From a virus (Duplodnaviria; Caudoviricetes): a stretch of 64,000 bases of DNA. The notes beneath the pieces are model-generated. The model was not told where the DNA came from. It saw nothing but the letters and a program-made list of their open reading frames with translations, and ran no database searches. Of the stretch, positions 1 through 64,000 are shown in pieces. How positions within the stretch are numbered: the stretch's first letter is position 1; each line of letters opens with the position of its first letter. The DNA lies in the IMG/VR virus record IMGVR_UViG_2681813556_000004, positions 19,783 to 83,782 of that record, one strand, 5' to 3'. The position numbers were made by a program, and so were the translations under genes.

Positions 1-2
1 GC

Positions 3-1160
3 GGACAGACGACAGCGTCGATCCTGTACGCCAAGGATGTTGGCAAGTCGTCGCTTGAGCGGGTCCACGTGCAGATGAAGCTATCGGTGGTTTCCCCTGC
101 TGTAATTGAGCAGGTCGTGCCGAAGATTTCACGGTTCGCGAACACTCAGAACCGGATCTCGGAGGCCGACTTCTTCTCCAGCCATCCCTTCCATCTGCAA
201 ATGGAGCGTTACTCGCGCACTCTCACCGCACCGCCGCAAAACGGAGCGATGACGGGCGACAAGTGGTTTTACGAACGAGCCCGCGGCCAGTACCGTGATG
301 GCACTGCATATGCATCAGCAGCAGGAAAGAAAAAATATCAGCTGGAGTACCCCAAGGAGAAGCTCATCGAGAAGACGGACCTTGCGAAATACATACTAAG
401 TTTTGAACGTAAGCCTTACATCGTCTCACGGGGTGCCCAGAAGGCCTTCGTGGCGTTTGCCGACGAGACTGCGAAAGCTTGGAAGTCCGCTCCCACCCAG
501 TTCAACGAAACCTGGTATCGAAATGCCTGCGCAATGGCGCTGATTTTCCGCTGGACAGACAAACACGTGGCCAGCTCTGACTGGTACAAGGATGACCGGG
601 GATACAAATCTCAGACGGTAGCCTATACACTTTCCTGGATCGCCGAACAGATTGACCAGCAGGGGAAGGTAAATCTGAACTGGGGGCAAGTCTGGAACAC
701 ACAGTCAGTGCCGGACGAGCTCCAAGACCTGATCGTCTCTCTTGCCCCACAAATAGCGGCCGCCATACGACGGACGCCCGCGAACGTCCGGAACGTAGGA
801 GAATACTGCAAGTTTGAACTGTGTTGGCAGAATATAAAGGCAGCAGAATTCAACGTGCCAGTTCTGCCTGATCATCTGATGCTCGATGCAGATGAGGTGC
901 ACCGAGAGAAAAAGGAGGCGAAGTCGACCGCGATGATCGATCACGAGATCGACTTCGATGTGCTCCTTCACACTCTCATTCCCAAGGCCGAGATCATTCG
1001 CCGAGTTGCTGAACAACGTAAATTCCTGTCGCCGAAGGCCGACCGAGCCCTTCAGAAGCTTGGGTCAGGTAATTTCAATCTGGCCCGGCCGGACAAGAAT
1101 TCGATCAAGCTTCTTGTTAAGCGAATGGCGGAGGAAGGAATGCCTGTAGAAGAGATGTAG
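3..1160 (+). CDS. AIPR family (abortive infection phage resistance) protein, 5' truncated by window
   Basis: Frame is open from the window edge (GQTTASI, the tail of the AIPR NGGQT motif); contains ANTQNRISEADFFSSHPFH and WFYERARGQY, typical of AIPR. Confidence 0.85.
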   Translation, partial: GQTTASILYAKDVGKSSLERVHVQMKLSVVSPAVIEQVVPKISRFANTQNRISEADFFSSHPFHLQMERYSRTLTAPPQNGAMTGDKWFYERARGQYRDGTAYASAAGKKKYQLEYPKEKLIEKTDLAKYILSFERKPYIVSRGAQKAFVAFADETAKAWKSAPTQFNETWYRNACAMALIFRWTDKHVASSDWYKDDRGYKSQTVAYTLSWIAEQIDQQGKVNLNWGQVWNTQSVPDELQDLIVSLAPQIAAAIRRTPANVRNVGEYCKFELCWQNIKAAEFNVPVLPDHLMLDADEVHREKKEAKSTAMIDHEIDFDVLLHTLIPKAEIIRRVAEQRKFLSPKADRALQKLGSGNFNLARPDKNSIKLLVKRMAEEGMPVEEM

Positions 1161-1255
1161 TGAAACCGGTGCCGCGTTTTTATTACATTACCGGCCCAAG
1201 GTCTTCTGCGATGGACCGGCCTCGCTATTGGCCACCAAACTACATCAGCGAGAGC

Positions 1256-2851
1256 TCAAGGTACCTGCGACGGGGCATGGCGGCGCTCGGCTTTACGTTC
1301 TCTTCCGATCGACTGCCCGACCGCCAGCACGCGATGCAGCAGCTGTGCAATCTGCATTGCTAGAAACGGCGGCACGGCGTTTCCGACCTGGACATATTGT
1401 TGTGTACGATTTCCCAGAAACAGATAATCATCTGGGAAGGTCTGCAGCCTCGCTGCCTCGCGGACAGTCAGGCTGCGGCACTGCATCGGATCGGGATGGA
1501 TGAAGTAGTGGCCATCCTTGGAGATATGGCTCGTGACCGTGGTCGAAGCTTGGTCGGCCAGCTGGACCCGAAAACGGTCATTGAAGACGCCGCTGTGCCA
1601 GTTGCGGTGTTCTGGACTGAGTGCCAAGGGAAAATCGGCAGCCTTCGGGCTGTAGCCACGGACGGTGCCGAAAACGGCTGCGAACAGGTAGCGGCCGAGA
1701 TCTGAAGCCATGTGCCCACGCGTCTCGTGCTGGGCAATCGCGCGCATGTTCGGCCGCTCGAGCCAACGCAGCAGTTCATCGTTCGAAGTGCCATAGCCGT
1801 CCTGCAACCATGACGCGACCCGAAGGCTCGGTGATTCGTCACTCAGTCCCCTTGAAACGCCAAGGAACGCTTCACGGAGCGCGCTGTCGTCCTTCCCCTT
1901 GCAGATGCCAGCGAGCAACTTCGCGGCGTCGGTGACCTCCCTTCGCCATGCAGCCACGTCATCGAGGCCGCGGCTGATGCCGCTGCGCAGGGCGGGCAAC
2001 GTTCCAATTGCATCGCCGACTGTCCGCGCCATACCCAACACGGCGACCTCGGCATCAGCGGCCTTGCGCGCGAGGTCGGACCGGATCCCGACAATGATCA
2101 CCCGATGGCGCCGCTGCGGAACTCCGAATGCCTCGGCGCGCACGATGAAGTCCGCAGGCTGTGTCGCCTCTTGCAGGCTGGCCTTGCCATTCTGGATCCG
2201 GACGGCGCGCAGTTCGTATTGATGGCCGTGGCCAGTGCCGAGTGAGGACAGGTCCTCCATGAGCATCTCGAAGACAAGGCGGCTCTCGACCGTCGAGGAC
2301 AGCATACCCTTGACGTTCTCCATCACGAAGGCGGCTGGGCGAAGCCTGTCGAGCACCCGGATGTACTCGCGAAACAGGTAATGCCGCGCATCCTCCTCGG
2401 GGACATAGCCGACCTTGCCCTTGGAGCGGGCGCGCCCCACCAGGGAATAGGCCTGACAGGGCGGGCCGCCGATCAGGATTGTGTCGTCGTATTTGTCCTT
2501 CAGCTCTACAATCGCACCATCGATGGCGCTTGCCGCATGCTCAGTGCCAAGCTCGAGCGCGCGGGCTTCGTCGATGGCATGCCGCCACGCCTCAGTGTCG
2601 ACGGCTGACCAGTCCGGTTCGGAGGTAAGTCCTGCGTGGAAATCGATGAACTGCTTGGGCAATGCATCATGACGCGCACGATAGTCGCGCAGGAACGCCC
2701 GTAGCGTAAGGGTCCGATGAGCGGATGCTTCCTTTTCGACCGAAATGCCGATCCGGAACGGCGCATGGCCGTCCTCCACGAGGGAAGCGAAGCCCTCGCC
2801 AAGTCCGCCGGGACCGGCAAACAGATCGACAATTCCGAAAGTTGAAGGCAA
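1256..2851 (-). CDS. dcm: DNA (cytosine-5)-methyltransferase
   Basis: Motifs DLFAGPGG (I), GGPPCQAYS (IV), ENV (VI), RSLTVREAARLQTFPD and QVGNAVPP (IX/X). Start set at TTG 2851 (MPSTFGIVD) with AGGAG upstream, rather than 2983. Confidence 0.95.
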   Translation of the reverse strand: MPSTFGIVDLFAGPGGLGEGFASLVEDGHAPFRIGISVEKEASAHRTLTLRAFLRDYRARHDALPKQFIDFHAGLTSEPDWSAVDTEAWRHAIDEARALELGTEHAASAIDGAIVELKDKYDDTILIGGPPCQAYSLVGRARSKGKVGYVPEEDARHYLFREYIRVLDRLRPAAFVMENVKGMLSSTVESRLVFEMLMEDLSSLGTGHGHQYELRAVRIQNGKASLQEATQPADFIVRAEAFGVPQRRHRVIIVGIRSDLARKAADAEVAVLGMARTVGDAIGTLPALRSGISRGLDDVAAWRREVTDAAKLLAGICKGKDDSALREAFLGVSRGLSDESPSLRVASWLQDGYGTSNDELLRWLERPNMRAIAQHETRGHMASDLGRYLFAAVFGTVRGYSPKAADFPLALSPEHRNWHSGVFNDRFRVQLADQASTTVTSHISKDGHYFIHPDPMQCRSLTVREAARLQTFPDDYLFLGNRTQQYVQVGNAVPPFLAMQIAQLLHRVLAVGQSIGRERKAERRHAPSQVP

Positions 2852-2918
2852 ATCAGGCTCCTGACGAGTTTCATTCAGCCGGTGTATACCAGGTTCAGGG
2901 ACGAAGACCAGGACGGAT

Positions 2919-3416
2919 ATGACCGATATCGTGGACCAGCAAACCCGTTCCCGGATGATGTCGGGAATACGGGGAAAGAACACGAAGCCCGAGCTGGCTC
3001 TCAGGCGGGCATTGCACGCGCGCGGCTTTCGCTTCCGGCTTCATTCCGGAAAGGTTCACGGGCGGCCGGACCTCGTTCTTCCGAAGCATCGCGCCGTGGT
3101 CTTCGTACACGGCTGCTTCTGGCATCGCCACGAGGGCTGTCGCTACACGACCAGCCCATCGACCCGGCCGGAGTTCTGGCAGACAAAGTTCGAGGCAAAC
3201 ATCGCTCGGGACAGCGCCGTGCGTACGACACTTCTGGAAGACGGATGGCGCGTAGCGACGATTTGGGAGTGCGCCCTGCGGAAGCCTACACAGATAAGCG
3301 CCACAACCGATCTTCTCGCAGCCTGGCTGCCCATGGCGCCTGTCACCATTGAGATCGGTGAGAGCGACATACTGCATGGCGGGATCATCGCCACCGGTGG
3401 GGATCGCGGCGGCTGA
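2919..3416 (+). CDS. vsr: Very short patch repair endonuclease
   Basis: MTDIVDQQTRSRMMSGIRGKNTKPE, GRPDLV, FVHGCFWHRH, GWRVATIWEC; divergent from dcm. Confidence 0.95.
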   Translation: MTDIVDQQTRSRMMSGIRGKNTKPELALRRALHARGFRFRLHSGKVHGRPDLVLPKHRAVVFVHGCFWHRHEGCRYTTSPSTRPEFWQTKFEANIARDSAVRTTLLEDGWRVATIWECALRKPTQISATTDLLAAWLPMAPVTIEIGESDILHGGIIATGGDRGG

Positions 3417-3449
3417 ACGGTCAACTCGCGCTGCGCCGACCTAGATAAT

Positions 3450-3464
3450 GTTCGATTTCAGTTC
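3450..3464. promoter_or_regulatory. Possible alphaproteobacterial LexA box
   Basis: GTTC-GATTTCA-GTTC in an intergenic region; no obvious target gene, and about 2 such matches are expected by chance in 64 kb. Confidence 0.25.
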
Positions 3465-3711
3465 CTTTTCGAAGCGCGACCCTGAAATCGAAGTGTTCAG
3501 AAGGCAGGAGATTAACTGACGCTATTTCAATGGCTTCTGATAAATTCACCAAAGCGGCGCAGTCATCAGCTCCGGAGAATATCGGCCCTTAGAGACCGCT
3601 TTCGTCCCTCGCGGCACACGGACCGGTTAACAGCCTCTCCCGCATAACCCTCGAAAACAACGAGAAAATCCGGCCGCAGCCGGATCGGGAGAACGCTTTC
3701 GCGAGGGCAAG

Positions 3712-3732
3712 TGGCGGACAGTGAGTCCGCCA
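3712..3732. other. Putative att junction (island/prophage boundary)
   Basis: Perfect 8-bp inverted repeat TGGCGGAC-AGTGA-GTCCGCCA; each arm resembles a tRNA 3' end (GTCCGCCA); followed by an AT-rich tract and tandem repeats. Confidence 0.45.
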
Positions 3733-3777
3733 ATGACGCAATCAACAATAATAAAATCAATTACTTAGACCGAAATA

Positions 3778-3813
3778 GCGTATCAGAATGTGTATCAAAT
3801 TGCGAATCAAATA
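3778..3813. repeat. Three tandem 12-bp repeats, candidate integrase arm-type sites
   Basis: GCGTATCAGAAT / GTGTATCAAATT / GCGAATCAAATA at an exact 12-bp period. Confidence 0.6.
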
Positions 3814-4000
3814 TTGGCCGCCAAATACCCTGTCGATTCTGCGGCAAAGCCCGGCGAATACTATATGACGATCTGACCTTTCCAGTACCAGGCCTCCGGC
3901 TGGCACCCTGCGAATGCATGGGCCTGAATGACGCACAGACCGAGCAGGTGATCGCCGCGTTGCGTGATCGTCCGAGGCATCCTGCTACGGGGATAGGCGA

Positions 4001-4261
4001 ATGATGCATCAGGCCGAGGCTATCCTGAACGCGCATCTGCGCGATCCAAGCAGCACGGTTGCCAGCGTGGGTGTCTGCTACGCGCTGTGCATCGGAGCCC
4101 GCCCACAGTTCAGCCCGGCAGAATGGCTCCGCATCCACGACGCCATTCGTGCGCGGTTCAATCCGAAAGACCACGCGGCATGGCTCAAGTTGCGCAACAG
4201 GATCAACGGAGCCGGATGGCGACTCGTGGGGGCGGTGATCCAGGGGGACGAAAATGGCTGA
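4001..4261 (+). CDS. Phage hypothetical protein
   Basis: 86-aa ORF in a coupled string of small + strand genes. Confidence 0.7.
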   Translation: MMHQAEAILNAHLRDPSSTVASVGVCYALCIGARPQFSPAEWLRIHDAIRARFNPKDHAAWLKLRNRINGAGWRLVGAVIQGDENG

Positions 4262-4300
4262 CCCCCTGAAAACCTGTGCCGACAAATATGGAGACGAAGA

Positions 4301-4789
4301 ATGACCCACCCCGTCAACCCCACCCCCGAGGACATCGCGGCGCTGCTGGAAGAACTGCGCACAATCGGGTGCCATGCGAACGGCGACGCGCGATGCACCT
4401 GTGGGATCGGACAGAATGCCGCTGATCTGATCCAATATTTGATGACCGAACGCGACGAGGCCCTTCGTCGCGCTGAACGATCAGAGCGCAACGAGGGGTG
4501 CAGAGAGGTGGCGGATATGCCGGGATGGCGCGCCATCGAGAGCGCGCCAGGGGTGAATGACGGGGAGTTCCTGATTGTCGGAATGAATGACAACGGCCCC
4601 GGCCACCCGAAAATATGGGATTACGCTGTGGTCTGGCGAGAAGCCGGCGGGTTCGGGATGGGTGTTGATGAAGATGGGGGGAGCGTGCCCCCATTCATTG
4701 AGGAAATCACCCACTGGATGGCGTTGCCGACGCCCCCATCAGGCTATAACGCCATCCTCGCAACGCAGGATCCGAAGGTAGAGGAGTGA
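4301..4789 (+). CDS. Phage early protein with DUF551-like C-terminus
   Basis: GWRAIESAP...ITHWMALPTPP pattern typical of DUF551-type phage domains; GGAG RBS. Confidence 0.75.
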   Translation: MTHPVNPTPEDIAALLEELRTIGCHANGDARCTCGIGQNAADLIQYLMTERDEALRRAERSERNEGCREVADMPGWRAIESAPGVNDGEFLIVGMNDNGPGHPKIWDYAVVWREAGGFGMGVDEDGGSVPPFIEEITHWMALPTPPSGYNAILATQDPKVEE

Positions 4790-4923
4790 CTGGCAACATC
4801 GAAAAGGCGGCCTGGATCATATTCTACGGAATTGCCCTGCACGGATGCTTCTCAAACGTGCAAACCGTCAGGATCAAGGCCGCGCCCTCGCTTGTGCCGA
4901 TCAAGGTGAGAGTCGTGCCATGA
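4786..4923 (+). CDS. 45-aa hydrophobic small protein (not in ORF track)
   Basis: GTG start overlapping the upstream stop (GTGA), GAGGA RBS, MTGNIEKAAWIIFYGIALHGCF...; stop overlaps the next ATG. Confidence 0.5.
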   Translation: MTGNIEKAAWIIFYGIALHGCFSNVQTVRIKAAPSLVPIKVRVVP

Positions 4924-5258
4924 GCAGGCTAGTGAAACCCGGTCCGATGCTGGATCGTTGCTATTGGGCAATGGGGGAGGATGGGTTCTCCATCCTCATT
5001 CCCGGCTGCTGGAACCGGGTGCATGATCCCGACGCCGCCTGTACCTGCGGGGAATGGGACGAGGATACAGCACGTGAAACGATCCGCGGGCTGGAACGCC
5101 ATGTCTATGCTGTTCGCCACGAGAACGAAAAGCTGCGCGCCATCCTGCGCAGGGCTGGCATCCCCGATCCGACGCGGCAGTACGATTGGAAGGCGGAGAA
5201 CGCCCGGCAGCGCAGGAGGAGGATGCATCTCTCCATCAACGGTGAGGATTGCGGATAG
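4920..5258 (+). CDS. Phage hypothetical protein (Cys-rich N-terminus, coiled-coil C-terminus)
   Basis: MSRLVKPGPMLDRCYW...CTCGEW...; ATGA coupling. Confidence 0.65.
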   Translation: MSRLVKPGPMLDRCYWAMGEDGFSILIPGCWNRVHDPDAACTCGEWDEDTARETIRGLERHVYAVRHENEKLRAILRRAGIPDPTRQYDWKAENARQRRRRMHLSINGEDCG

Positions 5259-5473
5259 GCGGGTAGGGAGGCGTTGTGGCCTTCACTGCCCTATTGACTA
5301 CGCTCCGCATGGTGATGATGATTATATGCGAGATATGGACGATGGACGTAGGATCAAAAGGTGGGGGGACGACTTCGAATTCGCGACGTCATGTACCGAC
5401 TGTCCGGATTAAATTCAGTATAAATTCACGTACCCTAAAAGGTTGGCATCGACAGAGATCGTAGGAGGAATAC

Positions 5474-5758
5474 TTGAAAATATTGTCTATAGGCGCGATT
5501 TACCTCATCTCCGTCACCTCCATTTCTGCGGCTAGTTGGCAATTGAAGCAATGTAGTGACTTCGCTCCTGAGATTATTGGTGTTGGTGAGAAGCTTGACG
5601 CTATCATTGATCAAGCCATCGATCTCACTTTGTCACAAGGCGTTGACATCAAGTATGTCAACGATATCTCAATGTCGGCTATGATCATTGATGACGAACT
5701 TACAAAAATTGTAAATTCAATACACCAGTTGTGTGCTGCTGTCGCAGAAGCCGAATAG
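5474..5758 (+). CDS. Small secreted protein (cargo)
   Basis: TTG start after AGGAGG; signal-peptide-like N-terminus; low GC. Confidence 0.6.
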   Translation: MKILSIGAIYLISVTSISAASWQLKQCSDFAPEIIGVGEKLDAIIDQAIDLTLSQGVDIKYVNDISMSAMIIDDELTKIVNSIHQLCAAVAEAE

Positions 5759-6126
5759 TTTTCAATTCGATCTGAAGTTATTGTGGCATGGGAGAGAGGT
5801 TTCGAGGGTAATAGACTATCTGACGGCATTGTAGCGCCGGCCGAGAACTGGAAGCACTATGTAGGCGAGCGCGCTAAACGGCTGCCGGAATCCAGCAAAC
5901 TGAAGAGCCAAAACCCCATCCGGTACCTTAACTGCTGAGCTGCTCTATGGGCGAGGATTACGAGGGGCAGGACATATTCTCGGCCACGCCTTCTGCTGCA
6001 AGAGCAGAAGGATTGCTCTCAGAGGGGGGGCTGCCGCCTGATTTGGAGTGCATAACTTGAACATATGACCGCTTGGAAGTACGTTAATAGCCAGAGGCCC
6101 GATACCTTAAGCAGAGCGGAGCAAAA

Positions 6127-6972
6127 TTGGCTGACATCGTTCTCGGGCACGCTACATCGTGCATTTATTGTGATAATGTTGAGGATGCGCGCACCAAGGA
6201 GCACCTCATTGCCGCCAGCCTAGGCGGTCGTTTTGTAGTTGAGGCAGCGTCGTGCTCGGCTTGTTGCCGATGCACTTCCTTACTAGAGCTCGGTGTGAGC
6301 CGTCGCATCTTTCACTTGGCTCGAGCATTTTACAAAATGCCCACTCGGCGCCCCAAGGAGTATCCGAAAACGGTCGCCGTGAATGTCCTCTTCGGTAAAT
6401 ATGGCCCAAAGAGGGAGGTACTGGTACCCCTATCGGACGCGCCAATTGTCATTGTCGCTCCGATTTACAGGACGGACAACAAGAAAGATGCTGAGGGGAG
6501 AATCTGGTCTCTCGGCCAGCTTGAAGTGACGCAGATCGACAGAGAGAGATTTCATGGAAGGGTAGACGCGATCCTGAGGCGGTACAAGGCGCACAGCGTC
6601 ACCATGGAATCTCTTCCATTTAAAGTCAATGGGGACTTCGAGCGAACCATATGGAAAACTGCCTATGGATTCTTCTGGTTAACAGATCGAGATAGCCTAG
6701 AGGCGTCTGCGGCAAAGGCGTTCATTTTCGGGACGACTGAATTGTACCAAGTGAGGGGCAATGAAATTTACTATCAGGATATGTTTTCTAGGAAGAGGCA
6801 AAAGCTATTGGGACATCGGGCTGCCGCGGCAGTTTACACCATGGAGGAGGAGAACCATTCGCACCTGTACTGTGAGATGAACTTCTTCGAGAAGCTGGGC
6901 CTCCCGCTTTACTATTGTCGCATCCTCAATGCGTCCGGCCAGCCATTTGAGCGTGTAAACTTCATCGACTAG
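6127..6972 (+). CDS. HNH (HNH_5-like) endonuclease-domain protein
   Basis: CIYC...KEHLIAASLGG...CSACC; low-GC cargo gene. Confidence 0.75.
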   Translation: MADIVLGHATSCIYCDNVEDARTKEHLIAASLGGRFVVEAASCSACCRCTSLLELGVSRRIFHLARAFYKMPTRRPKEYPKTVAVNVLFGKYGPKREVLVPLSDAPIVIVAPIYRTDNKKDAEGRIWSLGQLEVTQIDRERFHGRVDAILRRYKAHSVTMESLPFKVNGDFERTIWKTAYGFFWLTDRDSLEASAAKAFIFGTTELYQVRGNEIYYQDMFSRKRQKLLGHRAAAAVYTMEEENHSHLYCEMNFFEKLGLPLYYCRILNASGQPFERVNFID

Positions 6973-7212
6973 CCAGCAAGATTAGCTGATAGTTGTTCCC
7001 AACGGCATCGCATACGTTCTTATCATCTTGTCGTCCCGACCCAGCGCAAGTTTTGCCTAAGACCTGGTCCGCTTCCTTCGCATCCGAGTTACTTTTGACC
7101 GTCACCTCAGGGCTCCGAAGGGCGATTCCGTGGAAATTGCGTGAATGACTGACTAGAGGATGCTGCGGCGCCACAACTGCAGGGTGGATGAACTTCATTT
7201 CTAGGCCGAACT

Positions 7213-7833
7213 CTACCCATGAAGATCAGGTTCCAGCAGCCCCTCCCCCTCGTCCCCGATCCCGAACCGTCGCACTGGATGATGCCGCACCCGCGCCTCA
7301 GCGCCAAGCGACAGATCGTCCGCCCCACCCAGCCAAGCCTCTCGCTCGTTGGTATCAAGGATCACAGGCATCCTGTCGTGGATCGGTTCAACACTGTCAT
7401 TCGCGGCACGGGTCATGATGGTGCAGGTCAGCAAGTCGCGCCACTGGCTGATCAGGCCGGCGAACCACAGGGTGGCCTCGTTGCCATCTGACTGGAACAA
7501 ATGCGGCTGCTTGGGCGTCTTGTCGCCCGTCCATTCATAATACCCGCCTGCCGGGATCAGGCACCGACCATTCCGCCATGGGCCGCGAAAACTCGGCTTG
7601 TTGGCGGCCTCCTCGATCCGGGCGTTGATCGTGGCCGCCTTCCAGTCCTTCATCTCGCCGCGGTGCCATGCCGGGATCAGCCCCCAGCGCGCCCAGACCA
7701 GTTCCCCGTTGAGCAGCACATAGACGTCCTGCGTCGGCTTGACGTTGAACCGGCGCGGGATCGGGTTGATCTTGATCTGCGACATGTCGAATTCTGTGTT
7801 GCGCAGGTTCGGGTCCACATAGCGCCCGCACAT
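7213..7833 (-). CDS. SOS response-associated peptidase (SRAP/HMCES family, abasic-site protection)
   Basis: Start MCGRY (catalytic Cys2), RFNVKPTQ, WGLIP, INARIE, RCLIPAGGYYEW, IHDRMPVIL. Start set at 7833. Confidence 0.93.
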   Translation of the reverse strand: MCGRYVDPNLRNTEFDMSQIKINPIPRRFNVKPTQDVYVLLNGELVWARWGLIPAWHRGEMKDWKAATINARIEEAANKPSFRGPWRNGRCLIPAGGYYEWTGDKTPKQPHLFQSDGNEATLWFAGLISQWRDLLTCTIMTRAANDSVEPIHDRMPVILDTNEREAWLGGADDLSLGAEARVRHHPVRRFGIGDEGEGLLEPDLHG

Positions 7834-7897
7834 GATCTGCCCTCCCGATTCCTCATGCACCCTAGCACAGCGGATGTGATTTCCAGAATCGCAGGAC

Positions 7898-7912
7898 GTT
7901 CCGCATACGTTC
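7898..7912. promoter_or_regulatory. LexA (SOS) box
   Basis: GTTC-CGCATAC-GTTC (alphaproteobacterial GTTC-N7-GTTC) between the divergent SRAP and Zn-ribbon genes. Confidence 0.75.
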
Positions 7913-7915
7913 TTT

Positions 7916-8134
7916 ATGGTACTGGAGCGTGGAAGCTGGAAGGTTAGGGTTGCTTGTCGCGGTTGCGGCAAGCGTGTGGTGTTGTGGCTGGACGATATCC
8001 CGCTGTGGCTTCATGGTATGGGGTCGATCACCGAAGAGGGGCTTGCCCGGATGCGATGCCAAAACTGCGGCCAGACCCACCCTCGCACTGAGGTCTACTG
8101 GGCACAGGGGGCCTTCAAGGCACCAAAGCGATGA
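7916..8134 (+). CDS. Small Zn-ribbon protein (CxxC...CxxC)
   Basis: VACRGCGK and MRCQNCGQ motifs; immediately downstream of the LexA box. Confidence 0.7.
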   Translation: MVLERGSWKVRVACRGCGKRVVLWLDDIPLWLHGMGSITEEGLARMRCQNCGQTHPRTEVYWAQGAFKAPKR

Positions 8135-8578
8135 GGGAGTTGTCGCGCCGTGGCCATTTTGGATCTCCTATCTTGCTGCCATGCAAGCACCCCAACCGGC
8201 AGTATGGCTGGAAGGCACACAGGGTCCGCCTGGTGCTGCGCGGAGGGTGGCGTAGGTTCCGAAGGGCGGCAAGCGGGCGGCGAGTCTGCATCATAGGCTA
8301 CATCACAAGCAGACGCCCGATCGCGCTGGCCGAACAGTTTGAAGAGTCGTCAAAAGGAGCCAATCAGGGACTTTCAACGACACCGTAATGAACCGCAGTC
8401 TTCGCTCGCACGACTGAAAAGCAGATACCAACTGGCAGGACCGCGCTGTGCTTGCCGGAGGGAACTCGATATGGACTTGCAAAGCCCGAAGTACTCTGGT
8501 GAGGTAACGTCAATCAATCCTGACGCTGATCAGCAACCATACCTAAAGTAGGTCCTGTAACGTCATTTGGGAGAAATA

Positions 8579-9127
8579 ATGTATTTGATCGTTGTAATTT
8601 TGAATGTGGCGGTCTTGATCCTTGCCCTGCTTGGCCTCTCCGCGCGCAGAGGGAGAAGTAAGATATATTTGGCGCAGTTGGACCTAATATCCTATATACT
8701 CACATCTGCAACAGTTTTAATGCTTGTTATGGCGACACAAGGACAGATTAACCAAATCTTCATTGATGCGACTGGCAAAGACAAGGACTTATTTTATTCA
8801 CGCGCTGAGCTTTATCTGTTCTTGGAAGAAGGATGTGGCCGCGAGCCCGAGTGTGCCGCAGTGAAACGTGAAATAGTAGCCATTGCTAACCCTAGGGGTA
8901 TTTCCAAGTCACCATCGCGGGTTAATTCAGATGTGAGTCGCATTCCTGAACTCGCCGCACGCGTTGCGCATTACAATTCCGCGTTCGATCAGAGGAATGC
9001 GCGGGCAAATATTCTATTCTTTAGTCTTGCATTCTGGATTTCATCCGCTGCGCTCTGCGGTGTGGTAATTGGGATATGGCGACGTACTCTTGTGTTAAGA
9101 GAGGCTATTGCAGATCAAAAGACTTAA
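8579..9127 (+). CDS. Membrane protein with ~3 TM segments (cargo)
   Basis: Two N-terminal and one C-terminal hydrophobic stretches; GGAG RBS before ATG 8579; low GC. Confidence 0.7.
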   Translation: MYLIVVILNVAVLILALLGLSARRGRSKIYLAQLDLISYILTSATVLMLVMATQGQINQIFIDATGKDKDLFYSRAELYLFLEEGCGREPECAAVKREIVAIANPRGISKSPSRVNSDVSRIPELAARVAHYNSAFDQRNARANILFFSLAFWISSAALCGVVIGIWRRTLVLREAIADQKT

Positions 9128-9702
9128 GCGCCAGGTGGCAACAACAAAACAGCATATTCTACGATGCCCGCATAATCACCTTGCCAGCGGATCACAGAGT
9201 TCTGATGGCCGGTCGCACTCTGGCCCTGACGGCTCCTCTGCCGGAACTGCTAGCAGTAGCTCCATCTCCATCGCTAGCATGTCGGCCGGGTTCTGCTGCG
9301 TGCCCGATGAACGGGGGCTTTGGGGCGCGTGACGAAGAAGCATCTTGACAGTGCGACAGTAGGCTTCGGGCTGCCTATGTCTATGGGCCCAGACCAGTAC
9401 AAAGTGCGGTTTCCGGGCTTTCGCCACATCTGCGAGAGGCTCCTGTCAGATAGGAATAAGCGGCCATTCACGGCCCTGTCACGAGAACACCGATGCCGCA
9501 AAGGCCATTAAGGCTAGCTTGTCGTGCCTAAGTCCTACTGATTACGCTTGTAGGGAGTGAGGGTGAAGCCCTAAGCTCAATTTTAGGGTATGATGTCGTG
9601 GGGGCAGAATAGTCCGTTTGCGGCAATAGCAAGAGGTTGTACGGTAGAATTTGGGTTGCATCATGCCTTCAGAAGCAATCCGCAAACTTTGAGGATTTTG
9701 AC

Positions 9703-10497
9703 TTGGTAATACTAGAGTGGACTAAACCCGGAATATGGATTGAGGGCATAGACAAAGATGCGGCATGGCGAATCAGCAGGCAAATAGAATGTCTGGAGGG
9801 CGCAATCTTAGAGGCAATTGTAACGCTCAATATGTTCGATCAAGTTCAAGCTTCTAGGCAGAATATGGAGCGCGATAGGGGCGAGTTTGAGGCTCGCAGA
9901 AAAATATCCCGCGAAGTAGAAGCGGAATTATTTCCCGACGGCATGATGCCAACGGGAATGCCGAATGAGGATTTTGGAGAAGAGTTCGACAAAAGAAGAC
10001 TTCTTGTGGATGCTAAGGTTCGCCACCAGATGTGGCAGCGCGGATTTTTGCCTCAGAGCCTTCTGAGCAAGCCGCCGTTTATCTTTGCGAAAGCGTTCAT
10101 TCACGCATTGGATTTGTTTGACAAGTTTCTTGAAGACATAGCGAAGGATCTAGACGCGCCAAATAGCATAAAAGACATTCACAGGAGTTTCCGCGTTTCT
10201 CTTCCTGATTTGCGAGGGATTCGCAACTCAATTCAACATTCCGAAGACCGATCCAAGGGTGAACACTATGGAAAGAAGATAAATCTGAAGAGGGTCGATA
10301 AGTCCAAAATCGGCATTGAAGGCACTGCTCTCGTAAATATGGCCTTGAATGGGAATAAATTTGGCACGACGATGTCTGATGGCCACTACGGTGCAGTAGA
10401 CGTGTCAGTGCAAACTATCGACGTCCTGCGCAACACACTACTCGAGGTCTACTCGGCTTTCGAATGGAAAGGTGGGGAAAGGCTCTATCCTAGTTAA
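9703..10497 (+). CDS. HEPN-motif protein, putative RNase
   Basis: Helical protein with LRGIRNSIQH (RxxxxH) at 10222-10239; TTG start with GAGG RBS preferred over 9637. Confidence 0.6.
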   Translation: MVILEWTKPGIWIEGIDKDAAWRISRQIECLEGAILEAIVTLNMFDQVQASRQNMERDRGEFEARRKISREVEAELFPDGMMPTGMPNEDFGEEFDKRRLLVDAKVRHQMWQRGFLPQSLLSKPPFIFAKAFIHALDLFDKFLEDIAKDLDAPNSIKDIHRSFRVSLPDLRGIRNSIQHSEDRSKGEHYGKKINLKRVDKSKIGIEGTALVNMALNGNKFGTTMSDGHYGAVDVSVQTIDVLRNTLLEVYSAFEWKGGERLYPS

Positions 10498-10841
10498 GTG
10501 GCAGCCTCAAATGGGTTTCTGCCCCCTACCAGAAGCTACCTCATATTTTTAAAGGCCATACGCTCGCATACTCCTGACGTATTCCGGTCATCCGTGCGAC
10601 CACAGCGAAGTAGGGCTTTGTCCGCAGATTGTGAGTTCACTTGCAGCGAGATCTAGCAGTCGCGGCTAATAGCCGTTCCGAGGGGCCAAACCGCTGAATT
10701 TGCTCCCAAAGGTGAAAGGCTGCTTTGGGCCGAGCCCAACCTGCCAAGTTCAGCTTCCCTTTCGTCGCTTAACAGGATGATCTGCTGTCGTAGATTGGCA
10801 AGTGGTGTCTTTGGCGTGGCGGCGTCGGGCCCCGAAGGCCT

Positions 10842-11330
10842 TCAGTTGCGCAGCGTTTGCATGAAACGCTCGTGATCGGCGTCCATCTGGCGCATCCGGT
10901 CCTGTCCCCACTGCATCCGGTCCTGCCCCCATTGCTGAATCGCGCCCATACGCTCGCCATGCGTGGCACCCAGCGGGTTCACGCCGGGTGCCATGGGTTG
11001 CTGCACCATGCCCTGCACCTGCTGGTAGGTGTTGACCAACTGGCCATAGGCGTTCTGGTAGTAGGCGCAGGCTTGCTGGTTGCCCTGAACCTGGCAGTCG
11101 TAGCCAGCATTCAGCATCGCCAGGCCTTCCTGCTGGACGGCCTGATGGGCCTGGCAGGCCTGTGGATTGCCCATCTGGCAGTAGGTGCCATAGACCATGG
11201 CGAGTTCGCTCAGCGCCTGAACGACCTGCGGGTCGGCGGTCTGGCGCCAGTGGTCGGCTGACACCTGACCAGAGGTGGTCGCGGAGAGCAAAATCGCAAC
11301 GAAGGCGGCCCGCGCCGGAAACATGGACAT
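10842..11330 (-). CDS. Secreted Gln-rich protein with internal repeats
   Basis: Signal peptide; CQxGNxQAC-like motif twice; QWGQDRM twice. Confidence 0.75.
   Translation of the reverse strand: MSMFPARAAFVAILLSATTSGQVSADHWRQTADPQVVQALSELAMVYGTYCQMGNPQACQAHQAVQQEGLAMLNAGYDCQVQGNQQACAYYQNAYGQLVNTYQQVQGMVQQPMAPGVNPLGATHGERMGAIQQWGQDRMQWGQDRMRQMDADHERFMQTLRN
10892..10933. repeat. 21-bp tandem duplication within CDS
   Basis: GCATCCGGTCCTGTCCCCACT / GCATCCGGTCCTGCCCCCATT. Confidence 0.8.
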
Positions 11331-11454
11331 GTTGGGATCCCTTTCCTGAAATCGGCTGACGCAGAAGTTCGCGCCAACAGGCTACGACCGCGCAGATGAT
11401 TCTGGAAAGCCCGATCTTGGAGGGGGTGGGACGACCGACCGGACCAGCTATCAG

Positions 11455-11679
11455 CTAGCAACGCCCGCCATTCCGCAGTGCTAGGCTGACCAAGGTTGCG
11501 AGCCGCTTTGTCACTTGATCTGCATCTTTCGCGGCGGCTTCGAAGCCTGAAGCCAGTTCCTCGCGGCCTGCCGGGCTGCTGACGATTCCCTCTGCCATCC
11601 CGAGGATCATTGCCACGGCCGCGTTCCGCGTATCGACGAGCTCGCGCTCCAGTCGAATAAGTTCTTCTTCCTTCGCCAT
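11455..11679 (-). CDS. Small helical hypothetical protein
   Basis: GGAGG RBS then MAKEEELIRLERELVD...; 74 aa. Confidence 0.7.
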   Translation of the reverse strand: MAKEEELIRLERELVDTRNAAVAMILGMAEGIVSSPAGREELASGFEAAAKDADQVTKRLATLVSLALRNGGRC

Positions 11680-11732
11680 ATCGAACCTCCTGCGGGCAAC
11701 TTGTGTCCGCAGGAGAGATTCGGCAAGTGGGG

Positions 11733-12059
11733 TCAGCGGCATCCCTTTCTCTGGCGCTCGCTGTCAATTTCCTGAATGTGTCCTTTCGCAACCGCGATTG
11801 CTGCCTCTTTGTCGTTGCCGGACATGCTCGAAAGCGGCAGGCCAAGCAAGAAGACGCCAAGTGCATCGCCGTTTTGCGCGGACTTCTGTTCAGCGCTCAG
11901 ATTGGTAAGATCGTGGCTGATTTTCAGTCGCTGCTGGGCGAGCTGGGCGCAGCTTTGTCCCCGGTAGATGCCGGAACCAATATCTACGGCTGCGATTTGA
12001 TCCGGTGATTTTGCGCACGCTGATGCGAGCAATGCGGCAATGATTACAATCTTCTTCAC
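11733..12059 (-). CDS. Lipoprotein (cargo)
   Basis: GTG start, MKKIVIIAALLASAC lipobox, internal hydrophobic segment. Confidence 0.75.
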   Translation of the reverse strand: MKKIVIIAALLASACAKSPDQIAAVDIGSGIYRGQSCAQLAQQRLKISHDLTNLSAEQKSAQNGDALGVFLLGLPLSSMSGNDKEAAIAVAKGHIQEIDSERQRKGCR

Positions 12060-12217
12060 GTTCAACTCCAAGTTGGCAGAGACAAGAGTTCACGCATTCG
12101 TGAGTTTGTAAAGATCAAGATTTCACCACGCATGAGAAAGCGGCGACGCGCAGTCCAGAGGCATGTGGATGAGAGGAACGGCTCCGAATCCAGCCGCCGG
12201 TGCGAGCCAGCAGCAAT

Positions 12218-12466
12218 CTAGTGGCTACCGACTTGCACCCACCCTGCCAGCCCGGCCTGACGGCTGCCACAGGCGCGCAAGGCTGCTCGGTCGCGGCCCC
12301 AGAACACCTCCACCTCCTGATCGGTCAAGCTGCGCTCTGGCAGTGCCACCGGCACGGCACAGGGCAGGATCAGGCTGGGCGGCGGGGCGTGCCGCGGGGC
12401 ATCAGTAGCGGTTGAGCCGCAGGACGCGACCAGCAGGCAGGCCGCAGCCAGTTGCAGGGTCCGCAT
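12218..12466 (-). CDS. o-spanin (Rz1-like lipoprotein)
   Basis: Lipobox LVASC, Pro-rich, LPxxxL...WGRDRAALRAC; overlaps the 3' end of the i-spanin. Confidence 0.85.
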   Translation of the reverse strand: MRTLQLAAACLLVASCGSTATDAPRHAPPPSLILPCAVPVALPERSLTDQEVEVFWGRDRAALRACGSRQAGLAGWVQVGSH

Positions 12467-12710
12467 GGGCCATGTCCTCCAGTTGTCGTGCAAGCTCTGC
12501 CGCCTGTGCCTCGGCCATCAGCCGGTCTGCCTCGATCGCTGCCGCTGCATGGGCAGCCTCCAGGGCCTCGGCCTGCACCCTTGCAAGTGCGGCAAGATGG
12601 CGATCCTCCGCAGAGCCTGCCCCGAGGCGCCAGCCCGTGCCGAACGCGCTGACGAGGCAGGCCAACGCGGCCAGGATGAACCAGGGGTTGGGCAGCATCC
12701 GCAACATCAT
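12402..12710 (-). CDS. i-spanin (Rz-like)
   Basis: N-terminal TM then Ala/Glu-rich coiled coil; directly after the endolysin. Confidence 0.85.
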   Translation of the reverse strand: MMLRMLPNPWFILAALACLVSAFGTGWRLGAGSAEDRHLAALARVQAEALEAAHAAAAIEADRLMAEAQAAELARQLEDMAHADPATGCGLPAGRVLRLNRY

Positions 12711-13342
12711 GGCCGTCCCAGCCAGTCCGGGACGAAGAAGCCGGGACAGCCCTTCGCCGCATATTCATTGTGCCCGCTGACGCGCGTGATCCGGGTTCGG
12801 CCGGAAATGGCTGCGATCTGCTGGCGCAGCGTCACGGCCTGCTCAGGGGTGAAGTGACGTTCGAAGCTGTCCGATGCGGCGGCTTCATGTCCGCCGATCA
12901 GGCAGATGCCGATGCTGCCCTGATTGCGCTCGACCACATGCGCCCCGATCTGGGTCTCGGGCCGACCGGGCAGGATCAGACCATCGCGCCCGATGATCCA
13001 GTGATAGCCGATGTCGCGCCAACCATTGCCCTGAACATGCCAGCGGCGGATCTCTGCAACCTGTTCCAACAGGGGGCGGCCCGCCATCCAATCGGGCAAG
13101 GTTGCCGCGCAATGTACCACGATTTCCTCGACGGGATAGCGTGCTGCACCTTGATAGAGGACAGAGGCCGTTTTCGCGGCCAGGGGCGCCGGTGCAGATT
13201 GCCCGTTCTCCCGCCCCCAGGCAGCCACCGCCGACGCGGTACGATTGCCCCAGAGGCCGTCAACCGGACCGGGATCGAACCCCGCAGCAGTCAGGAGCCC
13301 CTGCAAGGCCTTGATGGCATCTTTCGTCAGAACGGCAGACAC
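12707..13342 (-). CDS. Endolysin: peptidoglycan-binding domain plus N-acetylmuramoyl-L-alanine amidase (Amidase_2, T7-like)
   Basis: LQGLL...GFDPGPVDGLWGNRT (PG_binding_1); IVVHC, DIGYHW, GAHV, SIGICLIGG, SGHNEYAAKGCP. GTG start at 13342. Confidence 0.93.
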   Translation of the reverse strand: MSAVLTKDAIKALQGLLTAAGFDPGPVDGLWGNRTASAVAAWGRENGQSAPAPLAAKTASVLYQGAARYPVEEIVVHCAATLPDWMAGRPLLEQVAEIRRWHVQGNGWRDIGYHWIIGRDGLILPGRPETQIGAHVVERNQGSIGICLIGGHEAAASDSFERHFTPEQAVTLRQQIAAISGRTRITRVSGHNEYAAKGCPGFFVPDWLGRP

Positions 13343-13458
13343 AGTTTCACCCCCAGATAGATTGCGATGACAGCCCCGGCAAAAATCCAGGCCCGCGCTT
13401 CCTCGCGCAGGGCGCATTGGATCGGGCTGGATGGCTTACGCTCCACGGTCTTGCCCAT
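13327..13458 (-). CDS. 43-aa single-TM protein between holin and endolysin (not in ORF track)
   Basis: GGAGG-N5-ATG; MGKTVERKPSSPIQCALREEARAWIFAGAVIAIYLGVKLCLPF; overlaps both neighbours. Confidence 0.65.
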   Translation of the reverse strand: MGKTVERKPSSPIQCALREEARAWIFAGAVIAIYLGVKLCLPF

Positions 13459-13828
13459 CCCCACCTCCCGATGTGTGCTGGCGCCCCCGCGCCTCGATGA
13501 CGGCAATGACGATCTTTGCGCCGCTGATCCCCATCATCCCTGCGATGAATCCGGCCATGGCCTGGGAGTCGCCACTCTCCGGCGACACGCCGGGCAAGAG
13601 CCCGATAGCCGCCAGAACCAGCGGCCAGAGGTAGCTGCCCACCAGAATGCCGGTGAAGACGGACAGGATGCCTTCGCGGATCCGCTTGCGTTCCGAGGCC
13701 AGCCAGCGAACGAGGCCGCCAGCCCCGGAAGCTACGACAATGCGGCCGGCCTCGCCGCTCAGCCAGGCGATGGCGCCGGCACCCAGCACCAGAAAGTCGT
13801 TCAGGACGGGGAGGAGATGATCAGGCAC
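13436..13828 (-). CDS. Holin
   Basis: 130 aa with several hydrophobic segments; upstream of endolysin and spanins. Confidence 0.75.
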   Translation of the reverse strand: MPDHLLPVLNDFLVLGAGAIAWLSGEAGRIVVASGAGGLVRWLASERKRIREGILSVFTGILVGSYLWPLVLAAIGLLPGVSPESGDSQAMAGFIAGMMGISGAKIVIAVIEARGRQHTSGGGDGQDRGA

Positions 13829-14222
13829 GGCGCAGCCCCTTTACGACTGCCCCGGCCAGAAACAGCGGCAACACATAGGGCAGTCGGCGCCGAAGGCGTC
13901 GCGGGCCGAACATGGGATGGATGTTGCAAATCCAGCCCCGACCACGCACCCACAGCGCGGCATGGGCGGTGCCACGGTCGGTCCTGCCGACCCACAGCGC
14001 CATCCGCAGCACGGCGATATTGAGGATCAATCTCCACCAGGACCGCTGGCTGAGGATCCATGCGGCTGTCAGTGCGAAATCATCGCAGTCACCGATCAGC
14101 GGCCCATCCTCTGCATCGAGGATGGTCCAGCGATCCGTGGCTTCGGCCTGATAGCGGAACCGCAGACGAAGATCGTCCAGAGGATCGACCCAATCTGCGC
14201 GGGGGGGAATATGCGACGGCAT
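13821..14222 (-). CDS. Transglutaminase-like cysteine protease (BTLCP-like)
   Basis: DRW...GDCDDFAL and GTAHAALWV resemble the GDCEDYA and HAVL motifs of BTLCP. Confidence 0.6.
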   Translation of the reverse strand: MPSHIPPRADWVDPLDDLRLRFRYQAEATDRWTILDAEDGPLIGDCDDFALTAAWILSQRSWWRLILNIAVLRMALWVGRTDRGTAHAALWVRGRGWICNIHPMFGPRRLRRRLPYVLPLFLAGAVVKGLRRA

Positions 14223-14260
14223 TCGGACTCCTGCGTGTCATGCCCGAAGGCACGTCCCGC

Positions 14261-14273
14261 GCACGTCCTATGC
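14261..14273 (-). promoter_or_regulatory. Conserved late-leader motif GCATAGGACGTGC (copy upstream of protease/lysis genes)
   Basis: 13/13 identical to 46284-46296; folds as GCAU-AGGAC-GUGC. Confidence 0.7.
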
Positions 14274-14312
14274 GTCGATTGACCCACACATACCAAATCT
14301 GGATGCGGCCCG

Positions 14313-17300
14313 CTAGTTGAAGATTGCCGGTGCCCTTTCGCTCCTGATCCGGTCGTTCAGCTTCGGGTTCAGCGAGACGCCGAACTCGTTGCGCTCGCTG
14401 GCCCGGATGCGCCCCAGCATCGACTGCCGCAGGGTGTCCGATGTGATCGGATATTCGGGGTAGCGCATGTTGAAGTCGCGGATTGCGTCGATCACGCCTT
14501 CCGGGATCGGCTGGCCCGACCGAAGGGCATCGCCTGCCTCACGGTGCAAGGATTTGCGCTCATCGGTGATGCGGCGCTCGACATTCCTCAGCCGGTTGTT
14601 GATCCGATACCGCTCGGCCAGTTGCGCGGGTGTGAAGCCGCTGGCCTGCATGATCGCCTGATACGGGCTGACATCCTCGATCAGCGGATCGCCGTTGCGA
14701 GTGATTGCACCCTCGGTGCTGAACCTGCCAGCCTTCATCAGGTCGCGCACGGCCTTGGGCACTGCCGCCTCGATCCCGCGCCACCAGTCCCCATCTCCGA
14801 TGTAGTCGAGCCCTCGATAGAACCCCAGGGGAATGCCCGCGACCGGCCCAAGCAGTTCGCGCATATGGGCGTCGTAGAGATCCTGCCCCTCCAGATCGCG
14901 GTCATCCCCGCGGAACCACAGGTTTGGCATCCCGACACGCTCCGTCAGATCGGCGCCCAGAACCCGGCCAGGTACGCCGCTCATGGCCATGCCCATGGCA
15001 TAGTTCCAGGCCGCCACGCCGGGGGTGTCGCCCTCCATCAGCAAGGCATCCTGCAACCATTCCTCGGCATCGTCGCCCCCACCGGGGAAGAAGGCGCCAA
15101 GAAGCATCATCAGCAGGCCATAGCCCCATGTGCCGCGAATACCGGCATGGGCCATCATGGATAGGGTGATGCCGATCAACTGCGACCGGGCTTCTGCGCG
15201 TTCCTGCTTGCTGGCCCCGTGCAGTGATTGATGGGTATCGCGGAACAGCCGCCACAGCATGTTGACCACGAAGTTCTTCATGCTGGTCACGATGCGCGCC
15301 AGATCCCCTTGCATTGCGCGGGGACGGCTGCTGGACTGGTAGTCGAAATGCACCTCCCACGTCATGTCGGCTGCGGCATCGATCGCTGCCAGCCCGCTCA
15401 ACCCGTCCGCTTTGGCCAGCCGGTAGCCCGCAAGGAATGTCACCTCCCGGTTCAGGCGTTCGGCATGGTGGAACATCCAGCCGATCTTGCGCATGACGCG
15501 CTCACGCACCGCACTGTATTCCACGCCGGTTTCGGCCACGGCAGCAAGATCATGCGCCTGGGTCTTGTCGATGGTGCCCCGGCGATAGGCCTCGTTCAGC
15601 GCATCGCGTTCGTCTTGTGCCAGTCCTTCGGCATTGGCCGCGCTCCATGTCTCGCGCCAGTTGGCGCCGCGACCCTTGGAAAAGTCGCGCAATGCCCGCG
15701 CCAGTTCCGCTGATACGCCAGAGACGCCCGCCTTCCTGAACCGTGTCGCCATCAACGGGATGCCCACCACGGTCGTTTGCGTCAGGTTGGCGACCGCCGC
15801 CGCCGGTGTTGCGCCAAGATACCAGATGAAGGCGAGGTTGGTCAGGCCAGCCGCCCAGGCACTGGTCAGGGGCTCCATGGTGAAGTCGTGGCGGCGTTGC
15901 ATTTCCCGCACAACTGCCCCCATCCGGTTCGGATTGTCCGATTTGCGCGCCTCAAGCTCGGCCTCGTCCATGTGATCTTCCAGCAGGATGCCGTATTTGA
16001 GACGGGCAAGCTGGTGCGCGCCATGGAACATGTGCTTGCCAAAGGCGCGATAGGCATCGCGGTTATAGCCAGCACGCCCCTTGCGATGGACCTTCGAGGT
16101 GCGGATCGAGCTATCCGGCAAGGTTTCCAACCACCGCTGCCAGACCGCATCCATCACTTCGAAATTGGCCCCGGACTCGGCCAGCACCTTTTCCACATCG
16201 GCAACGAAGGTGGGATCGACCTGTGACCGTAGCGCGCCCTTGTTCGAGACCAGACCATGCTGGACGCGACCGGGATGCAGTGCCTCCTGTTCACGAACGA
16301 ACGCCTGCTGCTGGCTCTCGCGCTCGAAGCGGGAGAAGGACATCACCTCGCCTTGCTCGTTGCGCACGGTGACAAAGTAGTCACCAAAGCGCGCCAAGGG
16401 CACATAAGGCCCCTTCATCCGGTTCTGTTCGAACATCTTGCGCAGGGCCGTCAGGCGTGCCCGCGCCGCAAATCCACCGCGCGCCTTCACCGCATCCAGC
16501 TTTGCCTGTGCCTCTGCCAGCGCATCGGTTTTTTCCTGCCCGGTCAGACCCTCATCCTGAATCCGCCGGGCTTCCTTGTGGAAGGCGCGCTCGGCGCGCT
16601 TCAACCCGATCCGCGTTGCGTTTTGCAGGTTCTCCATCACCGCCTTGTCGAAGTCGTCCGCAATGGCGGTGTATTCGGCCAGCACCTTGCCATACATCGC
16701 CTTGAATGGCTCGGGCAGCGCATCATAGGCCCGCTTCAACTCCATGTGGGCCTCGGCTTTGCGGGCCGCGGCCTCCAGCGTGGCGCGTGCCCATGCCTCG
16801 GCACTGTCCCCGCGCCGGGACAGTTCCTCGCGCGCCCGTTGCAGCCAGACATGATCGGAGGGCAAAGGCTTGGAGGGATCGACCCCGGCCAGCGTGGCGC
16901 GGTGCATGAGGTCCATCATGTCGTCATTCGCCCTCGGGTCTTTGCGCCGCAGATCCAGCCATTCCTGCGCCACGGCATCCGCTCGGCCATGCCAGGCATT
17001 GCGCAAGGCATCCATTTCCTCCTTGGTCCGCAGATAGGCCCGCGCCGACACCAATCGCTTGCCAAGCTCCATGAACAGCGGGCGGCCCGGTACCAGCGAG
17101 AGCAGGTTGTATTCGCCATCGCGCCCCTTGCCGACCATGGCGTCGGTCAGGATCGAGGACACGAAGGCACCGGGTTCCTTCCAGTGGTGACTGCCAATCA
17201 GGCCCTTGGCCTTCGCTCCGCTGCGCATCAGGGCATCGCGCATTTCGCGGTCATCCATCCGCCCGGCACCCGGCCCATCCGGCCCGCGCCCGCCGACTGT

Positions 17301-20300
17301 GCCGCCCGCGATCCGCTCCATCACCAACGCAGGGGACACAAAGCCTTGACCGCGCAGCCCGGACGCAATGGCTTGCAGGAATCCCCGCACCTTGTTGAAG
17401 ATCCGCGCCAAGGGCCCAGCCGCATCGCGTGCAGTCGCCCATTCACGGTACATCTCGGCAACCGCCTCTTCGATCTGCACCGAAGTGACCTTGTCGCCAT
17501 AGGCCCGCTCGACACGCGCCATCAGATCGGCATCGACCCGTGCAGCCCGGACCAGCGCCCGCCATTCCTCGGCGGTGAACAGGCCATAGGGCTGGCCCCA
17601 CAGGTCGGGATCGCGCAAGGCATGGACAATCTCATGCCGCATGACTCCGCGCGCATCCCGCGCCGCCGGGTTCAACTCGATCAAGGCCCCGCGCTGACGG
17701 CCCTGGATCGGTACGCCCGACGCCCCCAGCAGCCCGCGCACGACACGTGGCGTCACCTTGCCAGCCAGACCGGCCGCCGCAACCTCGGCCTCGGCCATCC
17801 GCGCAATGTCGCGCAGGGAATCCACCGGCACGGCGGCGGCGTTGATTTTCGGTGGTGCAAGCTGTAGGTTCAGCGTGTCGGCGCCGATTTGTAATTCTGG
17901 CTCCACGCGGGTCTCCCGCGCGTCCATCTGGCCTTGTGCCGGGGCGCCGATATTGCCGCCCAAGTTCAGGTCATAGAACATCCTGCCGTTGTCCATCTCG
18001 CGGATGACGATATGGATGGGCTCTTGGCGGCCGGCGACAGAAACCTGAGCCTGGAAATAGTGAATCTTGCGGACATGCGCGCGGCCGAAGCGGTCCTCGG
18101 ACTCGCCGGTTTTCTCCGCGCTTGCGACGATCTGTTCCAGCGCAGGCACGGCCCGCAGCAGATAGTCGAGCGGCTTCCCGCCGATCTTGCCCGCAGCGGC
18201 GCGCGTGAACGACACCTCCCAGCCCGTGGAAGTGTTCGTGACCTTCCTGCCTTGCAGGTTGTCGCGATACCACGCACGCGCCTTGCGTTGCAGATCAAGC
18301 ATGTCCTCCCACGGCCCGAGTTCGTCGCCGGTCAGGCGCGCGGCAGGTTCCTGATCATCAAAGCGGGATTCCTTGGCCTCGTCAGGCGCGTTCTCCGCCA
18401 GAAGGGCGCCTTCCAGTGCATCGACCTTTTCTGCCAGTTCGTTCAGCTTGTCCTGGTCTGCAAACCCTTTCAGCTTTGCCAGACCTTCCATCACATCGGC
18501 GCGCTCGCGCTCGCGCCGGGCAATATCGGCCTCGATCCGGCGCGGCGTGGCCTCGATCTTGGACAATGCCCCTTCGACCTTCCGGGCCATGCCAACCGGA
18601 TCCTCGGACCAGCCAACCATGACCTCGTTGTCGCGTGGCAGGGCGATATAGTAGGTCACGGCATTCATCGCGTGCGACACTTCGATGTGCAGCGGAAAGC
18701 CGGAAACGGTTCCGACCTTATCCTGATGTCTGAAACCCGTCCCGGCCAAGGCGTCCTCTGCGGCGCTGATCAGATCGGCGCCGAACTCCTTGCGCTCGGT
18801 ATAGGTCTTGCCGCCCATGCGCGCCTCGAAGGCATCGCCTGACAGGTCTTGTACCTTGGCGGCTTGCGGCTGCCAGAAGGTCAACTCCTCACGGTCCATT
18901 GCAATGGCGCGGCCCAGTCCGCGCGCCTTCGCCTCCATCTGCTGGCGTTCGCGCACCGCTGCCCCGGCCCGGCGCTGCAACTTGTCGCGCTCCGCCCGCA
19001 ACTCGGTCAGTTCCAGCACCCGAGGATCGGCGGTGGACATGGCTTTGGCTTGCTCATACTGGCTGGCCTCGCCAAGATCCTCCATGTCGCGCACATTGGG
19101 ATCGCCACGGAAGAACCCTTCGATGAACCCGGCCTTGCGCGCCATCATTTGCCACATGGTCGCGTCGTAGGTACCCTTGGCCGAGTAATCGAGGATTTCG
19201 ATTTCCCGGTTCATGTTGCCCTGCCGGATGCCGCGACCATTTCTCTGCTCGTCGTCGGCAGGGAACCACAACGGATCAAGGTTGTGGATCGCCGTGATGC
19301 GCCGTTGTGCATTGACGCCCGTGAACAGGGTCTTGGAACCGATCAGGATCCGTTTCTTGCCCTCGTTCATGTCATTGAACGCCCGCTGCTTGCGCGCATC
19401 GGATGTCAGATTCTCGGCCAGGATGATTTCGTCGGCTGGCACGCCCATGGCCACCAGTTGCGCCTTGATGAAGCGGTGAACCGAGAAGGACGGGTTGTGT
19501 TTCGACGGGTTCACGCCAAGGGTCGAGAACACCATTTGCGTGGTCGGGCCACGCATCAACGGTTCGTCGGTGTAGCCACCTTCCTTCTTCACCCCGTAAA
19601 GTGGGGCGTCGGCGCCTTCTTTCCAGCGGCGGTAGATGTTGTTGATCATCCGCTCCAGCTTGGAGTTGTTCTCGCCGGCGCTGGGGTCGACAAGGCGCAT
19701 GTCGATGGCTGCAAGGCGACCATCGTTGATGACCGACAACAGGATGTCGTCACCCTTCTTCACCGGCCCCTTCCGATTTTCGATCATGCGCATCCGCGCG
19801 CCCAACTGCTGCTGGTACGCCTTCAGCTCGGGCGAAGCCTCCACCACGATCAGGTTGCGCTTGCCATCTTTCAGCGCAGGCCGGGTCACGTACTGTTCAA
19901 GGTCTTTCGACGACACCACATCCATGACCTGCCGCACCATGAGCGACAGTTCCGGGGTGTTCACGAACTTGGCGAAGCGCGTGACCAGCTTGTACCCCCC
20001 ATCGGGGGCTTGCTCCAAGGCGTTCTCCGTGGTGCCGAAGGTGGCTGCCCAGGAATCGAAGGCCGAGATGTTGCGATCATCCAGCGCCTGCGGCTGCAAG
20101 TACCGGCTGATCGAATAGAGTTCCGCCATCGTGTTGGTAATGGGCGTGCCGGATGCCAGTACCAGACTGCGCCCCGGATTGCGTTGTGCAAGCGAGCGGG
20201 TCTTGATGAACAGGTCCATCGACTGTTGCGAGCCCTGCGGATCGACCCCCTTGATGCTGCCAAGGCTGGTGGCGAAGGATAGTTTGCGGAACAGGTGCGC

Positions 20301-23300
20301 CTCGTCCACGAACAACATGTCGGCGCCGGTCTCATCGAAATCGAACACGGCGTCCTTGCCCTTGTCCGAAGTTTGCCGTGCGATCCGCTGTTCAGCCGCC
20401 TCAAGAAGGGCCTCGATCTTCTTGCGGGTCTTGGTCTCCCCGCTGGTGATGCCCTTTACATCAACTCCCAGCGTGGCCGCCATGCTGTGGAGGGCGCCAA
20501 GAACGGAACGTTCCATCCCGGCATCCTCGCCAAACTGGCCGCCGCTCAGCCCTTCCAGAACATCGCGCACATCCTGCAACATGCCTTCGACGGCAGCTTT
20601 CTTGGATGCCTCCGATGCCGGGATCAACTGGAACGCAGAATGGGTGATGATGACCGCATCGTAGTCACCAAGCGCGGCATCCGCGACGAACTGCTTGCGG
20701 CGCGAGGTATGAAACCGCTTCTCGTCCGCGACCAGAACCTTCGCCAATGGGTATTGCTGATAGAACTCGGTGGCGAACTGGATCAGCATGTGGTTCGGCA
20801 CAGTGTACCAAGGCTTCCGTGCCAGCCCGAGGCGCTTGGCCTCCATGCCAGCGCCGATCATGGCGGAGGTTTTCCCGGCCCCTACGGTATGCGCCATGTA
20901 GGTATCGCCAGATTGCAGGATCCGGGCGATCACTGCCGTCTGGTGCGGGCGCCAACTCCAATCGGAATGGATGCCCGGCGTGGTCAGGTATTCGCCATCG
21001 TATTTCGGCGCCACTTCCGCATTGAAGGTCCGGTTGTAGAGGGTTTCCATCTCCGCCGTTCTGGCGGGATCAGACCAGAACCAGTCGCGGAATCGGGTCT
21101 GCAATTCATTGGCCTTGTCGGTTGCTGCCTGGGTGGCTTCTTCATCGACCCAGGAGTCTGTGCTTCCATCCTGATTGCGGCGAGTTCGGCGCACCTCGAC
21201 CTTCTTGTTCGCCATGACCAGCCCCATCAACTCGCCAAAGGGGCGATCCTCGGTGCCGAACTCCGAGGTGGCCTTCGCGCCGGTGGTGGTGCCGTTCACC
21301 AGCCAGATGCCAAGACGCGGTTTGAATTCGACCTGCAACTCCAGGCCAAGAGCCTCGGCAAAGTCCGGATAGATCGAGGTAGGAAACCAATGGGCGCCAA
21401 GCGGGACGGAAATGTCCTGCGCCGCGACGGGCGCGGGCTGCACTGCGCGCAAGGCATCGACGTTCGGCTGATACTCTGGGTTCGCCCGCGCCTCGCGCTC
21501 GGCTTCTTCCAGTTTCACCACCACGTTGCCAGACAGGTATCTCGCGCGGGTTTCCCACTCCCTTGTGCGCGGGTTCTGGAAGATCTTGCCTTCCAGTTCG
21601 CTGATCACCCGTTCCGATGTGCTGTTGGACAGCGCAGCAATCCTGCCGGGATCGACGCGCCCGGTTTCGCCCAGCAGGTGCAGAAGCGCATCCTCCGGGC
21701 TATTGATCTGGGGCCGCGACGAAACCCTCACAGCATTCTCGGTGAACACGCGGGTTTTCTGCGCGGTATCCGTTTTCTCGTCGTACTTCTCGATGGCCAG
21801 AAGGCGATAGGACTCGGGGTCATCCATGAACGGGTCGATATTCGGCCGCGTCACGATGATCTTGTCGTCCATGGCTTCTGGCGCGAATGTGCCCTCACGA
21901 TAGCCGGGCGCCTGTCGTGCTTCCTGCCGTGCCCGCGCGATTTCCGCCATGGACGCGCCCGCCTCGATCATTGGACCGGCATCGAAGCTGCCAATATCGA
22001 AGGGTTCACCAGCGGCGCGGGCATCGTTCTCGGCCTGTTGCCGCGCGCTCTCCTGCTCCACGATGCTAGGTCGTTGCGTGCGCCTATGCTGCAAGCCGAT
22101 AGGGCCACGCTCCTTCACATAAGCATCGTAGGAATCATTCAGCGCCTTGCGGGCGGCGCTCGCATCCTTCCCATCCACATCGGCGGCGTACACATCGCGC
22201 AGTGCGTTCTTGATCGGGATCAGGGCTTTCACCGCCTCCATGGCGGCTTTCGGCATCCCCTTGGTGTTTTCGCGGCTGCGCGGCTCGACCTTTCGGCCCG
22301 TATTGCCGTCGAACAGCCACAGGGCGCCATCCTTCAGGTAGAATGAGCCAGGCTTGGTCTCGGCGTGATCGGCGTCCAGCGCGTCCAGTTTCACCGATTC
22401 CGGTGGGGCCGACATGATGTTGCTGGGAAACTGCGACAGGACCGATTTGAGGTCGGCACGCAGATCGGCGTTCGGGCGCGGGCGCACACCAACGCGCGCC
22501 CCGGCGGTGAGTGTGTCATAGAGCCCTTGTTCGCCAAGGATCATATCGGGATTTTCGATGAAATAGCGGTTCACCGCCGCCTGTCCAGTGGTGCCGTCAC
22601 TGCCGGGAAGGTCGATCACCTCGGACTGGCGCCATGCCGGATTGGCCTCGGCCTCACTGTCCACGCGCTTGCGCAGCACGATGATGTCGGTAGTGACTTC
22701 GGTTCCATTTTCCTTGAAGGCTGTATTGGGCAGCCGGATTGCACCGACCAGATCGGCCCTGTCAGCCAGATAGTCGCGTGCCTTGCTGTCCATCTTGTTC
22801 ATGGTCCCTGCGGACGTGATGAACATGAGAACCCCGCCTGGGCGCACGGCATCCAGCGATTTGGCAAAGAAATAGTCGTGGATGAAGAACCCTTGCGGGT
22901 AGTCGGGATCGGCCTTGATCTGTGTTCCGGCAAACGGAGGGTTGCCGATAACCAGATCGTAGAACCCTTGCGGCAGCTTCTCCTTGATGAAGTCGCCGTT
23001 CTTGATGTTGTGCCGGGGGTACAGGGCTGCCGCGATCTGGGCAGTGATATGATCCAGCTCCAACCCGGTGTAGGTGGCGTTCAGGCTTCCGGGCATAGTG
23101 CCAGCAAAGCCGCCGACCCCCATTCCTGGCTCATAGACGCGCCCGCCGGTGAACCCAAGCTGCTGGGCAAGTGTCCACATGCTCCGCAGCGCGGACTCTG
23201 CGGTATAGAAGGCGTATTGAGAGGTGCGCGAAAGGGTTGCCCGCTCCTCGGGCGTTGTCATGGTCTCGATTTCAGCGGCCAGATCGGGAAAACGGATGGT

Positions 23301-26300
23301 GCCATCGCTGCGCGGAAGGGTGCCCGCCAAGGTGCCGGCGCCGCCATATTTGGCGAGGGTCGCGCGTTCCTCAGCCGTCGCCGGACGACCCTCTTGCTGG
23401 ATGGTGCGCAGGGTGCGGATCGCCGCAATGCTCTCTCGTGCGCGGGTCTTTTCCCCGCGCGCCAGTTCAAGCCCGCCGGGCTCGATGACGTGGTTTACTG
23501 GTCCTCGCCCGCCAGTGCCGTTTCCAGGGCCAGAGCCATCGCCACTTCTCTGACCATCACGTCGCGGGCCGGATCGTTCTCCGGTACGTTCTGCAACGCG
23601 ATTTCCTGGTCTGCCTGCTGTACGATCATCCGAACGTAGGCTTCCAGCTTGTCCGGTCCCCGCTTGGAGATCTCCCGCGCCTTCTTGGGGGCTCGGTCGA
23701 TCATCGCTTGCATTATTGCGGTTATCATCGCGGCGGTTCTCCGGTTCGGCATCGACGCCAACATTACGGGATTCCGGCTCAGAATGCACCTTGCTTTGCG
23801 ATGCTTCTGCCTCGGCCATCGCGCGGCGCACCTCGTCCAGGACGGCCTTGGCATCGTCCATGTCCGACACGTCTTGCCCGTCGAGGTCCATGGTATCGCG
23901 GACATGATTGTAAGCGGCGCGCATCGGAGCCTGGGCTTCGCGCATGGTCAGGCCGGTGCTTTCCGCAAAATCACGCAGCATCTGTCCGAACCGCTTGGTT
24001 CCGGCCTCGATGTAGAGCCCGACCAGTTCCGCCCCGAGGGTGATGTATTCCGGGTCAAGCCCGCTGCTGGTCTGATTGCGCGCTTTGGCTGCAAGGCGTG
24101 CTTTCAGTTCGTCGGCACGCTTCTGCTTGTCCTCCGACAGGGCAGAGAGGATGCCGCTTGCAGGCTTGCGCCTCTGTGCCCCCGCCGATTCCGGCCCGAA
24201 GATCGCTGTGCGCAACGTTTCCATCTGCTCGCCGGTAAGGCGATCAGCCACCTCGCCGGAGGTCAGTCCTGTTGAGACGGTCGTGTCCAGCCCGGCATTT
24301 TTCAGGGCTTCGCGCCGCTGGTCGCGGTTGTTGGTCCACCACCAATCAAAGCGGCGCGGGCCGGTGGGCTGCGGGCTGATTGGGACAGGTGCATCGCTGG
24401 CCTTGCTGCCCACAGGCGTTTCCCTGCGCGCTGCTTGTTCAGGCTTGCGGGCATCAGCAATCACGGACTCGATCTTGGCCTCGTCCACATTGTGGGTGCC
24501 AGCGAAGATCTGGCGGCCTTTCGGGTCCGTGATCGTGGTGCGATTGACCTGGCGCTTCACCACATAGCCATCATCGGTCACGCGGGCCTGATCGGTTGTC
24601 GGCTCCCCGAATGCGTCTCTGGTTCGTTCGTAGCCAGACAGCAGATCGCCAAGACCGACCGCAGGTTTCTGTCCTGCAATCTGATAGGATGGTGCTTCAA
24701 TGGTTCCGGTGTTTTCCAGCGTCCCGGCGCGGTACAGTCGCCCGAAGGCATCGGTCAGCGCGCGCTTACCGTCATCCGACAATCCATCCCACGCCATGCC
24801 TTGCCGATACTCGCGTTCCGCCTTTGGCCCGGCTTCCTTCAGGATCGCATCCCGCATCGCCTTGTCGGCATTGTCCCACCATGGGGCGCGGGTCGGGGTC
24901 GGCGCGGCTTGCAGGTCGATACCGGCAACCTTGGCGCCAGCCTGACGCACATCAGCATCGTCCTGCGGCGTGATGATTTCGCCATCCAGCGGCTTGGCCT
25001 CGGGGCGGCGCACCTCATATGCCCGTTCGCCATTCGGAAGGTCGACAAGGCGAACATCATAGCCCTTGCGCTTGAGCCCATCATAGAACGCCCGGCCATC
25101 TTCGGTCAGTTCGTAGCCAGAGAGGAACCGCCAGCCGCGCTCTGCGGCATATTCGATGGCCTTGTCATGCAGTGCGGTCGAGACACCCTGACGCTGCATG
25201 TCCTCGCGAACCTCGGTCACGTCAGCTTGCAATGTCTTGGAAGCTGCGTCGGGGAAGGCAATCATGGCAGCATCACCGAGGCGGAACGCCACGGAGTGCT
25301 CCCCTTCGTTCTCGACCTTCACATCAGCGGCTCCTGGACGGCGCGGCTGGGATGGCCCGGTATCGACAATGCGCGTCTTGCCGGTCTGCAAGCTGTTGAG
25401 GATCAGGACGCCGGGCGTGCCCTCTTTCGGCGCAGGCTTCGGCATGACTGCATCGCGCACCTTGTCAGCGTGCTTGCGGGAAAAGATGAAGCCGCCTTCC
25501 TTGTCGTCCCATTTCAGGCTGACACCGGAAACAGCCGGCGGCTGATCCTTCGGAACCCCGCGCAGGACTGCGGCCTTTTCGCGGATGTTTTCGATGACAG
25601 GGGAGATGGATTCGGACGAAGCCGGGGGAGGGGAAATTTTCCCGCCTGCCTTTGCCTTTCCGCTCACCGGCGTGTCGGTCTCGCCAGAATCCAGCCATGC
25701 CTTGAACTCGGGCAGCGCCATCTTGCGGATGCCGCCGATGCGTGCGGCCCCGCGCCCGTCGCTGAACCCGGCCTGATAAGTGGCCTTGGCATCTGCCGGG
25801 GTGTCGAAGCCCAGCATGACTTTATGTTCATCGAACGTGCCGCTGTCCGGGTCGATCTGATCCACCACCCAGACGGACTCGCTGGCAGTGTTCGGCCCCA
25901 TGTAAAAATCCACATGGTCGCCATCGGCGCCTGTCGTGCGCAGGATGCGGCCATACTCGGCCGGCATCGTCACCTTCCATTCGGTGCCGTCGGGCGAGGT
26001 GCCCTTGCGCTCGCTGCCCTTGGCGTTTTCAATGGAAAGGCGCATCCCCTGCCAGTCGATCTTCGCCGTCTTGTAGTTCTCGGCCTCCTTCTGGGCCGGG
26101 GTCGGGTCAGGGTTGGTCTCGGCGGCTGCGGCCTCGAACTGTTCACGGGTGGGCACCGGCTTTTGAGGCTCATTCGTTGGCGGCAATGCCGTTTGAGGAT
26201 CACCTTGGGCCGGTTTGCTGTCAGCAACGGTAGTAGGCTTGCGATTCAGGCTTTCCAGATGCTCGCGCGCCGGCACAGCCTCATATTTCGCGGTGTTCAG

Positions 26301-28964
26301 GGCATCGACCTTTTTGCGGTCGAATGTCTCCATGACGGTTTCGCCGGTCTCCCGGTTGCGAATGACCCAGCTTGCGCCCGGCCCGGCCTGCTCATCGGTC
26401 AAGGATTGCTTGACGGTTGCAGGCTTGGGCAAAGGCGCCACCCGGTCCAGTTCCTGCAAGGCACCGCGCATCCGTGCGGCGATGGTGTCGCGGTCCATGC
26501 CATCGGTGTCGATTGTATAGTCCAGATCGCTGCGACCATTGGGGGTCGCCCGGATCACAATCTTGTTCGGGCGGATCAGAACATCGCGCCCCTCAAGCGT
26601 TGTGTCGTCGCTGCTGCGGCCAGAGGCCACGCCCAGAACGCGCCCCCATTCCCGGCGCCGCCGCTCTTTTGCCGCCATGTCGGCTTCCGTGACCGACTTG
26701 CCGCCAAGCATATCGGGCTGGACACGCTGCTCCGGTGGCGTGCGGATCGGCTCGACAGTCGGGCGCGGGCGGGTCGGCGCGGCCTCTGGCTCGGTGCCGG
26801 GATCGGTGATCTCCCCGGTGTCCTGGTCAAACTGCGGGGCCGTCTCCGCGATTTTGCCCAAGGCGTCGTATTTGCGCTTCATCGGCCCAGTCCAGCCGCC
26901 TTCGCGCGCACGATCTTCCATCTGGCGCATCTGCCTGATCGCTTCATCAGGCGTGACAGGCTGCTTTGGCTTCTTTTCCTTGGGCGGCTTGACCTTGCCC
27001 AATGCCTGTTGGGACAGTGCCTCGGTTTCCGGCGCGGCGGGCAGGGTTTCCTGCGTTGGCGACGGCATGGGCGTGGATTGCGCCGGTGCGGGCTTGGCTT
27101 CCGATTCAGCGGCTGGTTGTTGCGCGGTCGGCTGTTCCTGATCCTTCGGCTTGCTCTTGGTGGCCTGTTCCGCGGCCTTGTCCATGTCAGCCGCCTGACG
27201 GCGCGCAGTATCGAATGCCACCGGGTCGAGGTCGATTTCGACGCCATCAACGCGGATCACTACATTACCGTCCGGTGTTTCGCGCTGGAATACCACATCG
27301 CGGACGAGCCCGGCCTCGTCGTCATAGACACGAACGGCCCCGCCGGGCTTCTGGTCAGGGAACATCTGTGGTGCCGGAACCGGCTCCGGTTGGGGCGTCA
27401 GATCAGGTGCGAGGCGCGCCGCAGCCTCGATGGGTCCGGCAGGAGGGATTTCGTCGACCGCCGCGCCCACACCGGAGGGAGAACTCACCGGAGGGGAATC
27501 GGGCGCGGCGGTCTGCCCCCCGGCGCTGCCATCGCCGGGGTATGCGGATTGCGGGCGGAAACCTGCTGGCTGGGATGCTGGTGGGGTTCCATCAGGGGCG
27601 GAAGCGCCATCTGCGAAGACCGTTCCTCCATCAACCGGCGATGGAAGCTCCAACATCGGTGCCGGAAGGGCCAGCATCGGTGTGGGGGCTTCCGGCTCCG
27701 GCTGAGGCTCCTGCTGCGGACGGCGGGCGCCAAGCGCGCCCATGGGTCCACCGGCCAAAGCACCCGCAGCGGCAGCCTCGATCGCGCCTTCGGTCGGGTT
27801 CAAGCTGGTCCCGGCACCTCGGTTGATCCCGATCCGGGCGCCAGTGCTTTCCAGACCTTCTTGCAAGCCTTCCTCGGTCGCGCCAACGGCAACACCTCGG
27901 GCGACGTTCCCGGCAAGACTCTTTCCGGCAAGGCTTTGCGGCAGACCCTTGGCCACAAGCCCGCCGGTAATGGCGCCACCGGCGCCGCCGATCATAGCCT
28001 GAATGTCACCTGCGGCGTCCATGGCGCGGCGCCGGGTCTCTTGATAGGCCGCATTCGGGTCCATGCCCTGCGCGGTCAATTCGCGGAACACATCAGACTG
28101 CCGGGCTAGTTCCGGCGTGCCGTCCTCGCCCTTGGCCTTCCACAGATCGTCAATGACCTGCGCGGCGGTTTCACGGCCTTCTCCGCCCGCCATCGCCCCG
28201 CCGACACTGGCTGCGGCAAGGCTGCTGCCACGAGTAGCAATGGCCGTGGCGACGACAGGGGCAAGGCTTCCAAGCCCCTCTGCGCTGACCTGTGCCAGAC
28301 CGCGCCAGGAGAAGTCCTCCGGCGCCTTCCATGTCGATGGATCAAGCGGGTCACCTGTCGGCAAGGTCTTTTCCGAGGCTGCCCGCGCCTCTGGCGAAAC
28401 CGCCGACAGGATGCCCTCGCCAGCACCCTTCACGGCTTTGCTCGCGGGGTCGGTGAGGCGGGTTGCGACAGCCCCCAAAGGCTCCTGTCGGCCAGTCGCG
28501 GCTTGAATGATCCGCTGCGCAGGATCGGAATTCAGGGCACGGTCGGCCAGGTTTCCGGCGTAGTCGATGGCCCCGCCAACGCCGCGCACTGCGGCACCAA
28601 GCGCCCCGGCGCCAAGGTCTTTGACCAGCGATGGGCCATCTTTGGCGGTCGCGGCCTTTGGCTGTGGATCAAGCTCGTCCGCGATGCGATAGGCCACATC
28701 CAATAGATCGTCGCCGCCCCGCTCACGAAGCACGTCCTCGATCCCGCGCCCGGCTTTCACCTGTGCCGCCATCTCGGCAGCGAGGGCTTCTGCGCGCGCC
28801 TCGCTGCGATCCTTGTCAGTGGACAACACAGCCAGAATGGCGTTGGCAGGGATCCGATGCTTCGCAGCGATCCGGTTCAGCGATACTTTCGGATCTGCAT
28901 CAGCACTCTGGCGCTTGGCGCCCAGTGGTTGCACCAAGTCGCCAGCAAAGATGTTTCCTGCCAT
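14313..28964 (-). CDS. Giant polyvalent DarB-like ejection protein (PPase-like, GNAT, N6-adenine MTase, SF2 helicase, LPD3-like, zincin, PLxRFG)
   Basis: 4883 aa. ENAKGSERKG...YG...GADGDHVD...FDEHKVMLGF (~25770-26075); VREDMQRQGVST (~25060-25320); YEPGMGVG/NPPF (~22670-23450); AHTVGAGKT/DEAH (~19050-20960); HEIVH (17622-17636); PLARFG (~16390). Confidence 0.92.
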   Translation of the reverse strand: MAGNIFAGDLVQPLGAKRQSADADPKVSLNRIAAKHRIPANAILAVLSTDKDRSEARAEALAAEMAAQVKAGRGIEDVLRERGGDDLLDVAYRIADELDPQPKAATAKDGPSLVKDLGAGALGAAVRGVGGAIDYAGNLADRALNSDPAQRIIQAATGRQEPLGAVATRLTDPASKAVKGAGEGILSAVSPEARAASEKTLPTGDPLDPSTWKAPEDFSWRGLAQVSAEGLGSLAPVVATAIATRGSSLAAASVGGAMAGGEGRETAAQVIDDLWKAKGEDGTPELARQSDVFRELTAQGMDPNAAYQETRRRAMDAAGDIQAMIGGAGGAITGGLVAKGLPQSLAGKSLAGNVARGVAVGATEEGLQEGLESTGARIGINRGAGTSLNPTEGAIEAAAAGALAGGPMGALGARRPQQEPQPEPEAPTPMLALPAPMLELPSPVDGGTVFADGASAPDGTPPASQPAGFRPQSAYPGDGSAGGQTAAPDSPPVSSPSGVGAAVDEIPPAGPIEAAARLAPDLTPQPEPVPAPQMFPDQKPGGAVRVYDDEAGLVRDVVFQRETPDGNVVIRVDGVEIDLDPVAFDTARRQAADMDKAAEQATKSKPKDQEQPTAQQPAAESEAKPAPAQSTPMPSPTQETLPAAPETEALSQQALGKVKPPKEKKPKQPVTPDEAIRQMRQMEDRAREGGWTGPMKRKYDALGKIAETAPQFDQDTGEITDPGTEPEAAPTRPRPTVEPIRTPPEQRVQPDMLGGKSVTEADMAAKERRRREWGRVLGVASGRSSDDTTLEGRDVLIRPNKIVIRATPNGRSDLDYTIDTDGMDRDTIAARMRGALQELDRVAPLPKPATVKQSLTDEQAGPGASWVIRNRETGETVMETFDRKKVDALNTAKYEAVPAREHLESLNRKPTTVADSKPAQGDPQTALPPTNEPQKPVPTREQFEAAAAETNPDPTPAQKEAENYKTAKIDWQGMRLSIENAKGSERKGTSPDGTEWKVTMPAEYGRILRTTGADGDHVDFYMGPNTASESVWVVDQIDPDSGTFDEHKVMLGFDTPADAKATYQAGFSDGRGAARIGGIRKMALPEFKAWLDSGETDTPVSGKAKAGGKISPPPASSESISPVIENIREKAAVLRGVPKDQPPAVSGVSLKWDDKEGGFIFSRKHADKVRDAVMPKPAPKEGTPGVLILNSLQTGKTRIVDTGPSQPRRPGAADVKVENEGEHSVAFRLGDAAMIAFPDAASKTLQADVTEVREDMQRQGVSTALHDKAIEYAAERGWRFLSGYELTEDGRAFYDGLKRKGYDVRLVDLPNGERAYEVRRPEAKPLDGEIITPQDDADVRQAGAKVAGIDLQAAPTPTRAPWWDNADKAMRDAILKEAGPKAEREYRQGMAWDGLSDDGKRALTDAFGRLYRAGTLENTGTIEAPSYQIAGQKPAVGLGDLLSGYERTRDAFGEPTTDQARVTDDGYVVKRQVNRTTITDPKGRQIFAGTHNVDEAKIESVIADARKPEQAARRETPVGSKASDAPVPISPQPTGPRRFDWWWTNNRDQRREALKNAGLDTTVSTGLTSGEVADRLTGEQMETLRTAIFGPESAGAQRRKPASGILSALSEDKQKRADELKARLAAKARNQTSSGLDPEYITLGAELVGLYIEAGTKRFGQMLRDFAESTGLTMREAQAPMRAAYNHVRDTMDLDGQDVSDMDDAKAVLDEVRRAMAEAEASQSKVHSEPESRNVGVDAEPENRRDDNRNNASDDRPSPQEGAGDLQAGTGQAGSLRSDDRTAGRPGNRVAERTGERSGPRRDGQRSGDGSGPGNGTGGRGPVNHVIEPGGLELARGEKTRARESIAAIRTLRTIQQEGRPATAEERATLAKYGGAGTLAGTLPRSDGTIRFPDLAAEIETMTTPEERATLSRTSQYAFYTAESALRSMWTLAQQLGFTGGRVYEPGMGVGGFAGTMPGSLNATYTGLELDHITAQIAAALYPRHNIKNGDFIKEKLPQGFYDLVIGNPPFAGTQIKADPDYPQGFFIHDYFFAKSLDAVRPGGVLMFITSAGTMNKMDSKARDYLADRADLVGAIRLPNTAFKENGTEVTTDIIVLRKRVDSEAEANPAWRQSEVIDLPGSDGTTGQAAVNRYFIENPDMILGEQGLYDTLTAGARVGVRPRPNADLRADLKSVLSQFPSNIMSAPPESVKLDALDADHAETKPGSFYLKDGALWLFDGNTGRKVEPRSRENTKGMPKAAMEAVKALIPIKNALRDVYAADVDGKDASAARKALNDSYDAYVKERGPIGLQHRRTQRPSIVEQESARQQAENDARAAGEPFDIGSFDAGPMIEAGASMAEIARARQEARQAPGYREGTFAPEAMDDKIIVTRPNIDPFMDDPESYRLLAIEKYDEKTDTAQKTRVFTENAVRVSSRPQINSPEDALLHLLGETGRVDPGRIAALSNSTSERVISELEGKIFQNPRTREWETRARYLSGNVVVKLEEAEREARANPEYQPNVDALRAVQPAPVAAQDISVPLGAHWFPTSIYPDFAEALGLELQVEFKPRLGIWLVNGTTTGAKATSEFGTEDRPFGELMGLVMANKKVEVRRTRRNQDGSTDSWVDEEATQAATDKANELQTRFRDWFWSDPARTAEMETLYNRTFNAEVAPKYDGEYLTTPGIHSDWSWRPHQTAVIARILQSGDTYMAHTVGAGKTSAMIGAGMEAKRLGLARKPWYTVPNHMLIQFATEFYQQYPLAKVLVADEKRFHTSRRKQFVADAALGDYDAVIITHSAFQLIPASEASKKAAVEGMLQDVRDVLEGLSGGQFGEDAGMERSVLGALHSMAATLGVDVKGITSGETKTRKKIEALLEAAEQRIARQTSDKGKDAVFDFDETGADMLFVDEAHLFRKLSFATSLGSIKGVDPQGSQQSMDLFIKTRSLAQRNPGRSLVLASGTPITNTMAELYSISRYLQPQALDDRNISAFDSWAATFGTTENALEQAPDGGYKLVTRFAKFVNTPELSLMVRQVMDVVSSKDLEQYVTRPALKDGKRNLIVVEASPELKAYQQQLGARMRMIENRKGPVKKGDDILLSVINDGRLAAIDMRLVDPSAGENNSKLERMINNIYRRWKEGADAPLYGVKKEGGYTDEPLMRGPTTQMVFSTLGVNPSKHNPSFSVHRFIKAQLVAMGVPADEIILAENLTSDARKQRAFNDMNEGKKRILIGSKTLFTGVNAQRRITAIHNLDPLWFPADDEQRNGRGIRQGNMNREIEILDYSAKGTYDATMWQMMARKAGFIEGFFRGDPNVRDMEDLGEASQYEQAKAMSTADPRVLELTELRAERDKLQRRAGAAVRERQQMEAKARGLGRAIAMDREELTFWQPQAAKVQDLSGDAFEARMGGKTYTERKEFGADLISAAEDALAGTGFRHQDKVGTVSGFPLHIEVSHAMNAVTYYIALPRDNEVMVGWSEDPVGMARKVEGALSKIEATPRRIEADIARRERERADVMEGLAKLKGFADQDKLNELAEKVDALEGALLAENAPDEAKESRFDDQEPAARLTGDELGPWEDMLDLQRKARAWYRDNLQGRKVTNTSTGWEVSFTRAAAGKIGGKPLDYLLRAVPALEQIVASAEKTGESEDRFGRAHVRKIHYFQAQVSVAGRQEPIHIVIREMDNGRMFYDLNLGGNIGAPAQGQMDARETRVEPELQIGADTLNLQLAPPKINAAAVPVDSLRDIARMAEAEVAAAGLAGKVTPRVVRGLLGASGVPIQGRQRGALIELNPAARDARGVMRHEIVHALRDPDLWGQPYGLFTAEEWRALVRAARVDADLMARVERAYGDKVTSVQIEEAVAEMYREWATARDAAGPLARIFNKVRGFLQAIASGLRGQGFVSPALVMERIAGGTVGGRGPDGPGAGRMDDREMRDALMRSGAKAKGLIGSHHWKEPGAFVSSILTDAMVGKGRDGEYNLLSLVPGRPLFMELGKRLVSARAYLRTKEEMDALRNAWHGRADAVAQEWLDLRRKDPRANDDMMDLMHRATLAGVDPSKPLPSDHVWLQRAREELSRRGDSAEAWARATLEAAARKAEAHMELKRAYDALPEPFKAMYGKVLAEYTAIADDFDKAVMENLQNATRIGLKRAERAFHKEARRIQDEGLTGQEKTDALAEAQAKLDAVKARGGFAARARLTALRKMFEQNRMKGPYVPLARFGDYFVTVRNEQGEVMSFSRFERESQQQAFVREQEALHPGRVQHGLVSNKGALRSQVDPTFVADVEKVLAESGANFEVMDAVWQRWLETLPDSSIRTSKVHRKGRAGYNRDAYRAFGKHMFHGAHQLARLKYGILLEDHMDEAELEARKSDNPNRMGAVVREMQRRHDFTMEPLTSAWAAGLTNLAFIWYLGATPAAAVANLTQTTVVGIPLMATRFRKAGVSGVSAELARALRDFSKGRGANWRETWSAANAEGLAQDERDALNEAYRRGTIDKTQAHDLAAVAETGVEYSAVRERVMRKIGWMFHHAERLNREVTFLAGYRLAKADGLSGLAAIDAAADMTWEVHFDYQSSSRPRAMQGDLARIVTSMKNFVVNMLWRLFRDTHQSLHGASKQERAEARSQLIGITLSMMAHAGIRGTWGYGLLMMLLGAFFPGGGDDAEEWLQDALLMEGDTPGVAAWNYAMGMAMSGVPGRVLGADLTERVGMPNLWFRGDDRDLEGQDLYDAHMRELLGPVAGIPLGFYRGLDYIGDGDWWRGIEAAVPKAVRDLMKAGRFSTEGAITRNGDPLIEDVSPYQAIMQASGFTPAQLAERYRINNRLRNVERRITDERKSLHREAGDALRSGQPIPEGVIDAIRDFNMRYPEYPITSDTLRQSMLGRIRASERNEFGVSLNPKLNDRIRSERAPAIFN
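23495..23728 (-). CDS. Nested out-of-frame 77-aa helical protein (TnpV-like pattern)
   Basis: GGAG RBS; MITAIMQAMIDRAPKKAREISKRGPDKLEAYVRMIVQQADQEI...; G/C-ending codon bias follows this frame, not the giant frame. Confidence 0.65.
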   Translation of the reverse strand: MITAIMQAMIDRAPKKAREISKRGPDKLEAYVRMIVQQADQEIALQNVPENDPARDVMVREVAMALALETALAGEDQ

Positions 28965-28998
28965 AGAACGGCCCCCTTACGGTTCGGTCTATGGCTGT

Positions 28999-29009
28999 CA
29001 CATCCTATG
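28999..29009 (-). promoter_or_regulatory. Late-leader motif CATAGGATGTG upstream of the giant gene
   Basis: One mismatch to CATAGGACGTG; intergenic, ~35 nt before the ATG. Confidence 0.65.
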
Positions 29010-29060
29010 GCAGCCTGTTCCCCTCCTGATACCGTATGATGGCCCCCGCCGACAAGCGCG

Positions 29061-31076
29061 TCAGTTCTTTCGAAGCAAGGGGGGTGGGTCCGATGCTGCG
29101 GATTGCCCGGCGCTCGGGAAGGCGCGGCGGGCTTCTTCGAGTGCAATATCGAAGGTGATCGGGGACTGCTGTCCGGGAAGGACATTCTTGCCTGCCTGCT
29201 CGAAAATCATCTTCGCCACATCGAAGATGCGCTTTTCGCGATCCTTCTCAGCCGCCTTCGCATCATCACGCGCTGCCTTTTTCGCTCCAAGCGCGGCCTC
29301 GTTGGCGGATTTGATCCTGGCTGCCGTCTCGGTGAAGGCATTGAGGGGATCGGCGGCAGACAAGCCAACCATGTATAGCTGGTTCGGATCGTCATAGACA
29401 CGTTCGTAGGTATCGCCCGTAGCCTCGTTGCGGAAGGTGATGACCGCGCCATTCACTGCCCCGGCCTCATCCATGGTAAACCGCGATTGCTCAGGCACGA
29501 TGGTCGTTCCATCGTTGTAGTAGCCCAGCCGATTGTAGGCCGCGATGAAGTGTCTGCCAAAGGTCTCCATGTCCTGCTCGCCTGCGGCGACGACCATATG
29601 GACATAATCCTTCATCGCGCGCTTGGTCTCGGCGGTCTGCATGAACTCCTGAAACTTCACCGCGCGGTCGATGTCGCCGTTCCTGACCATCGCCTCGATC
29701 AGCTTGGGTACGACAGTGGTTGTGTACCGATCCATTGCAGAGGTTGCCGCGCGGTCTCGCTGCTGGGACGACAACGGCTTGCGGTCGGACGCGCCGAGAG
29801 GGGCGCCGCCTGCCTTTTGCGCCTCCTCGACTGCGATTGCGGCGGCTGGCCCTACAGCCTGAGCCGCTTGTGCAACTTCCTTCTGCCTGGCTGCTTCGAC
29901 GGTCGGACCAAGGCGCGCGCCCGGTGTCGCCGTGTCATTGGGTAGGCTGGCCGGTGGCGCGGGTCGTGCACCCAGGGGTGCATCTGGTGCAGGGGGCGAG
30001 GATCCGGCCAACTGATCAATCACACTGCCCGGCCCGAACGGAGCATCCTTGACCAACGGGACTTCTTTTCCGGTCGCGTAGCGCACCAAGGGGTTGATTG
30101 CACGATTTACCGCATTGGCGGCGCCACCCAGCATGGGCTCGATCACCCCCTTGTCCACGGCCTCGTTTACGCCACCGACGACAGCCCCAGCCACACGCGG
30201 CGCTCGAGTGACAAGCTCCGCAGCATCACCCATCATCCCGCCATCTTGCCCGAACTGATGATCATAGTTCGGCTGCATGGCCTTGGCCCAGGCATCAGCG
30301 CCCGGCTTCAAGGCCGCCTTAACACGGGCACCAAGGCTTGGCCTCTGTTCCGGCATCGGCTGAACGCCTGGATCAATCTGGCGATCCGGCGGAATGAAGC
30401 GGGCGCCGACCGGGCCTTGCTGATGGAGCTCATCGGCGATTGCGGCGGAAGGCGCAGGTGCGACCAATGTTCCGTCCTGAAGGCGCGGCAGGCCAGAAAC
30501 GGGGTCATGTCCGGTTTGCGAAGGCGGTACCGGAGGCAGGGTACCGGCGCCAATCTGCCCGCCCATCACATCGGAACCTGCACCTCCGGCAAGCGTGTCG
30601 GCATCCGCACCGCCAGCCTGTGTCTGCTTTTTCGCCCCAAGGCTTTCCAAGGGCACGGCACGAACAAACGCATCAGCCGCGCGCGTCGGTGCGCCAACCA
30701 TAGGGAGATTTGAAGCCACGCCAGCGACCGCAGCCCCGGCCTCCGGGGTGCCGGATTTCGCCGCAGGTGGGCGGGCACCGAGGGACGCGGGCGCCTCTGG
30801 CTCCGCCATGCCTTCCTGCATGATACGGCGATACTCTTCCTCATTGGCGGCCTGTCGCCGCGCTGAGTCCAGCGTCAGCTTGTCGGCATCGAGACGCACA
30901 CGGCGCCCTTGCATGTCCAGGCCGTGGGCCTCGGCAGCACGTCCTTCCCGGCTTTCGAGGATCTGATCCATGCGCTTTTGACGCTCGATCTGGTGCTTCC
31001 GATCCTCGCGGCCATCACGGTACTCACGGCCCTTGAAGAACCCATCGACAAACGCCGAAAATCCATATGTGCTCAT
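29061..31076 (-). CDS. Internal virion (ejection) protein
   Basis: Starts MSTYGFSAFVDGFFKG (ATGA overlap); Ala/Pro/Gly-rich; lies between the lysozyme-like gene and the giant gene. Confidence 0.75.
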   Translation of the reverse strand: MSTYGFSAFVDGFFKGREYRDGREDRKHQIERQKRMDQILESREGRAAEAHGLDMQGRRVRLDADKLTLDSARRQAANEEEYRRIMQEGMAEPEAPASLGARPPAAKSGTPEAGAAVAGVASNLPMVGAPTRAADAFVRAVPLESLGAKKQTQAGGADADTLAGGAGSDVMGGQIGAGTLPPVPPSQTGHDPVSGLPRLQDGTLVAPAPSAAIADELHQQGPVGARFIPPDRQIDPGVQPMPEQRPSLGARVKAALKPGADAWAKAMQPNYDHQFGQDGGMMGDAAELVTRAPRVAGAVVGGVNEAVDKGVIEPMLGGAANAVNRAINPLVRYATGKEVPLVKDAPFGPGSVIDQLAGSSPPAPDAPLGARPAPPASLPNDTATPGARLGPTVEAARQKEVAQAAQAVGPAAAIAVEEAQKAGGAPLGASDRKPLSSQQRDRAATSAMDRYTTTVVPKLIEAMVRNGDIDRAVKFQEFMQTAETKRAMKDYVHMVVAAGEQDMETFGRHFIAAYNRLGYYNDGTTIVPEQSRFTMDEAGAVNGAVITFRNEATGDTYERVYDDPNQLYMVGLSAADPLNAFTETAARIKSANEAALGAKKAARDDAKAAEKDREKRIFDVAKMIFEQAGKNVLPGQQSPITFDIALEEARRAFPSAGQSAASDPPPLLRKN

Positions 31077-31801
31077 TGCGGCTGGCCTCCGATTGCGCCT
31101 AGCGCCCGCGGGCCGAACGATCCGCCGCCGGCCTCGAACTGTGCGATTGCCTGATCCAGGTGCGAATCCGGCACATGTTTGAACCCTTCCCATTCCGCGC
31201 GCATGGCAATGCGTTTCGCAGCCGGGCTCCGGGCTGATGACAAGCGCTTGCGGGCCAGATGCTCTGCGATTGCCGTCTGTGTCTGTGGGCTGAATACGGT
31301 ATCGCCAGACAGACCCATCTCAGTCGCCGCATTGCGCAGGGTGGTGCCGACGATCTGATACCGGCCCATGGGGGTGGCAACACGCCCGACCTTGCCTTTC
31401 ACCCATTGGCCATATTCGCCGTTCGGGTCCGCGAAATCTCCAAGCTGCGCCAGTGTCATCCTCGACACGTCGATTCCATGGAATCGCCCGCCATTCTGCG
31501 AATGCCCAAACAGGGTGGAGAAGCTGCCGCCACCTTCAGTCTGGTCGATCAGGCCAAGCAGTGTTCCATCGCCATTGACTGGCGTGCGCGGCGCGGCGCC
31601 AAGGGTATCGGCGCCAGCACTGCCCATCATGTTGCCCATACCGCCGCCGCCGCTGAGCAGTTCGGTGTCGGGACGTGCGCCAAGGGCGGTGATAAGCCGG
31701 TCTTGGCGTTCGGCGTCGGCCAGCCGTTCGGCCCGATCCTTTCGCTTTATCCGCGCGCTTGCAAATCCTTCGGCAAAGGCACCGAGACCTGCGAGGCTCA
31801 C
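31073..31801 (-). CDS. Ejection protein with lambda-R-like (GH104) lytic transglycosylase domain
   Basis: TEGGGSFSTLFG, ATPMGRYQIVGTTL, FSPQTQTAIA, EWEGF. Confidence 0.8.
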   Translation of the reverse strand: MSLAGLGAFAEGFASARIKRKDRAERLADAERQDRLITALGARPDTELLSGGGGMGNMMGSAGADTLGAAPRTPVNGDGTLLGLIDQTEGGGSFSTLFGHSQNGGRFHGIDVSRMTLAQLGDFADPNGEYGQWVKGKVGRVATPMGRYQIVGTTLRNAATEMGLSGDTVFSPQTQTAIAEHLARKRLSSARSPAAKRIAMRAEWEGFKHVPDSHLDQAIAQFEAGGGSFGPRALGAIGGQPQ

Positions 31802-32757
31802 GCTGCGGCCCTCGCCTCGGACGGGCGGCGCTTGGCCCCAAGAGTCTGGGTCAGCTTCTCCACCTTGGCATCAAGCTGTCGAACCGCGCCCATCGTCACG
31901 CCCATCATCGTGATCGGGTCAATGGCCGTGCCATCGCCCTTGCCAGTGGCAGCGGCGAAGTCTTCGGCATAGGGGCCCACATGGGTTCCACCGTCTCCGG
32001 CACCCTCGTTATAGGTCCATTTCTCCACCGGCATCTTGCGGATCGCCCCGAGCGAGTCGAATGCCTGCTTGTCGTGCTTGATTTCCTTCGACGATGGGAT
32101 GAATGCGCCCGCCAATGTCCCCAGCGCGCCGAGAACACCGCCGATGCCCTGCTGATTGGCCTGCCATGCCTGCATTCGGTTCTGATGGTCCTGATTCAAG
32201 ATATTGGCCTGCTGCCCATACCCACTCATGGCGCCGGAGAACCCGGCCTGTGAGGCGCCGTTCGACAGCCCCATCGAGGTTGCCGGGTTCACGGCGAGCC
32301 CGGACCCCATGTTGATGGCATTGGCGCGCTTTGCTTCCGCCTCCTGCATGACATTGCGGCGCGCGGTATTGGCGGCGCCGGCCGATGCCAGCGCAACCGC
32401 ATTGCCCTGCGTGCGCGAAGCTTCTGCGAACCGGCCAGAATCCGGGGACACACCCATGGCCATCGCGGCTCGGCGCTGCTGGTCCTGCGCTTGCGACGAT
32501 GCAAGCTGGACATCGGCCACCGATTCCCGCGCGGCCTGTTGCTGTCGGGCCGGGCTGTCCCAAGTCTGGGCTTCCGCAATGTACTGATCTTGCAATGGAA
32601 CAAAGACACGCTGCTGGCGCGTCCGGTCCTCATCGGCCCAACGATTGGTGGTCGTGGCCTGTTGCTGCATCCAGGCCAGCATTTCGCGGCCCGTTTCAGC
32701 CGACATCTTGGCCGCGATACCCATATTCGGATCTTGAGCTGGCGCACTTCCACCCAT
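31798..32757 (-). CDS. Ejection/pilot protein with C-terminal intramolecular chaperone (peptidase S74-like) domain
   Basis: Gln/Ala-rich helix, Gly-rich hydrophobic hairpin, then PSSKEIK...MPVEKWTY...HVGPYAEDF...coiled coil. Confidence 0.75.
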   Translation of the reverse strand: MGGSAPAQDPNMGIAAKMSAETGREMLAWMQQQATTTNRWADEDRTRQQRVFVPLQDQYIAEAQTWDSPARQQQAARESVADVQLASSQAQDQQRRAAMAMGVSPDSGRFAEASRTQGNAVALASAGAANTARRNVMQEAEAKRANAINMGSGLAVNPATSMGLSNGASQAGFSGAMSGYGQQANILNQDHQNRMQAWQANQQGIGGVLGALGTLAGAFIPSSKEIKHDKQAFDSLGAIRKMPVEKWTYNEGAGDGGTHVGPYAEDFAAATGKGDGTAIDPITMMGVTMGAVRQLDAKVEKLTQTLGAKRRPSEARAAA

Positions 32758-32765
32758 GGCTTACC

Positions 32766-33224
32766 TCACACCCCGCGCACAGCGGGATCGGTTGCATCAT
32801 CGGCAGTGCGCTGGAGCGCATCCCCTCGTTCCAGCACCATCACGATAGCATCCCTGCCACCCCTCAATCCACCCCGGATGCGGTATTCAAAGCTGGCACC
32901 ACATTTCAGGGCAGCGGCTTGCGCAGCCCGGTTGTCCGCGGCGATATGAGCGAACAGTCGCGGCAGGTTCATCCCTCGCGGATGCGTTGCCATGGCGATC
33001 AGGCTTTCGATGATGCCGCGTGTCAGCCGACGACCGGGCGCGAGGCCGAAATGGAACTCAGCACCGTTCACGTCCATGTTCTGGAACACCGCAACACCGA
33101 GCAGATCGCCGTCAGGCGCGTCATAGATGCCCCATGCGACCACATCCGCGCGCCAGCCAGTCGAGTGGGTGAGGTGGAGGGCGGTCTCAAGAAGCCGGGT
33201 CTGATCCATGCGAGAAAAGTGCAT
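32766..33224 (-). CDS. GNAT-fold acetyltransferase-like virion assembly protein
   Basis: LLGVAVF...AEFHF...IAADNRAAQAAALKCGASFE; sits just before the ejection genes, the position of T7 gp13-like genes. Confidence 0.7.
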   Translation of the reverse strand: MHFSRMDQTRLLETALHLTHSTGWRADVVAWGIYDAPDGDLLGVAVFQNMDVNGAEFHFGLAPGRRLTRGIIESLIAMATHPRGMNLPRLFAHIAADNRAAQAAALKCGASFEYRIRGGLRGGRDAIVMVLERGDALQRTADDATDPAVRGV

Positions 33225-34438
33225 CAGGCCACCTCTGCTTCATGCAGCCTGACATCGACCCAACGTCCGCCGGGCACGTCTATCGGATTGCCTGCGATCC
33301 AGAGGCCATTGTCCCAGACAGGCTCCGCGACGGTGATGGTCAGCACACCATCCGCCCAGCCGGTGGTTACATGGCACAGCCGGTTCCCGTTGTGATCACG
33401 GGGCACCTCGATCTGCCAGCCGGATTGCGCGAGGCCGAGGCTGCCGGTGATCTGGTAGACTCCGGTTTCGCTGCGGGTGATGGCAACACCGCTGGCGTCC
33501 GAGTTGACCGCGCCATCGCCCGCTGCCGCAAAGCCCTGGCCTGCGTCGGCCCCGCCGCCGACGCGCGCAATGGGCGAGGCTGATTTCACAAAGCCGTTGA
33601 CATCGACAGTGGTGTTTGCCGTGTTGCGCACCTGGTGCCAGCTGCTCCAGACGCCATTCCCGTAACGGCGCATCCAAGTCTCGTCCGAGTTGGCCATAGC
33701 CGCCCGCATAACGCGCAGGGTGAAGAACGTCGGGCTGAATCGCTCGACCACGACGCTGCCGTAGTTACCGCTGACAAAGCCCGGAGGCATGTCGGTCTGA
33801 TCCGCCGTCCCTGGTCCAAAGACATAGACCCCGCTTGGCGCATCTGTGCGTATCCACGAACCGATGTTCACCGGGGCGCTGTCAAGCGACCCCCAGCCGA
33901 AATCTCCAACCTTGGTGACGCGCCCCGCTGTGGCATCGGTTGAAGATTGGGTCACGGCGGCGCCCGTCAGCGGCACATCGACCTGGAATGCGGCGTTGCT
34001 CAGCAGCGCCCTGCGCGTGCCCCCGGCAACAAAGCCGAGTTGATTTGAGGCGGGGTTGTTCAGGCCGGTGTCTACATCACCAGCGAAGCTGACACCCGGC
34101 AGTGCGTTCGTCCCTGCCGGAAACTTCCCTGCCAAGGCGCCGGCCATATATCCAGACAGGTTCGCCCGAACCTGGTTCAACAGGTCATAGGTTTCCCTGA
34201 CCACACCGCGCGTCGGCTGGATCGCATAGGTTTGCCCCGAGGCATTGGAGCCCAGATACCCCTTGTCCAGAGTCAGGGTAGTATTGCTGGAGATCCCGAC
34301 AATTTCGTAGACGCGGCCATCGGGTAGATGGATTGCATCGGACACAGCCGCGTTGGCGATCCATGCCGTTCCAGTGCCGGTGACGGTTGTGTTGCCGTTG
34401 GTCACGGCAATCGTTCCTGTGCGATACCAATTCGACAC
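33224..34438 (-). CDS. Tail fibre protein
   Basis: MSNWYRTGTIAVTNGNTTVTGTGTAW N-terminus; knob-like middle; C-terminus TTVDVNGFVKSASP...GWQIEVPRDHNGN...WVDVRL. Confidence 0.85.
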   Translation of the reverse strand: MSNWYRTGTIAVTNGNTTVTGTGTAWIANAAVSDAIHLPDGRVYEIVGISSNTTLTLDKGYLGSNASGQTYAIQPTRGVVRETYDLLNQVRANLSGYMAGALAGKFPAGTNALPGVSFAGDVDTGLNNPASNQLGFVAGGTRRALLSNAAFQVDVPLTGAAVTQSSTDATAGRVTKVGDFGWGSLDSAPVNIGSWIRTDAPSGVYVFGPGTADQTDMPPGFVSGNYGSVVVERFSPTFFTLRVMRAAMANSDETWMRRYGNGVWSSWHQVRNTANTTVDVNGFVKSASPIARVGGGADAGQGFAAAGDGAVNSDASGVAITRSETGVYQITGSLGLAQSGWQIEVPRDHNGNRLCHVTTGWADGVLTITVAEPVWDNGLWIAGNPIDVPGGRWVDVRLHEAEVA

Positions 34439-34564
34439 TTCTGTCTCCTGCGGACATGACTATGCGCGCCCGGCCAAAACTGGCGGGGCGGGCGGTTTCA
34501 GGTTCGGCTATGCCGGGAATGCTGCGAGTCTAGACCAGTTTTCCTACCAAAGGTAGCGATCAGC

Positions 34565-37500
34565 CTAGCGCTTCATTTCTGTCGTCTGCATGAACACGTT
34601 TTTGACCCTCGGACTATATGGTGCAACGCGCTTCGCCCGCACCTCTATCGTCATCATCGACGCCGCGCCGGCCTGAACGATGAGCCCGAATGTCACGATC
34701 TGCTCCTCGTACATGTATTGCGTGTAGACATCCACGTTCACGTTGTTGCCGCCGGTGACGTACCCCGTCGCGCCGGTTGTCAGCTGCCAGATATTCGATG
34801 ACGCGCGAAAGGTTCGCTGGACGATCCCGTTCCTGACCACTTCAATGTCGCACGCCCCATCATTGATGCCCATTGTCAGAAGTGTGGATACAGGTTTGCC
34901 GTCCGTCTCGGTGGTGACGGAGATGAGCGTGGTGAAGTCATCCACGATCTGCACATCGTCCGGTGCAAAACTGGCGGTGGTATTGCTGACAGCGCCCTCA
35001 CGCAGCGCCAGTGTGCCGAATTCAGCGTTGCCGGAACTGTCGATCCTCCATCCATCGCCGTATCGACCGGCAGAGTAATTGGCGGATCGCAACTCTCCGC
35101 CAAAGACGGCAAGGCCCGAGGCGTTGAAGTCGATGGTGTCGATCAGGTTGGTGGTGATGCTGTTTGGCGTCAGAAAGGTGCGACCATCCCGCTGCCGAAC
35201 CACCTCGATATTGGTGACAAATGCGTTTCCGCTGCCTCCGCCGCCACGGCGCAGCCCGATGTCCACCGTGGCCGCATTTGCCGGGACGGATATGTCCTCC
35301 GCGAAGGTCGCCCAAGAGGTGGCCGAGGCGTTGGCGACACCAATCACGTTTTGCCCAAGCGCCTCCCCGTCCGGGCCGAACCAACTGAACAGCAAGCGCA
35401 GGGTGGCGGATCTTGGTGTGGCTCCCTGCATTGCATAGCTGAACCGCGCATGGAACCTGTCGCCCTCGCGCGCCGCGACGCCCGTCGCCATGGTGGCGGT
35501 CCGGGTGGAGCCCGTGCTGCCGATCCGAAGGAAATGCGCAGTCGGGGCCGACTGGCCTGCCGGATCGTTCGCCCCCTCGCGCGCCGCGACGGAGAATGTC
35601 GCCGGCACCGCTTCCCATCCTCGGAGATCACCATAGAGGAATCGCCCGTTCGGTATGCTGCTGCCATCAAAATCGGTGATGACCAACTGCTTCGCGGCAA
35701 CGGACCCATCCAGAAGGATGTCGTCTGCCTTCAGCTTGGCCACCGAAGCTGTGCCGTTGGAGCCATCCGCTGCGATCAGATCGAGAAGCGAAACGGCACC
35801 TCCCGCCTGCGCCTTGATCAGATATCCGGCTGACGCCCCGTCTTGCAGGGTGGCAATCGCGGTGCCTTGGCTGGTGATCTTCGCAGAGCTTCCCCCCGCG
35901 TCCACATCAAGCTGCGTCAGCAGGACGCCAAGCGCGGTCCCGTTCAGCTTTGACATGTCGAGACCACGAACATCGGAGATCTGCCCGGACAGGCTGCTGA
36001 TTTCCGGCAGTTCCCCTGCGACCGATGCAATCTCGATGAACACTCGGGCAATCTGAACAGCCCGGCCAGCCTTGTCGTGGTCTCCGAAGATCCCGAGATA
36101 CCCCGGCCCACCGCTGATGGAAGGCGGGATTGTCAGGTGGAAGACATGCCATGCCCAGGCAGTCGTCAGGTTCTGGTTAGACGCCACATACCCGGAGTTC
36201 CCGTTGTCATTGGTGGAATAGCAGACGCCAAAGCGGGTCGCGGGATTGCTCGATGGTCGCTTCGCCAGGACGCCGACCTTGATGCGTTGCCCGGCGAACA
36301 GCACGGCGCGCGCCATGGGGATCTGCACATAAGCGCCATTCGTGTAGCCTGTCAGAACGCGAGGGGCACTTCCTTCCGCAACGATGATCGTGCCGACCTG
36401 CCCAAGTGCCGACCCACCAAGGGAAAGGGTGACGGCTTCACCGGCGGTCAATGTCGCCAGCGTGTCGAGGGTGCGTTGGAAGCCCTGAATCGTGTCGGCC
36501 ACGTTGTCGATCGAGGCCGTGAGCGCGTTTGCGGAGGCCGAAATAGCATCATTCGTGCTGGCCGATGTCATGTAGGCCGAAAGGGCCGCGGCTTTCACCT
36601 GCCCGGTTTCCGGGGTGAAGTATTCCGCCTCGAAGGTCTCGATCCTGGTGGAAATGGCCTCATCCGTGGCCGCTGTGGTGTAGTAGTTCGTCAGAATGCC
36701 AGCCTTGATCTGCCCATTCGGGTTGCGAAGGGCGGAATTGAGTTCATCCACCTTGGCTGCGATGGCGCCGTCCGTATCGACCTTGGTGTAATAGTCGCTG
36801 GTCAATGTCGCCGCGACTTCCGCGGCAGCGCCGACGCTTGCCACACTGATGATATCGACTTCAGCAACAGGCGCCCCCGCATACTGCGCACCACGAAACA
36901 GGAGGCCCGGCCGCACATATCCGGCACCAGCCGGCGCCGCGCGGTCGATGGTGTGGACGCTCCATGCAGCGCCGGGAGCAACGGAGAGGTCGTTGGATTG
37001 AGAGGAAAGCGCGGTCCACGAACCGGCAGGAATCCAGGTCCACTGGATGCGAAGACCGTTGTTGCCCCCGCTGCCGCCGATTGCGCGCACCCTGACGGTG
37101 ATGCGGATCGTCTCGCCTTCCCGCACGGGCAGGACGCCTCGGGTCCGCAGCGCCGGTGTATTGGCCGCGCCGATTGCGACGGAGGCTTTTCCATCAGCAA
37201 CTGACCATGCCGGATCCAGCGCGGCTGCAACATCCGGGGCGGCGCTGGCGCTGCTGGTCCAGTCAGCCGCTCCGGCCAGGAAGTCGCTTTTCGGCGCGGT
37301 CGCGGTCAGTACGGATCGCAGTTCCAACTGCGACGCCGCTATGGCCTCGTTCGCAGCGGTCTTGGTGTAATAGTTCTGCTCCAGATCGGCGGTGACATTT
37401 CCCACCGCTGTATTCGCCGCTGCTGCCGCTGCTGCCGCATCCGTCGCCACCTTGTCCGTTACCGCTGCCCACGCGCTGCCGTTCCATCGCTTGGGGGTGT

Positions 37501-40030
37501 TCGCCCCGCCCGTGGTGTCGATCCACAGGTTCTGTGCCAACCGTTCCGATGCGGCAGGGGCTGCGGACTGGAAGAACACCTTGCCCTTGCCGCCTGCGAG
37601 GTCCGAGGCCGCCTGCGCCGCGTCCTGCGCCTGCTTCACCGATCCGCCTGCACCTTCCATGGTGGATTTCAAGGTGGTGGACGCAGCCGAAATGGCCGCA
37701 TCTGCATCGGTCTTTGTATAATAATCGCTGCTCAGAGTGGCGGCGAGGCCGCCGATGGCGCCTTCTGGTCCGGTCAGACTGCTTTCCAGTGCCATGGTGG
37801 CCGCCGAAATGGCGAGGTCCGCGGCAGTCTTGGTATAGTAGTCTGCGGACAAGGTTGCCGTCAGGCTGCCAATCGCCCCCTCTGGTGCCGTCAAGCTGCT
37901 TTCCAGCGCCATGGTTGCGGCGGCGATAGCGGCATCCGCGCCGGACTTGGTGTAATAGTTCACTGAGAGGTTGGCCGAAACATCGTCGACATCTGCCAGC
38001 AGGCTCGTCATCTGGGCGGCCATCGCAGTATCGGCGGTGGCTCTTGCAACCTCCTCGGTCCTGATTGCGGTCTCGGCCCCGCTCAAACGCGCCGATAGCA
38101 GTTGCAGGTTGGTGGAGGTGGCCTCCACCCCTTCTTGAACGAATGCCCGCGTCTGCTGGACAGCGGTGGCAAGTTCCGTCGCCGCGTTTTGCTCGCCCAC
38201 GAACTCTGACAGCGCCAGCATGAGTCGTGTCATGTCATCGGCTGCCATGCCCCGATAGATCGGGCCGGTGGCGATCAGGCTTCGCTCATAGGCGGCTTCC
38301 GCCGTCAATTCCTCGGTCTGTGTGCGGGTATAGTAGTTTTCCGCAAGGTTTGCGGCGAGACCGCCAATCGCGCCCTCGGGTGCCGTCAGGCCGCTTTCCA
38401 GCGCCATAGTGGCGGCGGACATCGCCATATCGGCCTGGGTTTTGGTGTAATAGTCGCTCGTCAAGGTCGCTGTCAGGCCACCGATAGAACCCTCTGGCGC
38501 CTCCATTGAGGATTTGAGCGCAAGGGTTGCCGCGCTGATCGCAGTGTCGGCGGCGGCCTTGGTGTAATAGTTCTGCGCGAGGTTTGCGTTGAAGTCGCCC
38601 ATCGTCGTTCCCAGAGAGGTGATCTGGGCGGCGATGGATGCGTTTTCATCAATGCGCAGGGTCATTTCCTGCTGCAAGGTGGCTACGGAGCCATTGAGGG
38701 TCGCGGCCAGCGTGGTTCGCGCACTGGCTTCGGCCAGCAGGCCATCATCCACATAAGCGCGGATCTGGGTCTGCGCCAAAGCAAGGTCTTCCCGCGCGGC
38801 CTCGCCCTCCATGTGGGCCTGCAACAGTGCATGGAGGTTGGAAAGATCGCCGGCCTCGACACCGGCAAGGGTGCTGCGTGCGGACTGGACAGTCTGGATG
38901 ATGGACGGGCCATCCAAGGCGGACAGGGTAATCTCTGCCGCGTCAAGGCGGGACTCGACCCCCTGGAACTCGGAATTTGTGACGCGCAGGGCTATTTCCG
39001 CTTCCAGCCCGTCAATGTCGATTTCTGCCTGGGTCAGCCGCACCGTCATATCCGACACGGTGAGGCTGTCAGCCTTGAGTTCGATGGCGGCGAGGGCACC
39101 GCTCAGGCCAATTTCGGCGGTCGTGATGCGCAGATCGAGATCTTCGATGATCGGAATCTGGGTCGGGTCCAGCACCGCATTGCTGATTGCGGTGTTCACA
39201 TAGGCGACCGAAGCCTTGAGGGAGATTTCGGCCTGCACTGCGTCCAGGTTGATCTGGGCCTGCGAAACCCGATCCTCGATGGTGTCTATACCAGCGATCC
39301 GAACCCGGCCATTTGCGGGGTCTACCCAGATGCCTGCGTCGGTGATGCGCTTTTCGGTGGCGAACTGGAGGGCCTGCAATCCGGCCAGCCGGTCATAGAT
39401 TGCGTCAACGGCATCCTCGGATCGCCAGATGCGCAGCCGGTCGATGTCGATTTCGGTGGAAAGGTCGGCAATGTCGCTTGCGACCTCGGCGGCCATATTG
39501 CCCACGACCTGTTCCAGATCGTTCAGTGCCTGCGCGGTCTGCTGGATTGCCTCGGCGGCCTGTTCCAGGCCAACTGTGACTTCCTCGTCAATCAGGTCAA
39601 CGTCAGCGCGCAGGGTATTGAGGTCTTTGTCGATCTGGGCGCGGACATAGCCCAGGCTCTCGGCGGATTCGGCCTGCACGCGGTCGATCAACTGCGACAG
39701 GTTGGAGGTGAATCCCTCGGTCAGGGCGTCCAGTTCTTCCCTGATCTGCTGGGATATGTAAGCCGCGCGCCGTGCCTGCGCCGCTGCCGCATCAGCGGCG
39801 GCCCGTAGATCGGCCACCTGCTGGGCCAGCCCTTCTGCACTGGTGCTACTGCCACCGGCACTGGCGGCGCCAATCGCTGCCGCCGCCTTTCTGGCGGTCA
39901 GGTCTGCCATGGATTGCAGATCGGCTGTCAGTTTCTTGAGGTCGCGGAACCTGACGGCATGGTCGGGCTGCTTGCCACGTTCCCCCAGAAGGGTTTCCAC
40001 CTTGGATTTGAGGATCGGATCATCCCTCAT
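34565..40030 (-). CDS. Large tail/host-specificity protein (coiled coil, repeats, CBM-like domains, J-like C-terminus)
   Basis: 1821 aa from ATG 40030 (or GTG 40036); KVETLLGERG N-terminus; YYTK repeats; GWRIDSSGNAEF. Confidence 0.8.
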   Translation of the reverse strand: MRDDPILKSKVETLLGERGKQPDHAVRFRDLKKLTADLQSMADLTARKAAAAIGAASAGGSSTSAEGLAQQVADLRAAADAAAAQARRAAYISQQIREELDALTEGFTSNLSQLIDRVQAESAESLGYVRAQIDKDLNTLRADVDLIDEEVTVGLEQAAEAIQQTAQALNDLEQVVGNMAAEVASDIADLSTEIDIDRLRIWRSEDAVDAIYDRLAGLQALQFATEKRITDAGIWVDPANGRVRIAGIDTIEDRVSQAQINLDAVQAEISLKASVAYVNTAISNAVLDPTQIPIIEDLDLRITTAEIGLSGALAAIELKADSLTVSDMTVRLTQAEIDIDGLEAEIALRVTNSEFQGVESRLDAAEITLSALDGPSIIQTVQSARSTLAGVEAGDLSNLHALLQAHMEGEAAREDLALAQTQIRAYVDDGLLAEASARTTLAATLNGSVATLQQEMTLRIDENASIAAQITSLGTTMGDFNANLAQNYYTKAAADTAISAATLALKSSMEAPEGSIGGLTATLTSDYYTKTQADMAMSAATMALESGLTAPEGAIGGLAANLAENYYTRTQTEELTAEAAYERSLIATGPIYRGMAADDMTRLMLALSEFVGEQNAATELATAVQQTRAFVQEGVEATSTNLQLLSARLSGAETAIRTEEVARATADTAMAAQMTSLLADVDDVSANLSVNYYTKSGADAAIAAATMALESSLTAPEGAIGSLTATLSADYYTKTAADLAISAATMALESSLTGPEGAIGGLAATLSSDYYTKTDADAAISAASTTLKSTMEGAGGSVKQAQDAAQAASDLAGGKGKVFFQSAAPAASERLAQNLWIDTTGGANTPKRWNGSAWAAVTDKVATDAAAAAAAANTAVGNVTADLEQNYYTKTAANEAIAASQLELRSVLTATAPKSDFLAGAADWTSSASAAPDVAAALDPAWSVADGKASVAIGAANTPALRTRGVLPVREGETIRITVRVRAIGGSGGNNGLRIQWTWIPAGSWTALSSQSNDLSVAPGAAWSVHTIDRAAPAGAGYVRPGLLFRGAQYAGAPVAEVDIISVASVGAAAEVAATLTSDYYTKVDTDGAIAAKVDELNSALRNPNGQIKAGILTNYYTTAATDEAISTRIETFEAEYFTPETGQVKAAALSAYMTSASTNDAISASANALTASIDNVADTIQGFQRTLDTLATLTAGEAVTLSLGGSALGQVGTIIVAEGSAPRVLTGYTNGAYVQIPMARAVLFAGQRIKVGVLAKRPSSNPATRFGVCYSTNDNGNSGYVASNQNLTTAWAWHVFHLTIPPSISGGPGYLGIFGDHDKAGRAVQIARVFIEIASVAGELPEISSLSGQISDVRGLDMSKLNGTALGVLLTQLDVDAGGSSAKITSQGTAIATLQDGASAGYLIKAQAGGAVSLLDLIAADGSNGTASVAKLKADDILLDGSVAAKQLVITDFDGSSIPNGRFLYGDLRGWEAVPATFSVAAREGANDPAGQSAPTAHFLRIGSTGSTRTATMATGVAAREGDRFHARFSYAMQGATPRSATLRLLFSWFGPDGEALGQNVIGVANASATSWATFAEDISVPANAATVDIGLRRGGGGSGNAFVTNIEVVRQRDGRTFLTPNSITTNLIDTIDFNASGLAVFGGELRSANYSAGRYGDGWRIDSSGNAEFGTLALREGAVSNTTASFAPDDVQIVDDFTTLISVTTETDGKPVSTLLTMGINDGACDIEVVRNGIVQRTFRASSNIWQLTTGATGYVTGGNNVNVDVYTQYMYEEQIVTFGLIVQAGAASMMTIEVRAKRVAPYSPRVKNVFMQTTEMKR
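37712..38580 (-). repeat. Two blocks of 117-bp (39-aa) repeats in the tail protein
   Basis: YYT anchors near 38560/38443/38326 and 37948/37831/37714, spaced 117 bp; unit YYTKxxADxAISAATxALxSxxxxPEGxIGxLxAxLxxD. Confidence 0.85.
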
Positions 40031-42729
40031 TGCCACACCTCATCGGGCACTCCGGCCAGCACGATACGAGTGGTCGATACATTGCCTGCGACCTCGACCT
40101 GCCACTCGGTTGCCAATACGGGGGGAAGCCGCTCGATGCGGCCAAAGGCTGATGCGCCGGATGTCTCGCGGATCAGGTTGCCATCGGCCCATACCTTGAA
40201 ATCCAGTGCTGGCACGGCGCCGGCCAAGGGTTTTGCATCAACCATGATACAGCCGAAGTTCACCGGGCCAGGGAGGCGCATGGGCTTGGACCGCCAGAGA
40301 TAGGTGCCGATCTGTTCCGATGGATCATCGACGCTGACCACAGTGAGGCGATCAGCTTGCAACGCGAACAATCGCCCGGTCTCGCGGTGGTGGATCAGCG
40401 ATGTCAGGCCGACAGGTGCCGCTGGCACCAGGTAGGGCTGCTGGCCTGATACATCGACATAGGCAAGCTGGCGATTTGCACTGCCGATGGGCTGATATGA
40501 CATCGCATAGCGCCCGCGCGAGGCGGCGGCGTGGATGGTGGCCGGCGCTATCTGGCGCCATTGATCAACATCCCAGAGGGCTTGCGATACCACTGATGCC
40601 CCGCTCTGGCTGATCTGGACGAGGCCCTCCGTGGATGGATAGACCGCGAAATGGCCCAGATCGACGATGCCTGCCTTGGACAGGCACGGAAGGGACACCT
40701 CCATGCGGGTGAGTGCCATGGAGTCAGGGTGGAGACCTTGGGCGACGTAGGGCGTGGCGGTTGTCAGAATGGCAAGTGATGTGCCGAAGGCGGCAAGTCC
40801 GACGATCTGATCTGAGACGGTCAAGACATACTTCTCGGGCCAGGCATGGGGTTGATAGGGTTCCGAAAAGCAGACCTTGCGCCCGCTGAATGCGGCCATG
40901 ATCCCGTTGGGCATTGCGATGATACCGGCCAGATCGGCCGGCGGCGGGTCAAAATCCGTGCTTGGCATCACCTCCTGCGGGGGCTTGACGGTTGGATCGT
41001 GCGTATAGATCGTCGTGGCGGCTGGTACCTCGTCCACGAAAAAGAACTCGGTGGCGCCCGCTGCGCTGGTAACGGACCTGTAGACGCGCTTGTGGGTGAT
41101 CAGGCGGCCCGCAGGTGCTGCCGCCGACATGGTGACGGTCACAATCTGATTGTCGTGGGCGTCGATTGGGGCGCTTGCCAGCGAGGGCTGCGATTCCTCG
41201 CCCAGCGATGTGACATAGGTATAGGCATAGAGGACCGTTTCGGTGGTCAGATCGCCTGCCATGCCGAATACCTCGACCTCCATGGCGCCGATACGTTTGA
41301 TCCTCACCGGATCATTGGCCGCCGATGGCAAGGAAATGGCTACTGCCTGGTCGGACGTGACTGCGATGATCGTCTCGCCCGAAGTTGCCGATGTGTCGCG
41401 CGTGACTGCCCGGTATGTCGAGGCGGTCGTGATCCATTCGCTCCCCGAGTAGGTGAACCGCGTGCAGGCACCCCCCGGATAGATCGTCGCTGGCAGCGCG
41501 GCCCCGTTGATCTGCGTTCCCATCGGGAGGATCACAGCCCGGCGGTCGCCCAGCACGCCTACATCGATCGTATCGCCCACGCTGCCGGAGGGCGGCATGG
41601 AGAAGATGATGGTTTCGGGAGCGGAGGTGGTCAGGAACCGTCGCACCTTCATCGTTTCCAGCGCGGCATCGGCTGCGGTGGAAAGGTAGCTATCGTCGAA
41701 GGCGCCACCGATCTTCAGGACACGCCAGTTCGTGCCGGTCCAGATGAAGGCGTGCCGGTCGCCCTGAGCGGAAATCGTGAATGATGCACCCCCACCGAAG
41801 AAGCTGGCGCCGGGAGCGTTCACAGTGACGGCAGCAGCGCCCTTGCGCTCCACGGAGACCGTCGATCCGGCTGGCAATCCAGAAGTTGCCGGCAGGCTGA
41901 CAGCGACACCCCGGGCTCCGTTCACGCTGATATTCTGGCCAGCAGCGGCGGCGTGGGCATAGGTCGAGTCTTCGCTGGTCGGCGGCGTCAGGATTGTTCC
42001 TGGCGGCGCGATCAGTATTGCAATCCATGCCGTGCCGTTGAACAGCAACGCCAGACGCTGGCCAGCCCCATCAAGGGAAATGTCACCGGCCCTGCCGACG
42101 ATGGCCCTGCCATTGCGGTGGACTCTGACGATCCCGGTGCCCTCGTTCACAACCCCGACGCAATCGCCGCCAGTGGGCGCAGCGGGCAGGCAGGCCACGA
42201 GGCGCTTGTTTGCGGATTTCGGGTTGGCGATGTTGACGGTTCCTGCCACCAGATCGGCACCGGATGCGTGCAGCGTGACCGGAATTGTCGCGGCGGCTGA
42301 GACCCATTTCTCCCCGTCATGGGTGAAACTGCGAGCGGCCCCGTCCGTGGCCAGGGTCTCTCGCTCAGCGATTGCCGGGGCAGTGACACCGGGTGTTTCG
42401 TTGGGCGCAGGCAGGGCCAGGCCATAGTAGACCCCGCTGTAGAGCATCTGCGGGGCACCTGCTGCGCCACGGGTGATGTAAAGGCGATCCTGAGCCACGG
42501 GACCGGCAGCAGCATCGGCATCATGGTTCCAGCCCAGCCATGTCGATCCGTGCAAATGGATGCGCTGTGCGACGGCCCCCAGCACGGTCGCCTGCGCGTT
42601 CCCCCGCATGGGGGCAAGATCGCCATTGGTCAGCTTGGCATTGCTGACGGCGGCGGCGTTCTGCGGGGGCAGATAGGCAGGATTCAGCTTCGGGATTTCA
42701 CCGGCGAACCCTTCGAACGTGATCTTCAT
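40027..42729 (-). CDS. Tail nozzle/stabilisation protein (P22 gp10/T7 gp12 position) with large insertion
   Basis: MKITFEGFAGEIPKL...; YTYVTSLGEESQPS; CFSEPYQPHAWP; YLWRSKP. Confidence 0.8.
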   Translation of the reverse strand: MKITFEGFAGEIPKLNPAYLPPQNAAAVSNAKLTNGDLAPMRGNAQATVLGAVAQRIHLHGSTWLGWNHDADAAAGPVAQDRLYITRGAAGAPQMLYSGVYYGLALPAPNETPGVTAPAIAERETLATDGAARSFTHDGEKWVSAAATIPVTLHASGADLVAGTVNIANPKSANKRLVACLPAAPTGGDCVGVVNEGTGIVRVHRNGRAIVGRAGDISLDGAGQRLALLFNGTAWIAILIAPPGTILTPPTSEDSTYAHAAAAGQNISVNGARGVAVSLPATSGLPAGSTVSVERKGAAAVTVNAPGASFFGGGASFTISAQGDRHAFIWTGTNWRVLKIGGAFDDSYLSTAADAALETMKVRRFLTTSAPETIIFSMPPSGSVGDTIDVGVLGDRRAVILPMGTQINGAALPATIYPGGACTRFTYSGSEWITTASTYRAVTRDTSATSGETIIAVTSDQAVAISLPSAANDPVRIKRIGAMEVEVFGMAGDLTTETVLYAYTYVTSLGEESQPSLASAPIDAHDNQIVTVTMSAAAPAGRLITHKRVYRSVTSAAGATEFFFVDEVPAATTIYTHDPTVKPPQEVMPSTDFDPPPADLAGIIAMPNGIMAAFSGRKVCFSEPYQPHAWPEKYVLTVSDQIVGLAAFGTSLAILTTATPYVAQGLHPDSMALTRMEVSLPCLSKAGIVDLGHFAVYPSTEGLVQISQSGASVVSQALWDVDQWRQIAPATIHAAASRGRYAMSYQPIGSANRQLAYVDVSGQQPYLVPAAPVGLTSLIHHRETGRLFALQADRLTVVSVDDPSEQIGTYLWRSKPMRLPGPVNFGCIMVDAKPLAGAVPALDFKVWADGNLIRETSGASAFGRIERLPPVLATEWQVEVAGNVSTTRIVLAGVPDEVWQ

Positions 42730-42732
42730 GTC

Positions 42733-43398
42733 TCAGAACCATCTGGCGGTGGTGCGGATCTTCGCGCGGGTTTGCGTGCGCATGTGGGTCGAGAAGGCAG
42801 AGTTGCAGGCGCGTTCGAAGCGTTCGAGGTGGAACATGGCGCGCTTTGGATCGGTCCAGCGTTCCTCTGGTGTTGCGAGGATGCGGGCGAGGGCGCCATC
42901 GGTGATGGCCTCGGCCTTCTGAATTGACAGAAACTCCGGCACGACATTGTAGGCATCGTGCAGCGGGTCGTTGGGGTCTGTTCCGAATAGCTGGCCGCTA
43001 CGGGGTTTCAGGAACAGCGAGACACGCAGCAGGCCAGCCTGGAACGGATAGATGGACACCGTGTTCTGGTCGATCTGAGTAAGGTACCTCGGGCGGCCAA
43101 TCTGGACGGCCCCGGTCAACTCGTCTGGGTCCGTATCCGTCCATTGAGTGGGGGTCAGCGGAGCCCCGTCATGGGTCGCTTCCTCGATTTCATGGATGGC
43201 TGAATAGTCCGGGGCGACGATGGCCTGACCATTGGCGGTCAAGCTCACCTCGATGATGTGGCGCCAGCACCGGGTGCGCTCGCAGAACTCGATGGCCGCG
43301 AGCCGTGCGGCCTGCTCTGCGAAGAAGCGGGGGCAGCCGGGGGCCTGCGGCAGGATGATCGGCAGGAAAACCGCCGTTCTGATGACAGGCAGAGCCAC
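42733..43398 (-). CDS. Head-tail adaptor/connector protein
   Basis: APGCP...AAIEFCERTRCW pattern; position before the nozzle. Confidence 0.7.
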   Translation of the reverse strand: MALPVIRTAVFLPIILPQAPGCPRFFAEQAARLAAIEFCERTRCWRHIIEVSLTANGQAIVAPDYSAIHEIEEATHDGAPLTPTQWTDTDPDELTGAVQIGRPRYLTQIDQNTVSIYPFQAGLLRVSLFLKPRSGQLFGTDPNDPLHDAYNVVPEFLSIQKAEAITDGALARILATPEERWTDPKRAMFHLERFERACNSAFSTHMRTQTRAKIRTTARWF

Positions 43399-43414
43399 CG
43401 GCTATCTCCTTGGA

Positions 43415-44134
43415 TCAGGTGGAGGCTCGCCCGTAGTTGGCCAGCGCCATGCCCATTTCGCCATTGTTGATGGCCGCGATGGCCTCGCGGAACTGCGTGA
43501 AATGGGCACCGGCCCGGTTCGCCGCGTTCGGCACACCGCTGTCCTTCGAGAAGGCCCGGTACAGGATGAAGTCCACGATTGCGTTGCGATAGATGTCGGG
43601 GAAATCGACCGTCTCGGTGTAGTTCTCGATTGCGAGGTTCGCCGGTGCTGCGGGCGGCGTGACGCTGGGCGGAACCATTCCGACCATGGCCTCGATCTTG
43701 CCGGTGCCATCGTTTCCGGGCACCACATAGAACGAGCGTGGATCCGCCATGTCGTGGATCACGTTCTCTACCGCGACGGCGAAGGGCAGCGTGGCGGCGG
43801 CTTGCCAGCCGGGAATCTGGGCGTCGATGATTTCGCGGCGCGCAAGGGTCCGAATGGCTTTTCCGCCTGTCGGCCCGCCAACGTCATCGTGGCCGAGCAC
43901 GAGGTTGCGCGTCACGCGCGACAGGACAGTGTATTCCGCCGGAAGGCTTTGGAGTGTGCCTTCTACCAGTTCCAGCGTGACGGTGCCGGATTTGGCATTG
44001 GGTTTCAGGGCCACGATCTCGCGCATCGCGTCGTTGAGATAGGTGTGCAGTTCAGGCGCCGTCCAATGGACGTTGCCAAAGTCTTGCAGCGTGACAGATG
44101 CGCTGTGCATCACATCTTTGGCTTGGAACGGCAT
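43415..44134 (-). CDS. Head-tail adaptor protein (DUF6682-like)
   Basis: LQD...WTAPELHTYLNDAMREIVALKP...AIVDFILYRAFSKD. Confidence 0.7.
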   Translation of the reverse strand: MPFQAKDVMHSASVTLQDFGNVHWTAPELHTYLNDAMREIVALKPNAKSGTVTLELVEGTLQSLPAEYTVLSRVTRNLVLGHDDVGGPTGGKAIRTLARREIIDAQIPGWQAAATLPFAVAVENVIHDMADPRSFYVVPGNDGTGKIEAMVGMVPPSVTPPAAPANLAIENYTETVDFPDIYRNAIVDFILYRAFSKDSGVPNAANRAGAHFTQFREAIAAINNGEMGMALANYGRAST

Positions 44135-44175
44135 CTGGGGTCACTCCTTCTGAGCGGTGCCGGTGGGAGGGAGGA

Positions 44176-44580
44176 TCAGCCCTGGCGGGCCGCCTTGATT
44201 GCCGTGAGCAGGGTTTCGTCCTTGGCGGCGGGGTGGGGCTTTTTGCCGGTCGCCTTGAGGTAGAGGGCTTCCAGCGCCTCGCGGTTCAGAGGCTGATCCG
44301 TGGGCTGGGTCGGCTCTGTTGGTTCGGTCGGCTCACTGGGCTCTGTGATCGCAGCAGGCGTGGCTTGCGCAGGTTTCGCGCCGATTGCCGGAGCGGCCTG
44401 CACAGTGCCGGGGGCGATGCGATATCCTTCGGTGATCGACAGGAAACGCTCGATATGCTCGGGCACCGTCACGAACGCGACATGCCGTCCTTCGGGATCG
44501 GGGGCGAAATGATAGGTCGCACCATCCGCCATGGTGACGCGGCTTCCGTCGACTCGCTTGATCTTGGATTCAATGAACAT
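44176..44580 (-). CDS. Virion-associated protein with PTE linker and C-terminal small helical domain
   Basis: Position after capsid genes; LYLKATGKKPHPAAKDETL C-terminus. Confidence 0.65.
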   Translation of the reverse strand: MFIESKIKRVDGSRVTMADGATYHFAPDPEGRHVAFVTVPEHIERFLSITEGYRIAPGTVQAAPAIGAKPAQATPAAITEPSEPTEPTEPTQPTDQPLNREALEALYLKATGKKPHPAAKDETLLTAIKAARQG

Positions 44581-44639
44581 GGCAGTTCTCCCGTTTCAGA
44601 TGGGCCGCGCCTGCCGCAGCGAGGCGCGGCGGAGGCTCA

Positions 44640-45083
44640 TCACGCCGATGCGTAGCGCAGGCGCAGGTGCAGCTTCTTGTTGGCTGCGGGGGTGATGGCT
44701 GCCGATGGCACCACACCAATGCTGCGATGTTCGCCGGCAACCGCGAGCCCGACGATGCCGATCAGGGGCTTTGCCGCCGGTGTCCCCGCTGCCTGGTCGT
44801 TGAACAACTCCGCGCCGCAGCTCCGCGCGCTTTCCACATCGCCCGGCGTGCCGGACATGAAGCCCACGTCGAGAGTGATGGCCCCGAGGTTCTCGGTTGC
44901 AACATCCACCGCCAGAATGCGGTTTCCGGCAGCAAGCGGCGCCAGTTCCAGCACATCGGTATCGGCAACGGCCTCGGTGAAGGTGTGGGTGATGATGACT
45001 TCGCAGACCACGCCTGCCTTGTTCGGCACGGGAATGGGAGTGCGGGCATTGCCCTTGAAATAGGTGGACTGTTTCGTGGCCAT
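44640..45083 (-). CDS. Capsid decoration/cement-like protein
   Basis: Beta-rich 147-aa ORF directly after the major capsid gene. Confidence 0.6.
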   Translation of the reverse strand: MATKQSTYFKGNARTPIPVPNKAGVVCEVIITHTFTEAVADTDVLELAPLAAGNRILAVDVATENLGAITLDVGFMSGTPGDVESARSCGAELFNDQAAGTPAAKPLIGIVGLAVAGEHRSIGVVPSAAITPAANKKLHLRLRYASA

Positions 45084-45151
45084 GGTGGCGATCCTTGTGC
45101 TGTCCGGTTGCTGGATGGCGGGGCCGGTCGGGCGGCCCCTGCCGGATCAGA

Positions 45152-46246
45152 TCAGGCGGCGTTGGGGTCGCGGCAGGAGGTATCGACGGCGATGACGCCA
45201 AAGTCCTTGCCGTTGAACCGGGTCTTTTTCATCCCGAGGATCGCCCCGCAGTAGATGGCCACCTGGTTGTCGGCGTCGAACATCTTCTCGACCCATGTGA
45301 AGCGGGTACCGCGCCCACCCGAGCCATAGGCGACGACACCGGCTTGCCGACCCATCAAGAGCGACCGGGCCGCGCTGACGTTGCCGCCGACGCCGTAATC
45401 GCTGAAACGACGCACGCCTTCATGCTGATGCAGTACGGTGTCGTTGATCATGCCGAGGCCGCCCTTCACGATGGGGCTATTGCGGCCCTCGCTGGTGGCC
45501 AGCGCCTGCTGGATCTTGGACCACGACAGATCGCCGGTTTCCACGCGCATGTCGTAGGCTTGGAAGGGGCTCATCAGGAGGATGAACCGCTTCGCGCCTT
45601 CGATGCTCACCGGCGTCATCTTCATCACGTCCGGGTTGGTGGCATTCATCATGCGCGGCTTGACCGTCACCCGTTCGATCAGGGCGACGTTCATCTTGTC
45701 GGCGGCGGTCAGGGTGGCCTTGGAAACAGCGGTCCCGCCGTAAAGCTGGTGGTCGGAATCGGGTGCCTGGATCGGGTTGCCTGCGAACTCGCCCGAGAAC
45801 TTGCTGTCCTGGTTGGCCGCGGTGGGGGCGCCGGACAGATAGACGTGGAATCCCTCGTCCACCCATTCGGCCATGTAGGTCGCGGTGCGGTCGCGGGCGA
45901 TGCGGCGCAAGTCGTGCAAGGTGCGCTTGCGCGTCATGCGACCGCCACCCGAGGCGCCTTTGCGTACCTGGTCGATTTTCACTTCGTCCTGGTAGAAAGT
46001 CAGGGGTTCCTCGGTGCCTTCGACCACATTGTCGCCTGTGGTGACGCCCCCCCGGAGGTTCACCGACAGGTCGAACTTGATGGCGTCACCGGCATCGTCT
46101 TCGAGGTCGGTGCGGCGCTCGATGATGTTGTTTTCACCGGAGCCGATGAAGCGTTGGTAGTAGGTTTGCTTGTCGGCTTCGAGGGCCAGCGACGTGGCCC
46201 ACCGCTTCACCGCCTGGGGGGAGTTTACGCCAACAGTCGTCAGCAT
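45152..46246 (-). CDS. Major capsid protein (N4-gp56 family-like)
   Basis: AVKRW...GDAIKFDL...VEGTEEPLTFYQDEVKIDQVRKG...LHDLR...KKTRFNGKDFGVIAVDT; AAGGAG RBS before ATG 46246. Confidence 0.92.
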   Translation of the reverse strand: MLTTVGVNSPQAVKRWATSLALEADKQTYYQRFIGSGENNIIERRTDLEDDAGDAIKFDLSVNLRGGVTTGDNVVEGTEEPLTFYQDEVKIDQVRKGASGGGRMTRKRTLHDLRRIARDRTATYMAEWVDEGFHVYLSGAPTAANQDSKFSGEFAGNPIQAPDSDHQLYGGTAVSKATLTAADKMNVALIERVTVKPRMMNATNPDVMKMTPVSIEGAKRFILLMSPFQAYDMRVETGDLSWSKIQQALATSEGRNSPIVKGGLGMINDTVLHQHEGVRRFSDYGVGGNVSAARSLLMGRQAGVVAYGSGGRGTRFTWVEKMFDADNQVAIYCGAILGMKKTRFNGKDFGVIAVDTSCRDPNAA

Positions 46247-46283
46247 ATCGGACGCTCCTTTGGTCAAGAGAGGTTTGACCCAG

Positions 46284-46296
46284 GCACGTCCTATGC
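46284..46296 (-). promoter_or_regulatory. Conserved late-leader motif GCATAGGACGTGC upstream of the capsid gene
   Basis: Between the CsrA-like stop (46302) and the capsid RBS; identical to 14261-14273. Confidence 0.7.
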
Positions 46297-46301
46297 TTGG
46301 C

Positions 46302-46499
46302 TTAGGAGTCCCCTACCACATGTTGGGTGTGTGTATCAACTGGCGGATTATCTCCGCCATCCGACATTGTGATCTTGACGTCTGGGGGCGCCGAAACTGC
46401 GACACGGATACGTCTGTCACCGGCCTTGATCAGGTCGAGAGTGACGTCTCCCACCCTGATCTTGGCGCCGGTCCCCATCAAGATATTGCGAACAAGCAC
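46302..46499 (-). CDS. CsrA/RsmA-like RNA-binding protein
   Basis: GGAGG RBS, GTG start; MLVRNILMGTGAKIRVGDVTLDLIKAGDRRIRVAVSAPPDVKI follows the CsrA pattern ML.L.R..GE.I.IGD.I.V.V......VRLGI.AP..V.I. Confidence 0.7.
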   Translation of the reverse strand: MLVRNILMGTGAKIRVGDVTLDLIKAGDRRIRVAVSAPPDVKITMSDGGDNPPVDTHTQHVVGDS

Positions 46500-46515
46500 G
46501 GCGTGCACCTCCCTA

Positions 46516-47409
46516 TCAGTTCAGGTATGCGGCTTGGCGTTCGGGCGGGAGGCGAGCCAGCATGGCTTCCGCCCGTTCAGGATCCACGCCCATCATGCGG
46601 TCGATGGCTGCGAAGGTTCCATCATCGGCATCTGCACCCGGTTCAGCGCCGGAAAGGCCGGTCAAGGTGCGGGGCGGTTCTGGCCGCGGATCGGTGCGTG
46701 GGCCGGCGTCGTCAGGCTTGGCCTGCTTGGTGGCATTCGGGCGGGTAATCGACTGTCCTGTCGTCACCTCCACATGATCAGCATAGAGCCGGTGGGCCAG
46801 TTCGATCTGCTTCTCCATGGGCAGGCTTGCATAGGCGGCGCTGCCGGTGACAGACCGCAATGCGGCGTCCCAGCCGTCGATATGAGCCTCTGATGCCAGA
46901 TCGGGGTGCTGGGTATGGTAGGCGTCCAGCTTGGCATACCATGCCTGGGCGCGGGCTTGCTGCTGCTGGTTCAGCACGGTCTGTGCCAGTTCGATCTGGG
47001 CCATGGCGCGGGCCTTGGACTGCACCAATTCGGCTTGCTGTGCATCCCATTCAGCGCGGGTGAGGTCGCCATCATCGTATTTCTGGACCAGCTCTGCCAG
47101 CTTGGTATCGGCTTCGGCCAGGGCCTGCTGTGCTGCGGACACGTCAGGCAGCGGCACAGCCGTGGCTGCAGGTGCCGGTTCCGGCTCCGGCTCGGGCTGC
47201 TTCGCTTCGATGGTCTGAGGCGTCTCGTCCTTGGCGGGTTCTTCCTGCGTTTCGAGGGCGGCCAGAACGGAGTCCTCGCCTTCGGTCAGCGCGGCAATCT
47301 CGCCTTCATCGAGGAATGCCTTCAGGCCATCCATGGAGAAGGCGTCGGGCAGCCCCGCCGCGTTGAGGGCCTTATTCGGGTTCGGGGTTTCGGTGGTGGT
47401 GTCGGTCAC
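46516..47409 (-). CDS. Capsid scaffolding protein
   Basis: Acidic N-terminus, coiled coil, Pro-rich C-terminus; between portal and capsid. Confidence 0.75.
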   Translation of the reverse strand: MTDTTTETPNPNKALNAAGLPDAFSMDGLKAFLDEGEIAALTEGEDSVLAALETQEEPAKDETPQTIEAKQPEPEPEPAPAATAVPLPDVSAAQQALAEADTKLAELVQKYDDGDLTRAEWDAQQAELVQSKARAMAQIELAQTVLNQQQQARAQAWYAKLDAYHTQHPDLASEAHIDGWDAALRSVTGSAAYASLPMEKQIELAHRLYADHVEVTTGQSITRPNATKQAKPDDAGPRTDPRPEPPRTLTGLSGAEPGADADDGTFAAIDRMMGVDPERAEAMLARLPPERQAAYLN

Positions 47410-49664
47410 TGGATCGCTCCTTGTGCGGCGGGTTGTGCGGTAGGTTGCTCGGTGGGCTGGACGGCACCGGGTGGGATCGTGGCGGCGGCTGGCGCTGCCG
47501 CTGGCGGGGCGCCGCTGGCTTCGGCATTGGCGAGGATCTGGTCAGCGGCTCTGGCGACGGCCGGGGCGCCCGCGATGGCTACGGCGGCTTCGAAGGCGGC
47601 TTTCAGCTTGGCAATCTGGTCGGCAGGCAGGGAGGCAGCGGCCTTTTCGGCTTCGGCGCGGGTCTTTGCGGCCTTGGCTTCCTTCTCGGCCAGTTCGGCC
47701 TCGGCCGCGCGCTTCTGCATTGCGTCCGCTTCGGCTTTTGCGGCATCTGCGGCCTGCTTTTCCGGCGTCGGGTTATTCGGGTCCGCATCGGGATCCTCGG
47801 CGCCGGTGATCTGACGGATGCGCTTGACCAGTTCGTCGCGCTTGGGCACGTCCAGAGCCTCTACGACCAGATCGAGGGTTTGCAGGACGATCTGGGGCGC
47901 AGTGGCGGCCAACCGTTCCATGAGCCCAAGCAATTCTTCGGCCTGAGCCTGCCGGGCGGTCGCACGCCAGTCATCTTCGGTGATGACGAAATCCGCCTTC
48001 GAGTTGGCGATGGCGGTGTTCGGATCGCCATTGTTGATGCTGATGTACTGAGGGTTTCCCCGACTGTCCGTGATGCGGAATTCGTCGGCCTCGGTGTAGA
48101 ACTGCTCGACGTTCACCAGCAGTTTTTCGCCATGGATCATGCGGGCCTGGCGCAGGTTCTCGAAGAAGATGAAGGTGGCAAGCTGGCCCTGCTCCTGACG
48201 GGCAATGATCGCCTTGCCGGAGGCAGCATTGGTCTTGCGCCCGAGGTTTTCATCGGTAACGCCAGACACCTGCTGGATCATCTGGGCGTCCCGGCTCATC
48301 AGGTCGATATGTGCCGCTGCGAGGTTGGTGTCAGTCTCGATCTTGGGCGGCGTTCGGTTCGGCTTGTGAACGATCACCGCATCGGGCCTGCCTGCCTCGT
48401 CGCGCAGTTCCTCGATGTCATCCACGGCACCTTCCTCGACAGTGACGCGGGTTGTGGACAGGTGATGCAGCGCCTTGGAGGCGCGCTTGTTCAGGTCACG
48501 CTGAATGTCGCGCAGGCCACGGATGAGGCCATAGGGCATTCCGTCCGAGGCTCGGCGGTAGCCCCAGATCGGGGTGAATGGGTAGCGGTTGTGCCGATAG
48601 GGCGACTCCCGAATATCGAGAAAGCCCGCATCGGTCAGCAATGCGCAATGAACAACCTCGCGCGGTCGGGTGACGAGGGTTGCGCGGCCAGTGGCCAGTT
48701 CCTGCCAGTGACCGGGGCTCCATTCATCCAGAAGCTCGCCATTGAACTGCCCGCCCCGGATGATCTTGGCATTGGGCTGGACGCGCTTGAACCAGACTTC
48801 GATGCAGCGCACGCGGCGGCGTTCGGTGTCGTAATGTCGGTTGACCGGGCCGCTGGTATCGAAGTGTGCCAGTTCCTGCGCATCCATGGCCTCATCACCC
48901 AGATCGTCCAGTGTCAGCAGGCCGGGTGTCACATCATCTGCCGCCGACAGCAGCACGCCCTTCCGTTCGGGCCACAGAGCGGTCGCCAGGTCCAGATCGA
49001 GCCACTTGGCCCGCATGACATAGCGGGCATCTGCGATGTCCATGCGTGTGCTGGTGCTGTCCCACAGCATTGATCGCCACGATTCCCAGCGGTCGAACAC
49101 GATAGTGCCGTCCTCTGGATCGCCTTGGCCCGTCTCGACCCAGCCGACACCGGCTTTGACCGCATCGGTGAATGCCTGGGCATAGGCGAATTCGCTGCGG
49201 TTCACGTCGCGCAGGTGGGCGAGCAACTGTGACTTGATTTCCGCCTGCTTCAGCCCGTCCCTGTGGCGTGGCAGCACCTTGTAATCCATCGGCGCGCGGC
49301 GCTGGCTGCCCAGCACCCAGTTCACCGAGGTCTGGATCATGTTGAACACGATGGGGGCCTGACCTCGTGCAGCCAGGGCGGCCAGTTCTTCGTCCGTCCA
49401 TTGCTGGTGGTCGTACATTGCCTCGTCCATCGCCATTTGCAGACGATTTTCGTTCTGGCGTTCCAGTTCGCGGGTGTAGTGGCCCAGCACACGGACATGC
49501 ATTGCCTGCCCTTGGGGGCCGTCCATCCATTCAATCTTGGAGGATGCCTTGTCGGCGCTGTGCTGAGCCTGCATTCGCTCGAAATAGCCGTCGCCCGCCT
49601 GCGCTGGCCTGCGCGGGTCATACTCCACCATGTTTCGCGGGTTGGTATCCTGTGGATCAAACAT
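47406..49664 (-). CDS. Portal protein (P22-like)
   Basis: QWTDEELAALAARGQAPIVFNMI, AFTDAVKAGVGW, PYGLIRGLRDIQRDLNKR; start at MFDPQ 49664. Confidence 0.9.
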   Translation of the reverse strand: MFDPQDTNPRNMVEYDPRRPAQAGDGYFERMQAQHSADKASSKIEWMDGPQGQAMHVRVLGHYTRELERQNENRLQMAMDEAMYDHQQWTDEELAALAARGQAPIVFNMIQTSVNWVLGSQRRAPMDYKVLPRHRDGLKQAEIKSQLLAHLRDVNRSEFAYAQAFTDAVKAGVGWVETGQGDPEDGTIVFDRWESWRSMLWDSTSTRMDIADARYVMRAKWLDLDLATALWPERKGVLLSAADDVTPGLLTLDDLGDEAMDAQELAHFDTSGPVNRHYDTERRRVRCIEVWFKRVQPNAKIIRGGQFNGELLDEWSPGHWQELATGRATLVTRPREVVHCALLTDAGFLDIRESPYRHNRYPFTPIWGYRRASDGMPYGLIRGLRDIQRDLNKRASKALHHLSTTRVTVEEGAVDDIEELRDEAGRPDAVIVHKPNRTPPKIETDTNLAAAHIDLMSRDAQMIQQVSGVTDENLGRKTNAASGKAIIARQEQGQLATFIFFENLRQARMIHGEKLLVNVEQFYTEADEFRITDSRGNPQYISINNGDPNTAIANSKADFVITEDDWRATARQAQAEELLGLMERLAATAPQIVLQTLDLVVEALDVPKRDELVKRIRQITGAEDPDADPNNPTPEKQAADAAKAEADAMQKRAAEAELAEKEAKAAKTRAEAEKAAASLPADQIAKLKAAFEAAVAIAGAPAVARAADQILANAEASGAPPAAAPAAATIPPGAVQPTEQPTAQPAAQGAIQ

Positions 49665-50154
49665 CGCGGGAGATCTCCGACTGGCGGGTTTCGCCGGTGA
49701 CGGTGTTGGTGATCTTGATCTCACCGAAGGACGGGCCGCTTCTGCGGCGATCCAGCGCCGGTGCCGGCGGCATGGACAGAAGATCGGGCAGATAGTGGTT
49801 GATCGTGTCCAGGACGCGCAGGCGGTCGCGCGGGCTGTGAGCATTGCCGGGAAGCAGGCCATCTGCGAGCCATTGGAATGTGCGTGCCCCGCAATGCTCT
49901 GGGTCGCCGACATCGCCATGTGCGGCCCATCGCCATGCCTCACTCAGCGGGATCACGACCGGGACCGTTCTGCCGCGGGCGATAGGGCGCAGTGGGTGCA
50001 GCAGCACCATGCAGGGCTCTGGCAAGGGGCTTGCATCGGTACGGATCCACGATCCGACGACGACGATGCCATTGCGTTCGCCGTCGAAGTGCCGCCGACG
50101 CAGATCAAGGGCTGGTGCCTCGATCATGGCGCGGGGAATGAGCATTTCGGTCAC
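49657..50154 (-). CDS. Conserved phage protein between terL and portal
   Basis: GTGA overlap with the terL stop; ends ...DLLSMPP...GEIKITN. Confidence 0.7.
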   Translation of the reverse strand: MTEMLIPRAMIEAPALDLRRRHFDGERNGIVVVGSWIRTDASPLPEPCMVLLHPLRPIARGRTVPVVIPLSEAWRWAAHGDVGDPEHCGARTFQWLADGLLPGNAHSPRDRLRVLDTINHYLPDLLSMPPAPALDRRRSGPSFGEIKITNTVTGETRQSEISRDV

Positions 50155-51560
50155 GCAGTCAATCCTGACGTTCGGCGCGGCCTCTTGCTCGCGGAGTTGT
50201 TCTTGGGGTGGAGGAAATCGACGGACTGGCCCCACTGACGGAGGGCGTCGGCATAGTTCGAATAGCGGTCGTGCTCGGGTTCGTCGGTGAACGCATCGAG
50301 CCGGGCGTTGTACTTCTTGCGGTAGTTATCCATCGCCACGATGCCGTCGCCGCACTCGTCAGCGTCGAAATACACGTTGTGGCCGAGGGCCAGCCGGGTC
50401 TGGTTGATGCCGGTCAGCACTTCCTGCACGCGGGGCACAATCTCGAAGCGCAGGCCGGGCAGCAGCTCTTGCAGGAGCTGGACCGCACTCTTGCCGGTTT
50501 GCAGGCTCTTGTTGGCGGCGTCATGCGGCAGATAATGCGTGCCGGAAAGATTGTAGCCGGTGGCCAGCAGGAACTTGGCGTAATGCTCCAGGCTCTCCCC
50601 GCTGTTCTCGTATGCCTTGATGAAGCGTGTCTCACCCGCAACCTGCTGCATGAACCAGATTGCGGTGGTGTCATTCCAGCCCAAGTCCCAGAAGGTATGG
50701 ACCGGCAGGCCGGTGGAATAGGGCACATGCCGGATTCGGCCCTCGGCCCGCAGCTTCTGCATCTCGTTGGCATAGTAGGCTCCCCGGATGCGACCCTGCC
50801 GCCAGAGGCCCATCAGCAGGGCATCGCGTTCCTCGGGCGGAAGCTGCAACAGGGCTTCGCGGTAGCCTGTGCCGCCCAGATGGGTATTCTCGGACAAGCG
50901 CGCCGGGATGAACTGGCGGAACATCGTCGTGATGGTGCCGAGTTCTTCATCCACGATGTCGACGGGAATGCAGGTTGCCTTCCCATCTTCCTGAATGCCC
51001 CAGCGTTCCATCACCCACTTCTGGCCGGGACCATCCGGGTTGGTGGTGGCCCGGATGTAGCGGGGCAGCGTCTTGTCGGTGCTGCGGCAGCGTGAGAACA
51101 GGTAGAGATAGCAGGTCGGCGTCGGCCAAAGGGTGAGTTCGTCAAAGCCGATGTAGTTCCAGGCCCGGCCCCGGTATTTCAGGCGGTCGCTGTCGTTTTG
51201 CAGATAGCCGAATTCGACCTTGGCACCGCTGGAAAAGGTCCAGACCTTTTCGGTGGAGTTGTAGGAGGCGCCTGGGTCCAGATCCTTGTAGACCTCCAAG
51301 CTGCGCCCGATCAGGTCGCGCAACTCGGGGAAGCTGCGGCGGAACAGGACGGCGCGGTGGTTGGGATTGTCGATGCCGTCATGTTGCAGGCACAGCGCAT
51401 CAATCAGCAGGGCATCAGACTTTCCCCCGCCGGCCGCCCCGCCATAGAGCACCTCGAAGTCGTCGCATTCCAGAAATACGGCCTGCTTGGGCGTGGGCTT
51501 CCAGATCACCTCATAGGTGTCTGGATCAGCGTCCCACTCACCAGGGCGCAACATGCTCAT
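50151..51560 (-). CDS. terL: Terminase large subunit
   Basis: LYGGAAGGGKS (Walker A), IGFDELT (Walker B), IRATTNPDG, WDLGWND, YLPHDA. Confidence 0.95.
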   Translation of the reverse strand: MSMLRPGEWDADPDTYEVIWKPTPKQAVFLECDDFEVLYGGAAGGGKSDALLIDALCLQHDGIDNPNHRAVLFRRSFPELRDLIGRSLEVYKDLDPGASYNSTEKVWTFSSGAKVEFGYLQNDSDRLKYRGRAWNYIGFDELTLWPTPTCYLYLFSRCRSTDKTLPRYIRATTNPDGPGQKWVMERWGIQEDGKATCIPVDIVDEELGTITTMFRQFIPARLSENTHLGGTGYREALLQLPPEERDALLMGLWRQGRIRGAYYANEMQKLRAEGRIRHVPYSTGLPVHTFWDLGWNDTTAIWFMQQVAGETRFIKAYENSGESLEHYAKFLLATGYNLSGTHYLPHDAANKSLQTGKSAVQLLQELLPGLRFEIVPRVQEVLTGINQTRLALGHNVYFDADECGDGIVAMDNYRKKYNARLDAFTDEPEHDRYSNYADALRQWGQSVDFLHPKNNSASKRPRRTSGLTA

Positions 51561-51946
51561 TGAGCATCATCCTCGCGCCTGAGTGGCCGGGTTTCGATTG
51601 GCGCCTCGACCTTGGGCGGGACAAGGATCACGCGCACCTTGACCTTGTGGTCATGCTCGATGGGTTTCCCGCCCTTGCCGGTGTGTTCGACCGAGGACAG
51701 CGGCTTGCCATAGGCTCTGTCGAGAATAGCCGTTGCGGCTGACACACGCGCGGCCGGCGGCGCGGTGCGGCTTTTGGCAATCGTGACAAGTGCTTGCAGG
51801 GCGGCTTCGCCATGCTCTTGAGCCTGCTCGCGGATGGCCTTCTTGAGGACATTGTGAGCAGCAGGCTTTCGGCCAGCGCCGGGGCGCTTTCCGCCGCGCT
51901 TTTTGGGCGCGCTGATTTCCTCGTCTTTTTTCAATTCATCACCCAT
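51557..51946 (-). CDS. terS: Terminase small subunit
   Basis: RGGKRPGAGRKP...ARVSAATAILDRAYGKP; directly upstream of terL; start MGDE at 51946. Confidence 0.8.
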   Translation of the reverse strand: MGDELKKDEEISAPKKRGGKRPGAGRKPAAHNVLKKAIREQAQEHGEAALQALVTIAKSRTAPPAARVSAATAILDRAYGKPLSSVEHTGKGGKPIEHDHKVKVRVILVPPKVEAPIETRPLRREDDAQ

Positions 51947-52551
51947 TGCCGGGCGACGTTCTTGAAGCTGATGCCCAAGACCGCTTTCGCGATTGTTCGC
52001 TGGCAGACGCCATGTCTTGCCGCCAATTGCCGCTGTGTTGCGCCACCACGGGCGTATTTCTCTCGGATGGCTGCGACTTCGGTATCGGTCAGCTTTGCCT
52101 GCGGGTGCTTTTCCCCGCGAATGGCATTCTTGACCTTGGCGTGTCGGCCTTTTCTGGTCATGTCGAGGTTGTTGTCGGCCCGTGTTCCGCCGAAAAGATG
52201 CGCGGGGTTGCAGCATCTCGGGTTGTCGCAAGAGTGGCAGACAGCTTCCGGCAATTTGCCGTTGGCGAGCCCGTAGGCAATCCTGTGCGCCAGCATCACT
52301 GACGAACTAGACCTCCCGACATGGAATTGTCCGTAGCCCTTGTTCAGGGCGCCAGACCACTCCCAGCATGATTGCGGGGATGGGCGGTCTACCTTGGACC
52401 AAAACCGTTCGACGTTCACCTGGTATTCCGCCGCGAAGGCGGCGTGATCTACGATGTTCCGCTCGTTGAGTGCTCCGACCTTGCGCGCCACGTCCTGTGC
52501 TCCATCCGCCATGTGGTGCACATTGTGCATCATTTTGGCGGACTCGGGCAA
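51931..52551 (-). CDS. Free-standing HNH (HNH_3-type) homing endonuclease with C-terminal HTH
   Basis: RFWSKVD...CWEWSG...GYG...AHRIAY...CHSCDNPRCCNPAHLFGGTRADN; GEKHPQAKLT; exact start uncertain. Confidence 0.88.
   Translation of the reverse strand: MPESAKMMHNVHHMADGAQDVARKVGALNERNIVDHAAFAAEYQVNVERFWSKVDRPSPQSCWEWSGALNKGYGQFHVGRSSSSVMLAHRIAYGLANGKLPEAVCHSCDNPRCCNPAHLFGGTRADNNLDMTRKGRHAKVKNAIRGEKHPQAKLTDTEVAAIREKYARGGATQRQLAARHGVCQRTIAKAVLGISFKNVARQWVMN
52489..52499 (-). promoter_or_regulatory. Late-leader-like motif CACAGGACGTG at the head of the packaging operon
   Basis: Variant of CATAGGACGTG with the U.G pair replaced by C-G; lies within the uncertain 5' end of the HNH gene. Confidence 0.4.
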
Positions 52552-52617
52552 TGGGGCTGAGGCTTGCGCTTAGCTGGGGGAACTGAATGGCCCGACAGGC
52601 AAGGTGAAATGTGCCTT

Positions 52618-52872
52618 CTACGCGCCCATGGCCAGCCTGATTGCGCGTTTCAGTCGGGCGACGACCGCATCCTGATTGATGCGGCCCCGCGGTGTGCAGG
52701 CAATGGTGAAGGCCATCGTATCGCCGTGTGGCAAGGTGATGCGCAGGAATGGATGGCCCTTGCCCGGATGGTTGACGACCTCGAAGCGCAGGCCGATCTG
52801 GTCAAGATAGGACGAGGCTGCGAGGTAATCGGGGTTCTTGCGAACCTTGGCGGCGATACGCATCCGGCTCAT
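52618..52872 (-). CDS. Small protein with HicA-like pattern
   Basis: YLDQIGLRFEVVNHPGKGHPFLRI...TIACTPRG...RLKRAI; ATGA overlap with the upstream gene. Confidence 0.55.
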   Translation of the reverse strand: MSRMRIAAKVRKNPDYLAASSYLDQIGLRFEVVNHPGKGHPFLRITLPHGDTMAFTIACTPRGRINQDAVVARLKRAIRLAMGA

Positions 52873-53222
52873 TCTGGCAACGCATATTCGACGACCCAAT
52901 GGCCGCGCAGATACTGACGGGTGCGCGACAGTGTTCCTTGCCGCCACATTGCGTCCATCGTCTTGCTGACCATCATGCTCGGTTCGCCAATGGCCTTGGC
53001 TGTGCGCGCTGCGGTCAGCCTGGTTCCTGCCGGACTGGATTTGAAATGGTTCAGTACGGCCTCGGCGCGTGGCATGTCTGCGGTCGCCTTGACTGCCTGC
53101 TTGGCGAAGGGCCGGGCCTCTGTTGACCATGGTTCGGCGGGGAGACGAATTGGGGCGGAGGTCTGACCGAGGTCTCGGCGGATGGGGGTATAGTCGCGCA
53201 CCATGACAGGCTGCATGTTCAA
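52869..53222 (-). CDS. Winged-HTH-like DNA-binding protein
   Basis: C-terminal LTAARTAKAIGEPSMMVSKTMDAMWRQGTLSR...VEY. Confidence 0.6.
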   Translation of the reverse strand: MNMQPVMVRDYTPIRRDLGQTSAPIRLPAEPWSTEARPFAKQAVKATADMPRAEAVLNHFKSSPAGTRLTAARTAKAIGEPSMMVSKTMDAMWRQGTLSRTRQYLRGHWVVEYALPE

Positions 53223-53806
53223 TCCTCCTTGGCGTGGGTGAGTTGGTTGCCGATTGCGGTCCAGCCCGGTCGCGGTGCGCGGGCGAAAATCTCGACCTTG
53301 GACGCCTCGGGGAACCGGGCGTCGATAACTTCATGGATCCAGTCAGGCTTGGCGCTGTGTCGTCCCTGTGCGCCGGGAATGACGCTGGTGGGAAACAAGG
53401 CTGGCATTTCGCAGGGGAACCTGCCGCGCCGCCCGATCAGGACGATTTCGTGCCTGTTCCTTGCCCAATATCCTGTGCCGTTCCGCGCCTTGGTCCAGAC
53501 CAGCTGCGACTTGTACCGGAAGCCCCACGAGCGCAGGACACGGAAGCCATGTTCGGCAAATGGCACCGTGACCCAGAGCAGCAATAGGGCGTTGGCGGCG
53601 GACATCGCCCGGATGGGCAGCGCCTCGATGTCGGCCAGCGGCATGGTGTCGTAGTGGCGGCGCGCATTGCGGCCCGGCTTGCTCTTGCTGTTGCCTGCGA
53701 AGTTCCACGGCGGGTCGGCCAGAATGATCTGGAAGCCGCCTGCGGGCCGGATTTCCTGCGCCTGCACGGCATCGCCGGGCCGCAGGGTGATGGGGTAGAT
53801 GGTCAT
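53219..53806 (-). CDS. MT-A70 family adenine methyltransferase
   Basis: IILADPPW, HYDTM, LLLLWVT, WGFRYKS, HSAKP, VEIFAR...GWTAIGNQ; start MTIYP at 53806. Confidence 0.92.
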   Translation of the reverse strand: MTIYPITLRPGDAVQAQEIRPAGGFQIILADPPWNFAGNSKSKPGRNARRHYDTMPLADIEALPIRAMSAANALLLLWVTVPFAEHGFRVLRSWGFRYKSQLVWTKARNGTGYWARNRHEIVLIGRRGRFPCEMPALFPTSVIPGAQGRHSAKPDWIHEVIDARFPEASKVEIFARAPRPGWTAIGNQLTHAKED

Positions 53807-54057
53807 GGTGCTACCTCGCTCAGCTTGGCTTGAGCGGCTTCGAGGGCGGCGGTATCGGCGGCGTAGAAGCCATGCCACGGGCCGGGTTCGATGATCCTGC
53901 CCTTGGGATCGGTCCTGGCCATGCGATCCCGCAGGCGGCGGTAGAGGGCGATCCAGTTCGGCAGGTCGCTGGCCTGGATTGTCGCCCGCCAATCGGCCTT
54001 GGCGAGGATGATGCGCTTGCGGTCTCGGGTCGGGATGGCGCGAAGGGGCTGCCTCAA
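53803..54057 (-). CDS. Phage hypothetical protein
   Basis: 84 aa, coupled overlaps on both sides. Confidence 0.65.
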   Translation of the reverse strand: MRQPLRAIPTRDRKRIILAKADWRATIQASDLPNWIALYRRLRDRMARTDPKGRIIEPGPWHGFYAADTAALEAAQAKLSEVAP

Positions 54058-55043
54058 AATGCGATCCCCCGAACCTTGAGCGTTTCCGGCTCGACGAGCC
54101 CCATGGCCAGCAGGTCACGGGCCTGAACCGGGGTGACGACGCTGGGCGGGCAGTACCCGCCGCTGTTGATCATCCTTGCCTTGAGTTGCAGCACCTCGGC
54201 CTTTGACGGTGGAGGTGCATCGTTCCGCCGCTGGGCCTTCTGCGGCGCGGCCATGAAGCCGGAGAGAGCCTGCGGCGTTGCCGGTGGTTCCGGGTGGACC
54301 TCCCGGCTTTTCCGTGCCCGGTCGATGATGGCGTCCTCGGTCAGCCCGGCGATGAGCCATCCCGAGACGAGGTCGGCGGCCTTCGTGCCGAGCCATGCCC
54401 CCGGTATTGCCTCGGACTGGTATCCGCAGGCTGTCGCAATCTCTGACAGGAAATCCTGATCCACCGCCGCCATTGGTGGTGGAGAGGATTCTTCGTCAGA
54501 AGAATACTCTCTACCACCATATGTTGGGTTGTTGGGTTGTTGGGAAGGATAGTGCCGCGGATGGTTCCGTGGATCATCTGCGGATGCGTCTGCGGTGTTA
54601 TCCGTGGATATATCCGTGGATGATGCCAGTTTGTTTGTTTTCAGTGCCTTGCGGGAATTTTCGCGTTTATCTTCGTCACGTTCCGCAGATCTTTTTTTGT
54701 CACTCTGGCGCTTAACCTCACGTTCAACGTAAGCCGCCTCAAATTTCAGGCGCTTCGAGAAGATCATGCCATCTTCGACCAGCATGAAGGGTCGGATGAC
54801 GGGTCCGATCCGGGCGTTCCACAGCCGCGTGGACACCTTGGCGACCTGCGCCAGGCGGCGGTCATCGTCTGGCAGATCACAGCTTCGGCGGCGCCACATC
54901 GCCATCAGGATCAGCAGATAGGCCCCGACTTCATCGGCTTGCAGTTCCTGCGTATCGCGCAGGAAGGCATCGGCCCAGAGCGGGATAGGACGCTTGGCGC
55001 GGGCGGCCTGGGCATCGAATGGGGCACGCTTGGAGGAGGTCAT
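54054..55043 (-). CDS. Replication initiator (DUF1376/YdaU-like N-terminus)
   Basis: PLWADAFLRDTQELQADEVGAYLLILMAMW...LPDDDRRLAQVA; low-complexity linker. Confidence 0.85.
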   Translation of the reverse strand: MTSSKRAPFDAQAARAKRPIPLWADAFLRDTQELQADEVGAYLLILMAMWRRRSCDLPDDDRRLAQVAKVSTRLWNARIGPVIRPFMLVEDGMIFSKRLKFEAAYVEREVKRQSDKKRSAERDEDKRENSRKALKTNKLASSTDISTDNTADASADDPRNHPRHYPSQQPNNPTYGGREYSSDEESSPPPMAAVDQDFLSEIATACGYQSEAIPGAWLGTKAADLVSGWLIAGLTEDAIIDRARKSREVHPEPPATPQALSGFMAAPQKAQRRNDAPPPSKAEVLQLKARMINSGGYCPPSVVTPVQARDLLAMGLVEPETLKVRGIAF

Positions 55044-55119
55044 ATCATCACCCCCTGGACCTCTGGCGTGGGCGCCTCCCATGCCGCGCGCAGGCCGGCC
55101 TCCTTGGCGAATGAATGCT

Positions 55120-55485
55120 TCACGGTCCTGCTCTTTCGATCAGCACCACGACCACCTTGCCGTTTGGCCGGTGGGGTGGGTGGATGTGATAGGATGGACG
55201 CCATGTGGAATCGTCGTGCCTGATCGCCGCCGCGATACCGTCGCGGGCGTGCTTGAAGGCACCGATCATTCCGTCATCATCACGGGCGCGGTCATCCGGT
55301 GGATGGAAATGGACCTCGACCAGCGGGGGGTGGGCGAAGCGGCGCCGCCCGATGGCTGCCAGCGTCAGGATGCAGGCCGCTTCTTTTGCCTCGCGGGCCG
55401 GGCGCAGGTATCTGGACCAGTGCTTGCGGCGCTTGGCATTCGGCGTCAGGCGCTTGTCGGGCCATGGCAGGTCGATCTGGATCAT
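55120..55485 (-). CDS. rusA: RusA-like Holliday junction resolvase
   Basis: LPWP...PN...FHPPDDRARDDDG...K..RDGIA..I..DD. Confidence 0.85.
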   Translation of the reverse strand: MIQIDLPWPDKRLTPNAKRRKHWSRYLRPAREAKEAACILTLAAIGRRRFAHPPLVEVHFHPPDDRARDDDGMIGAFKHARDGIAAAIRHDDSTWRPSYHIHPPHRPNGKVVVVLIERAGP

Positions 55486-56594
55486 GCCCGGATCTCCCTC
55501 ACCGATGCCATGAATGCCCTTACGAACTCTGCCGCCGCGTGCGGGTTGATCGCATTGCCGTAGCCGCGCAGTCGTCCCACACGGGCGGAAACCCCATGAG
55601 CCAACGGGAATGTGCCGGATTCAACTGGCCGCCACTTTCCATCCCGGCACAGGAGCCAGTCAGGATCTGACCAGAAGCCGTCAGTCGGGCCGGGCTGTTC
55701 GCCGCCAGCATTGCGAAATCCATCAGATCGTTGCTGCGCTCCGGGTTCATGGCCCGCTTTGCCTGGCCGCCCCCCGAACCATCCGATGCCGCTGCTGTCG
55801 GCCATCCGGCAAGTTGTGCTTGCCGGGGTAGCTGGTCCAGCCGCAGCCGGGCCGATCCGTCCGGGTTCGTGGCCTCGATCGCCATACCGGGCGTGTCCTT
55901 CCAGTCCCGGCTGCTGGCTGTCGCCCAGCCTGCCAATTGTGCCGTCTCGGGCAGTGCCATCATGTTCTTGCGCGGGCCAACTGCACCGCCTTTCAGCGCA
56001 TCCGTCGCCGTGCAAGTCGGCCAGCCAGTCAAGATCGACGGCTCCGAAGAACGTGCGTTGCCGGATGTGCGGGGCGCCGATGCCCGCAGACGGAATATCT
56101 GACGCCCCAACGGCGTATCGTGCCGCTTCCAGACGATCCGATAGATCGTCGAGCCACGCCCATGGAGGCGTGCCTTCAAATGCCGGTCGATTGCCCTTTG
56201 CAGCCGGTCCGAACACATCCGCGCTTGCGACCTGTTCGCCAAACAGCATTGGGGGGCGGGCGGCCCCGACCAGTCCTGCAAATTTGGGGGAGAGATGTCG
56301 GGGATCGTCTCGTCCAAGGCTCTTGCCTGCAACGCTGAACGGCTGGCAAGGCGGACTGCCTGTCCAGACCGGGCGGCAGTCTGGCCACCCGGCGAGGCGC
56401 AGGGCATAGGGCCAGCCGCCGATGCCCGCGAAGAAATGGCAGGTGCTGTATCCTGCCAGATCGGAAGATCGAACATCGAGAATTGACCGCTCATCTACAT
56501 CCCCGTCAGGCAAGTGCCCGCGCGCGATCAGCTCGCGCAGCCATGCGCAAGCCTGCGGGTCATTGTCGTTGTAGTAAGCGCGGGGTGCGGTCAT
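55482..56594 (-). CDS. C5 cytosine methyltransferase, large (alpha) polypeptide
   Basis: FFAGIGG, GSPPCQPFS, FGEQV, GAPHIRQR, RLRGYGNAI; no motif IX visible; start MTAPRAYY at 56594. Confidence 0.9.
   Translation of the reverse strand: MTAPRAYYNDNDPQACAWLRELIARGHLPDGDVDERSILDVRSSDLAGYSTCHFFAGIGGWPYALRLAGWPDCRPVWTGSPPCQPFSVAGKSLGRDDPRHLSPKFAGLVGAARPPMLFGEQVASADVFGPAAKGNRPAFEGTPPWAWLDDLSDRLEAARYAVGASDIPSAGIGAPHIRQRTFFGAVDLDWLADLHGDGCAERRCSWPAQEHDGTARDGTIGRLGDSQQPGLEGHARYGDRGHEPGRIGPAAAGPATPASTTCRMADSSGIGWFGGRPGKAGHEPGAQQRSDGFRNAGGEQPGPTDGFWSDPDWLLCRDGKWRPVESGTFPLAHGVSARVGRLRGYGNAINPHAAAEFVRAFMASVREIRA
55520..56494 (-). CDS. Overlapping alternative-frame (beta) polypeptide of the C5 methyltransferase
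   Basis: 324-aa ORF wholly inside the alpha gene; three GW(P/A)T..A/S.D repeats and LNPAHSRWLMGFP (motif IX-like). Confidence 0.75.
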   Translation of the reverse strand: MSGQFSMFDLPIWQDTAPAISSRASAAGPMPCASPGGQTAARSGQAVRLASRSALQARALDETIPDISPPNLQDWSGPPAPQCCLANRSQARMCSDRLQRAIDRHLKARLHGRGSTIYRIVWKRHDTPLGRQIFRLRASAPRTSGNARSSEPSILTGWPTCTATDALKGGAVGPRKNMMALPETAQLAGWATASSRDWKDTPGMAIEATNPDGSARLRLDQLPRQAQLAGWPTAAASDGSGGGQAKRAMNPERSNDLMDFAMLAANSPARLTASGQILTGSCAGMESGGQLNPAHSRWLMGFPPVWDDCAATAMRSTRTRRQSS

Positions 56595-56869
56595 GCCCGC
56601 GCCGTCCGCTTCTGGATCGCGTAGCACCAACGCCGCATCGGGGTATCAACCCCGCCATTCGGGAACTGAACGAGGGCAAGGCCAATCACCCCCGCAACCT
56701 TTGCGGCGGTGGCGCACAGCTTGTCCGGGGCACAGCCATACAGCCCCTCATAATACACCAGCATCTTGCCCGGCGGCAGACTGTGGGCAGCGTCATGCAG
56801 GCTGTTCTGCCAGTCCTCCCAGTTCTTTGGCCGCTTCCACAGGACAATCTTGTCAGCGTGACGCATCAC
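56591..56869 (-). CDS. Phage hypothetical protein
   Basis: GTG start with AAGGGGG RBS; coupled to the methylase. Confidence 0.65.
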   Translation of the reverse strand: MMRHADKIVLWKRPKNWEDWQNSLHDAAHSLPPGKMLVYYEGLYGCAPDKLCATAAKVAGVIGLALVQFPNGGVDTPMRRWCYAIQKRTARA

Positions 56870-56878
56870 CTGACCCCC

Positions 56879-57109
56879 TTATTCCGATGATTGATTTTGG
56901 TTGCGCAGTCGCGCGAGGTATTCCTCCAGCGAGGCGGTGCGGGCCTCGGTGGCTTCGATCTGCCGCTCGATCCGCTCCGGCAGTCGGTAATCCTTGAATA
57001 GGAGGTTCGTGACAGTGCCGGGCTTCACCCCGGTCAGGTCCGCAGCCTCTTGAATGCGGGCTAGAACCTCCCGCAGATCGGCAGCTTGTCTGGGCGTCTG
57101 GTTGGCCAT
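56879..57109 (-). CDS. Small HTH-like phage protein
   Basis: IQEAADLTGVKPGTVTNLLF then coiled coil. Confidence 0.6.
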   Translation of the reverse strand: MANQTPRQAADLREVLARIQEAADLTGVKPGTVTNLLFKDYRLPERIERQIEATEARTASLEEYLARLRNQNQSSE

Positions 57110-57112
57110 GCG

Positions 57113-57232
57113 TCAGCCGTCCAGTCGCAGAAAGTAGGCTGCGGCCTTGGCGCGGCGCTGTCGTCCTCGCCGCTCCGCGCGCCGGGCTAATGCCTCGTTC
57201 CAGCGTCCAAGCAGGTACCAGATCACCCTCAT
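57113..57232 (-). CDS. 39-aa Arg-rich small protein
   Basis: ATGA overlap with the upstream gene; MRVIWYLLGRWNEALARR. Confidence 0.5.
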   Translation of the reverse strand: MRVIWYLLGRWNEALARRAERRGRQRRAKAAAYFLRLDG

Positions 57233-57480
57233 CCCTGACCCTCGATCCTTGTGAGAACAACTTCGGCGCCAGCGATCACGAGGACCGCGACGACATGGCG
57301 AAGCGAGGCGTCGTTCTCGCCACGCAGCCAGTTCTGGACTTGCCGAGACGACACCCCGAGAACTCGGGCGGCCTTGACCGCAACCTCGCGCTCGGACCTG
57401 CCCGGAAATGCCCGCCACAAAAGCGCGGCAAACCATGCACGCGCACCGTCAACACCCTGCGATTGCGCAAGATTTTTCAT
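57229..57480 (-). CDS. CII-like HTH regulator
   Basis: SEREVAVKAARVLGVSSRQVQNWLRGE; position immediately after cro. Confidence 0.65.
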   Translation of the reverse strand: MKNLAQSQGVDGARAWFAALLWRAFPGRSEREVAVKAARVLGVSSRQVQNWLRGENDASLRHVVAVLVIAGAEVVLTRIEGQG

Positions 57481-57728
57481 ACAAACCCCTCCATGTTGCG
57501 CTGGTCAGAGGCAGAATCAGAGGGAGGGGTAGTTGGGTGTTTGAACCAGACGAGCACGGGCACCTGCCCGTCAGATTCTCGCTCGATCCGCAGCATGGTT
57601 TCCCTGCCGGGCAACTTCTTGCCCGCCAGAATCTCGCTCAAGAAGGAGCGGGACATGCCGAAGGCACGCGCCCAATCCTCTTGGGTCCGCTCGGGATGTT
57701 GCTTGGTATATTCGTTGAGGGTCATCAT
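57477..57728 (-). CDS. cro: Cro-like repressor
   Basis: MMTLNEY...TQEDWARAFGMSRSFLSEILAGKKLPG; divergent from cI. Confidence 0.85.
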   Translation of the reverse strand: MMTLNEYTKQHPERTQEDWARAFGMSRSFLSEILAGKKLPGRETMLRIERESDGQVPVLVWFKHPTTPPSDSASDQRNMEGFV

Positions 57729-57735
57729 GGCGCAA

Positions 57736-57754
57736 ACGTCGCACATAGCGACAT
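57736..57754. promoter_or_regulatory. Operator OR-1
   Basis: ACGTCGC-ACATA-GCGACAT near-perfect palindrome. Confidence 0.8.
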
Positions 57755-57769
57755 TTCGTGCAAGGCGGA

Positions 57770-57788
57770 TTGTCGCTATTATCGACGC
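57770..57788. promoter_or_regulatory. Operator OR-2 (degenerate)
   Basis: TTGTCGC-TATTA-TCGACGC. Confidence 0.6.
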
Positions 57789-57820
57789 GACATTCTGCGG
57801 CCTGTGTGGAAACTCAGGTC

Positions 57821-58429
57821 ATGCGCTTCTTGATCCGACAACTGCGCCAGGAACGGCGCCTCACACTGGAAGAACTTGCCGAGAAAGCAGGGATCAGCCG
57901 GTCATACCTGAACGAACTTGAGCTTGGCGCGAAAACGATCAATGCGAACCGCTTGCAGCAGGTGGCGAGAGCCCTCGGGGTAGAAGTGACTGACCTTTTC
58001 GCGTCAGAGCCAACCCCCGTTGCTGTTGCTGGTCAGGTTGGCGCAGGGGCGCGTGTTCCCTTGGTCGATATGTATGCGAAAGGCGGGGGGCTGTATCACG
58101 TCGCTAGGCCACCCCAGTTGGCGGGGCAGAGTGTTGTCGCAGTCGAGGTGGAGGGCGACTCCATGGCGCCGATGTATCAGCCTGGGCACGTCCTGTTTTT
58201 CTCGCGCAACACGCACGAAGGTATCCCGGAGGAAGATGTTGGCCGTCCTTGTGTGGTCGAGGATGCAAGCGGCATGGCTTGGGTGAAGATGGTCAAGCGC
58301 GGCTCCGAGCCGGGGCGGTGGAACCTGATCAGCCTTAATCCTGACGCAGAGTCGGTATGGGATGTGCCGATCAAATGGGCCGCAAGGGTGCGGTTTGCGC
58401 TGCCAGCAGAGCTTGTAGAGAGGATATGA
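57821..58429 (+). CDS. cI: CI-like repressor (XRE HTH plus S24 autoprotease)
   Basis: IRQLRQERRLTLEELAEKAGISRSYLNELELG; VAGQVGAG cleavage-site region; EGDSMAP and WVKMV catalytic Ser/Lys. Confidence 0.93.
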   Translation: MRFLIRQLRQERRLTLEELAEKAGISRSYLNELELGAKTINANRLQQVARALGVEVTDLFASEPTPVAVAGQVGAGARVPLVDMYAKGGGLYHVARPPQLAGQSVVAVEVEGDSMAPMYQPGHVLFFSRNTHEGIPEEDVGRPCVVEDASGMAWVKMVKRGSEPGRWNLISLNPDAESVWDVPIKWAARVRFALPAELVERI

Positions 58430-59173
58430 ATGAGGCGGCACTTTTGCGCTGCGGCTACAGCGGTCTCATTTGCACTGGTATCGCCACCTCCGGTCTTCGC
58501 AGGTGCAATTTCAGATATACTCACTGCCCCATCTCACGGATCGCTTCAGGGTTTACTTCAGAAGTATGGTGACAACGGCTTGTGCCGGTCAATGCGGCGA
58601 CGGTCGGGGGGCAACGTCTTTGCTGTCGACGTTTTGGATGACAGTGCGCTGCCGCCGCTGCGTGGTGAAATTAACAGGATTGCAGTGACTTACTACGTTC
58701 CAGTCAATGTTCTTCTGGCCATTGCATCACTGGCTGGAGCGGAAGATCGTAAGTCGATACTTTGCATTTCGGAAGTTTCAGGCAGAGAACTTGAGGCTTC
58801 TGTGGCACTTGGCCACGATCTGGCCGGGGCAATCTGCGCGAAAATTGGGGACAGCGCCAAGTGCGAGGCTGTCATAAAAGAAGCATATCGGATAGCTGAT
58901 GTGATTGATCCAAAGCCCAAACCGGTGCCTGAAGTGCCGCAAGTGCGCCAGTCCGCCGACGATGATACGAAGAAGCGGCCTCGCCAGAGAAACGTGGAGA
59001 CGGCGAGGAGATGGGCTATTCGCACCATGAATGACACGAGATCCTGCTTGGCTGGCGTCGAAAACGAGACGTTCGAGCTTGATGGAGATTGCGGTGCATC
59101 TTGGGACTACAACAGTAGGCTCAACCACTACCTTCAGATCATTGAGGGCCTACCTCCGCCGATCTATCCGTAG
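58430..59173 (+). CDS. Secreted protein co-transcribed with cI (possible exclusion factor)
   Basis: Signal peptide ending VFA-G; starts 1 nt after the cI stop; Cys pairs; degenerate SLT-like segment. Confidence 0.65.
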   Translation: MRRHFCAAATAVSFALVSPPPVFAGAISDILTAPSHGSLQGLLQKYGDNGLCRSMRRRSGGNVFAVDVLDDSALPPLRGEINRIAVTYYVPVNVLLAIASLAGAEDRKSILCISEVSGRELEASVALGHDLAGAICAKIGDSAKCEAVIKEAYRIADVIDPKPKPVPEVPQVRQSADDDTKKRPRQRNVETARRWAIRTMNDTRSCLAGVENETFELDGDCGASWDYNSRLNHYLQIIEGLPPPIYP

Positions 59174-59315
59174 AAGTCTGGCTGTGATGCCCCGCACCGG
59201 CAGCACTTGATCTTAGAAGATCGTGAAACTCGACGTTGCCATCGCGTCGGATGCGCCATCCTTCGCTACCGTCTGACTTGTCGAACGCCTTCGACCTGAT
59301 TTCGTCATGGTCCAT
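59139..59315 (-). CDS. 58-aa small ORF with tail-tip-like GWRIRRDGNVEF motif
   Basis: GGAGG-N5-ATG; motif resembles GWRIDSSGNAEF in the 34565-40030 protein. Confidence 0.4.
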   Translation of the reverse strand: MDHDEIRSKAFDKSDGSEGWRIRRDGNVEFHDLLRSSAAGAGHHSQTSTDRSAEVGPQ

Positions 59316-59367
59316 TTTGGCCTCCTGATCTGGGTCTGAGCTAGCACATGCGTGATCGAAATGCAGC

Positions 59368-59387
59368 AGCCCCGCTTCGGCGGGGCT
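59368..59387. terminator. Stable hairpin (possible terminator of the cI operon)
   Basis: AGCCCCGC-TTCG-GCGGGGCT; no clear U-tract. Confidence 0.5.
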
Positions 59388-59404
59388 ATCTGATTCGAGC
59401 ATCA

Positions 59405-59423
59405 ATGTCGCAGATGGCGACAT
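59405..59423. promoter_or_regulatory. Operator OL-1
   Basis: Perfect ATGTCGC-AGATG-GCGACAT; TTGACG (-35-like) at 59429-59434. Confidence 0.85.
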
Positions 59424-59438
59424 TTTCCTTGACGTCTA

Positions 59439-59457
59439 ATGTCGCCATATGCGACAT
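59439..59457. promoter_or_regulatory. Operator OL-2
   Basis: Perfect ATGTCGC-CATAT-GCGACAT. Confidence 0.85.
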
Positions 59458-59487
59458 ATCGCCTGACCCCATTGTGGAGGACAGGGA

Positions 59488-59895
59488 ATGTTGCACCGCC
59501 ACCATGTTCAGCCCGGCACGGTGATGCTGGAACACGCGCTGGATGGCCTTGGCGCAAGCCCGCACGGCATGGCCTATGCCCTTGGCGCATGGATTGTTCG
59601 GCGGTTCGGCCCGGTGAAGGCCGGGCAGTTTGCCGATACCGTGGTCAAGGCAGTCCAGATCGAGATCCGCAAGGAGCAGCGCGAGGCGCCCTTTGTCGAG
59701 GTTCAGGATGAACCGGAGACGATCAGCGCGATTGCGGCGGATCTCGATACCAGCACTGGCATTGTCGCCCCATTGGCGGCGGGGCTGGCGGGGGGCACGC
59801 TTGCTCTCCTGATTTTCGGCATGGGCTGGGTGTCTGTCGACGTGACGACCCGTGCAGTGGAATTGCAGATTGCTGCGGGTGCTGCGGAATGGTGA
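59488..59895 (+). CDS. First early-left gene, C-terminal TM segment
   Basis: GGAGG RBS; hydrophobic LAAGLAGGTLALLIFGMGW. Confidence 0.65.
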   Translation: MLHRHHVQPGTVMLEHALDGLGASPHGMAYALGAWIVRRFGPVKAGQFADTVVKAVQIEIRKEQREAPFVEVQDEPETISAIAADLDTSTGIVAPLAAGLAGGTLALLIFGMGWVSVDVTTRAVELQIAAGAAEW

Positions 59896-60272
59896 TGCGG
59901 CAACCCAGCCCTGCGGCGGAGCTTTACGCTTGGCATCGCGCTGCCGTCGCCGGTGAGGCCCCTCCGATCCATGATGGCCTTCCTGAATGCGGATGGTTCA
60001 AGCGCCGTCTCGTCAAGGGCGGCCCGTGGGTGCCGGTGCGCATCTTCGTGCGGCGCGAAATCGAGATGGATACCGGCGAACTGCTCGGGCCGGAAATCCT
60101 CGTGGCCGATGTGGATGGCAAGCTGGACGATCCGGCCCGCCACTGGACCTATCTGACTCCGATCACGCGGTCGGATTACGAGGCACTGCTGTACCGGCAA
60201 AGCATCGTGCCGGGCATGGCCGATTCCCAAAAACCCCTGGACCTGACAAAGGAGCCCATCCGATGGATGTGA
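59889..60272 (+). CDS. Phage hypothetical protein
   Basis: PECGWFKRRLVKGGPWVPVRIF; in the early operon. Confidence 0.7.
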   Translation: MVMRQPSPAAELYAWHRAAVAGEAPPIHDGLPECGWFKRRLVKGGPWVPVRIFVRREIEMDTGELLGPEILVADVDGKLDDPARHWTYLTPITRSDYEALLYRQSIVPGMADSQKPLDLTKEPIRWM

Positions 60273-61027
60273 TCGAAGAAGGCCGCGCGCCCGCCGCGCC
60301 CGGACACAATAACCCCCCGCCATACGACCCTGACAAGCACGCCGATCTGGCAGCCCGCGTTGAGAAGTTCATGGCGACCTGCAACGAGGTGCGCGCGGCA
60401 GGGGAAATCACCAGCGAGGAGAATGCCCAGCACCTTTCAGACCTGATCGCCGGTTTGCGCGGCCTCAAAAAGCAGGTCGAGGCGCAAAAGAAGGCTGACA
60501 AGGCACCGCATGACGAGGCGGGTAAGGCAGTTGTGGCGGCGTTCAGCCCGCTTGAGGAGCGTCTTGAACGGGCAGCCAAAGCGATGCTTGTCGTCATGCA
60601 AGGCTGGCTGGACAAGAAGAAGGCCGAGGCCGAGGCCGAAAAGGCGCGTAAGGCGGCAGAGGCCGAGGCCGCACGCAAAGCCGCCGAGGACGCAGCCGCG
60701 CAGGCAGCCGCTACTGGCAACATCGACGCTGAAATCGAGGCCGAACGGCTGGCCAAGGAAGCGGCCAAGGCCGAGAAGCGGGCCGCGAAACAGGTGAAGG
60801 TCTCGGTTGGCAGTGCCACCGGCGCCGGGCGCACAGTCAGTACCCGGAAGGTGCGCAGCGCGGAAATCACCAACGCCCGTGCGCTGTTCTTGCGCTACGC
60901 CGATCATCCGAAGGTGCTGGACGTTCTGCAATCGCTGGCCAATGCCGATGTGCGGTCGGGTGAAATCACCGAGGCGAATGCTGCCCTGTTCGGGGTGAGC
61001 ATTCGGGAAACGGCGGTGGCCGCATGA
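60263..61027 (+). CDS. Coiled-coil Gam/Gp157-like protein
   Basis: GHNNPP N-terminus, long coiled coil, upstream of the recombinase; function inferred. Confidence 0.6.
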   Translation: MDVIEEGRAPAAPGHNNPPPYDPDKHADLAARVEKFMATCNEVRAAGEITSEENAQHLSDLIAGLRGLKKQVEAQKKADKAPHDEAGKAVVAAFSPLEERLERAAKAMLVVMQGWLDKKKAEAEAEKARKAAEAEAARKAAEDAAAQAAATGNIDAEIEAERLAKEAAKAEKRAAKQVKVSVGSATGAGRTVSTRKVRSAEITNARALFLRYADHPKVLDVLQSLANADVRSGEITEANAALFGVSIRETAVAA

Positions 61028-61302
61028 GCCTCGGTCGCACGATCACCATCGACACCTACGCGCGGCGCGAGGAAGGCGTCTATGGCGTGATTGTCGAATA
61101 CGCCGGTCAGGCGCCGATCCTGCTGGAGCGTGAGGGCTGCGACTCGTCGTTCCGGTCCTGCATGGAGCAAGTGGAGCGGATCAGCACGGACAGGCGCGCA
61201 ATCCGCTACTGCATCGTCCGTCTTGTGCCGATCGATGGCAACGAACTCCTGCTGCTCGACTTCGAGCGGCTTCAAGCCTTCAACAAGGAATCCGAAGAAT
61301 GA
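61024..61302 (+). CDS. Phage hypothetical protein
   Basis: ATGA coupling on both sides. Confidence 0.65.
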   Translation: MSLGRTITIDTYARREEGVYGVIVEYAGQAPILLEREGCDSSFRSCMEQVERISTDRRAIRYCIVRLVPIDGNELLLLDFERLQAFNKESEE

Positions 61303-62459
61303 ACACCGCCCTCATTGCGGCGCCGCAGAATCCTGCGCTGTCGCTGCTCATGGACGTCCAGAAATTCGAGCACATGCAGCGGATCGGCAGGATGTTTGCC
61401 CTGTCCCCCTTGTTCCCCGAACACCTGCGCAAAGGCGGGCTGGATCCTGCCACCGCCAACGCAGTGCTGGTGCTGAACATGGCGAACCGGCTGAACGAGG
61501 ATCCGCTGACGGTCGCCCAGCAAATCTATTTCGTGGGTGGAAAGCCGGGCTGGTCGACCTCTTACATGATCGGCAAGGCCAACCAGCACGGCGTGTTCCG
61601 CGATCCCATTGATTGGGAAGTGACCGGGAAAGGCGAAAGCTTGTCCGTCACCGCCTTCGGCATCCTCAAGGCCACCGGCACGCGGGTTCAGATCACCTGC
61701 GACATGGCGATGGCCAAGGCCGAGGGCTGGACGAAAAATCCCAAGTACCAGTCCATGCCGGAGCAGATGCTGCGCTATCGCAGTGCCGCGTTCCTGATCC
61801 GCCTCTACTGCCCGGAGGTGATGATTGGCGTGCCCATGCAGGTCGAGAATGAACTCGAGACCATGCGCGACGTGTCACCGAATGATGCGCCCGTGGTCGA
61901 GGCCAACAAGGAACCACCCGTTGAAGCAAAGGCCGAGGAGGCGGTCGAGGCCGATCCCCCGCGGCGCAGCAGGCACGAGATCCAGAAGGAATTTGCACGT
62001 CAGCAACGCACGGCATCCGAAAAGCCCGCGCCTGCCGAAGCCGTAAGGCAGAAGGAACCCGAAGGGCCGACCGAGGCCCAGATGCAGGGCCTGCTGGATC
62101 TGATGCTGGCCGAACTGGCACAGGCCGGGCCGGACGTGGTGCGTTCGACCTATTCTGAACAGATCGACCTGATGCGTCGGGCATTTCCGAACCTTCACGC
62201 CAAGCTGGCGACGGCGCTGGATGGCCCCCAGCCGCAGGACTCGATGGCCCAAGGTGGCCTGTTCCAGGGTGAACGGAGCAACGAGCCGGACTTCCTCTCC
62301 ACGCCCATCGCGCGCCAGTTCCTTGCCGATGTTGATGCCGTTGGCTTGCAGGAGGCGGTCAGTCTGCATGAGCCGTCGCTTGAAAATCTGCGGCGCACCT
62401 CTGCCGAAGGCTACCGCGCACTGATCCGCAAGGCCGAGGACATCGAGGCCTCGGCTTGA
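61299..62459 (+). CDS. RecT/Red-beta-like single-strand annealing protein
   Basis: DPLTVAQQIYFVGGKP...MAMAKAEGW...KYQSMPEQMLRYRSAAFLIRLYCPEVMIGV..E.E; acidic disordered C-terminus. Confidence 0.75.
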   Translation: MNTALIAAPQNPALSLLMDVQKFEHMQRIGRMFALSPLFPEHLRKGGLDPATANAVLVLNMANRLNEDPLTVAQQIYFVGGKPGWSTSYMIGKANQHGVFRDPIDWEVTGKGESLSVTAFGILKATGTRVQITCDMAMAKAEGWTKNPKYQSMPEQMLRYRSAAFLIRLYCPEVMIGVPMQVENELETMRDVSPNDAPVVEANKEPPVEAKAEEAVEADPPRRSRHEIQKEFARQQRTASEKPAPAEAVRQKEPEGPTEAQMQGLLDLMLAELAQAGPDVVRSTYSEQIDLMRRAFPNLHAKLATALDGPQPQDSMAQGGLFQGERSNEPDFLSTPIARQFLADVDAVGLQEAVSLHEPSLENLRRTSAEGYRALIRKAEDIEASA

Positions 62460-62514
62460 TCCGCCGCCCGGCCTTCGGGCCGGGCCACACCCTCGCGTAG
62501 CAGAGAGCATTCCG

Positions 62515-62886
62515 ATGAAACGGCGGAACTGGACCAAGGCGCAGCGGGCGCGACTCTATGAGGCCCATGCTGGCGTCTGCCATATCTGCGGTGAACCCAT
62601 CGACCTCGATACCGACCGCATGGAGGTCGAGCATGTGGTTCCCCTCGCGCTTGGCGGGGCAGACGAATGGTCGAATGTCCGACCGGCCCATGCCTCGTGC
62701 CACGCCGCCAAGACACGGGCCGATGTGACCCACATCGCCAAGGCAAAGCGCGTCAACCTGAAACACACCGGCCAGTTCAGGCCGCCAAGGCGCATCGTTC
62801 CGGGCTCCAGGACGAGCCGGTTCAAGAAGTGCCTGAACGGCACGGTGCTTATTCGACAGAAAGGAGCCCCCAATGCGCGGGCATGA
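62515..62886 (+). CDS. HNH endonuclease
   Basis: CHICG...EVEHVVPLALGGADEWSNVRPAHASCHAAKT. Confidence 0.88.
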   Translation: MKRRNWTKAQRARLYEAHAGVCHICGEPIDLDTDRMEVEHVVPLALGGADEWSNVRPAHASCHAAKTRADVTHIAKAKRVNLKHTGQFRPPRRIVPGSRTSRFKKCLNGTVLIRQKGAPNARA

Positions 62887-63157
62887 GACACGGCGCCGTC
62901 CATTGAAAATGTCGCCGCTGATGATGACCAAGGCCTACTTGATCTGGGCGCACTGCCAGTCGCGCGGCTGGGGGCAGTCCTTCCAGAGCGTGGCCGATGC
63001 ACTCGGTTTTCCCCGGCAAACAGTGATCAGCATTGCGCGGGGCAAGGGGTGGATTGGACGCTTCCGGTCCGAGACGCCCAACGCCATCGACGTGCCCCTG
63101 ATCGGTGAGGATCAGGAAGTTTCCCTTGAACCCCAATCCGCGCCCCGCTGGGCGTAA
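62873..63157 (+). CDS. Small HTH-like phage protein
   Basis: SFQSVADALGFPRQTVISIARGKGW. Confidence 0.55.
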   Translation: MRGHETRRRPLKMSPLMMTKAYLIWAHCQSRGWGQSFQSVADALGFPRQTVISIARGKGWIGRFRSETPNAIDVPLIGEDQEVSLEPQSAPRWA

Positions 63158-63169
63158 GCAGGAGCCGCA

Positions 63170-63427
63170 GTGATGAGCAATCCGACCGATGCCTATGCGG
63201 TGACCGCCGACGAACTGCGCCAGTTCATCGAACGTGCCGAACAACTGGCCGCCGAAAAGAAGGACATTGCCGAACAGGAGAAGGAACTGTTCGCCGAGGC
63301 CAAGGGCCGGGGCTACGACACGAAGGTGATGAAGAAGGTCATCGCCTTGCGCAAACGCAAGCCCGACGACATCGCTGAGGAAGAAGCGGTTCTGGATATG
63401 TACCGGGCCGCCCTCGGGATGGGCTGA
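63170..63427 (+). CDS. GapR/DUF2312 (UPF0335) family nucleoid-associated protein
   Basis: ELRQFIERAEQLAAEKKDIAEQEKELFAEAKGRGYDTKVMKKVIALRKR...EEEAVLDMY. Confidence 0.92.
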   Translation: MMSNPTDAYAVTADELRQFIERAEQLAAEKKDIAEQEKELFAEAKGRGYDTKVMKKVIALRKRKPDDIAEEEAVLDMYRAALGMG

Positions 63428-63429
63428 CC

Positions 63430-63585
63430 ATGCCCAAGTACCTCGCCACCGTGAAGCAGGTGATCGTCGTCAAGGTGACGGTCCATGCCGCGAATGAAGC
63501 GGTCGCCAAAGCACGCGCGGAACAGGTTGTCAGGGGTTTTGCCAAGACGACCGGCGCCACCACCCTCAAGGTTCAGGAGTTGTAG
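63430..63585 (+). CDS. 51-aa phage protein (not in ORF track)
   Basis: MPKYLATVKQVIVVKVTVHAANEAVAKARAEQ; fills the gap in the operon. Confidence 0.6.
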   Translation: MPKYLATVKQVIVVKVTVHAANEAVAKARAEQVVRGFAKTTGATTLKVQEL

Positions 63586-63846
63586 ATGGCAGATCTTGCC
63601 GCCTCCCTTTCGCAGAGACTCGCCAGCACCGCCACGGGCTACGCTGCCGTGATCGACGGCATTCTGAATGTCAGAACGGTGACGGAAACCCGCAACATGG
63701 CCGCCTTCAATGCCATGTTGGTGCAAGGTCTCCAGGTCGTATCGACCTGCCAGAACGTGGATTGTGATTGCATGGTCAAACTGTTGTCGCAGTTGCGGCC
63801 GGGCTCAAAGATCGTTGCCGTGCAGGTGGGGGTCGCCAATGCGTGA
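63586..63846 (+). CDS. Phage hypothetical protein
   Basis: AGGAG RBS; 86 aa. Confidence 0.6.
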   Translation: MADLAASLSQRLASTATGYAAVIDGILNVRTVTETRNMAAFNAMLVQGLQVVSTCQNVDCDCMVKLLSQLRPGSKIVAVQVGVANA

Positions 63847-64000
63847 CGGCCCGATCCGCTGCGTCCAGATCGGCGCACATTCCCTGGCCCAAGGCCCTGT
63901 GACCACCACGCCGGTCAATCCAGCCGATCACCGTCCCATGACGGTGCGGACCGGAGAGACCAGCACCGCGACCGGGCTCCCGGTCCCGAGCCTCAGAAAG
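63839..64000 (+). CDS. Phage hypothetical protein, 3' truncated
   Basis: ATG overlaps the upstream gene end; frame open to the window edge. Confidence 0.4.
   Translation, partial: MRDGPIRCVQIGAHSLAQGPVTTTPVNPADHRPMTVRTGETSTATGLPVPSLRK

Follow-up and report, generated by a model that had tools for sequence, protein, structure and literature searches.

A conserved RNA leader element before capsid, giant-protein and lysis genes of a Bcep22-like prophage, and its putative link to a phage CsrA-family protein

Catalogues have listed phage-borne csrA genes for over ten years, usually as ‘morons’ that perhaps tamper with host regulation, and we know of no target shown for any of them. The question of what such a gene might act upon is raised by a 64-kb stretch of DNA (‘the window’) that belongs to a Bcep22-like prophage. 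Here, a csrA-like gene lies just upstream of the major capsid gene, and a short motif, CAYAGGAYGTG, recurs at the heads of late transcription units. The same gene, between scaffold and major capsid, occurs as a ‘CsrA-like regulator’ in Bcep22-like phages (Bcep22, BcepIL02, DC1, JC1, and Ralstonia, Serratia and Klebsiella relatives). It is already annotated in Bcep22, BcepIL02, DC1, JC1 and many others, and has been described in print as a ‘moron’ whose role is obscure and whose target might lie in the host (PMC9144972, PMC7366521). In the literature on these genes, we found no account describing an RNA target or a conserved capsid leader. The gene itself is not new; the RNA element is.

The csrA-like gene (46302..46499, minus strand) begins with a GTG at 46499 preceded by the ribosome-binding site GGGAGG, ends with a stop at 46302-46304, and encodes 65 amino acids; its 3' end overlaps the capsid promoter. 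The window's protein scores 15.2 bits (E 0.021) against Pfam CsrA (PF02599), below the gathering cut-off of 27. Among phage clade members, 42 of 48 match this family at E up to 0.01, the best at 1e-12. A profile of the clade finds RsmE among solved structures (2jpp; E 1e-14, residues 1-46) and also CsrA 1y00, 1vpz and 2bti, and a profile made from distant members, leaving out the window's subclade, recovers the window protein at 27.8 bits (E 1.4e-10, single-sequence search). The AF2 model (pLDDT 78) gives CsrA/RsmA/RsmE chains as all of its top 14 Foldseek matches in the PDB (TM 0.55-0.69; rmsd 1.4-2.3 A over 46 residues), with E-values that are weak (0.04-0.1) because the protein is small. 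Profiles and predicted fold together place the protein in a genuine phage clade of the CsrA family. This upholds a preliminary description of the locus, which had called the gene CsrA-like and pointed out that most Alphaproteobacteria lack CsrA; in the host genome, no CsrA scores above the Pfam cut-off. In E. coli CsrA and in RsmE, GGA binding depends above all on Arg44. The window's protein carries Met there instead; Arg is absent, too, from most of its closest relatives, and present in 28 of the 67 clade members scored.

The motif occurs as four exact copies in the window, all on the minus strand (14262-14272, 28999-29009, 46285-46295 and 52489-52499). Dinucleotide shuffles predict 0.06, and none of 100 reached four, which agrees with the earlier claim of an excess beyond chance. 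When up to two mismatches are allowed the excess disappears (50 matches in the window, 51.6 expected). The whole 4.17-Mb host genome has 11 copies, compared with seven of a reversed control pattern; four of the 11 fall within the 38-kb late region, and elsewhere in the genome the motif is at background frequency. Two copies share the same 13 nt (14261-14273 and 46284-46296), and in both, as had been noted, TGGTA(G/T) and 17 nt precede CATAGG. Every copy heads a late transcription unit. Three occupy short intergenic leaders: that of the capsid gene, between the csrA-like stop and the capsid ATG; that of the giant-protein gene, between the preceding stop and its own ATG; and that of the lysis block, between the giant-gene stop and the block's first gene. 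The fourth (52488..52500, minus strand) lies within or at the start of an HNH endonuclease ORF. It has no TGGTA box, its fold is not above shuffles (z +1.0), and no HNH ortholog was found in the two related prophages compared. The proposal that all four mark leaders or unit heads stands for the first three; the HNH copy shows no leader features and is a doubtful member of the set.

In the capsid leader (46242..46296, minus strand), the 13-nt element (46296-46284) is followed by a central hairpin (46280-46262), a Shine–Dalgarno (SD) sequence, AAGGAG (46260-46255), and the ATG (46246-46244) of the major capsid gene (Phage_capsid_3, E 3e-58; 45152..46246, minus strand). Its minimum free energy (MFE) fold, at -28 kcal/mol (z -4.8), pairs the SD, spacer and AUG with the element, the spacer (46254-46250) being matched to the element's GGACG. 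The giant-gene leader (28958..29015, minus strand; MFE -23 kcal/mol, z -2.3) forms a 13-bp helix between its element (29010-28998) and the start-codon stretch (ATG 28964-28962) of a gene for a giant, ejection-type virion protein of 4883 amino acids (14313..28964, minus strand). The lysis-block promoter and leader (14216..14295, minus strand) comprise an extended -10, TGG-TATGTG (14295-14287), the element (14273-14261), a second GGACGTGC (14257-14250), a UUCG-loop hairpin (14253-14240), the SD (14232-14228) and the ATG (14222-14220). Here also, spacer and AUG are paired to the element (MFE -30.1 kcal/mol, z -2.9). The block downstream (12707..14222, minus strand) encodes a 133-aa transglutaminase-like protein, a holin and an amidase endolysin. 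A second GGA is present about 30 nt downstream in the SDs of the capsid (AAGGAG) and lysis (CAGGAG) leaders; the giant-gene SD has none.

Is the element transcribed, or is it part of a promoter? The capsid late promoter (46310..46339, minus strand) comprises a -35 TTGATA (46339-46334), an 18-nt spacer, an extended -10 TGG (46318-46316) and a -10 TAGGGG (46315-46310), and this layout, TTGnnn-N18-TGG-TAnnnn, is common to all close relatives. A promoter-like site precedes the giant-gene leader (29026..29055, minus strand; -35 TTGTCG 29055-29050, 18-nt spacer, -10 TATCAG 29031-29026), and its GGTAT is conserved in a Frigidibacter prophage and in phage G006. Across relatives, the sigma70-like score 5' of the element, for -35 and -10 hexamers spaced 16-19 nt apart, is 13.4, that of control windows 9.5 +/- 1.5 (p 1e-31). 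The distance from -10 to element peaks at 13 nt and is 11-16 nt in 54 of 72 leaders. Burkholderia, Ralstonia and enteric relatives have canonical -10 boxes at the same 13-nt distance, and those of the Burkholderia phages align with TGGTAG. A strict consensus scan of the window found no promoter, the capsid site included. Taken together, the comparisons point to a sigma70-type promoter that precedes a predicted transcribed element and has TGGTA as its extended -10. As the motif starts some 13 nt later, it would be transcribed and not serve as a -10 box. The preliminary description's alternative, that the motif is a late promoter, was correct in that a promoter is present and mistaken in its placement, CATAGG being predicted to belong to the transcript.

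What structure does the transcribed element adopt? Taken alone, the 13-mer can fold into a GGA pentaloop hairpin, whose stability is no more than -1.5 kcal/mol (-0.1 in the giant-gene copy). Within the complete leaders, GGA is unpaired with a probability of 0.00-0.02, the MFE folds pair it to the spacer before the AUG, and enforcing the local hairpin costs the capsid leader 13.9 kcal/mol. The earlier statement that all copies fold with GGA in a pentaloop does not survive in the full leaders, where the hairpin is an alternative fold only. Since GGA is fully paired at equilibrium and the hairpin is weak, the effect of a protein would have to be kinetic or strongly stabilizing. In some 60 distinct relatives, the motif's ‘loop’ and 3' arm pair with their own leader's SD-to-AUG stretch, and changes on one side are clearly compensated on the other. 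At the variable ‘loop’ position 2, G meets C or U in 37 of 40 cases, U meets A in 17 of 17, and A meets U in two of three; variable position 5 forms C-G (14), U-A (17), A-U (4) and G-C (14) pairs. Cognate duplexes between element and start site average -13.6 kcal/mol vs -10.1 for non-cognate ones (permutation test, 0 of 20000) and -7.4 when the start sites are shuffled, and among 21 cluster representatives the pairing gives z -5.4, a value that none of 50000 permutations reached. The local hairpin also leaves a trace: its three stem pairs are never broken in 64 sequences, varying as G.U/A-U/G-C and C-G/U.G/U-A, and the element's 5' half (GCGC or GCAU) stays conserved also in those leaders whose long helix leaves it unpaired. 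On this evidence, the long-range helix with the SD-to-AUG stretch is the best-supported structure, and the hairpin an alternative to it.

The element keeps its place in three related Rhodobacteraceae phages. It occurs at the capsid, giant-gene and lysis leaders of the window, the Frigidibacter prophage and phage G006, and at the capsid and lysis leaders of a Celeribacter prophage, while the intergenic sequence that flanks it drifts. At the giant gene, element and complement around the AUG are both conserved in two relatives. This positional conservation supports the view that the motif is a functional RNA element in the three leaders, as first proposed. Of 93 leaders, 74 have a csrA-like ORF upstream; for nine more, it lies at a greater distance upstream or at another place on the contig. 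Nine capsid relatives without the gene beside the capsid gene have neither element nor closing helix (9 of 9; duplex -9.5 vs -14.5 and fold z -0.7 vs -2.7 for relatives without and with an adjacent gene), a comparison confounded by phylogeny because these nine are the most distant. In the sequences compared, element and gene appear to co-occur with no confirmed exception; equal conservation in relatives lacking the gene, which the preliminary description had named as evidence against a connection, is not what they display. GGA itself, which is essential for canonical CsrA binding, is not invariant. Among 73 capsid-leader elements, 48 have GGA, 19 UGA and six AGA; all elements of the window's own clade have GGA, and AGA is found in Serratia phage Parlo and Klebsiella phage LASTA, both of which retain a csrA-like gene. 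Arg at the Arg44 position accompanies GGA elements only (20 of 40, vs 0 of 16 with UGA or AGA; Fisher p 2e-4, phylogeny ignored).

We consider it very probable that the element acts, downstream of a promoter, as a switch in the leader RNA. The three intergenic copies would each mark the start of a late transcript, fired from the sigma70-type promoter (TTGnnn, 18 nt, TGG-TAnnnn) about 6 nt 5' of the element. The element, of consensus GC-R-Y-A-N-G-A-N-G-U-G-C, would have two mutually exclusive partners. Closed on itself, it would form a weak hairpin of 3-4 bp that displays A-GGA-N; paired with the SD, spacer and AUG some 35 nt downstream, it would turn the leader into one long helix and hide the start. 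Because this closed form is stable, the capsid, giant-protein and lysis messages would be off or throttled by default. The reader of the 5' hairpin may be the CsrA-family protein that the phage itself encodes, immediately before the capsid leader, an assignment we make tentatively. If the protein is the ligand, its effect would probably be activation and not repression: it would most likely capture the hairpin on the nascent RNA, so that the start site stays open. Synthesis of capsid, giant protein and lysis proteins would thereby be licensed only after the portal-scaffold-csrA message had been translated. Binding of the element by the protein, and the direction of its effect, are what we infer; the whole account, a start-hiding leader switch opened by a phage CsrA-family protein, is our leading reading and falls somewhat short of an even chance.

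Other explanations divide the same evidence differently. The structure might work without protein: the closing helix could protect the 5' end from decay, fix the level of translation, or be an RNase III-type processing site on read-through transcripts, with some other task for the CsrA-like protein. The closed fold is highly stable and makes up most of the ensemble; its helix, some 21 bp long and interrupted by small internal loops, approaches known RNase III substrates in size, and its short, fixed distance from the -10 box would suit a 5'-terminal stabilizing stem. Variation of GGA and the missing Arg44 of the window protein fit as well, as does one peptide of the CsrA-like protein detected in JC1 virions by mass spectrometry, which hints at a structural role (PMC9144972). 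Pairing needs alone, however, do not account for a 5' arm conserved far beyond them, with its GCGC or GCAU half kept though unpaired, nor for an unbroken local stem, strict co-occurrence with the csrA-like gene, or the association of Arg44 with GGA. We judge such a protein-free structure rather unlikely, and a reading at the level of DNA very improbable. In the latter, the motif would lie within the promoter (CATAGG as -10, TGGTA as -35) or be an operator or pause site, within the initially transcribed region, that a late transcription factor recognizes. Fixed promoter spacing, the late units headed by every copy and the TGGTA 17 nt before CATAGG in two of them are in its favor. But the canonical -35/-10 pairs of Burkholderia, Ralstonia and enteric relatives lie upstream, the -10 aligning with TGGTAG and not with the motif; variable positions covary by Watson–Crick rules with a start site 35 nt away; and G.U pairs are tolerated in the local stem, as is typical of RNA and not of DNA.

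Canonical CsrA-type repression, as the preliminary description preferred, would have a dimer bind the GGA pentaloop and the second GGA in the SD, and so block the ribosome. The SELEX consensus for CsrA, from work attributed to Dubey et al. in 2005, is reportedly ACA-RGGA-UGU, and the element of the window's clade is near to it. The protein's family membership and the GGA about 30 nt downstream in two SDs are likewise as this model expects. Yet the RNA fold conceals the start site unaided, leaving little for a repressor to add; in the stable fold neither GGA site is free of pairing, the giant-gene SD offers no GGA, one third of relatives have an element without GGA, and the window protein has Met for Arg44. 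We regard canonical repression as improbable, though less so than the DNA-level reading.

How does the start-hiding switch compare with known systems? The phage protein resembles CsrA, RsmA and RsmE (PF02599; RsmE-hcnA complex, PDB 2jpp) in its small size, fold and family, and the leaders resemble their operators in having a candidate short hairpin that displays A-GGA-N near the ribosome-binding site, with a second GGA in the SD of two leaders out of three. Unlike in those systems, the phage carries both the regulator and its putative targets, the host has no Csr, the window's protein does without Arg44, and the GGA of relatives is replaceable by UGA or AGA; the window's GGA, moreover, normally lies paired with the start site and is not displayed, and no sponge RNA was seen. 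Another parallel is CsrA-dependent activation of E. coli ymdA, in which the protein opens a leader that hides the SD or start codon. Here too, an upstream segment pairs with the translation start, and an exclusive local hairpin carries the protein's motif. In contrast to ymdA-type leaders, it is the upstream arm that is conserved here, with the start site changing to fit it, the element lies at a fixed distance from a promoter, and the ligand is putative. As with Rfam cis-regulatory and Csr/Rsm RNAs, the leader is short, conserved and structured; unlike them, it belongs to no matching family, Rfam 15 giving 0 matches in the window at gathering thresholds.

The element would be a widespread candidate cis-regulatory RNA on phage capsid messages, and a phage csrA-like gene gains a specific, conserved, cis-linked candidate target together with a model of two exclusive folds, one of which hides the start. 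With target and structure proposed, a few reporter and binding experiments could test the question directly. A broader scenario, which we think unlikely to hold in all its parts, is a self-contained phage Csr circuit in hosts without Csr. A diverged CsrA-family activator would keep the promoter-proximal hairpin from sealing the ribosome-binding site; the arrangement would be ancestral on the capsid message of the whole Bcep22-like supergroup, one marine alphaproteobacterial clade would have gained further copies on its giant ejection-protein and lysis messages, and the protein's specificity would co-evolve with the loop (GGA with Arg44, UGA or AGA with other residues). Unlike other Bcep22-like phages, the window's clade does have the element at giant-gene and lysis leaders also, apparently by spread; this suggests that particle assembly, the supply of ejection protein and lysis are timed post-transcriptionally. 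The JC1 counterpart of the giant protein, named as a ‘DarB-like antirestriction protein’, was itself found in virions by mass spectrometry (PMC9144972).

In our reading, the motif CAYAGGAYGTG forms the 5′ arm of an RNA switch close to the promoter, one that would hide the translation start in three late messages; the phage's own CsrA-family protein is the likeliest candidate for its ligand. Four exact copies of the 11-mer occur in the window, all on the − strand and all where the preliminary description placed them: in the lysis (14262–14272), giant-gene (28999–29009) and capsid (46285–46295) leaders, and at the HNH endonuclease gene (52489–52499). Shuffles of the window predict 0.06 copies of the pattern; when two mismatches are allowed, the pattern is not in excess over expectation in the window. 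We also confirm that two copies are the same over 13 nt, and that in both of these TGGTA lies 17 nt ahead of CATAGG. The late genes on this strand are, in order, those for an MT-A70 methylase, the HNH endonuclease, the small and large terminase subunits, a P22-type portal, a scaffold-like protein, a 65-aa ORF, a Phage_capsid_3 capsid, tail proteins, a 4883-aa giant protein, a transglutaminase-like protein, a holin and an amidase. As a fourth leader the HNH copy finds no support: it has neither TGGTA box nor structure (z +1.0), and no ortholog for comparison. The HNH gene itself (51931–52551) stands first among the packaging genes; neither of the two related prophages that were inspected has an equivalent, and the gene looks like a lineage-specific homing-endonuclease insertion. 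In the 4.17-Mb host genome the motif occurs 11 times, four of them within the window's 38-kb late stretch; a control pattern, the motif reversed, occurs seven times. A host regulon is ruled out, because outside the prophage the motif is present at background level only.

DNA and protein searches assign the element to the Bcep22-like podophages, dozens of whose genomes have an annotated ‘CsrA-like regulator’ located between scaffold and capsid. This phage gene has been termed a ‘moron’ of role not known, and no RNA target is named for it in the literature searched (PMC9144972, PMC7366521, PMC8450108). The window also carries a GNAT acetyltransferase gene amid the tail genes (32766–33224); an N-acetyltransferase gene (gp63) is present in JC1 and other Lessieviruses, and is likewise called a ‘moron’ in the JC1 paper (PMC9144972).

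The element follows a predicted promoter and is not one itself, contrary to the alternative raised in the preliminary description. A strict consensus scan of 44–54 kb of the window found no promoter, and was replaced by comparative scoring. Close relatives share a layout in which 18 nt separate TTGnnn from TGG-TAnnnn and a further 13 nt separate TGG-TAnnnn from the element; phages of Burkholderia, Ralstonia, Serratia and Klebsiella have canonical −35/−10 pairs at the same place. The −10 boxes of these pairs align with TGGTAG, and CATAGG is for this reason rejected as a −10 box. A sigma54-type reading of TGGTA was ruled out by inspection (no GC at −12 spacing). Across 72 leaders, the region ahead of the element has a sigma70-like score of 13.4, versus 9.5 ± 1.5 for control windows (p 1e-31), and the distance from −10 box to element peaks at 13 nt. 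With the promoter so placed, the element would be expected to start some 6 nt from the 5′ end of the RNA.

All three leaders are predicted to fold stably (capsid, MFE −28 kcal/mol, z −4.8; giant gene, −23 kcal/mol, z −2.3; lysis, −30.1 kcal/mol, z −2.9), and the predicted fold of each is a single long helix that joins the element to the Shine–Dalgarno (SD) sequence, spacer and AUG. The GGA-pentaloop hairpin proposed earlier can form by itself, and is then worth −1.5 kcal/mol, but in the full leaders GGA is paired (P(unpaired) 0.00–0.02). Forcing the local hairpin costs 13.9 kcal/mol in the capsid leader, 2.8 in the giant-gene leader and 4.6 in the lysis leader. No Rfam family matches the element.

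For comparison, we drew 93 distinct capsid leaders from viral, metagenomic and genome collections. A recognisable element lies 36–58 nt before the ATG in 73 of them, with GGA as the central triplet in 48, UGA in 19 and AGA in six; most of the remainder have more divergent versions. Some Burkholderia versions resemble a full SD sequence, and the element was considered as an upstream SD mimic; this idea was dropped, since it does not account for the versions with UGA or AGA. RNAalifold, given a simple MAFFT alignment of 64 leaders, detected no more than the local stem of 3 bp, since the register of the long-range helix shifts from sequence to sequence; we turned instead to alignment-free comparison of cognate and non-cognate duplexes. 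Cognate element:start-site duplexes average −13.6 kcal/mol versus −10.1 for non-cognate ones (none of 20000 permutations was as low), and −7.4 when start sites are shuffled. The preference persists when each of 21 clusters contributes a single representative (z −5.4), and when classes are compared with one another in a matrix from which self pairs are left out (diagonal −13.3 versus off-diagonal −9.5). The bases at the two variable ‘loop’ positions change in step with those of the start site, following Watson–Crick rules (e.g. GGAUGUGC with GCACAUCC, AGAUGUGC with GCACAUCU, and CAUGACGUG with CACGUCAUG). The three stem pairs of the local hairpin, though variable, are unbroken in all 64 sequences, and its 5′ half is kept even where the long helix leaves it unused. 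Both of these mutually exclusive helices are conserved and apparently under selection, which is the signature of a switch.

Pfam alone makes no call on the window's 65-aa ORF (46302–46499, − strand), whose CsrA score of 15.2 bits is below the cut-off of 27. Of 69 distinct orthologs gathered from upstream of capsid genes, 48 were aligned, and 42 of these match Pfam CsrA. The ortholog profile matches RsmE and CsrA structures over the whole domain (E 1e-14); the window protein scores 27.8 bits against a profile built without its own subclade; and the top 14 PDB matches to its AF2 model (pLDDT 78) are all CsrA-family chains. By profile and predicted structure, then, the protein is a divergent but genuine member of the CsrA family. 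It has Met at the position of CsrA Arg44. In the host genome, no CsrA scores above the Pfam cut-off.

Element and gene occur together. A csrA-like ORF lies no more than 700 nt upstream in 74 of the 93 leaders, and another nine have it farther upstream or at some other place on the contig; the leaders left without one are all on fragments of 5–8 kb. Equal conservation of the motif in phages lacking the gene, which the preliminary description had named as evidence against a Csr system, was looked for and is not what we see: the element is absent from all nine capsid relatives in which no csrA gene adjoins the capsid gene. These include F116, an Stx phage and Atu_ph08—F116 is reported to have a csrA gene elsewhere in its genome (PMC7366521)—and their leaders have no closing helix (−9.5 versus −14.5 kcal/mol; z −0.7 versus −2.7). 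Arg at the Arg44 position is restricted to proteins accompanying GGA elements (20/40 versus 0/16 with UGA or AGA); with UGA or AGA the residue is I, Q, N, H, K, M, T or L. All these associations between gene and element are given uncorrected for phylogeny. The tracking of residue 44 with the RNA may reflect protein–RNA co-evolution, or phylogeny alone. The Serratia phage Parlo (L059) and the Klebsiella phage LASTA (L060) have AAGAC in place of AGGAC roughly 60 nt ahead of the ATG of the capsid gene; both keep the CsrA-like gene, and their hosts have a CsrA of their own. The substitution may help these phages to escape the host's CsrA. Four leaders on short contigs (L091, L094, L151 and L154) follow unrelated genes that take the place of scaffold and csrA; they keep the element and its start-site complement, with a 38-nt gap past the −10 box.

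If it is the ligand, the protein would probably act as an opener of the leader. Counting against any link to the protein are that GGA is replaceable in relatives, that the window protein lacks Arg44, and that GGA is paired at equilibrium. A structure that works independently of protein, whether by fixed attenuation, RNase III processing or an effect on the stability of the mRNA, is a rival that these points favour; the close company of element and csrA-like gene speaks for the protein. Classical CsrA repression, with the protein as repressor rather than opener, is a second rival; the pairing of GGA in the stable fold and its replacement in relatives weigh against it. A third rival, that the motif is a site in DNA, has in its favour the set distance from the promoter; the covariation with the start site, as of paired RNA, speaks against it.

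In a Frigidibacter prophage and in G006, a complete 60-kb phage (capsid identity 72% in each), the 13-mer recurs at the capsid, giant-gene and lysis leaders; in a Celeribacter prophage (60%) it recurs at the capsid and lysis leaders, and again before the portal gene. The intergenic sequence beside it diverges among the three. Burkholderia-type relatives have one copy only, in the capsid leader. The additional Celeribacter copy (G002:C4, around 121211; L055) reads ACAC-AGGAC-GUGU, with a perfect 4-bp stem. A portal leader in the window is ruled out, the portal gene being directly 3′ of terL there. In the window's lysis leader, a second GGACGTGC (14250–14257) lies 3 nt past the 13-mer (14261–14273). 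None of the three related phages has this direct repeat, which is particular to the window and sets the leader's two GGA triplets 11 nt apart.

Follow-up and report, generated by a model that had tools for sequence, protein, structure and literature searches.

The giant gene and the reading frame nested in it

In the window, that is, the whole 64,000-nt stretch of viral DNA that was analysed, one very long ORF occupies 14,652 nt of the minus strand. Pfam recognized InPase, GNAT (weak), Eco57I-type methyltransferase, SNF2/helicase pieces, LPD3 and LPD39 in its product, and the neighbouring genes encode portal, major head and internal virion proteins, tail fibres, virion structural proteins and an amidase. 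Because of these domains and these virion-gene neighbours, we assigned the product to the DarB-like polyvalent proteins and regard it as an ejection protein encoded by a podovirus-like prophage. Unrelated domains with conflict or enzymatic functions, LPD families included, are indeed joined here in one phage polypeptide, and the multi-domain make-up (LPD3, LPD39, InPase, methyltransferase, helicase) is like that of P1 DarB and other polyvalent proteins (Iyer et al. 2017, PMC5512222). Unlike the giant protein of the window, P1-type DarB begins at the methylase-helicase module, the first 300 codons of which served as our anchor, and it lacks the nested gene. The features of the locus are the following:

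14313–28964, minus strand: gene of the polyvalent (DarB-like) virion/ejection protein, a single ORF of 4883 codons
22596–23495, minus strand: first 300 codons of the methylase-helicase module (the anchor), starting at the nested stop
23496–23729, minus strand: codons 1746–1823 of the giant frame, a G/R/D-rich linker across the nested gene, recognized by GC3 and composition
23495–23728, minus strand: nested gene in the +1 frame of the giant ORF, 77 codons plus TAA (ATG at 23728–23726, TAA at 23497–23495)
23739–23742, minus strand: Shine-Dalgarno-like GGAG, 10 nt upstream of the nested ATG

The nested ORF was found as an earlier note on this DNA had described it. It has 77 codons in the +1 frame and starts with an ATG, which a GGAG precedes by 10 nt, a spacing at the long end of the range. 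It is complete, with its own start and stop, and lies wholly inside the longer ORF of the same strand, in another frame. The ORF is present as a single copy in its own genome and its product has a computed mass of 8.6 kDa and a pI of 4.8. No sigma-70-like promoter was found upstream of the nested start in the window, where the +1 frame is open for 59 codons before the ATG.

The codon composition of the two frames differed markedly across the overlap. GC3 of the giant frame fell from ∼0.75 to 0.27–0.40 over about positions 23714–23594 (90-nt windows), and the 78-aa giant-frame peptide over the overlap contained 18 G, 12 R, 9 D and 7 S. The GC content at nested positions 1, 2 and 3 was 0.77, 0.3 and 0.78, a normal coding pattern. 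The frame-specific GC3 values thus bore out the earlier observation that the giant frame uses atypical codons here while the shifted frame has G/C-ending ones. Blastn similarity with the nearest public relative, the Roseicitreum plasmid pRA01, begins at position 23494, one base past the nested stop, in agreement with the proposal that this stop falls where the DarB-type methylase region starts. The +1 frame of pRA01 also holds a similar small ORF, though the DNA there no longer aligns.

Start signals were compared in 25 loci. The start codon was ATG in 24 and GTG in the remaining one (pRA01), and a Shine-Dalgarno-like 4-mer (GGAG, GAGG or AGGA) was present at −17 to −5 in 21 of the 25, compared to 8–11% at background positions and other ATGs. 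Sequence conservation started exactly at the nested ATG, the upstream +1 frame being unconserved, and in five loci (L009, L003, L028, L029 and L031) the +1 frame contained stops 3–20 codons before the conserved ATG.

Distribution of the nested ORF among relatives

Loci were gathered using the N-terminal 300 residues of the methylase module alone, so that the small ORF was not used for their choice. The first set collected with this anchor comprised eight genome contigs (Paracoccus, Salipiger, Rhodobacterales MAGs, Roseobacter and Dechloromonas) and four IMG/VR contigs, and all 12 loci carried a +1-frame ORF of 72–84 codons. A homologous ORF of 72–109 codons was found in the same frame and place in all of the approximately 27 modules opened (Rhodobacterales, Sphingomonadales, Dechloromonas and IMG/VR). 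Interruption of the nested frame in close homologues had been named beforehand as the result that would speak against a gene; the ORF was intact in every one of these loci. Where measured, in 10 loci belonging to the clade of the window, the nested stop was located between −28 and +11 nt from the first conserved residue of the module. Two more distant giants, from Novosphingobium and a JGI metagenome, with an anchor identity of 36–45%, presented a 99-codon +1 ORF at the same place, and the collapse of host-frame GC3 recurred in them. The nested arrangement was likewise present in five further IMG/VR loci and two ENA/Logan loci.

The methylase-helicase module itself is very common: at least 1564 giant proteins (E ≤ 1e-20) and 1978 plasmid records in PLSDB carry it. 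In all the giants listed, the ∼100 residues before the module form a low-complexity linker with 2–15% hydrophobic residues, and an amino-acid "shadow" of the N-terminus of the nested gene could be recognized in at least 79 of the 118 giants listed. The nested gene was absent ahead of the module in an Enterococcus plasmid, Rhizobium jaguaris, Clostridium argentinense and a P1-type E. coli plasmid. Since some relatives of the module lack it, the module does not strictly need the nested gene, and the nested arrangement is widespread, not universal. At the same spot, a Campylobacter pTet-type plasmid has an unrelated-looking +1 ORF of 159 codons with a strong Shine-Dalgarno sequence.

The profile search of the 77-aa product that the earlier note had proposed gave matches, but no curated family. 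An HMM of the window's clade matched 13 of 1.84 billion representative proteins, all of them 42–84 aa long; none of the 13 was a nested domain read in frame within a long protein. The contigs behind these matches that were read were short and cut the giant ORF, except P0018 and P0015, and as a consequence the small ORF was called there. Gene callers reported the nested ORF only on such short pieces of contigs, where it was labelled a hypothetical protein. The match P0018 (E 3.5e-6) is a genuinely free 77-codon gene, flanked by deoC and an aldehyde dehydrogenase gene. When the nested proteins were compared by tblastn, no match was obtained in cultured phages (INPHARED), and in PLSDB pRA01 alone was matched.

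Among the more degraded loci, G271 contains two copies of the nested unit flanking an unrelated segment inside a decayed gene, and the fragments L009 and L020 break near the nested unit.

Selection on the two reading frames

Alignment scores were expressed as z against shuffles. The median z was 12.8 for the nested frame and 3.4 for the giant frame, the nested value being higher in 105 of 105 pairs; in distant pairs the giant-frame z fell to 0.3–2 and the nested z was still at least 10. Codon alignments of two sets gave a concordant picture. Amino-acid identity was higher in the nested than in the giant frame in 145 of 153 and 36 of 36 pairs, and nested third positions differed more than second positions in 148 of 153 and 34 of 36 pairs. 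For L033 and L034, differences amounted to 0.16, 0.14 and 0.44 at nested positions 1, 2 and 3, with an identity of 76% in the nested frame versus 49% in the giant frame. Since variation is concentrated at nested third positions, the third position of the host frame is its least variable, the opposite of the pattern of an ordinary gene.

We then considered the openness of each frame. When the nested protein was fixed and its codons were redrawn from host-gene usage, the giant frame stayed open in only 1–11% of trials per locus; against this chance expectation for each, the giant linker frame is actually open in all loci examined. Codons ending in T numbered 71 in the nested frame, compared to the 156 that amino-acid content and local codon usage would predict; they were below expectation in 19 of 19 loci. 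A T at the nested third position before AA, AG or GA codons, which would create a giant-frame stop, was found in 0 of 468 cases, compared to 5.7% elsewhere. In the stand-alone homologue P0018, the frame corresponding to the giant one is closed after 42 codons. Conversely, when the giant peptide was fixed and synonymous codons were redrawn, the nested frame was open in ∼90% of trials. Because the linker peptide by itself leaves the nested frame open so often, the openness of the small ORF alone proves nothing, and, as judged from these alignments, the above-chance signal is the conservation of the nested ORF. A within-ORF codon shuffle (median probability of an open frame 0.45) was uninformative, the ORFs being already depleted of T-ending codons; the T-depletion and risk-position tests given above were used in its place. 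The loci are related, not independent, so that P-values overstate the case. Taken together, the comparisons indicate that over the overlap the giant frame is kept open without its sequence being conserved, and that conservation of the nested frame is at the protein level. That selection acts on both reading frames in every relative examined is well supported, and the dual coding suggested earlier is in line with the nested-frame z, the third-position variation and the open giant frame across relatives.

Could a G/R/D-rich linker in high-GC DNA simply open its +1 frame by chance, with no gene being there? The ∼90% openness under redrawn synonymous codons is what such a by-product would give, and spurious long ORFs are numerous in the giant gene, both in its other frames and on the opposite strand. 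However, an ATG with a Shine-Dalgarno sequence recurs at the homologous site in 25 loci, protein similarity persists where the giant peptide and the DNA no longer align, and nested third positions vary most. With a confident predicted fold, a stand-alone homologue and an abnormal GC3 in the giant frame, an origin in composition alone is extremely unlikely. The position of the unit at the module boundary might instead reflect a conserved nucleic-acid element, such as a structured RNA or a junction at which modules recombine, rather than a protein, and both the paired copies in G271 and the nearby breaks in L009 and L020 would be compatible with this. Nevertheless, protein similarity survives the loss of DNA identity between clades, and substitutions gather at nested third positions, a hallmark of a translated frame and not of a structured RNA or DNA site; such an element is thus extremely improbable as an explanation.

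Two other readings accept that the region is translated and divide it differently. A programmed +1 shift near 23728, with termination at 23495, would yield an N-terminal fragment with a helical tail and no separate protein. Both frames do lie on one mRNA, and the 59 open codons before the ATG in the window would give ribosomes a path; yet the +1 stops just before the conserved ATG in five relatives block it, the sequence upstream of the ATG is unconserved and no common slippery motif was seen. Among the loci compared, neither a conserved shift site nor a shared open path into the shifted frame was found. A frameshift would also make the conserved ATG and Shine-Dalgarno sequence superfluous and does not account for a homologue that occurs as a free 77-codon gene, so that we regard it as highly improbable. 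Alternatively, the region might comprise three genes, for an N-terminal protein, the small protein and the methylase-helicase, the linker being untranslated and open only incidentally. Gene callers split the region in this way on short or fragmentary contigs. Against it, no stop closes the N-terminal part in any of the ∼27 loci, the linker reaches an openness of 1–11% chance per locus through the targeted loss of T-ending codons, the anchor has no start codon in the window or in L003, and the frame of L035 and L036 continues without a stop well upstream of the start that had been called. A division into three genes is therefore very unlikely.

We consider it very probable that the 234 nt encode two products, a small +1-frame protein and the linker of the giant frame. 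The +1 frame would specify a small, acidic, folded four-helix protein under ordinary purifying selection, and the same nucleotides, read in the giant frame, a disordered spacer between the N-terminal domains and the methylase-helicase module. The one constraint visible on this spacer appears to be the avoidance of stops, which would be achieved through the loss of T at nested third positions, complete before AA, AG and GA codons. The small protein is presumably made by independent internal initiation on a long late-operon mRNA, with initiation at its own Shine-Dalgarno sequence and ATG and termination at the module boundary.

The nested frame has host-typical codons and a folded product and the host frame is aberrant and disordered, which suggests that the small gene is the older reading and the linker the overprinted one. 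This would fit the read-through idea of the earlier note, in which the giant arose by capture of a free two-gene cassette. The greater age of the nested frame, as deduced from codon usage, favours that part of the proposal, but the unfused pair from which it would have started was not found: no cassette of a small gene plus a methylase was detected among the loci examined. L035 and L036 were discarded as candidates since their host frame extends well beyond the called start on the upstream side, and the small gene is hence nested there too; L009, L020 and the G271 locus were discarded as decayed fragments. Where the module begins at the anchor, as in P1-type DarB and the Rhizobium and Clostridium plasmids, it has no small gene upstream.

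Fold, kinship and possible role of the small protein

AlphaFold predicted a four-helix protein for the window's clade (pLDDT 86.9, pTM 0.70), and the same four-helix order for the sister clade (pLDDT 74.3). Comparison of the two clades with hhalign gave a probability of 90.7% and an E-value of 1.2e-6 over 62 columns. No match for the nested protein was obtained in PHROGs or NCBIfam, nor for its model with Foldseek in the PDB at E ≤ 0.001. A weak Pfam match to DUF416 (E 0.027) was below the cut-off and was dismissed. Likewise, a wide VIA-align comparison (best Z 7.1, with scattered matches to sigma-factor domain 2 at Z ∼5) was set aside, since this is the noise level for small helical bundles.

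The likeness to TnpV that the earlier note had pointed out was partly supported, by sub-threshold matches in the sister clade and by a Listeria plasmid, but not by the window's own ORF. The latter gave no TnpV (PF14198) match in Pfam at E ≤ 1, and none of 11 members of its clade matched this family. PF14198 was the top family in 27 of 36 members of the sister clade, whose ORFs occupy the corresponding place in their giants, in a consistent register, all of them below the Pfam gathering cut-off of 27 bits (best match 20.2 bits, E 1e-4). Profiles of both clades showed no similarity to one Listeria TnpV sequence, a comparison against a single sequence only. On the Listeria plasmid pLmc2689 (L038), ORF 968–1312 scores 29.0 bits against TnpV and lies in the +1 frame upstream of a homologous methylase anchor; it is identical in 95 Listeria plasmids. 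The nested ORF of the window occupies the same position as this authentic nested tnpV, that is, the +1 frame of the linker before the methylase module. Of the 24 records listed, one from Listeria and one from Heyndrickxia annotate the matched stretch as TnpV.

TnpV of Tn4451/Tn4453 and Firmicute conjugative elements is, like the nested product, a small helical protein of a mobile element. The two differ in length (∼115 versus 77 aa), the window's ORF lacking the N-terminal part of the profile, and in host element, which is a Firmicute ICE or transposon for TnpV and a proteobacterial prophage in the window. A role of TnpV in excision has only been postulated, from its similarity to lambda Xis (PMC3158075). 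The nested product is probably a distant relative of TnpV.

The single firm clue to function is linkage: the small gene adjoins the N-terminal edge of the module whatever upstream sequence is present. As it is always joined to this edge, its product could speculatively act with the methylase-helicase module as a partner, an assembly factor or a regulator, a possibility that we hold tentatively; otherwise, it would be an independent TnpV-type factor of mobile elements. With still less assurance, a TnpV-like gene might be an ancient, near-universal companion of DarB-type modules, kept out of frame from Firmicute elements to proteobacterial phages as a hidden subunit or regulator. If so, thousands of "single" polyvalent genes would be two-gene units, TnpV would gain a functional context, and the small product would be tied to a widespread anti-restriction machine.

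No description of the nested arrangement was found in the literature searched, and the paper on polyvalent proteins (PMC5512222) does not mention it or contain the words TnpV, overlapping, frameshift or linker. Annotation and family libraries miss the nested gene, and the window adds to the arrangement a diverged branch from a proteobacterial prophage that is invisible to Pfam. The locus offers a clean natural example of frame sharing, in which a folded protein would set the codons and the other frame would be a stop-avoiding disordered spacer. It also provides an experimental handle on the role of TnpV-type proteins and on the assembly and control of DarB-like injected anti-defence proteins.

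To our knowledge, bacteria and phages seldom have long same-strand overlaps in which selection acts on both frames, and such overlaps are usually confined to narrow lineages. The one described here belongs to a very large family, that of the giants with the module. Among known systems, the Rz/Rz1 spanin genes of phage lambda also comprise a complete gene embedded in the +1 frame of a larger phage gene of the same strand, with one late mRNA yielding both products from separate starts. Lambda Rz and Rz1 are structured partners of similar size, whereas the host frame in the window encodes a disordered spacer of a 4883-residue protein and a partnership between the two products is only proposed. 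In Bacillus subtilis, comS is a small regulatory gene located out of frame in srfAB, a giant multidomain gene; it has 46 codons, overlaps the sequence for an enzymatic domain and is restricted to a narrow lineage. The nested pair of the window, unlike comS, is conserved across distant lineages and overlaps a linker.

Free-standing and module-poor relatives of the nested gene

One homologue of the nested protein also occurs as a gene of its own. P0018, a protein-search match to the family, is a stand-alone 77-codon homologue of the nested protein, identical in six contigs, that is flanked by deoC on one side and an aldehyde dehydrogenase gene on the other and whose stop codon overlaps the start of the following gene (ATGA).

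L013 920-1153, L014 1835-2068, L015 311-544: P0018 ORF, 77 codons

The GC content of the P0018 gene is 0.44, versus 0.61-0.66 in its flanks. It has no methylase in its vicinity, and the frame equivalent to that in which the giant gene reads across the nested ORF is closed.

Two further loci carry an intact nested ORF beside a truncated or missing module.

L009 3758-4990: truncated module copy, 410 codons
L020 544-774: intact nested-family ORF

The truncated module, in which several conserved residues are changed, is inserted amid sugar-metabolism genes; its start lies upstream of an intact nested ORF, just 16 nt away from it. At L020, the ORF is retained without any downstream methylase and adjoins excisionase-like and transposase-like fragments.

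Tandem copies and the module boundary

Genome G271 carries two copies of the linker and nested ORF, separated by 1011 nt and enclosed by a decayed 591-codon frame that adjoins an AlpA-like gene.

L044 and L045 (G271 contig C11, about 102988-104250): tandem linker plus nested ORF copies

The decayed frame stops precisely where the module begins. The locus suggests that the linker and nested ORF unit may act as a junction for module shuffling.

Other ORFs overlapping polyvalent genes

L038 968-1312: Pfam-grade tnpV ORF
L041 333-812 (Campylobacter jejuni plasmid NZ_CP148196.1): 159-codon +1-frame ORF with an AGGAG SD

The tnpV ORF lies inside a polyvalent ArdC/SNF2/methylase gene in L038 and 95 other Listeria plasmids. 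Among the matches listed, TnpV was annotated on the matched stretch in only 2 of 24 (one Listeria, one Heyndrickxia); the remaining records annotate the host gene alone, under three different product names.

The Campylobacter ORF, for which no Pfam family was found, lies within an SNF2-related gene and ends where the homologous methylase module starts. An open +1 frame of this length is unusual in that DNA (29% GC), and the ORF could represent a further nested gene in the position equivalent to that in the window.

On the + strand (window 16257-28109), several very long ORFs also run antisense to the giant gene, including:

24435-28109, +: antisense ORF, 1224 codons
20295-22346, +: antisense ORF, 683 codons

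They are of the kind that high-GC coding DNA typically produces as shadow ORFs.

Follow-up and report, generated by a model that had tools for sequence, protein, structure and literature searches.

A conserved start-sequestering leader RNA of the capsid gene in Bcep22-like phages and its candidate CsrA-like partner

The major capsid gene of a prophage contained in the 64,000-nt stretch of viral DNA analysed here (positions 19,783 to 83,782 of IMG/VR record IMGVR_UViG_2681813556_000004, referred to below as the window) is preceded by a leader whose architecture is beyond chance and is conserved with compensatory changes in more than 100 relatives. Judged by comparison of sequences, the leader is a member of a conserved cis-regulatory RNA family carried by late leaders of Bcep22-like phages, a well-supported new family that is absent from Rfam, whatever its ligand may be. 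As to that ligand, there is a slightly better than even chance that the phage CsrA-like protein acts through the hairpin of the capsid leader as an anti-sequestration translational activator.

The features of the window that bear on this proposal are collected in Table 1. The capsid gene shares 55-66% DNA identity with the capsid genes of Bcep22-like podophages, and a gap of 55 nt separates it from the CsrA-like gene on the minus strand. In Bcep22 and BcepMigl a small gene at the same position is annotated as 'CsrA-like regulator'; Bcep22 gp54 and JC1 gp47, both named in this way, represent the same gene, likewise placed ahead of the capsid gene. The prophage has close relatives in genomes of Rhodobacterales (Frigidibacter, Celeribacter).

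Table 1. Positions in the window of the genes, leader elements and motif copies discussed in the text
Feature	Position	Strand	Remarks
Terminase gene	50151-51560	-	late gene block
P22-type portal gene	47406-49943	-	late gene block
Scaffold-like gene	46516-47409	-	late gene block
CsrA-like gene	46302-46499	-	65 aa; GTG start at 46499; stop codon 46302-46304
Major capsid gene	45152-46246	-	364 aa; Pfam Phage_capsid_3, E 2.9e-58; PHROG 334, major head protein
Promoter-like element TTGATA-N12-ATGTGGTA	46314-46339	-	21 nt upstream of the motif, within the 3' end of the CsrA-like gene
Capsid leader, complete long (closed) fold	46242-46297	-	MFE and centroid; outer helix AGCAUA/UAUGCU, GGACGU/GCGUCC, CCU/AGG, inner hairpin
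Conserved 13-nt motif GCAUAGGACGUGC	46284-46296	-	forms the small hairpin (stem of 4 bp, loop AGGAC); doubles as 5' arm of the long fold
Inner hairpin GGUCAA-ACCUCUC-UUGACC	46262-46280	-	compatible with both folds
Shine-Dalgarno AAGGAG of the capsid gene	46255-46260	-	holds a second GGA
3' arm CGUCC-GA-UAUGCU	46242-46254	-	includes the start codon AUG (46246-46244); pairs with the motif in the MFE
Second switch copy, lysis-block leader	14216-14281	-	ATG 14222; identical 13-mer
Third copy, leader of the giant polyvalent gene	28950-29011	-	ATG 28964; motif CAUAGGAUGUG 35 nt before the ATG
Fourth copy of the motif, close to the head of the terminase unit	52489-52499	-	CAYAGGAYGTG match

The structure predicted for the capsid leader is a long fold of 21 bp, about two helical turns interrupted by small bulges, which RNAfold returns both as the minimum free energy (MFE) structure and as the centroid (-28.4 kcal/mol, against -18.9 +/- 2.9 for shuffled sequences; z -3.3, and -3.96 by a second estimate), with 1 of 200 shuffles matching its energy. 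The sequence-only reading had given the leader sequence and all of its coordinates correctly, and its central claim, that two mutually exclusive folds exist and that one of them hides the Shine-Dalgarno (SD) sequence, was confirmed by the folding calculation. In the MFE structure GGACG (46291-46287) pairs with CGUCC (46254-46250) on the minus strand, the inner stem GGUCAA/UUGACC is formed between 46280-46275 and 46267-46262, and CCU (46284-46282) pairs with the AGG of the SD AAGGAG (46260-46255). What that reading had missed is the outer helix, AGCAUA (46297-46292) with UAUGCU (46247-46242), by which the start codon is buried too. Three to four of the six SD bases are paired (unpaired probabilities 0.00-0.09) and the capsid AUG has an unpaired probability of about 0.01-0.04 in the ensemble of the leader RNA; both elements being paired in the MFE and in the ensemble, this is a start-sequestering leader structure. 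A covariance model built from relatives scores 72 bits on the window leader, and the inner hairpin of relatives shows compensatory changes, e.g. GGUCAU/AUGACC. A search of positions 45900-46700 against Rfam 15 returned only two chance-level matches (E 5-7), both on the opposite strand.

The small hairpin, made of GCAU (46296-46293), the AGGAC loop and GUGC (46287-46284), uses the same bases as the long fold and is incompatible with it, as had been noticed from the sequence. The accompanying idea that a bound protein would shift an equilibrium between the two folds did not survive the energy calculations, in which the closed fold is about 10 kcal/mol ahead (-32.1 kcal/mol, against -21.8 when the small hairpin is enforced), the small hairpin by itself yields only -1.5 kcal/mol, and the direct-path barriers are 3 kcal/mol from open to closed and 21.7 kcal/mol from closed to open. 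The long fold being so much more stable, an mRNA left alone is predicted to close its own translation start. With such an advantage of the closed fold any switch must act during transcription; that is, if the leader is a switch, the model energies indicate that the switch is kinetic. The MFE structure of the nascent RNA is the small hairpin up to about 40 nt, until the SD is synthesised, and a protein would need to capture the nascent hairpin while transcription proceeds, opening of the leader requiring help otherwise. Blocking the 13-nt site in silico raises the unpaired probability of the AUG from about 0.02 to about 0.66.

The conservation of these elements was followed in 160 capsid-homologue loci gathered from IMG/VR, metagenomes, genomes and cultured phages, which gave 120 unique and unselected leaders of Bcep22-like phages with capsid identities of 46-100%; the fold and complementarity tests were scored on 105 of these leaders. 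Aligned with MAFFT, the 120 leaders share a motif of 12-13 nt with the consensus G-C-[G/A]-[C/U]-A-[G/U/A]-G-A-(N)-G-U-G-C, whose fixed positions are 92-98% conserved in this unselected alignment while the adjoining columns are of random composition. In the 105 leaders that were scored the motif precedes the capsid AUG by 23-47 nt. The loop core conserved across the family is A-N-G-A, and GGA is not invariant: its first G is G in 73 leaders, U in 28 and A in 18 of the 120, so that UGA or AGA replaces the loop GGA in about 40%. The four pairs of the small stem form in 94-98% of leaders, compared with 7-69% when the arms are slid; they were counted on the unselected alignment, a finder demanding all four pairs being circular for covariation. 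Only four double compensations (G-C to U-A or A-U) are found in the small hairpin among the 120 leaders, the remaining stem changes being G-U/A-U/G-C or C-G/U-G exchanges, and this low covariation follows from the high conservation of the stem sequence itself.

Two other roles considered for the motif were rejected. A DNA-level palindrome or operator does not account for the G-U pair needed in 91 of the 120 stems, nor for the presence of every copy on the sense strand; G-U pairing together with this strict strand bias argues for an element that would act at the RNA level. Nor is the AGGA loop likely to serve in ribosome standby or as an SD decoy, given that about 40% of the loops read AUGA or AAGA and resemble an SD poorly.

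Evidence that the motif and the start region have changed in concert comes from tests that are independent of any alignment as well as from a covariance model. The variable segment of the motif and its 3' partner differ between leaders and remain matched: GGACG/CGUCC in the window, AUAGGAUG/CAUCCUAU in leader L004, GGAUGUGC/GCACAUCC in Bcep22, GGAGUGCU/AGCACUCC in L044 and GGAGCUGCC/GGUAGCUCC in L039. The duplex energy of a leader's own 5' and 3' segments is -12.2 kcal/mol versus -9.1 kcal/mol for cross pairs, a difference reached in 0 of 5000 permutations. The exact reverse complement of the variable 5-mer that spans the loop and the 3' stem is located no more than 18 nt from the AUG in 34 of the 105 leaders, against an expectation of 3.0 from leaders whose 5-mers differ. 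In the MFE structure of 99 of the 105 leaders (94%) the motif and the start region share 6 bp or more, compared with 47% of chimeras carrying swapped 3' parts, and the small hairpin appears in the MFE of 5% of native leaders against 45% of chimeras. Across the motif columns, 44-85% of native leaders have a pair with the start region; the variable loop base pairs as C-G (27), U-A (21), G-C (7), A-U (5) or U-G (5). In the window clade the motif variant GCAUA is complementary to UAUGC, a complement that takes in the start codon itself. If the motif is taken to be the protein site, the protein site and the anti-start strand overlap in this leader.

In the covariance-model alignment (R1, 45 matches) 73% of the cells pair, both sides have changed in 58 cells versus 26.5 after shuffling, and the covariation score is 0.193 versus 0.135 for shuffled (0 of 500) and 0.02-0.07 for slid alignments; such an alignment is fitted to the structure, and these counts lean towards it in a way that those of the alignment-free tests do not. 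Long-range pairs were not counted on the whole-leader MAFFT alignments (A2 and A4), which misregister the 3' arm.

The protein encoded next to the capsid gene is a divergent one. Compared with the Pfam CsrA model (PF02599), it reaches only 15.5 bits (E 0.018) where the cut-off is 27 bits; a profile of 36 syntenic homologues, the window protein included, matches RsmE/CsrA structures over residues 1-46 with E 1.3e-14, which argues by homology that this syntenic family is truly CsrA-related. Arg44 of E. coli CsrA is an essential RNA-binding arginine. Its equivalent is absent from the window protein, in which the segment reads DVKITMS with Met at the aligned position, as is typical of most proteins in the window's clade. 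Arg or Lys occupies position 44 in 32 of 40 relatives with GCGC-AGGA loops and in only 4 of 17 proteins of the window's clade. Some clades combine the canonical hexaloops AUGGAU or AUGGAA with Arg44. A co-evolution of Arg/Lys44 with the GGA loop was considered and rejected: the raw counts (42/36/21/7) are strong, but the phylogeny-aware test rests on 6 independent pairs and gives a median p of about 0.4.

A homologue of the CsrA-like gene was found by iterated HMM search within 1 kb upstream of the capsid gene at 124 of the 148 loci with enough flanking sequence, its end lying usually 60-120 nt before the capsid AUG, and several of the loci without a clear homologue give weak syntenic matches. 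Both of the two complete genomes that lack an adjacent copy carry the CsrA-like gene elsewhere (E about 1e-8); in both, a motif copy lies 57 nt downstream of the relocated gene and the capsid leader retains its own. Four outgroup phage types (933W-like PA28, Vibrio K248, phiR18 and LKA5), whose capsids are 23-31% identical, have short and plain leaders with neither a CsrA-like gene nor the motif. The co-occurrence of gene and motif represents essentially one evolutionary gain. The host genome (4.17 Mb, 100% complete) contains no CsrA match above the Pfam cut-off, the only comparable weak matches being the CsrA-like gene of the window and an unrelated 603-aa frame on another contig; the phage protein probably has no CsrA-family counterpart in the cell. 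The absence of csrA has also been noted in Burkholderia hosts of related phages (PMC7366521).

The motif is not confined to the capsid leader. CAYAGGAYGTG occurs in four copies in the window, all on the late sense strand, where 0.06 would be expected, and three of them precede by 35-40 nt an ATG provided with an SD: those of the capsid gene, of the first gene of the lysis block and of the giant polyvalent gene. The MFE structure of the lysis leader pairs GCAU-A-GGAC with GUCC-GA-AUGC in the same manner as the capsid leader, with an unpaired probability of 0.04-0.1 for its AUG, and besides the capsid leader model R1 matches only this leader in the window, and weakly (E 0.086). The giant-gene leader likewise buries its AUG in the MFE structure (unpaired probability 0.00; z -3.2). 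Among 16 late starts these three have the lowest AUG accessibility (0.00-0.04), the others ranging over 0.09-0.67. The fourth copy has no convincing SD and AUG at the usual distance. In Bcep22 the second motif copy sits inside the DarB-like gene and not in a leader, and the picture of a regulon is therefore not uniform across relatives.

A scan of positions 45100-46600 for sigma-70 promoters and terminators found nothing. The TTGATA-N12-ATGTGGTA element, seen as TTGA..-N-ATGTGGTA, is conserved in the window's clade and a similar one precedes the giant-gene leader, whereas other clades show at the same place a sigma-70-like TTGCAA-N17-GATAAT; this element may act as a promoter, and given its distance from the motif the latter probably lies near the 5' end of the transcript.

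In the mechanism proposed here, the CsrA-like protein would bind the small hairpin on the nascent transcript while it is the sole structure available, the window of capture being about the first 40 nt after the motif. The bound protein would keep the 5' strand off the start region and let ribosomes load, and the CsrA-like protein would thereby activate translation of the capsid gene; in this prophage the same control may extend to the lysis block and the giant injected protein, and these targets would be delayed until the late operon has made the regulator. The factor on the hairpin is most likely the adjacent CsrA-like protein, and we infer both its binding and the positive sign of its action. 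A canonical feature of CsrA sites, GGA in the loop of a short hairpin, is present in the window (GCAU-AGGAC-GUGC). Counting against a CsrA reading are the exchange of the loop GGA in about 40% of leaders and the non-canonical site: the hexaloop A-N-G-G-A-N is absent, the loop being of 5 nt (AGGAC) in the window and of 4-5 nt in most relatives, and AUGGAU or AUGGAA hexaloops are seen in a few clades only. A site-like hairpin and its complementarity to the start are both conserved, which is what a competition between binding and sequestration would be expected to leave and makes activation the more economical reading, compared with repression; the stability of the closed fold weighs against it in that activation would need kinetic capture, a plausible step. 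The broader proposal, in which a phage CsrA homologue in hosts without Csr serves as dedicated activator of a late regulon (capsid, lysis cassette and giant injected protein) through a co-transcriptional kinetic switch, is more tentative and falls somewhat short of an even chance; as the hairpin site would itself be the anti-start strand, each target would stay off until the regulator accumulates.

Several other explanations have to be weighed against activation by the CsrA-like protein. A structured leader that works without a dedicated protein, as a constitutive attenuator, an mRNA stabiliser or a processing site (e.g. for RNase III), would agree with the very stable closed fold of about two helical turns and with its position near the likely 5' end of the transcript; cleavage or ribosome-driven melting would then permit capsid translation, and the motif would be conserved for another reason. 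This is unlikely, in view of three observations that it leaves unexplained: the near-invariant 5' 13-mer kept across host classes with a matching 3' arm, the same 13-mer heading several leaders, and the motif copy that travels with the relocated CsrA-like gene. It is distinctly unlikely that the motif is the site of another trans-acting factor, such as the scaffold or capsid protein acting autogenously, a host factor, or a nut/boxB-like antitermination factor. Autoregulation is known for P22-type scaffold proteins, the motif stands at the head of several late units in a promoter-proximal position, and the window CsrA-like protein lacks Arg44; however, the consistent companion gene of the motif is a CsrA homologue, the canonical hexaloops occur together with Arg44 in some clades, and antitermination would not need pairing with the start codon.

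Classical CsrA-type repression, with a dimer bridging the GGA of the loop and that of the SD, 33 nt apart, would block the ribosome and hold down capsid synthesis, perhaps solely when the protein is abundant. Both GGA elements are present, and most known CsrA targets are repressed (PMC7492729); nevertheless a repressor would add little to a leader already closed without protein, would act on the protein needed in the largest amount and would have no need of the conserved complementarity between site and start region, and many relatives lack GGA in the SD (e.g. Bcep22, with GAGG) or in the loop, so that repression appears improbable. Finally, ribosomes that end at the stop codon of the CsrA-like gene could unwind the 5' arm and free the capsid start, making capsid translation dependent on that of the upstream reading frame. 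In the window this stop codon almost abuts the outer helix, which begins at 46297, with the stop 5 nt before the long fold. Such translational coupling is nonetheless very improbable, since the motif of most relatives begins about 30-60 nt past the stop with a promoter-like element between, the lysis and giant-gene leaders fold alike without such geometry, and the promoter-like element in the 3' end of the gene would yield transcripts without upstream translation.

Annotations of phage CsrA-like genes go back 15 years, and these genes are discussed as 'morons' that perhaps reprogram the host; in one report the gene is regarded as a moron whose role is unknown and which may be virion-associated (PMC9144972). 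The searchable literature yielded no description of an RNA target of phage CsrA-like proteins or of the RNA element, and the present analysis offers these genes a concrete and testable candidate target on the phage itself. If activation by the CsrA-like protein is correct, a large group of podophages, widespread in Burkholderia, Ralstonia, Erwinia, Klebsiella, Rhodobacterales and others, would set at translation when or in what proportions the capsid, lysis and injected proteins are made, using a private regulator and a compact RNA switch. It would also be a rare case of activation by the CsrA family and provide a portable protein-RNA pair for synthetic control in bacteria without CsrA.

By analogy with described systems the element may be classed as a phage-encoded anti-sequestration of CsrA type, with a non-canonical site and a kinetic character. 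The closest parallel is ymdA of E. coli, which CsrA activates by opening an SD-sequestering hairpin, as established experimentally by Renda et al. 2020 (PMC7492729); hmsE of Yersinia pestis is reported as a second case of CsrA activation (PMC10294631). Similarly to ymdA, the sites lie in the 5' leader, an alternative structure sequesters the SD, and the bound protein is proposed to hold the start open. Unlike in ymdA, the predicted regulator is phage-encoded in a host without csrA, the site has a pentaloop A-N-G-A-N, carried by a stem of conserved sequence, in place of ANGGAN, and the predicted site itself is the anti-start strand, burying the AUG besides the SD; moreover, the predicted design recurs on several late leaders and has been kept in more than 100 phages.

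Another comparison is offered by phage Mu, whose Com is a small RNA-binding protein that activates translation of the late gene mom by preventing a stem-loop that hides the SD and the start. Com has one target and belongs to the zinc-finger proteins, with no relation to CsrA. The two systems have in common a small phage-encoded RNA-binding protein (a predicted role here), a late gene, and an SD and start that are hidden, and they differ in the CsrA fold assigned here by sequence and in the motif shared by several leaders. The GGA hairpins bound by CsrA/RsmE proteins (RsmE-hcnA, PDB 2jpp) resemble the motif as short hairpins with an (A)GGA loop, and the putative partner belongs to a family homologous to RsmE. 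In contrast to the RsmE-hcnA type, the loop is one base shorter here, the stem sequence is conserved and GGA is not invariant; the site pairs with the start region and the predicted sign is activation, not repression. The SELEX consensus of the CsrA site is RUACARGGAUGU, and a CAGGAUGU-like sequence is present in many of the relatives.

The AUG of the lysis-block leader is buried in a predicted fold that resembles that of the capsid leader; a second GGACGUGC is present in addition to the 13-mer, as is a C(UUCG)G hairpin. In the leader of the giant polyvalent gene, the sequence CUAUGGC, which spans the start codon, is the target of two competing GCCAUAG copies, and an additional pairing joins the GGAUG of the hairpin motif to a CAUC located 3' of the AUG. 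The capsid start region itself (AAGGAGCGUCCGAU-AUG) is similar to the start region of the scaffold gene.

A conserved promoter-like element precedes the motif at two sites; the copy that belongs to the capsid gene falls within the 3'-terminal part of the CsrA-like ORF. This element does not match the sigma-70 consensus; in other clades the equivalent site upstream of the motif is occupied by TTGCAA-N17-GATAAT. At the fourth motif copy, no obvious Shine-Dalgarno sequence or AUG was found at the usual distance, and this copy may lie inside an ORF.

Features of the motif, its leaders and start regions in the window and in relatives
Feature	Position	Strand	Remark
Lysis-block leader	14216-14281	-	identical 13-mer
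Giant-gene leader	28950-29011	-	two GCCAUAG copies
Promoter-like element TTG-N15-ATRTGGTA	29030-29055	-	conserved; ~21 nt upstream of hairpin motif
Promoter-like element TTG-N15-ATRTGGTA	46314-46339	-	conserved; ~21 nt upstream of hairpin motif, capsid copy
Scaffold start region AAGGAGCGAUCCA-GUG	47409-47427	-	similar to capsid start region
Fourth motif copy CACAGGACGUG	52489-52499	-	near terminase unit head
Motif copy by relocated CsrA-like gene	G001:C1:39347-39358		record of L078
Motif copy by relocated CsrA-like gene	G002:C1:24135-24146		record of L081
Second sense-strand motif copy, Bcep22 (L175)	48832-48844 of Bcep22 record		

Among the CsrA-like proteins of loci L001-L165, those of relatives with an AUGA loop often carry an arginine one residue before the Arg44 position (I-R-x, not I-x-R), and those of AAGA-loop relatives mostly have no arginine at either position. 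This distribution of arginine position against loop type hints, with no statistical support, at protein-RNA co-variation. In the two complete relatives carrying capsid loci L078 and L081, the CsrA-like gene is distant from the capsid gene and keeps a motif copy 57 nt downstream, and the capsid leaders hold a pair of motifs in divergent orientation, ~70 nt apart. The second sense-strand copy of Bcep22 is found ~880 nt into the DarB-like giant gene, outside its leader.

Follow-up and report, generated by a model that had tools for sequence, protein, structure and literature searches.

The site that CsrA selects in SELEX presents GGA in the loop of a hairpin of no more than 4 bp and continues with GU (PMC7652899). 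Two leaders for which CsrA control has been shown experimentally serve as references here. In E. coli ymdA, which is activated by CsrA, the hairpin that sequesters the Shine-Dalgarno (SD) sequence contains the GGA site, and in B. subtilis hag, the mRNA of a structural protein made in massive amounts, one site lies in a 5′ hairpin and another at the SD (PMC7652899).

Phages also carry csrA genes, which the literature treats as morons (PMC9144972, PMC10269572). They usually appear in lists under this name, on the presumption that they manipulate the host, and tests of their role are scarce. The one knock-down test that we found concerns PTXU04_00028, a csrA homologue of the E. coli phage PTXU04 that serves the phage's own cycle, and its knock-down led to smaller plaques (PMC11879866). 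It has already been noted that csrA-positive phages infect csrA-less Burkholderia (PMC7366521).

The closest described genes are those of the Bcep22 gp54 type, which occur in Lessievirus, Gervaisevirus, Parlovirus and their relatives (JC1 gp47, DC1, CSP3 orf23, Parlo gp062). We analyzed a stretch of 64,000 nucleotides of phage DNA, hereafter the window, that contains a gene of this kind, like PTXU04_00028 a phage-encoded CsrA homologue. As in the gp54 type, the gene order is portal, scaffold-position gene, CsrA-like gene and capsid gene, the protein falls in the size range of ~55–70 aa, and a box-bearing capsid leader follows downstream. Unlike the window protein, the Bcep22-type members have Arg at the position of CsrA Arg44 and a basic beta-1 residue, and they pass the Pfam CsrA cut-off. 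The window subfamily further differs from them in lacking BLAST-level similarity to any isolated phage, in two extra N-terminal residues, and in a tail encoded by promoter-like DNA.

The CsrA-like gene, its neighbors and its host

The CsrA-like gene occupies 46302–46499 on the minus strand and encodes 65 aa, from a GTG start at 46499 to a TAA stop (46304–46302). An ORF at this position was described in the original prediction, and the peptide motifs quoted there are right. The strong GGAGG-type ribosome-binding site claimed for it is also present, as GGGAGG read from the sequence at 46508–46513 (minus strand), 8 nt 5′ of the GTG. An alternative start at GTG 46508, used for a longer version in the ORF list, begins within this ribosome-binding site and is less likely than GTG 46499. 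Compared with the closest relative, L104 (69% amino acid identity), 16 codons are changed synonymously, mostly in the beta core, and 20 are changed non-synonymously.

The gene is followed by the major capsid protein gene (45152–46246, minus strand; PF13252, E 3e-58) and preceded by a gene for a 297-aa protein (46516–47409, minus strand), a P22-type portal gene (47406–49943, minus strand; PF16510, E 1.7e-172) and the large terminase gene. The capsid gene likely starts at ATG 46246 rather than at TTG 46267 of the ORF list, because AAGGAG lies 8 nt upstream of this ATG and the starts of relatives align with it; TTG 46267 falls within the capsid leader hairpin described below. The 297-aa protein, a conserved neighbor that matches phrog_8246 of unknown function, is acidic and rich in Ala, Gln and Pro. 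It is a putative scaffold protein, a label given only for its position and composition, and gp46, its counterpart by homology in JC1, has been reported from virions (PMC9144972).

This placement, directly upstream of a PF13252 capsid gene and with a P22-type portal gene and a ~300-aa gene ahead of it, is that of the gp54 type. The capsid protein is 50–55% identical to those of Bcep22, DC1, JC1, POI1126, Parlo, PEp14 and others, with 55% for Bcep22 and DC1. The gene directly 5′ of the capsid gene is annotated as ‘CsrA-like regulator protein’ in Bcep22 (gp54) and Parlo, in line with the earlier remark that phage csrA homologues had been annotated before, and a tblastn search with gp54 found 62 phage records that share this annotation or this position. 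Of 86 relatives of the capsid gene chosen without regard to the CsrA-like gene, 80 are immediately preceded, in the same orientation, by a homologous ORF. The gene was originally described as wedged between scaffold and capsid genes. It does adjoin the capsid gene, but it is a syntenic core gene of Bcep22-like podophages rather than an odd insertion.

Among the backbone traits of Bcep22-type phages (~60 kb, a giant DarB-like protein, a SU10-type adaptor), the window contains a 4883-aa ORF and SU10_adaptor matches. The single ORF of 4883 codons, at 14313–28964 on the minus strand, is the counterpart of the giant DarB-like or polyvalent proteins of Bcep22-like phages, and gp30 of POI1126 is found at the same position. 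In the same phage, gp06 (L013 2957–3151), annotated as hypothetical, is a very divergent CsrA-like member (Pfam E 0.0047, iterated HMM E 1.9e-11) and is separated from the capsid gene by three reverse-strand genes. Three methylase genes lie within the prophage or close to it (53219–54118, 55482–56630 and 1256–2983, all minus strand), one for an MT-A70 adenine methylase and two for C5 cytosine methylases, and the window also has an AIPR abortive-infection gene at 69–1160.

The host proposed originally was an alphaproteobacterium from a lineage generally without Csr, and both parts stand. A genome of the same GTDB family as that of the window (G197) is Frigidibacter oleivorans, of Rhodobacterales. 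In the window's own genome, which is 100% complete, no CsrA above the cut-off, no FliW and no FlbT were found. PF02599 matches occur in 3 of 301 genomes sampled from the order, and every match adjoins a homologue of the same capsid gene. Because of these own-genome negatives and the order survey, the description ‘host lineage without Csr’ holds for the genomes searched. The setting therefore differs from that of bacterial CsrA in that Csr sRNA and FliW partners are absent from the window's host. Relatives of the window subfamily were found in metagenomes and in genomes of Paracoccus, Frigidibacter and Celeribacter, and a scan of the genome contigs for related loci found only two loci.

CsrA homology, predicted fold and divergence

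A CsrA-family HMM search had been suggested as a check. The single protein does not reach the Pfam cut-off, whereas its relatives and the subfamily profile do match CsrA. The 65-aa protein scores 15.5 bits against Pfam CsrA PF02599 (cut-off 27, E 0.018) and 13.7 against NCBIfam NF002469 (cut-off 73, E 0.047), and its best match in PDB is RsmE with E 0.09. Despite these sub-threshold scores, CsrA is its best match in all three collections. The protein has no PHROG match and no tblastn match in 50,697 phage records, and an exhaustive phmmer search gave seven small relatives. The Pfam CsrA cut-off is passed by relatives P0011 (38.2 bits) and P0014 (32.8 bits) and by Bcep22 gp54 (32.2 bits).

The profile of the window subfamily (A1) matches nine distinct PDB sequences of CsrA, RsmA and RsmE over residues 11–47 with E 1.4e-6 to 3.2e-5, the nine being all the distinct CsrA-type entries with the canonical fold; its best non-CsrA match in PDB has E 0.14. 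The window subfamily is matched to Bcep22-type sequences by hhalign at 96.6% (E 5.7e-10), and an iterated HMM gives E 2.4e-14 for homology to gp54-type proteins. As in bacterial CsrA, RsmA and RsmE, represented by PDB 1y00, 1vpz, 2jpp and 7yr6, the beta2–beta5 pattern, a G-D turn and A-P before beta5 are present.

An AlphaFold model built from 28 sequences has a pLDDT of 78.9, with block means of 82–92 for residues 1–40, and predicts the five-strand beta core of the CsrA fold. This core, beta1–beta5, is net basic and is encoded by codons 1–46 (46362–46499, minus strand), which include the part where the subfamily profile matches PDB CsrA (residues 11–46). In a Foldseek search with the model, the top 11 matches are all CsrA, RsmA or RsmE, with probabilities of 0.93–1.0, TM scores of 0.49–0.65 and rmsd of 2.2–2.9 Å over 46–47 columns. 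VIA-align gives Z of 2.9–4.2 for CsrA chains and no more than 2.2 for unrelated chains; modest Z values are expected for a single chain of a swapped dimer. Both programs align residues 1–48 to CsrA chains, so that the predicted fold of this part is like that of bacterial CsrA, and neither found a structural homologue other than CsrA. In the monomer model beta1 and beta5 are unpaired within the chain, which would be compatible with domain swapping. With the profile matches to solved CsrA structures at E ~1e-6 and the top Foldseek matches all CsrA, the original description of the protein as CsrA-like but divergent is borne out, and we are highly confident that the gene encodes a CsrA-fold homologue and is a core gene of the head module.

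The divergence had been seen in MSD replacing the usual REE at the start of the helix. Indeed, T44-M45-S46-D47 align with H43-R44-E45-E46 of CsrA/RsmE, but the divergence is wider than the missing REE, as Arg44 and the beta-1 arginines are also gone. In PDB, profile and hhalign alignments alike, Met45 occupies the position of CsrA Arg44. For beta-1, the role of the motif L2, L4, R6 and R7 is known from CsrA mutagenesis. In the hhalign register, Ile6 of the window protein corresponds to Leu4 of CsrA, Met8 and Gly9 stand at the places of Arg6 and Arg7, and a basic residue is found instead at position 4. The N-terminus, where the two extra residues lie, follows the conserved pattern ML-V/I-K/R-N-I. 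CsrA proteins reportedly require Arg44 to bind RNA (PMC7366521). With Arg44 and the beta-1 arginines absent, therefore, canonical GGA binding cannot be assumed. Within the window clade the Arg44 position is unconstrained, being M, T, A, I, K or R, and the GGA box of the leader is nevertheless retained.

Bacterial CsrA continues after beta5 with a C-terminal alpha-helix (H1), whereas AlphaFold predicts none in the window protein, where this region is rich in Gly, Asp and Pro. The helix-less tail of codons 47–65 (46305–46361, minus strand) is modeled with low confidence, with block-mean pLDDT of 58 for residues 51–60 and 47 for residues 61–65. The last 14 codons overlap conserved promoter-like DNA. 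In relatives the same motif lies outside the ORF, and the tail DNA is nearly unchanged in comparison with L104 while the core is divergent. Given these two observations, the ‘PVD...VVG’ conservation in the tail probably reflects the promoter-like DNA rather than a feature of the protein.

The motif consists of a −35-like TTGATA (46334–46339, minus strand), read in frame as Val-Asp-Thr of the tail, then 18 nt, then TAGGGG with TGTGG before it. The last part is a putative extended −10-like element, TGTGGTAGGGG (46310–46320, minus strand), of which TGTGGTA is conserved in the window clade. TTGAnn is conserved 18 nt before the TGTGGTA element in L004, L005, L006, L016 and others. A scan of 46150–46650 with the sigma-70 consensus found no promoter, and we refer to TTGATA/TGTGGTA only as a conserved promoter-like motif.

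The capsid leader and copies of its box

Between the CsrA-like gene and the capsid gene lies a leader with a short conserved box (46283–46296, minus strand). It can fold on itself into a minihairpin of 4 bp, whose loop is AGGAC, or serve as the 5′ arm in a long hairpin. Nearly all relatives have a conserved box of 13–14 nt that precedes the capsid AUG by 33–61 nt, and its consensus in most lineages is GC-R-Y-A-GGA-Y-GUGC. The minihairpin form resembles the SELEX-derived CsrA site. The long hairpin (46242–46297, minus strand) pairs both the SD and the AUG of the capsid gene, with a minimum free energy of −28 kcal/mol (z −4.77), and none of 200 shuffled sequences is as stable. The SD itself, AAGGAG at 46255–46260 (minus strand; read from the sequence), provides a second GGA site.

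The two structures were examined separately. With a MAFFT alignment as input, RNAalifold returned the minihairpin alone, as variable spacing puts the 3′ arm of the long helix out of register. The minihairpin is 92.9% paired across 70 sequences, with a covariation score of 0.252, compared with 0.167 for shuffles and no more than 0.153 for slid controls. Because of the misplaced 3′ arm, the long helix was tested by permutation of cognate and non-cognate duplexes. In 68 distinct leaders, the duplex of the box with its own pre-AUG segment averages −12.9 kcal/mol, compared with −9.1 kcal/mol for non-cognate and −6.4 kcal/mol for shuffled partners, and none of 10000 partner permutations reaches the observed cognate mean. 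Compensatory changes are visible by eye, as in GGAGUGC/GCACUCC, GGAUGUGC/GCACAUCC and CAUGACGUG/CACGUCAUG. The minihairpin and the long hairpin are mutually exclusive, and the AUG is freed if the minihairpin is imposed, which costs ~13.5 kcal/mol. The leader has no Rfam family, and in the limited collection of literature that we searched no paper links the CsrA-like gene to the capsid leader.

Further copies of the box are found on the late strand. Two tandem copies lie in the leader before the lysis block (14249–14273, minus strand) and include an exact copy of the box 12-mer. In this leader (14220–14300, minus strand) there is also a stem capped by UUCG, and an AGGAG SD precedes an ATG at 14222. 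A box-like copy with three mismatches lies in the leader of the 4883-aa gene (28997–29010, minus strand), where CCAUAG of the box is complementary to CUAUGG at the start of that gene. A second CCAUAG copy was seen in this leader (28960–29040, minus strand), between the box-like copy and the start codon. A GGTA element precedes the box by 17 nt in the capsid and lysis leaders and by 19 nt in the leader of the giant gene.

The 4.17 Mb genome holds three copies of the exact 12-mer, and two of these lie in this prophage. The third copy (G000:C27:280980–280991, minus strand), outside this contig, could mark a second related prophage or could be due to chance, as about one copy is expected. Another box-like match, at 52487–52500, falls within the first codons of a reading frame of HNH type and, as a likely chance match, was set aside; this endonuclease frame, with an H-S-C-D-N-P motif, lies just upstream of the terminase region (52200–52560, minus strand). 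Autoregulation was also considered. A box-like sequence is present at the ribosome-binding site of the CsrA-like gene itself, but it is absent as a conserved element in L104 and L106, and the idea was rejected.

Phage POI1126 has its own variant of the box, in which UGA replaces GGA. The coding strand carries five copies, at positions 15321, 18521, 21639, 36271 and 7409 of L103 / KY417925.1. They precede the capsid gene, gp21, gp26, the giant gp30 and the lysis gene gp32, and every copy follows a −10-like hexamer by 10–13 nt and precedes the start of a late gene by 20–45 nt. As annotated, gp26 begins at 18530, a start that overlaps the box and probably lies too far upstream. One variant common to all copies in a genome argues for recognition by some factor encoded in that genome. 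Arg or Lys occupies the Arg44 position in 36 of 53 distinct GGA-box cases and in 1 of 12 UGA-box cases, in a count that ignores phylogeny and with an alignment possibly off by one. This association between residue and box type is suggestive only, and a rule that the GGA box implies Arg44 was rejected, as it fails in the window clade.

Candidate roles of the CsrA-like protein

The best overall explanation is that of a phage late-gene translational regulator acting on the box leaders, to which we give about even chances; that the CsrA-like protein itself acts on these leaders we rate slightly short of even. On this model the protein, with a minimal CsrA fold of beta1–beta5, probably a swapped dimer, and then a disordered tail, would be made together with the portal and scaffold-position proteins. 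It would bind the box hairpin with its GGA loop near the 5′ end of late phage mRNAs, namely that of the capsid gene and probably also the mRNAs of the lysis block and of the giant polyvalent gene. By holding the box in the minihairpin form it would free the SD and AUG of the capsid gene, and capsid translation would be switched on after portal and scaffold synthesis, much as CsrA acts at E. coli ymdA.

A very stable hairpin locks the start of the most abundant virion protein, which makes an opening factor plausible, and by the ymdA analogy the adjoining CsrA-fold protein is the obvious candidate. The opening cost of ~13.5 kcal/mol applies at equilibrium, and therefore binding would have to act co-transcriptionally. 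Like the ymdA leader, the phage leader has a hairpin that masks the SD and contains a GGA site, and like the hag leader it combines a 5′ hairpin site and an SD site in the mRNA of a massively made structural protein. Unlike both, the phage cassette is repeated before several late genes in a variant specific to each genome, and its control is what we infer here. The original prediction offered two targets, phage RNAs or host translation. Action on phage RNAs is the better option, as a leader with a GGA box adjoins the gene and recurs in the genome, whereas rewiring of host translation finds no support.

A more specific form of the model is a dedicated late-gene switch that reads the genome-specific box and opens the start hairpins of the capsid, giant and lysis genes, in the window clade through an RNA surface independent of Arg44. 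This is possible, though on balance doubtful. Because the Arg44 position is unconstrained in the window clade and the GGA box is yet kept, the box could instead be kept for pairing, 5′-end stability, ribosome standby or another factor. Part of its conservation may even act at the DNA level, because the box lies at a fixed distance from promoter-like elements.

The same freedom at Arg44 bears on an alternative that we consider unlikely but still serious, in which the CsrA fold no longer binds RNA and the protein works in head assembly or in the virion (as a scaffold accessory, minor capsid protein or cargo), while the leader is run otherwise. The loss of Arg44, of the Arg6/Arg7 equivalents and of the helix would fit such a role, as would the location of the gene among structural genes, and gp47, the homologous protein of JC1, was identified in purified virions (PMC9144972). 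That detection, however, is by a single peptide and is weak evidence. The core of the protein is still net basic, the Bcep22-type members retain Arg44 and pass Pfam CsrA, and CsrA is the sole structural homologue found.

If the protein does act on the box leaders, activation is somewhat favored over repression. In a repressor model, a dimer would bridge the GGA of the box and the GGA of the AAGGAG SD, which are ~30 nt apart, and limit translation of the capsid and lysis genes, much like the action of CsrA on the B. subtilis hag leader; relief might come from a structural protein through partner switching. The two GGA motifs suit this model, SD occlusion is the common mode of repression by CsrA, and the homeostasis loop of hag and FliW offers a precedent (PMC7652899). 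The leader is already closed without protein at −28 kcal/mol, however, so that for the most abundant virion protein a repressor would appear superfluous. A search of the host genome revealed no FliW-like partner, and knock-down of a phage csrA gene lowered rather than raised fitness, although this is weak evidence. We regard repression by such bridging as distinctly unlikely.

Still less credible is a moron that reprograms host translation or metabolism through host mRNAs, which we judge improbable. It is the interpretation offered in phage papers (PMC9144972, PMC10269572, PMC8450108), and any SD-like GGA is bindable in principle. On the other hand, the gene is a core, syntenic part of the head module and not an accessory one, the host order has no Csr circuit to join, the canonical RNA-binding residues are absent, the exact box 12-mer is hardly found outside the prophage, and placement in a late structural operon is ill-suited to lysogenic conversion. 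A chance ORF in GC-rich DNA, which the shortness of the frame, its GTG start and its score below the Pfam cut-off might suggest, is already refuted by conservation, the same position being kept in 80 of 86 relatives, and has next to no probability given the profile homology, the synonymous substitutions, the strong ribosome-binding site and the confident predicted fold.

The CsrA-like gene is of a kind already annotated in many phages, and the point about a host without Csr is already published. What is added here is a variant in Rhodobacterales prophages without Arg44 and the helix, a tail overlapping promoter-like DNA, and a covarying, repeated leader as a testable candidate target for a phage CsrA. 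With a conserved leader next to the gene, a protein, a 60-nt RNA and a reporter offer a cheap and concrete route to what phage CsrA does. The clade without Arg44 bears on whether the CsrA fold has another mode of RNA binding or has been re-used for another job. More broadly, a large group of podophages has a CsrA-like gene as a core component of its head module, and this gene persists in hosts free of Csr. If the proposed regulation is true, capsid synthesis and lysis timing would be coupled to the earlier expression of the portal and scaffold operon.
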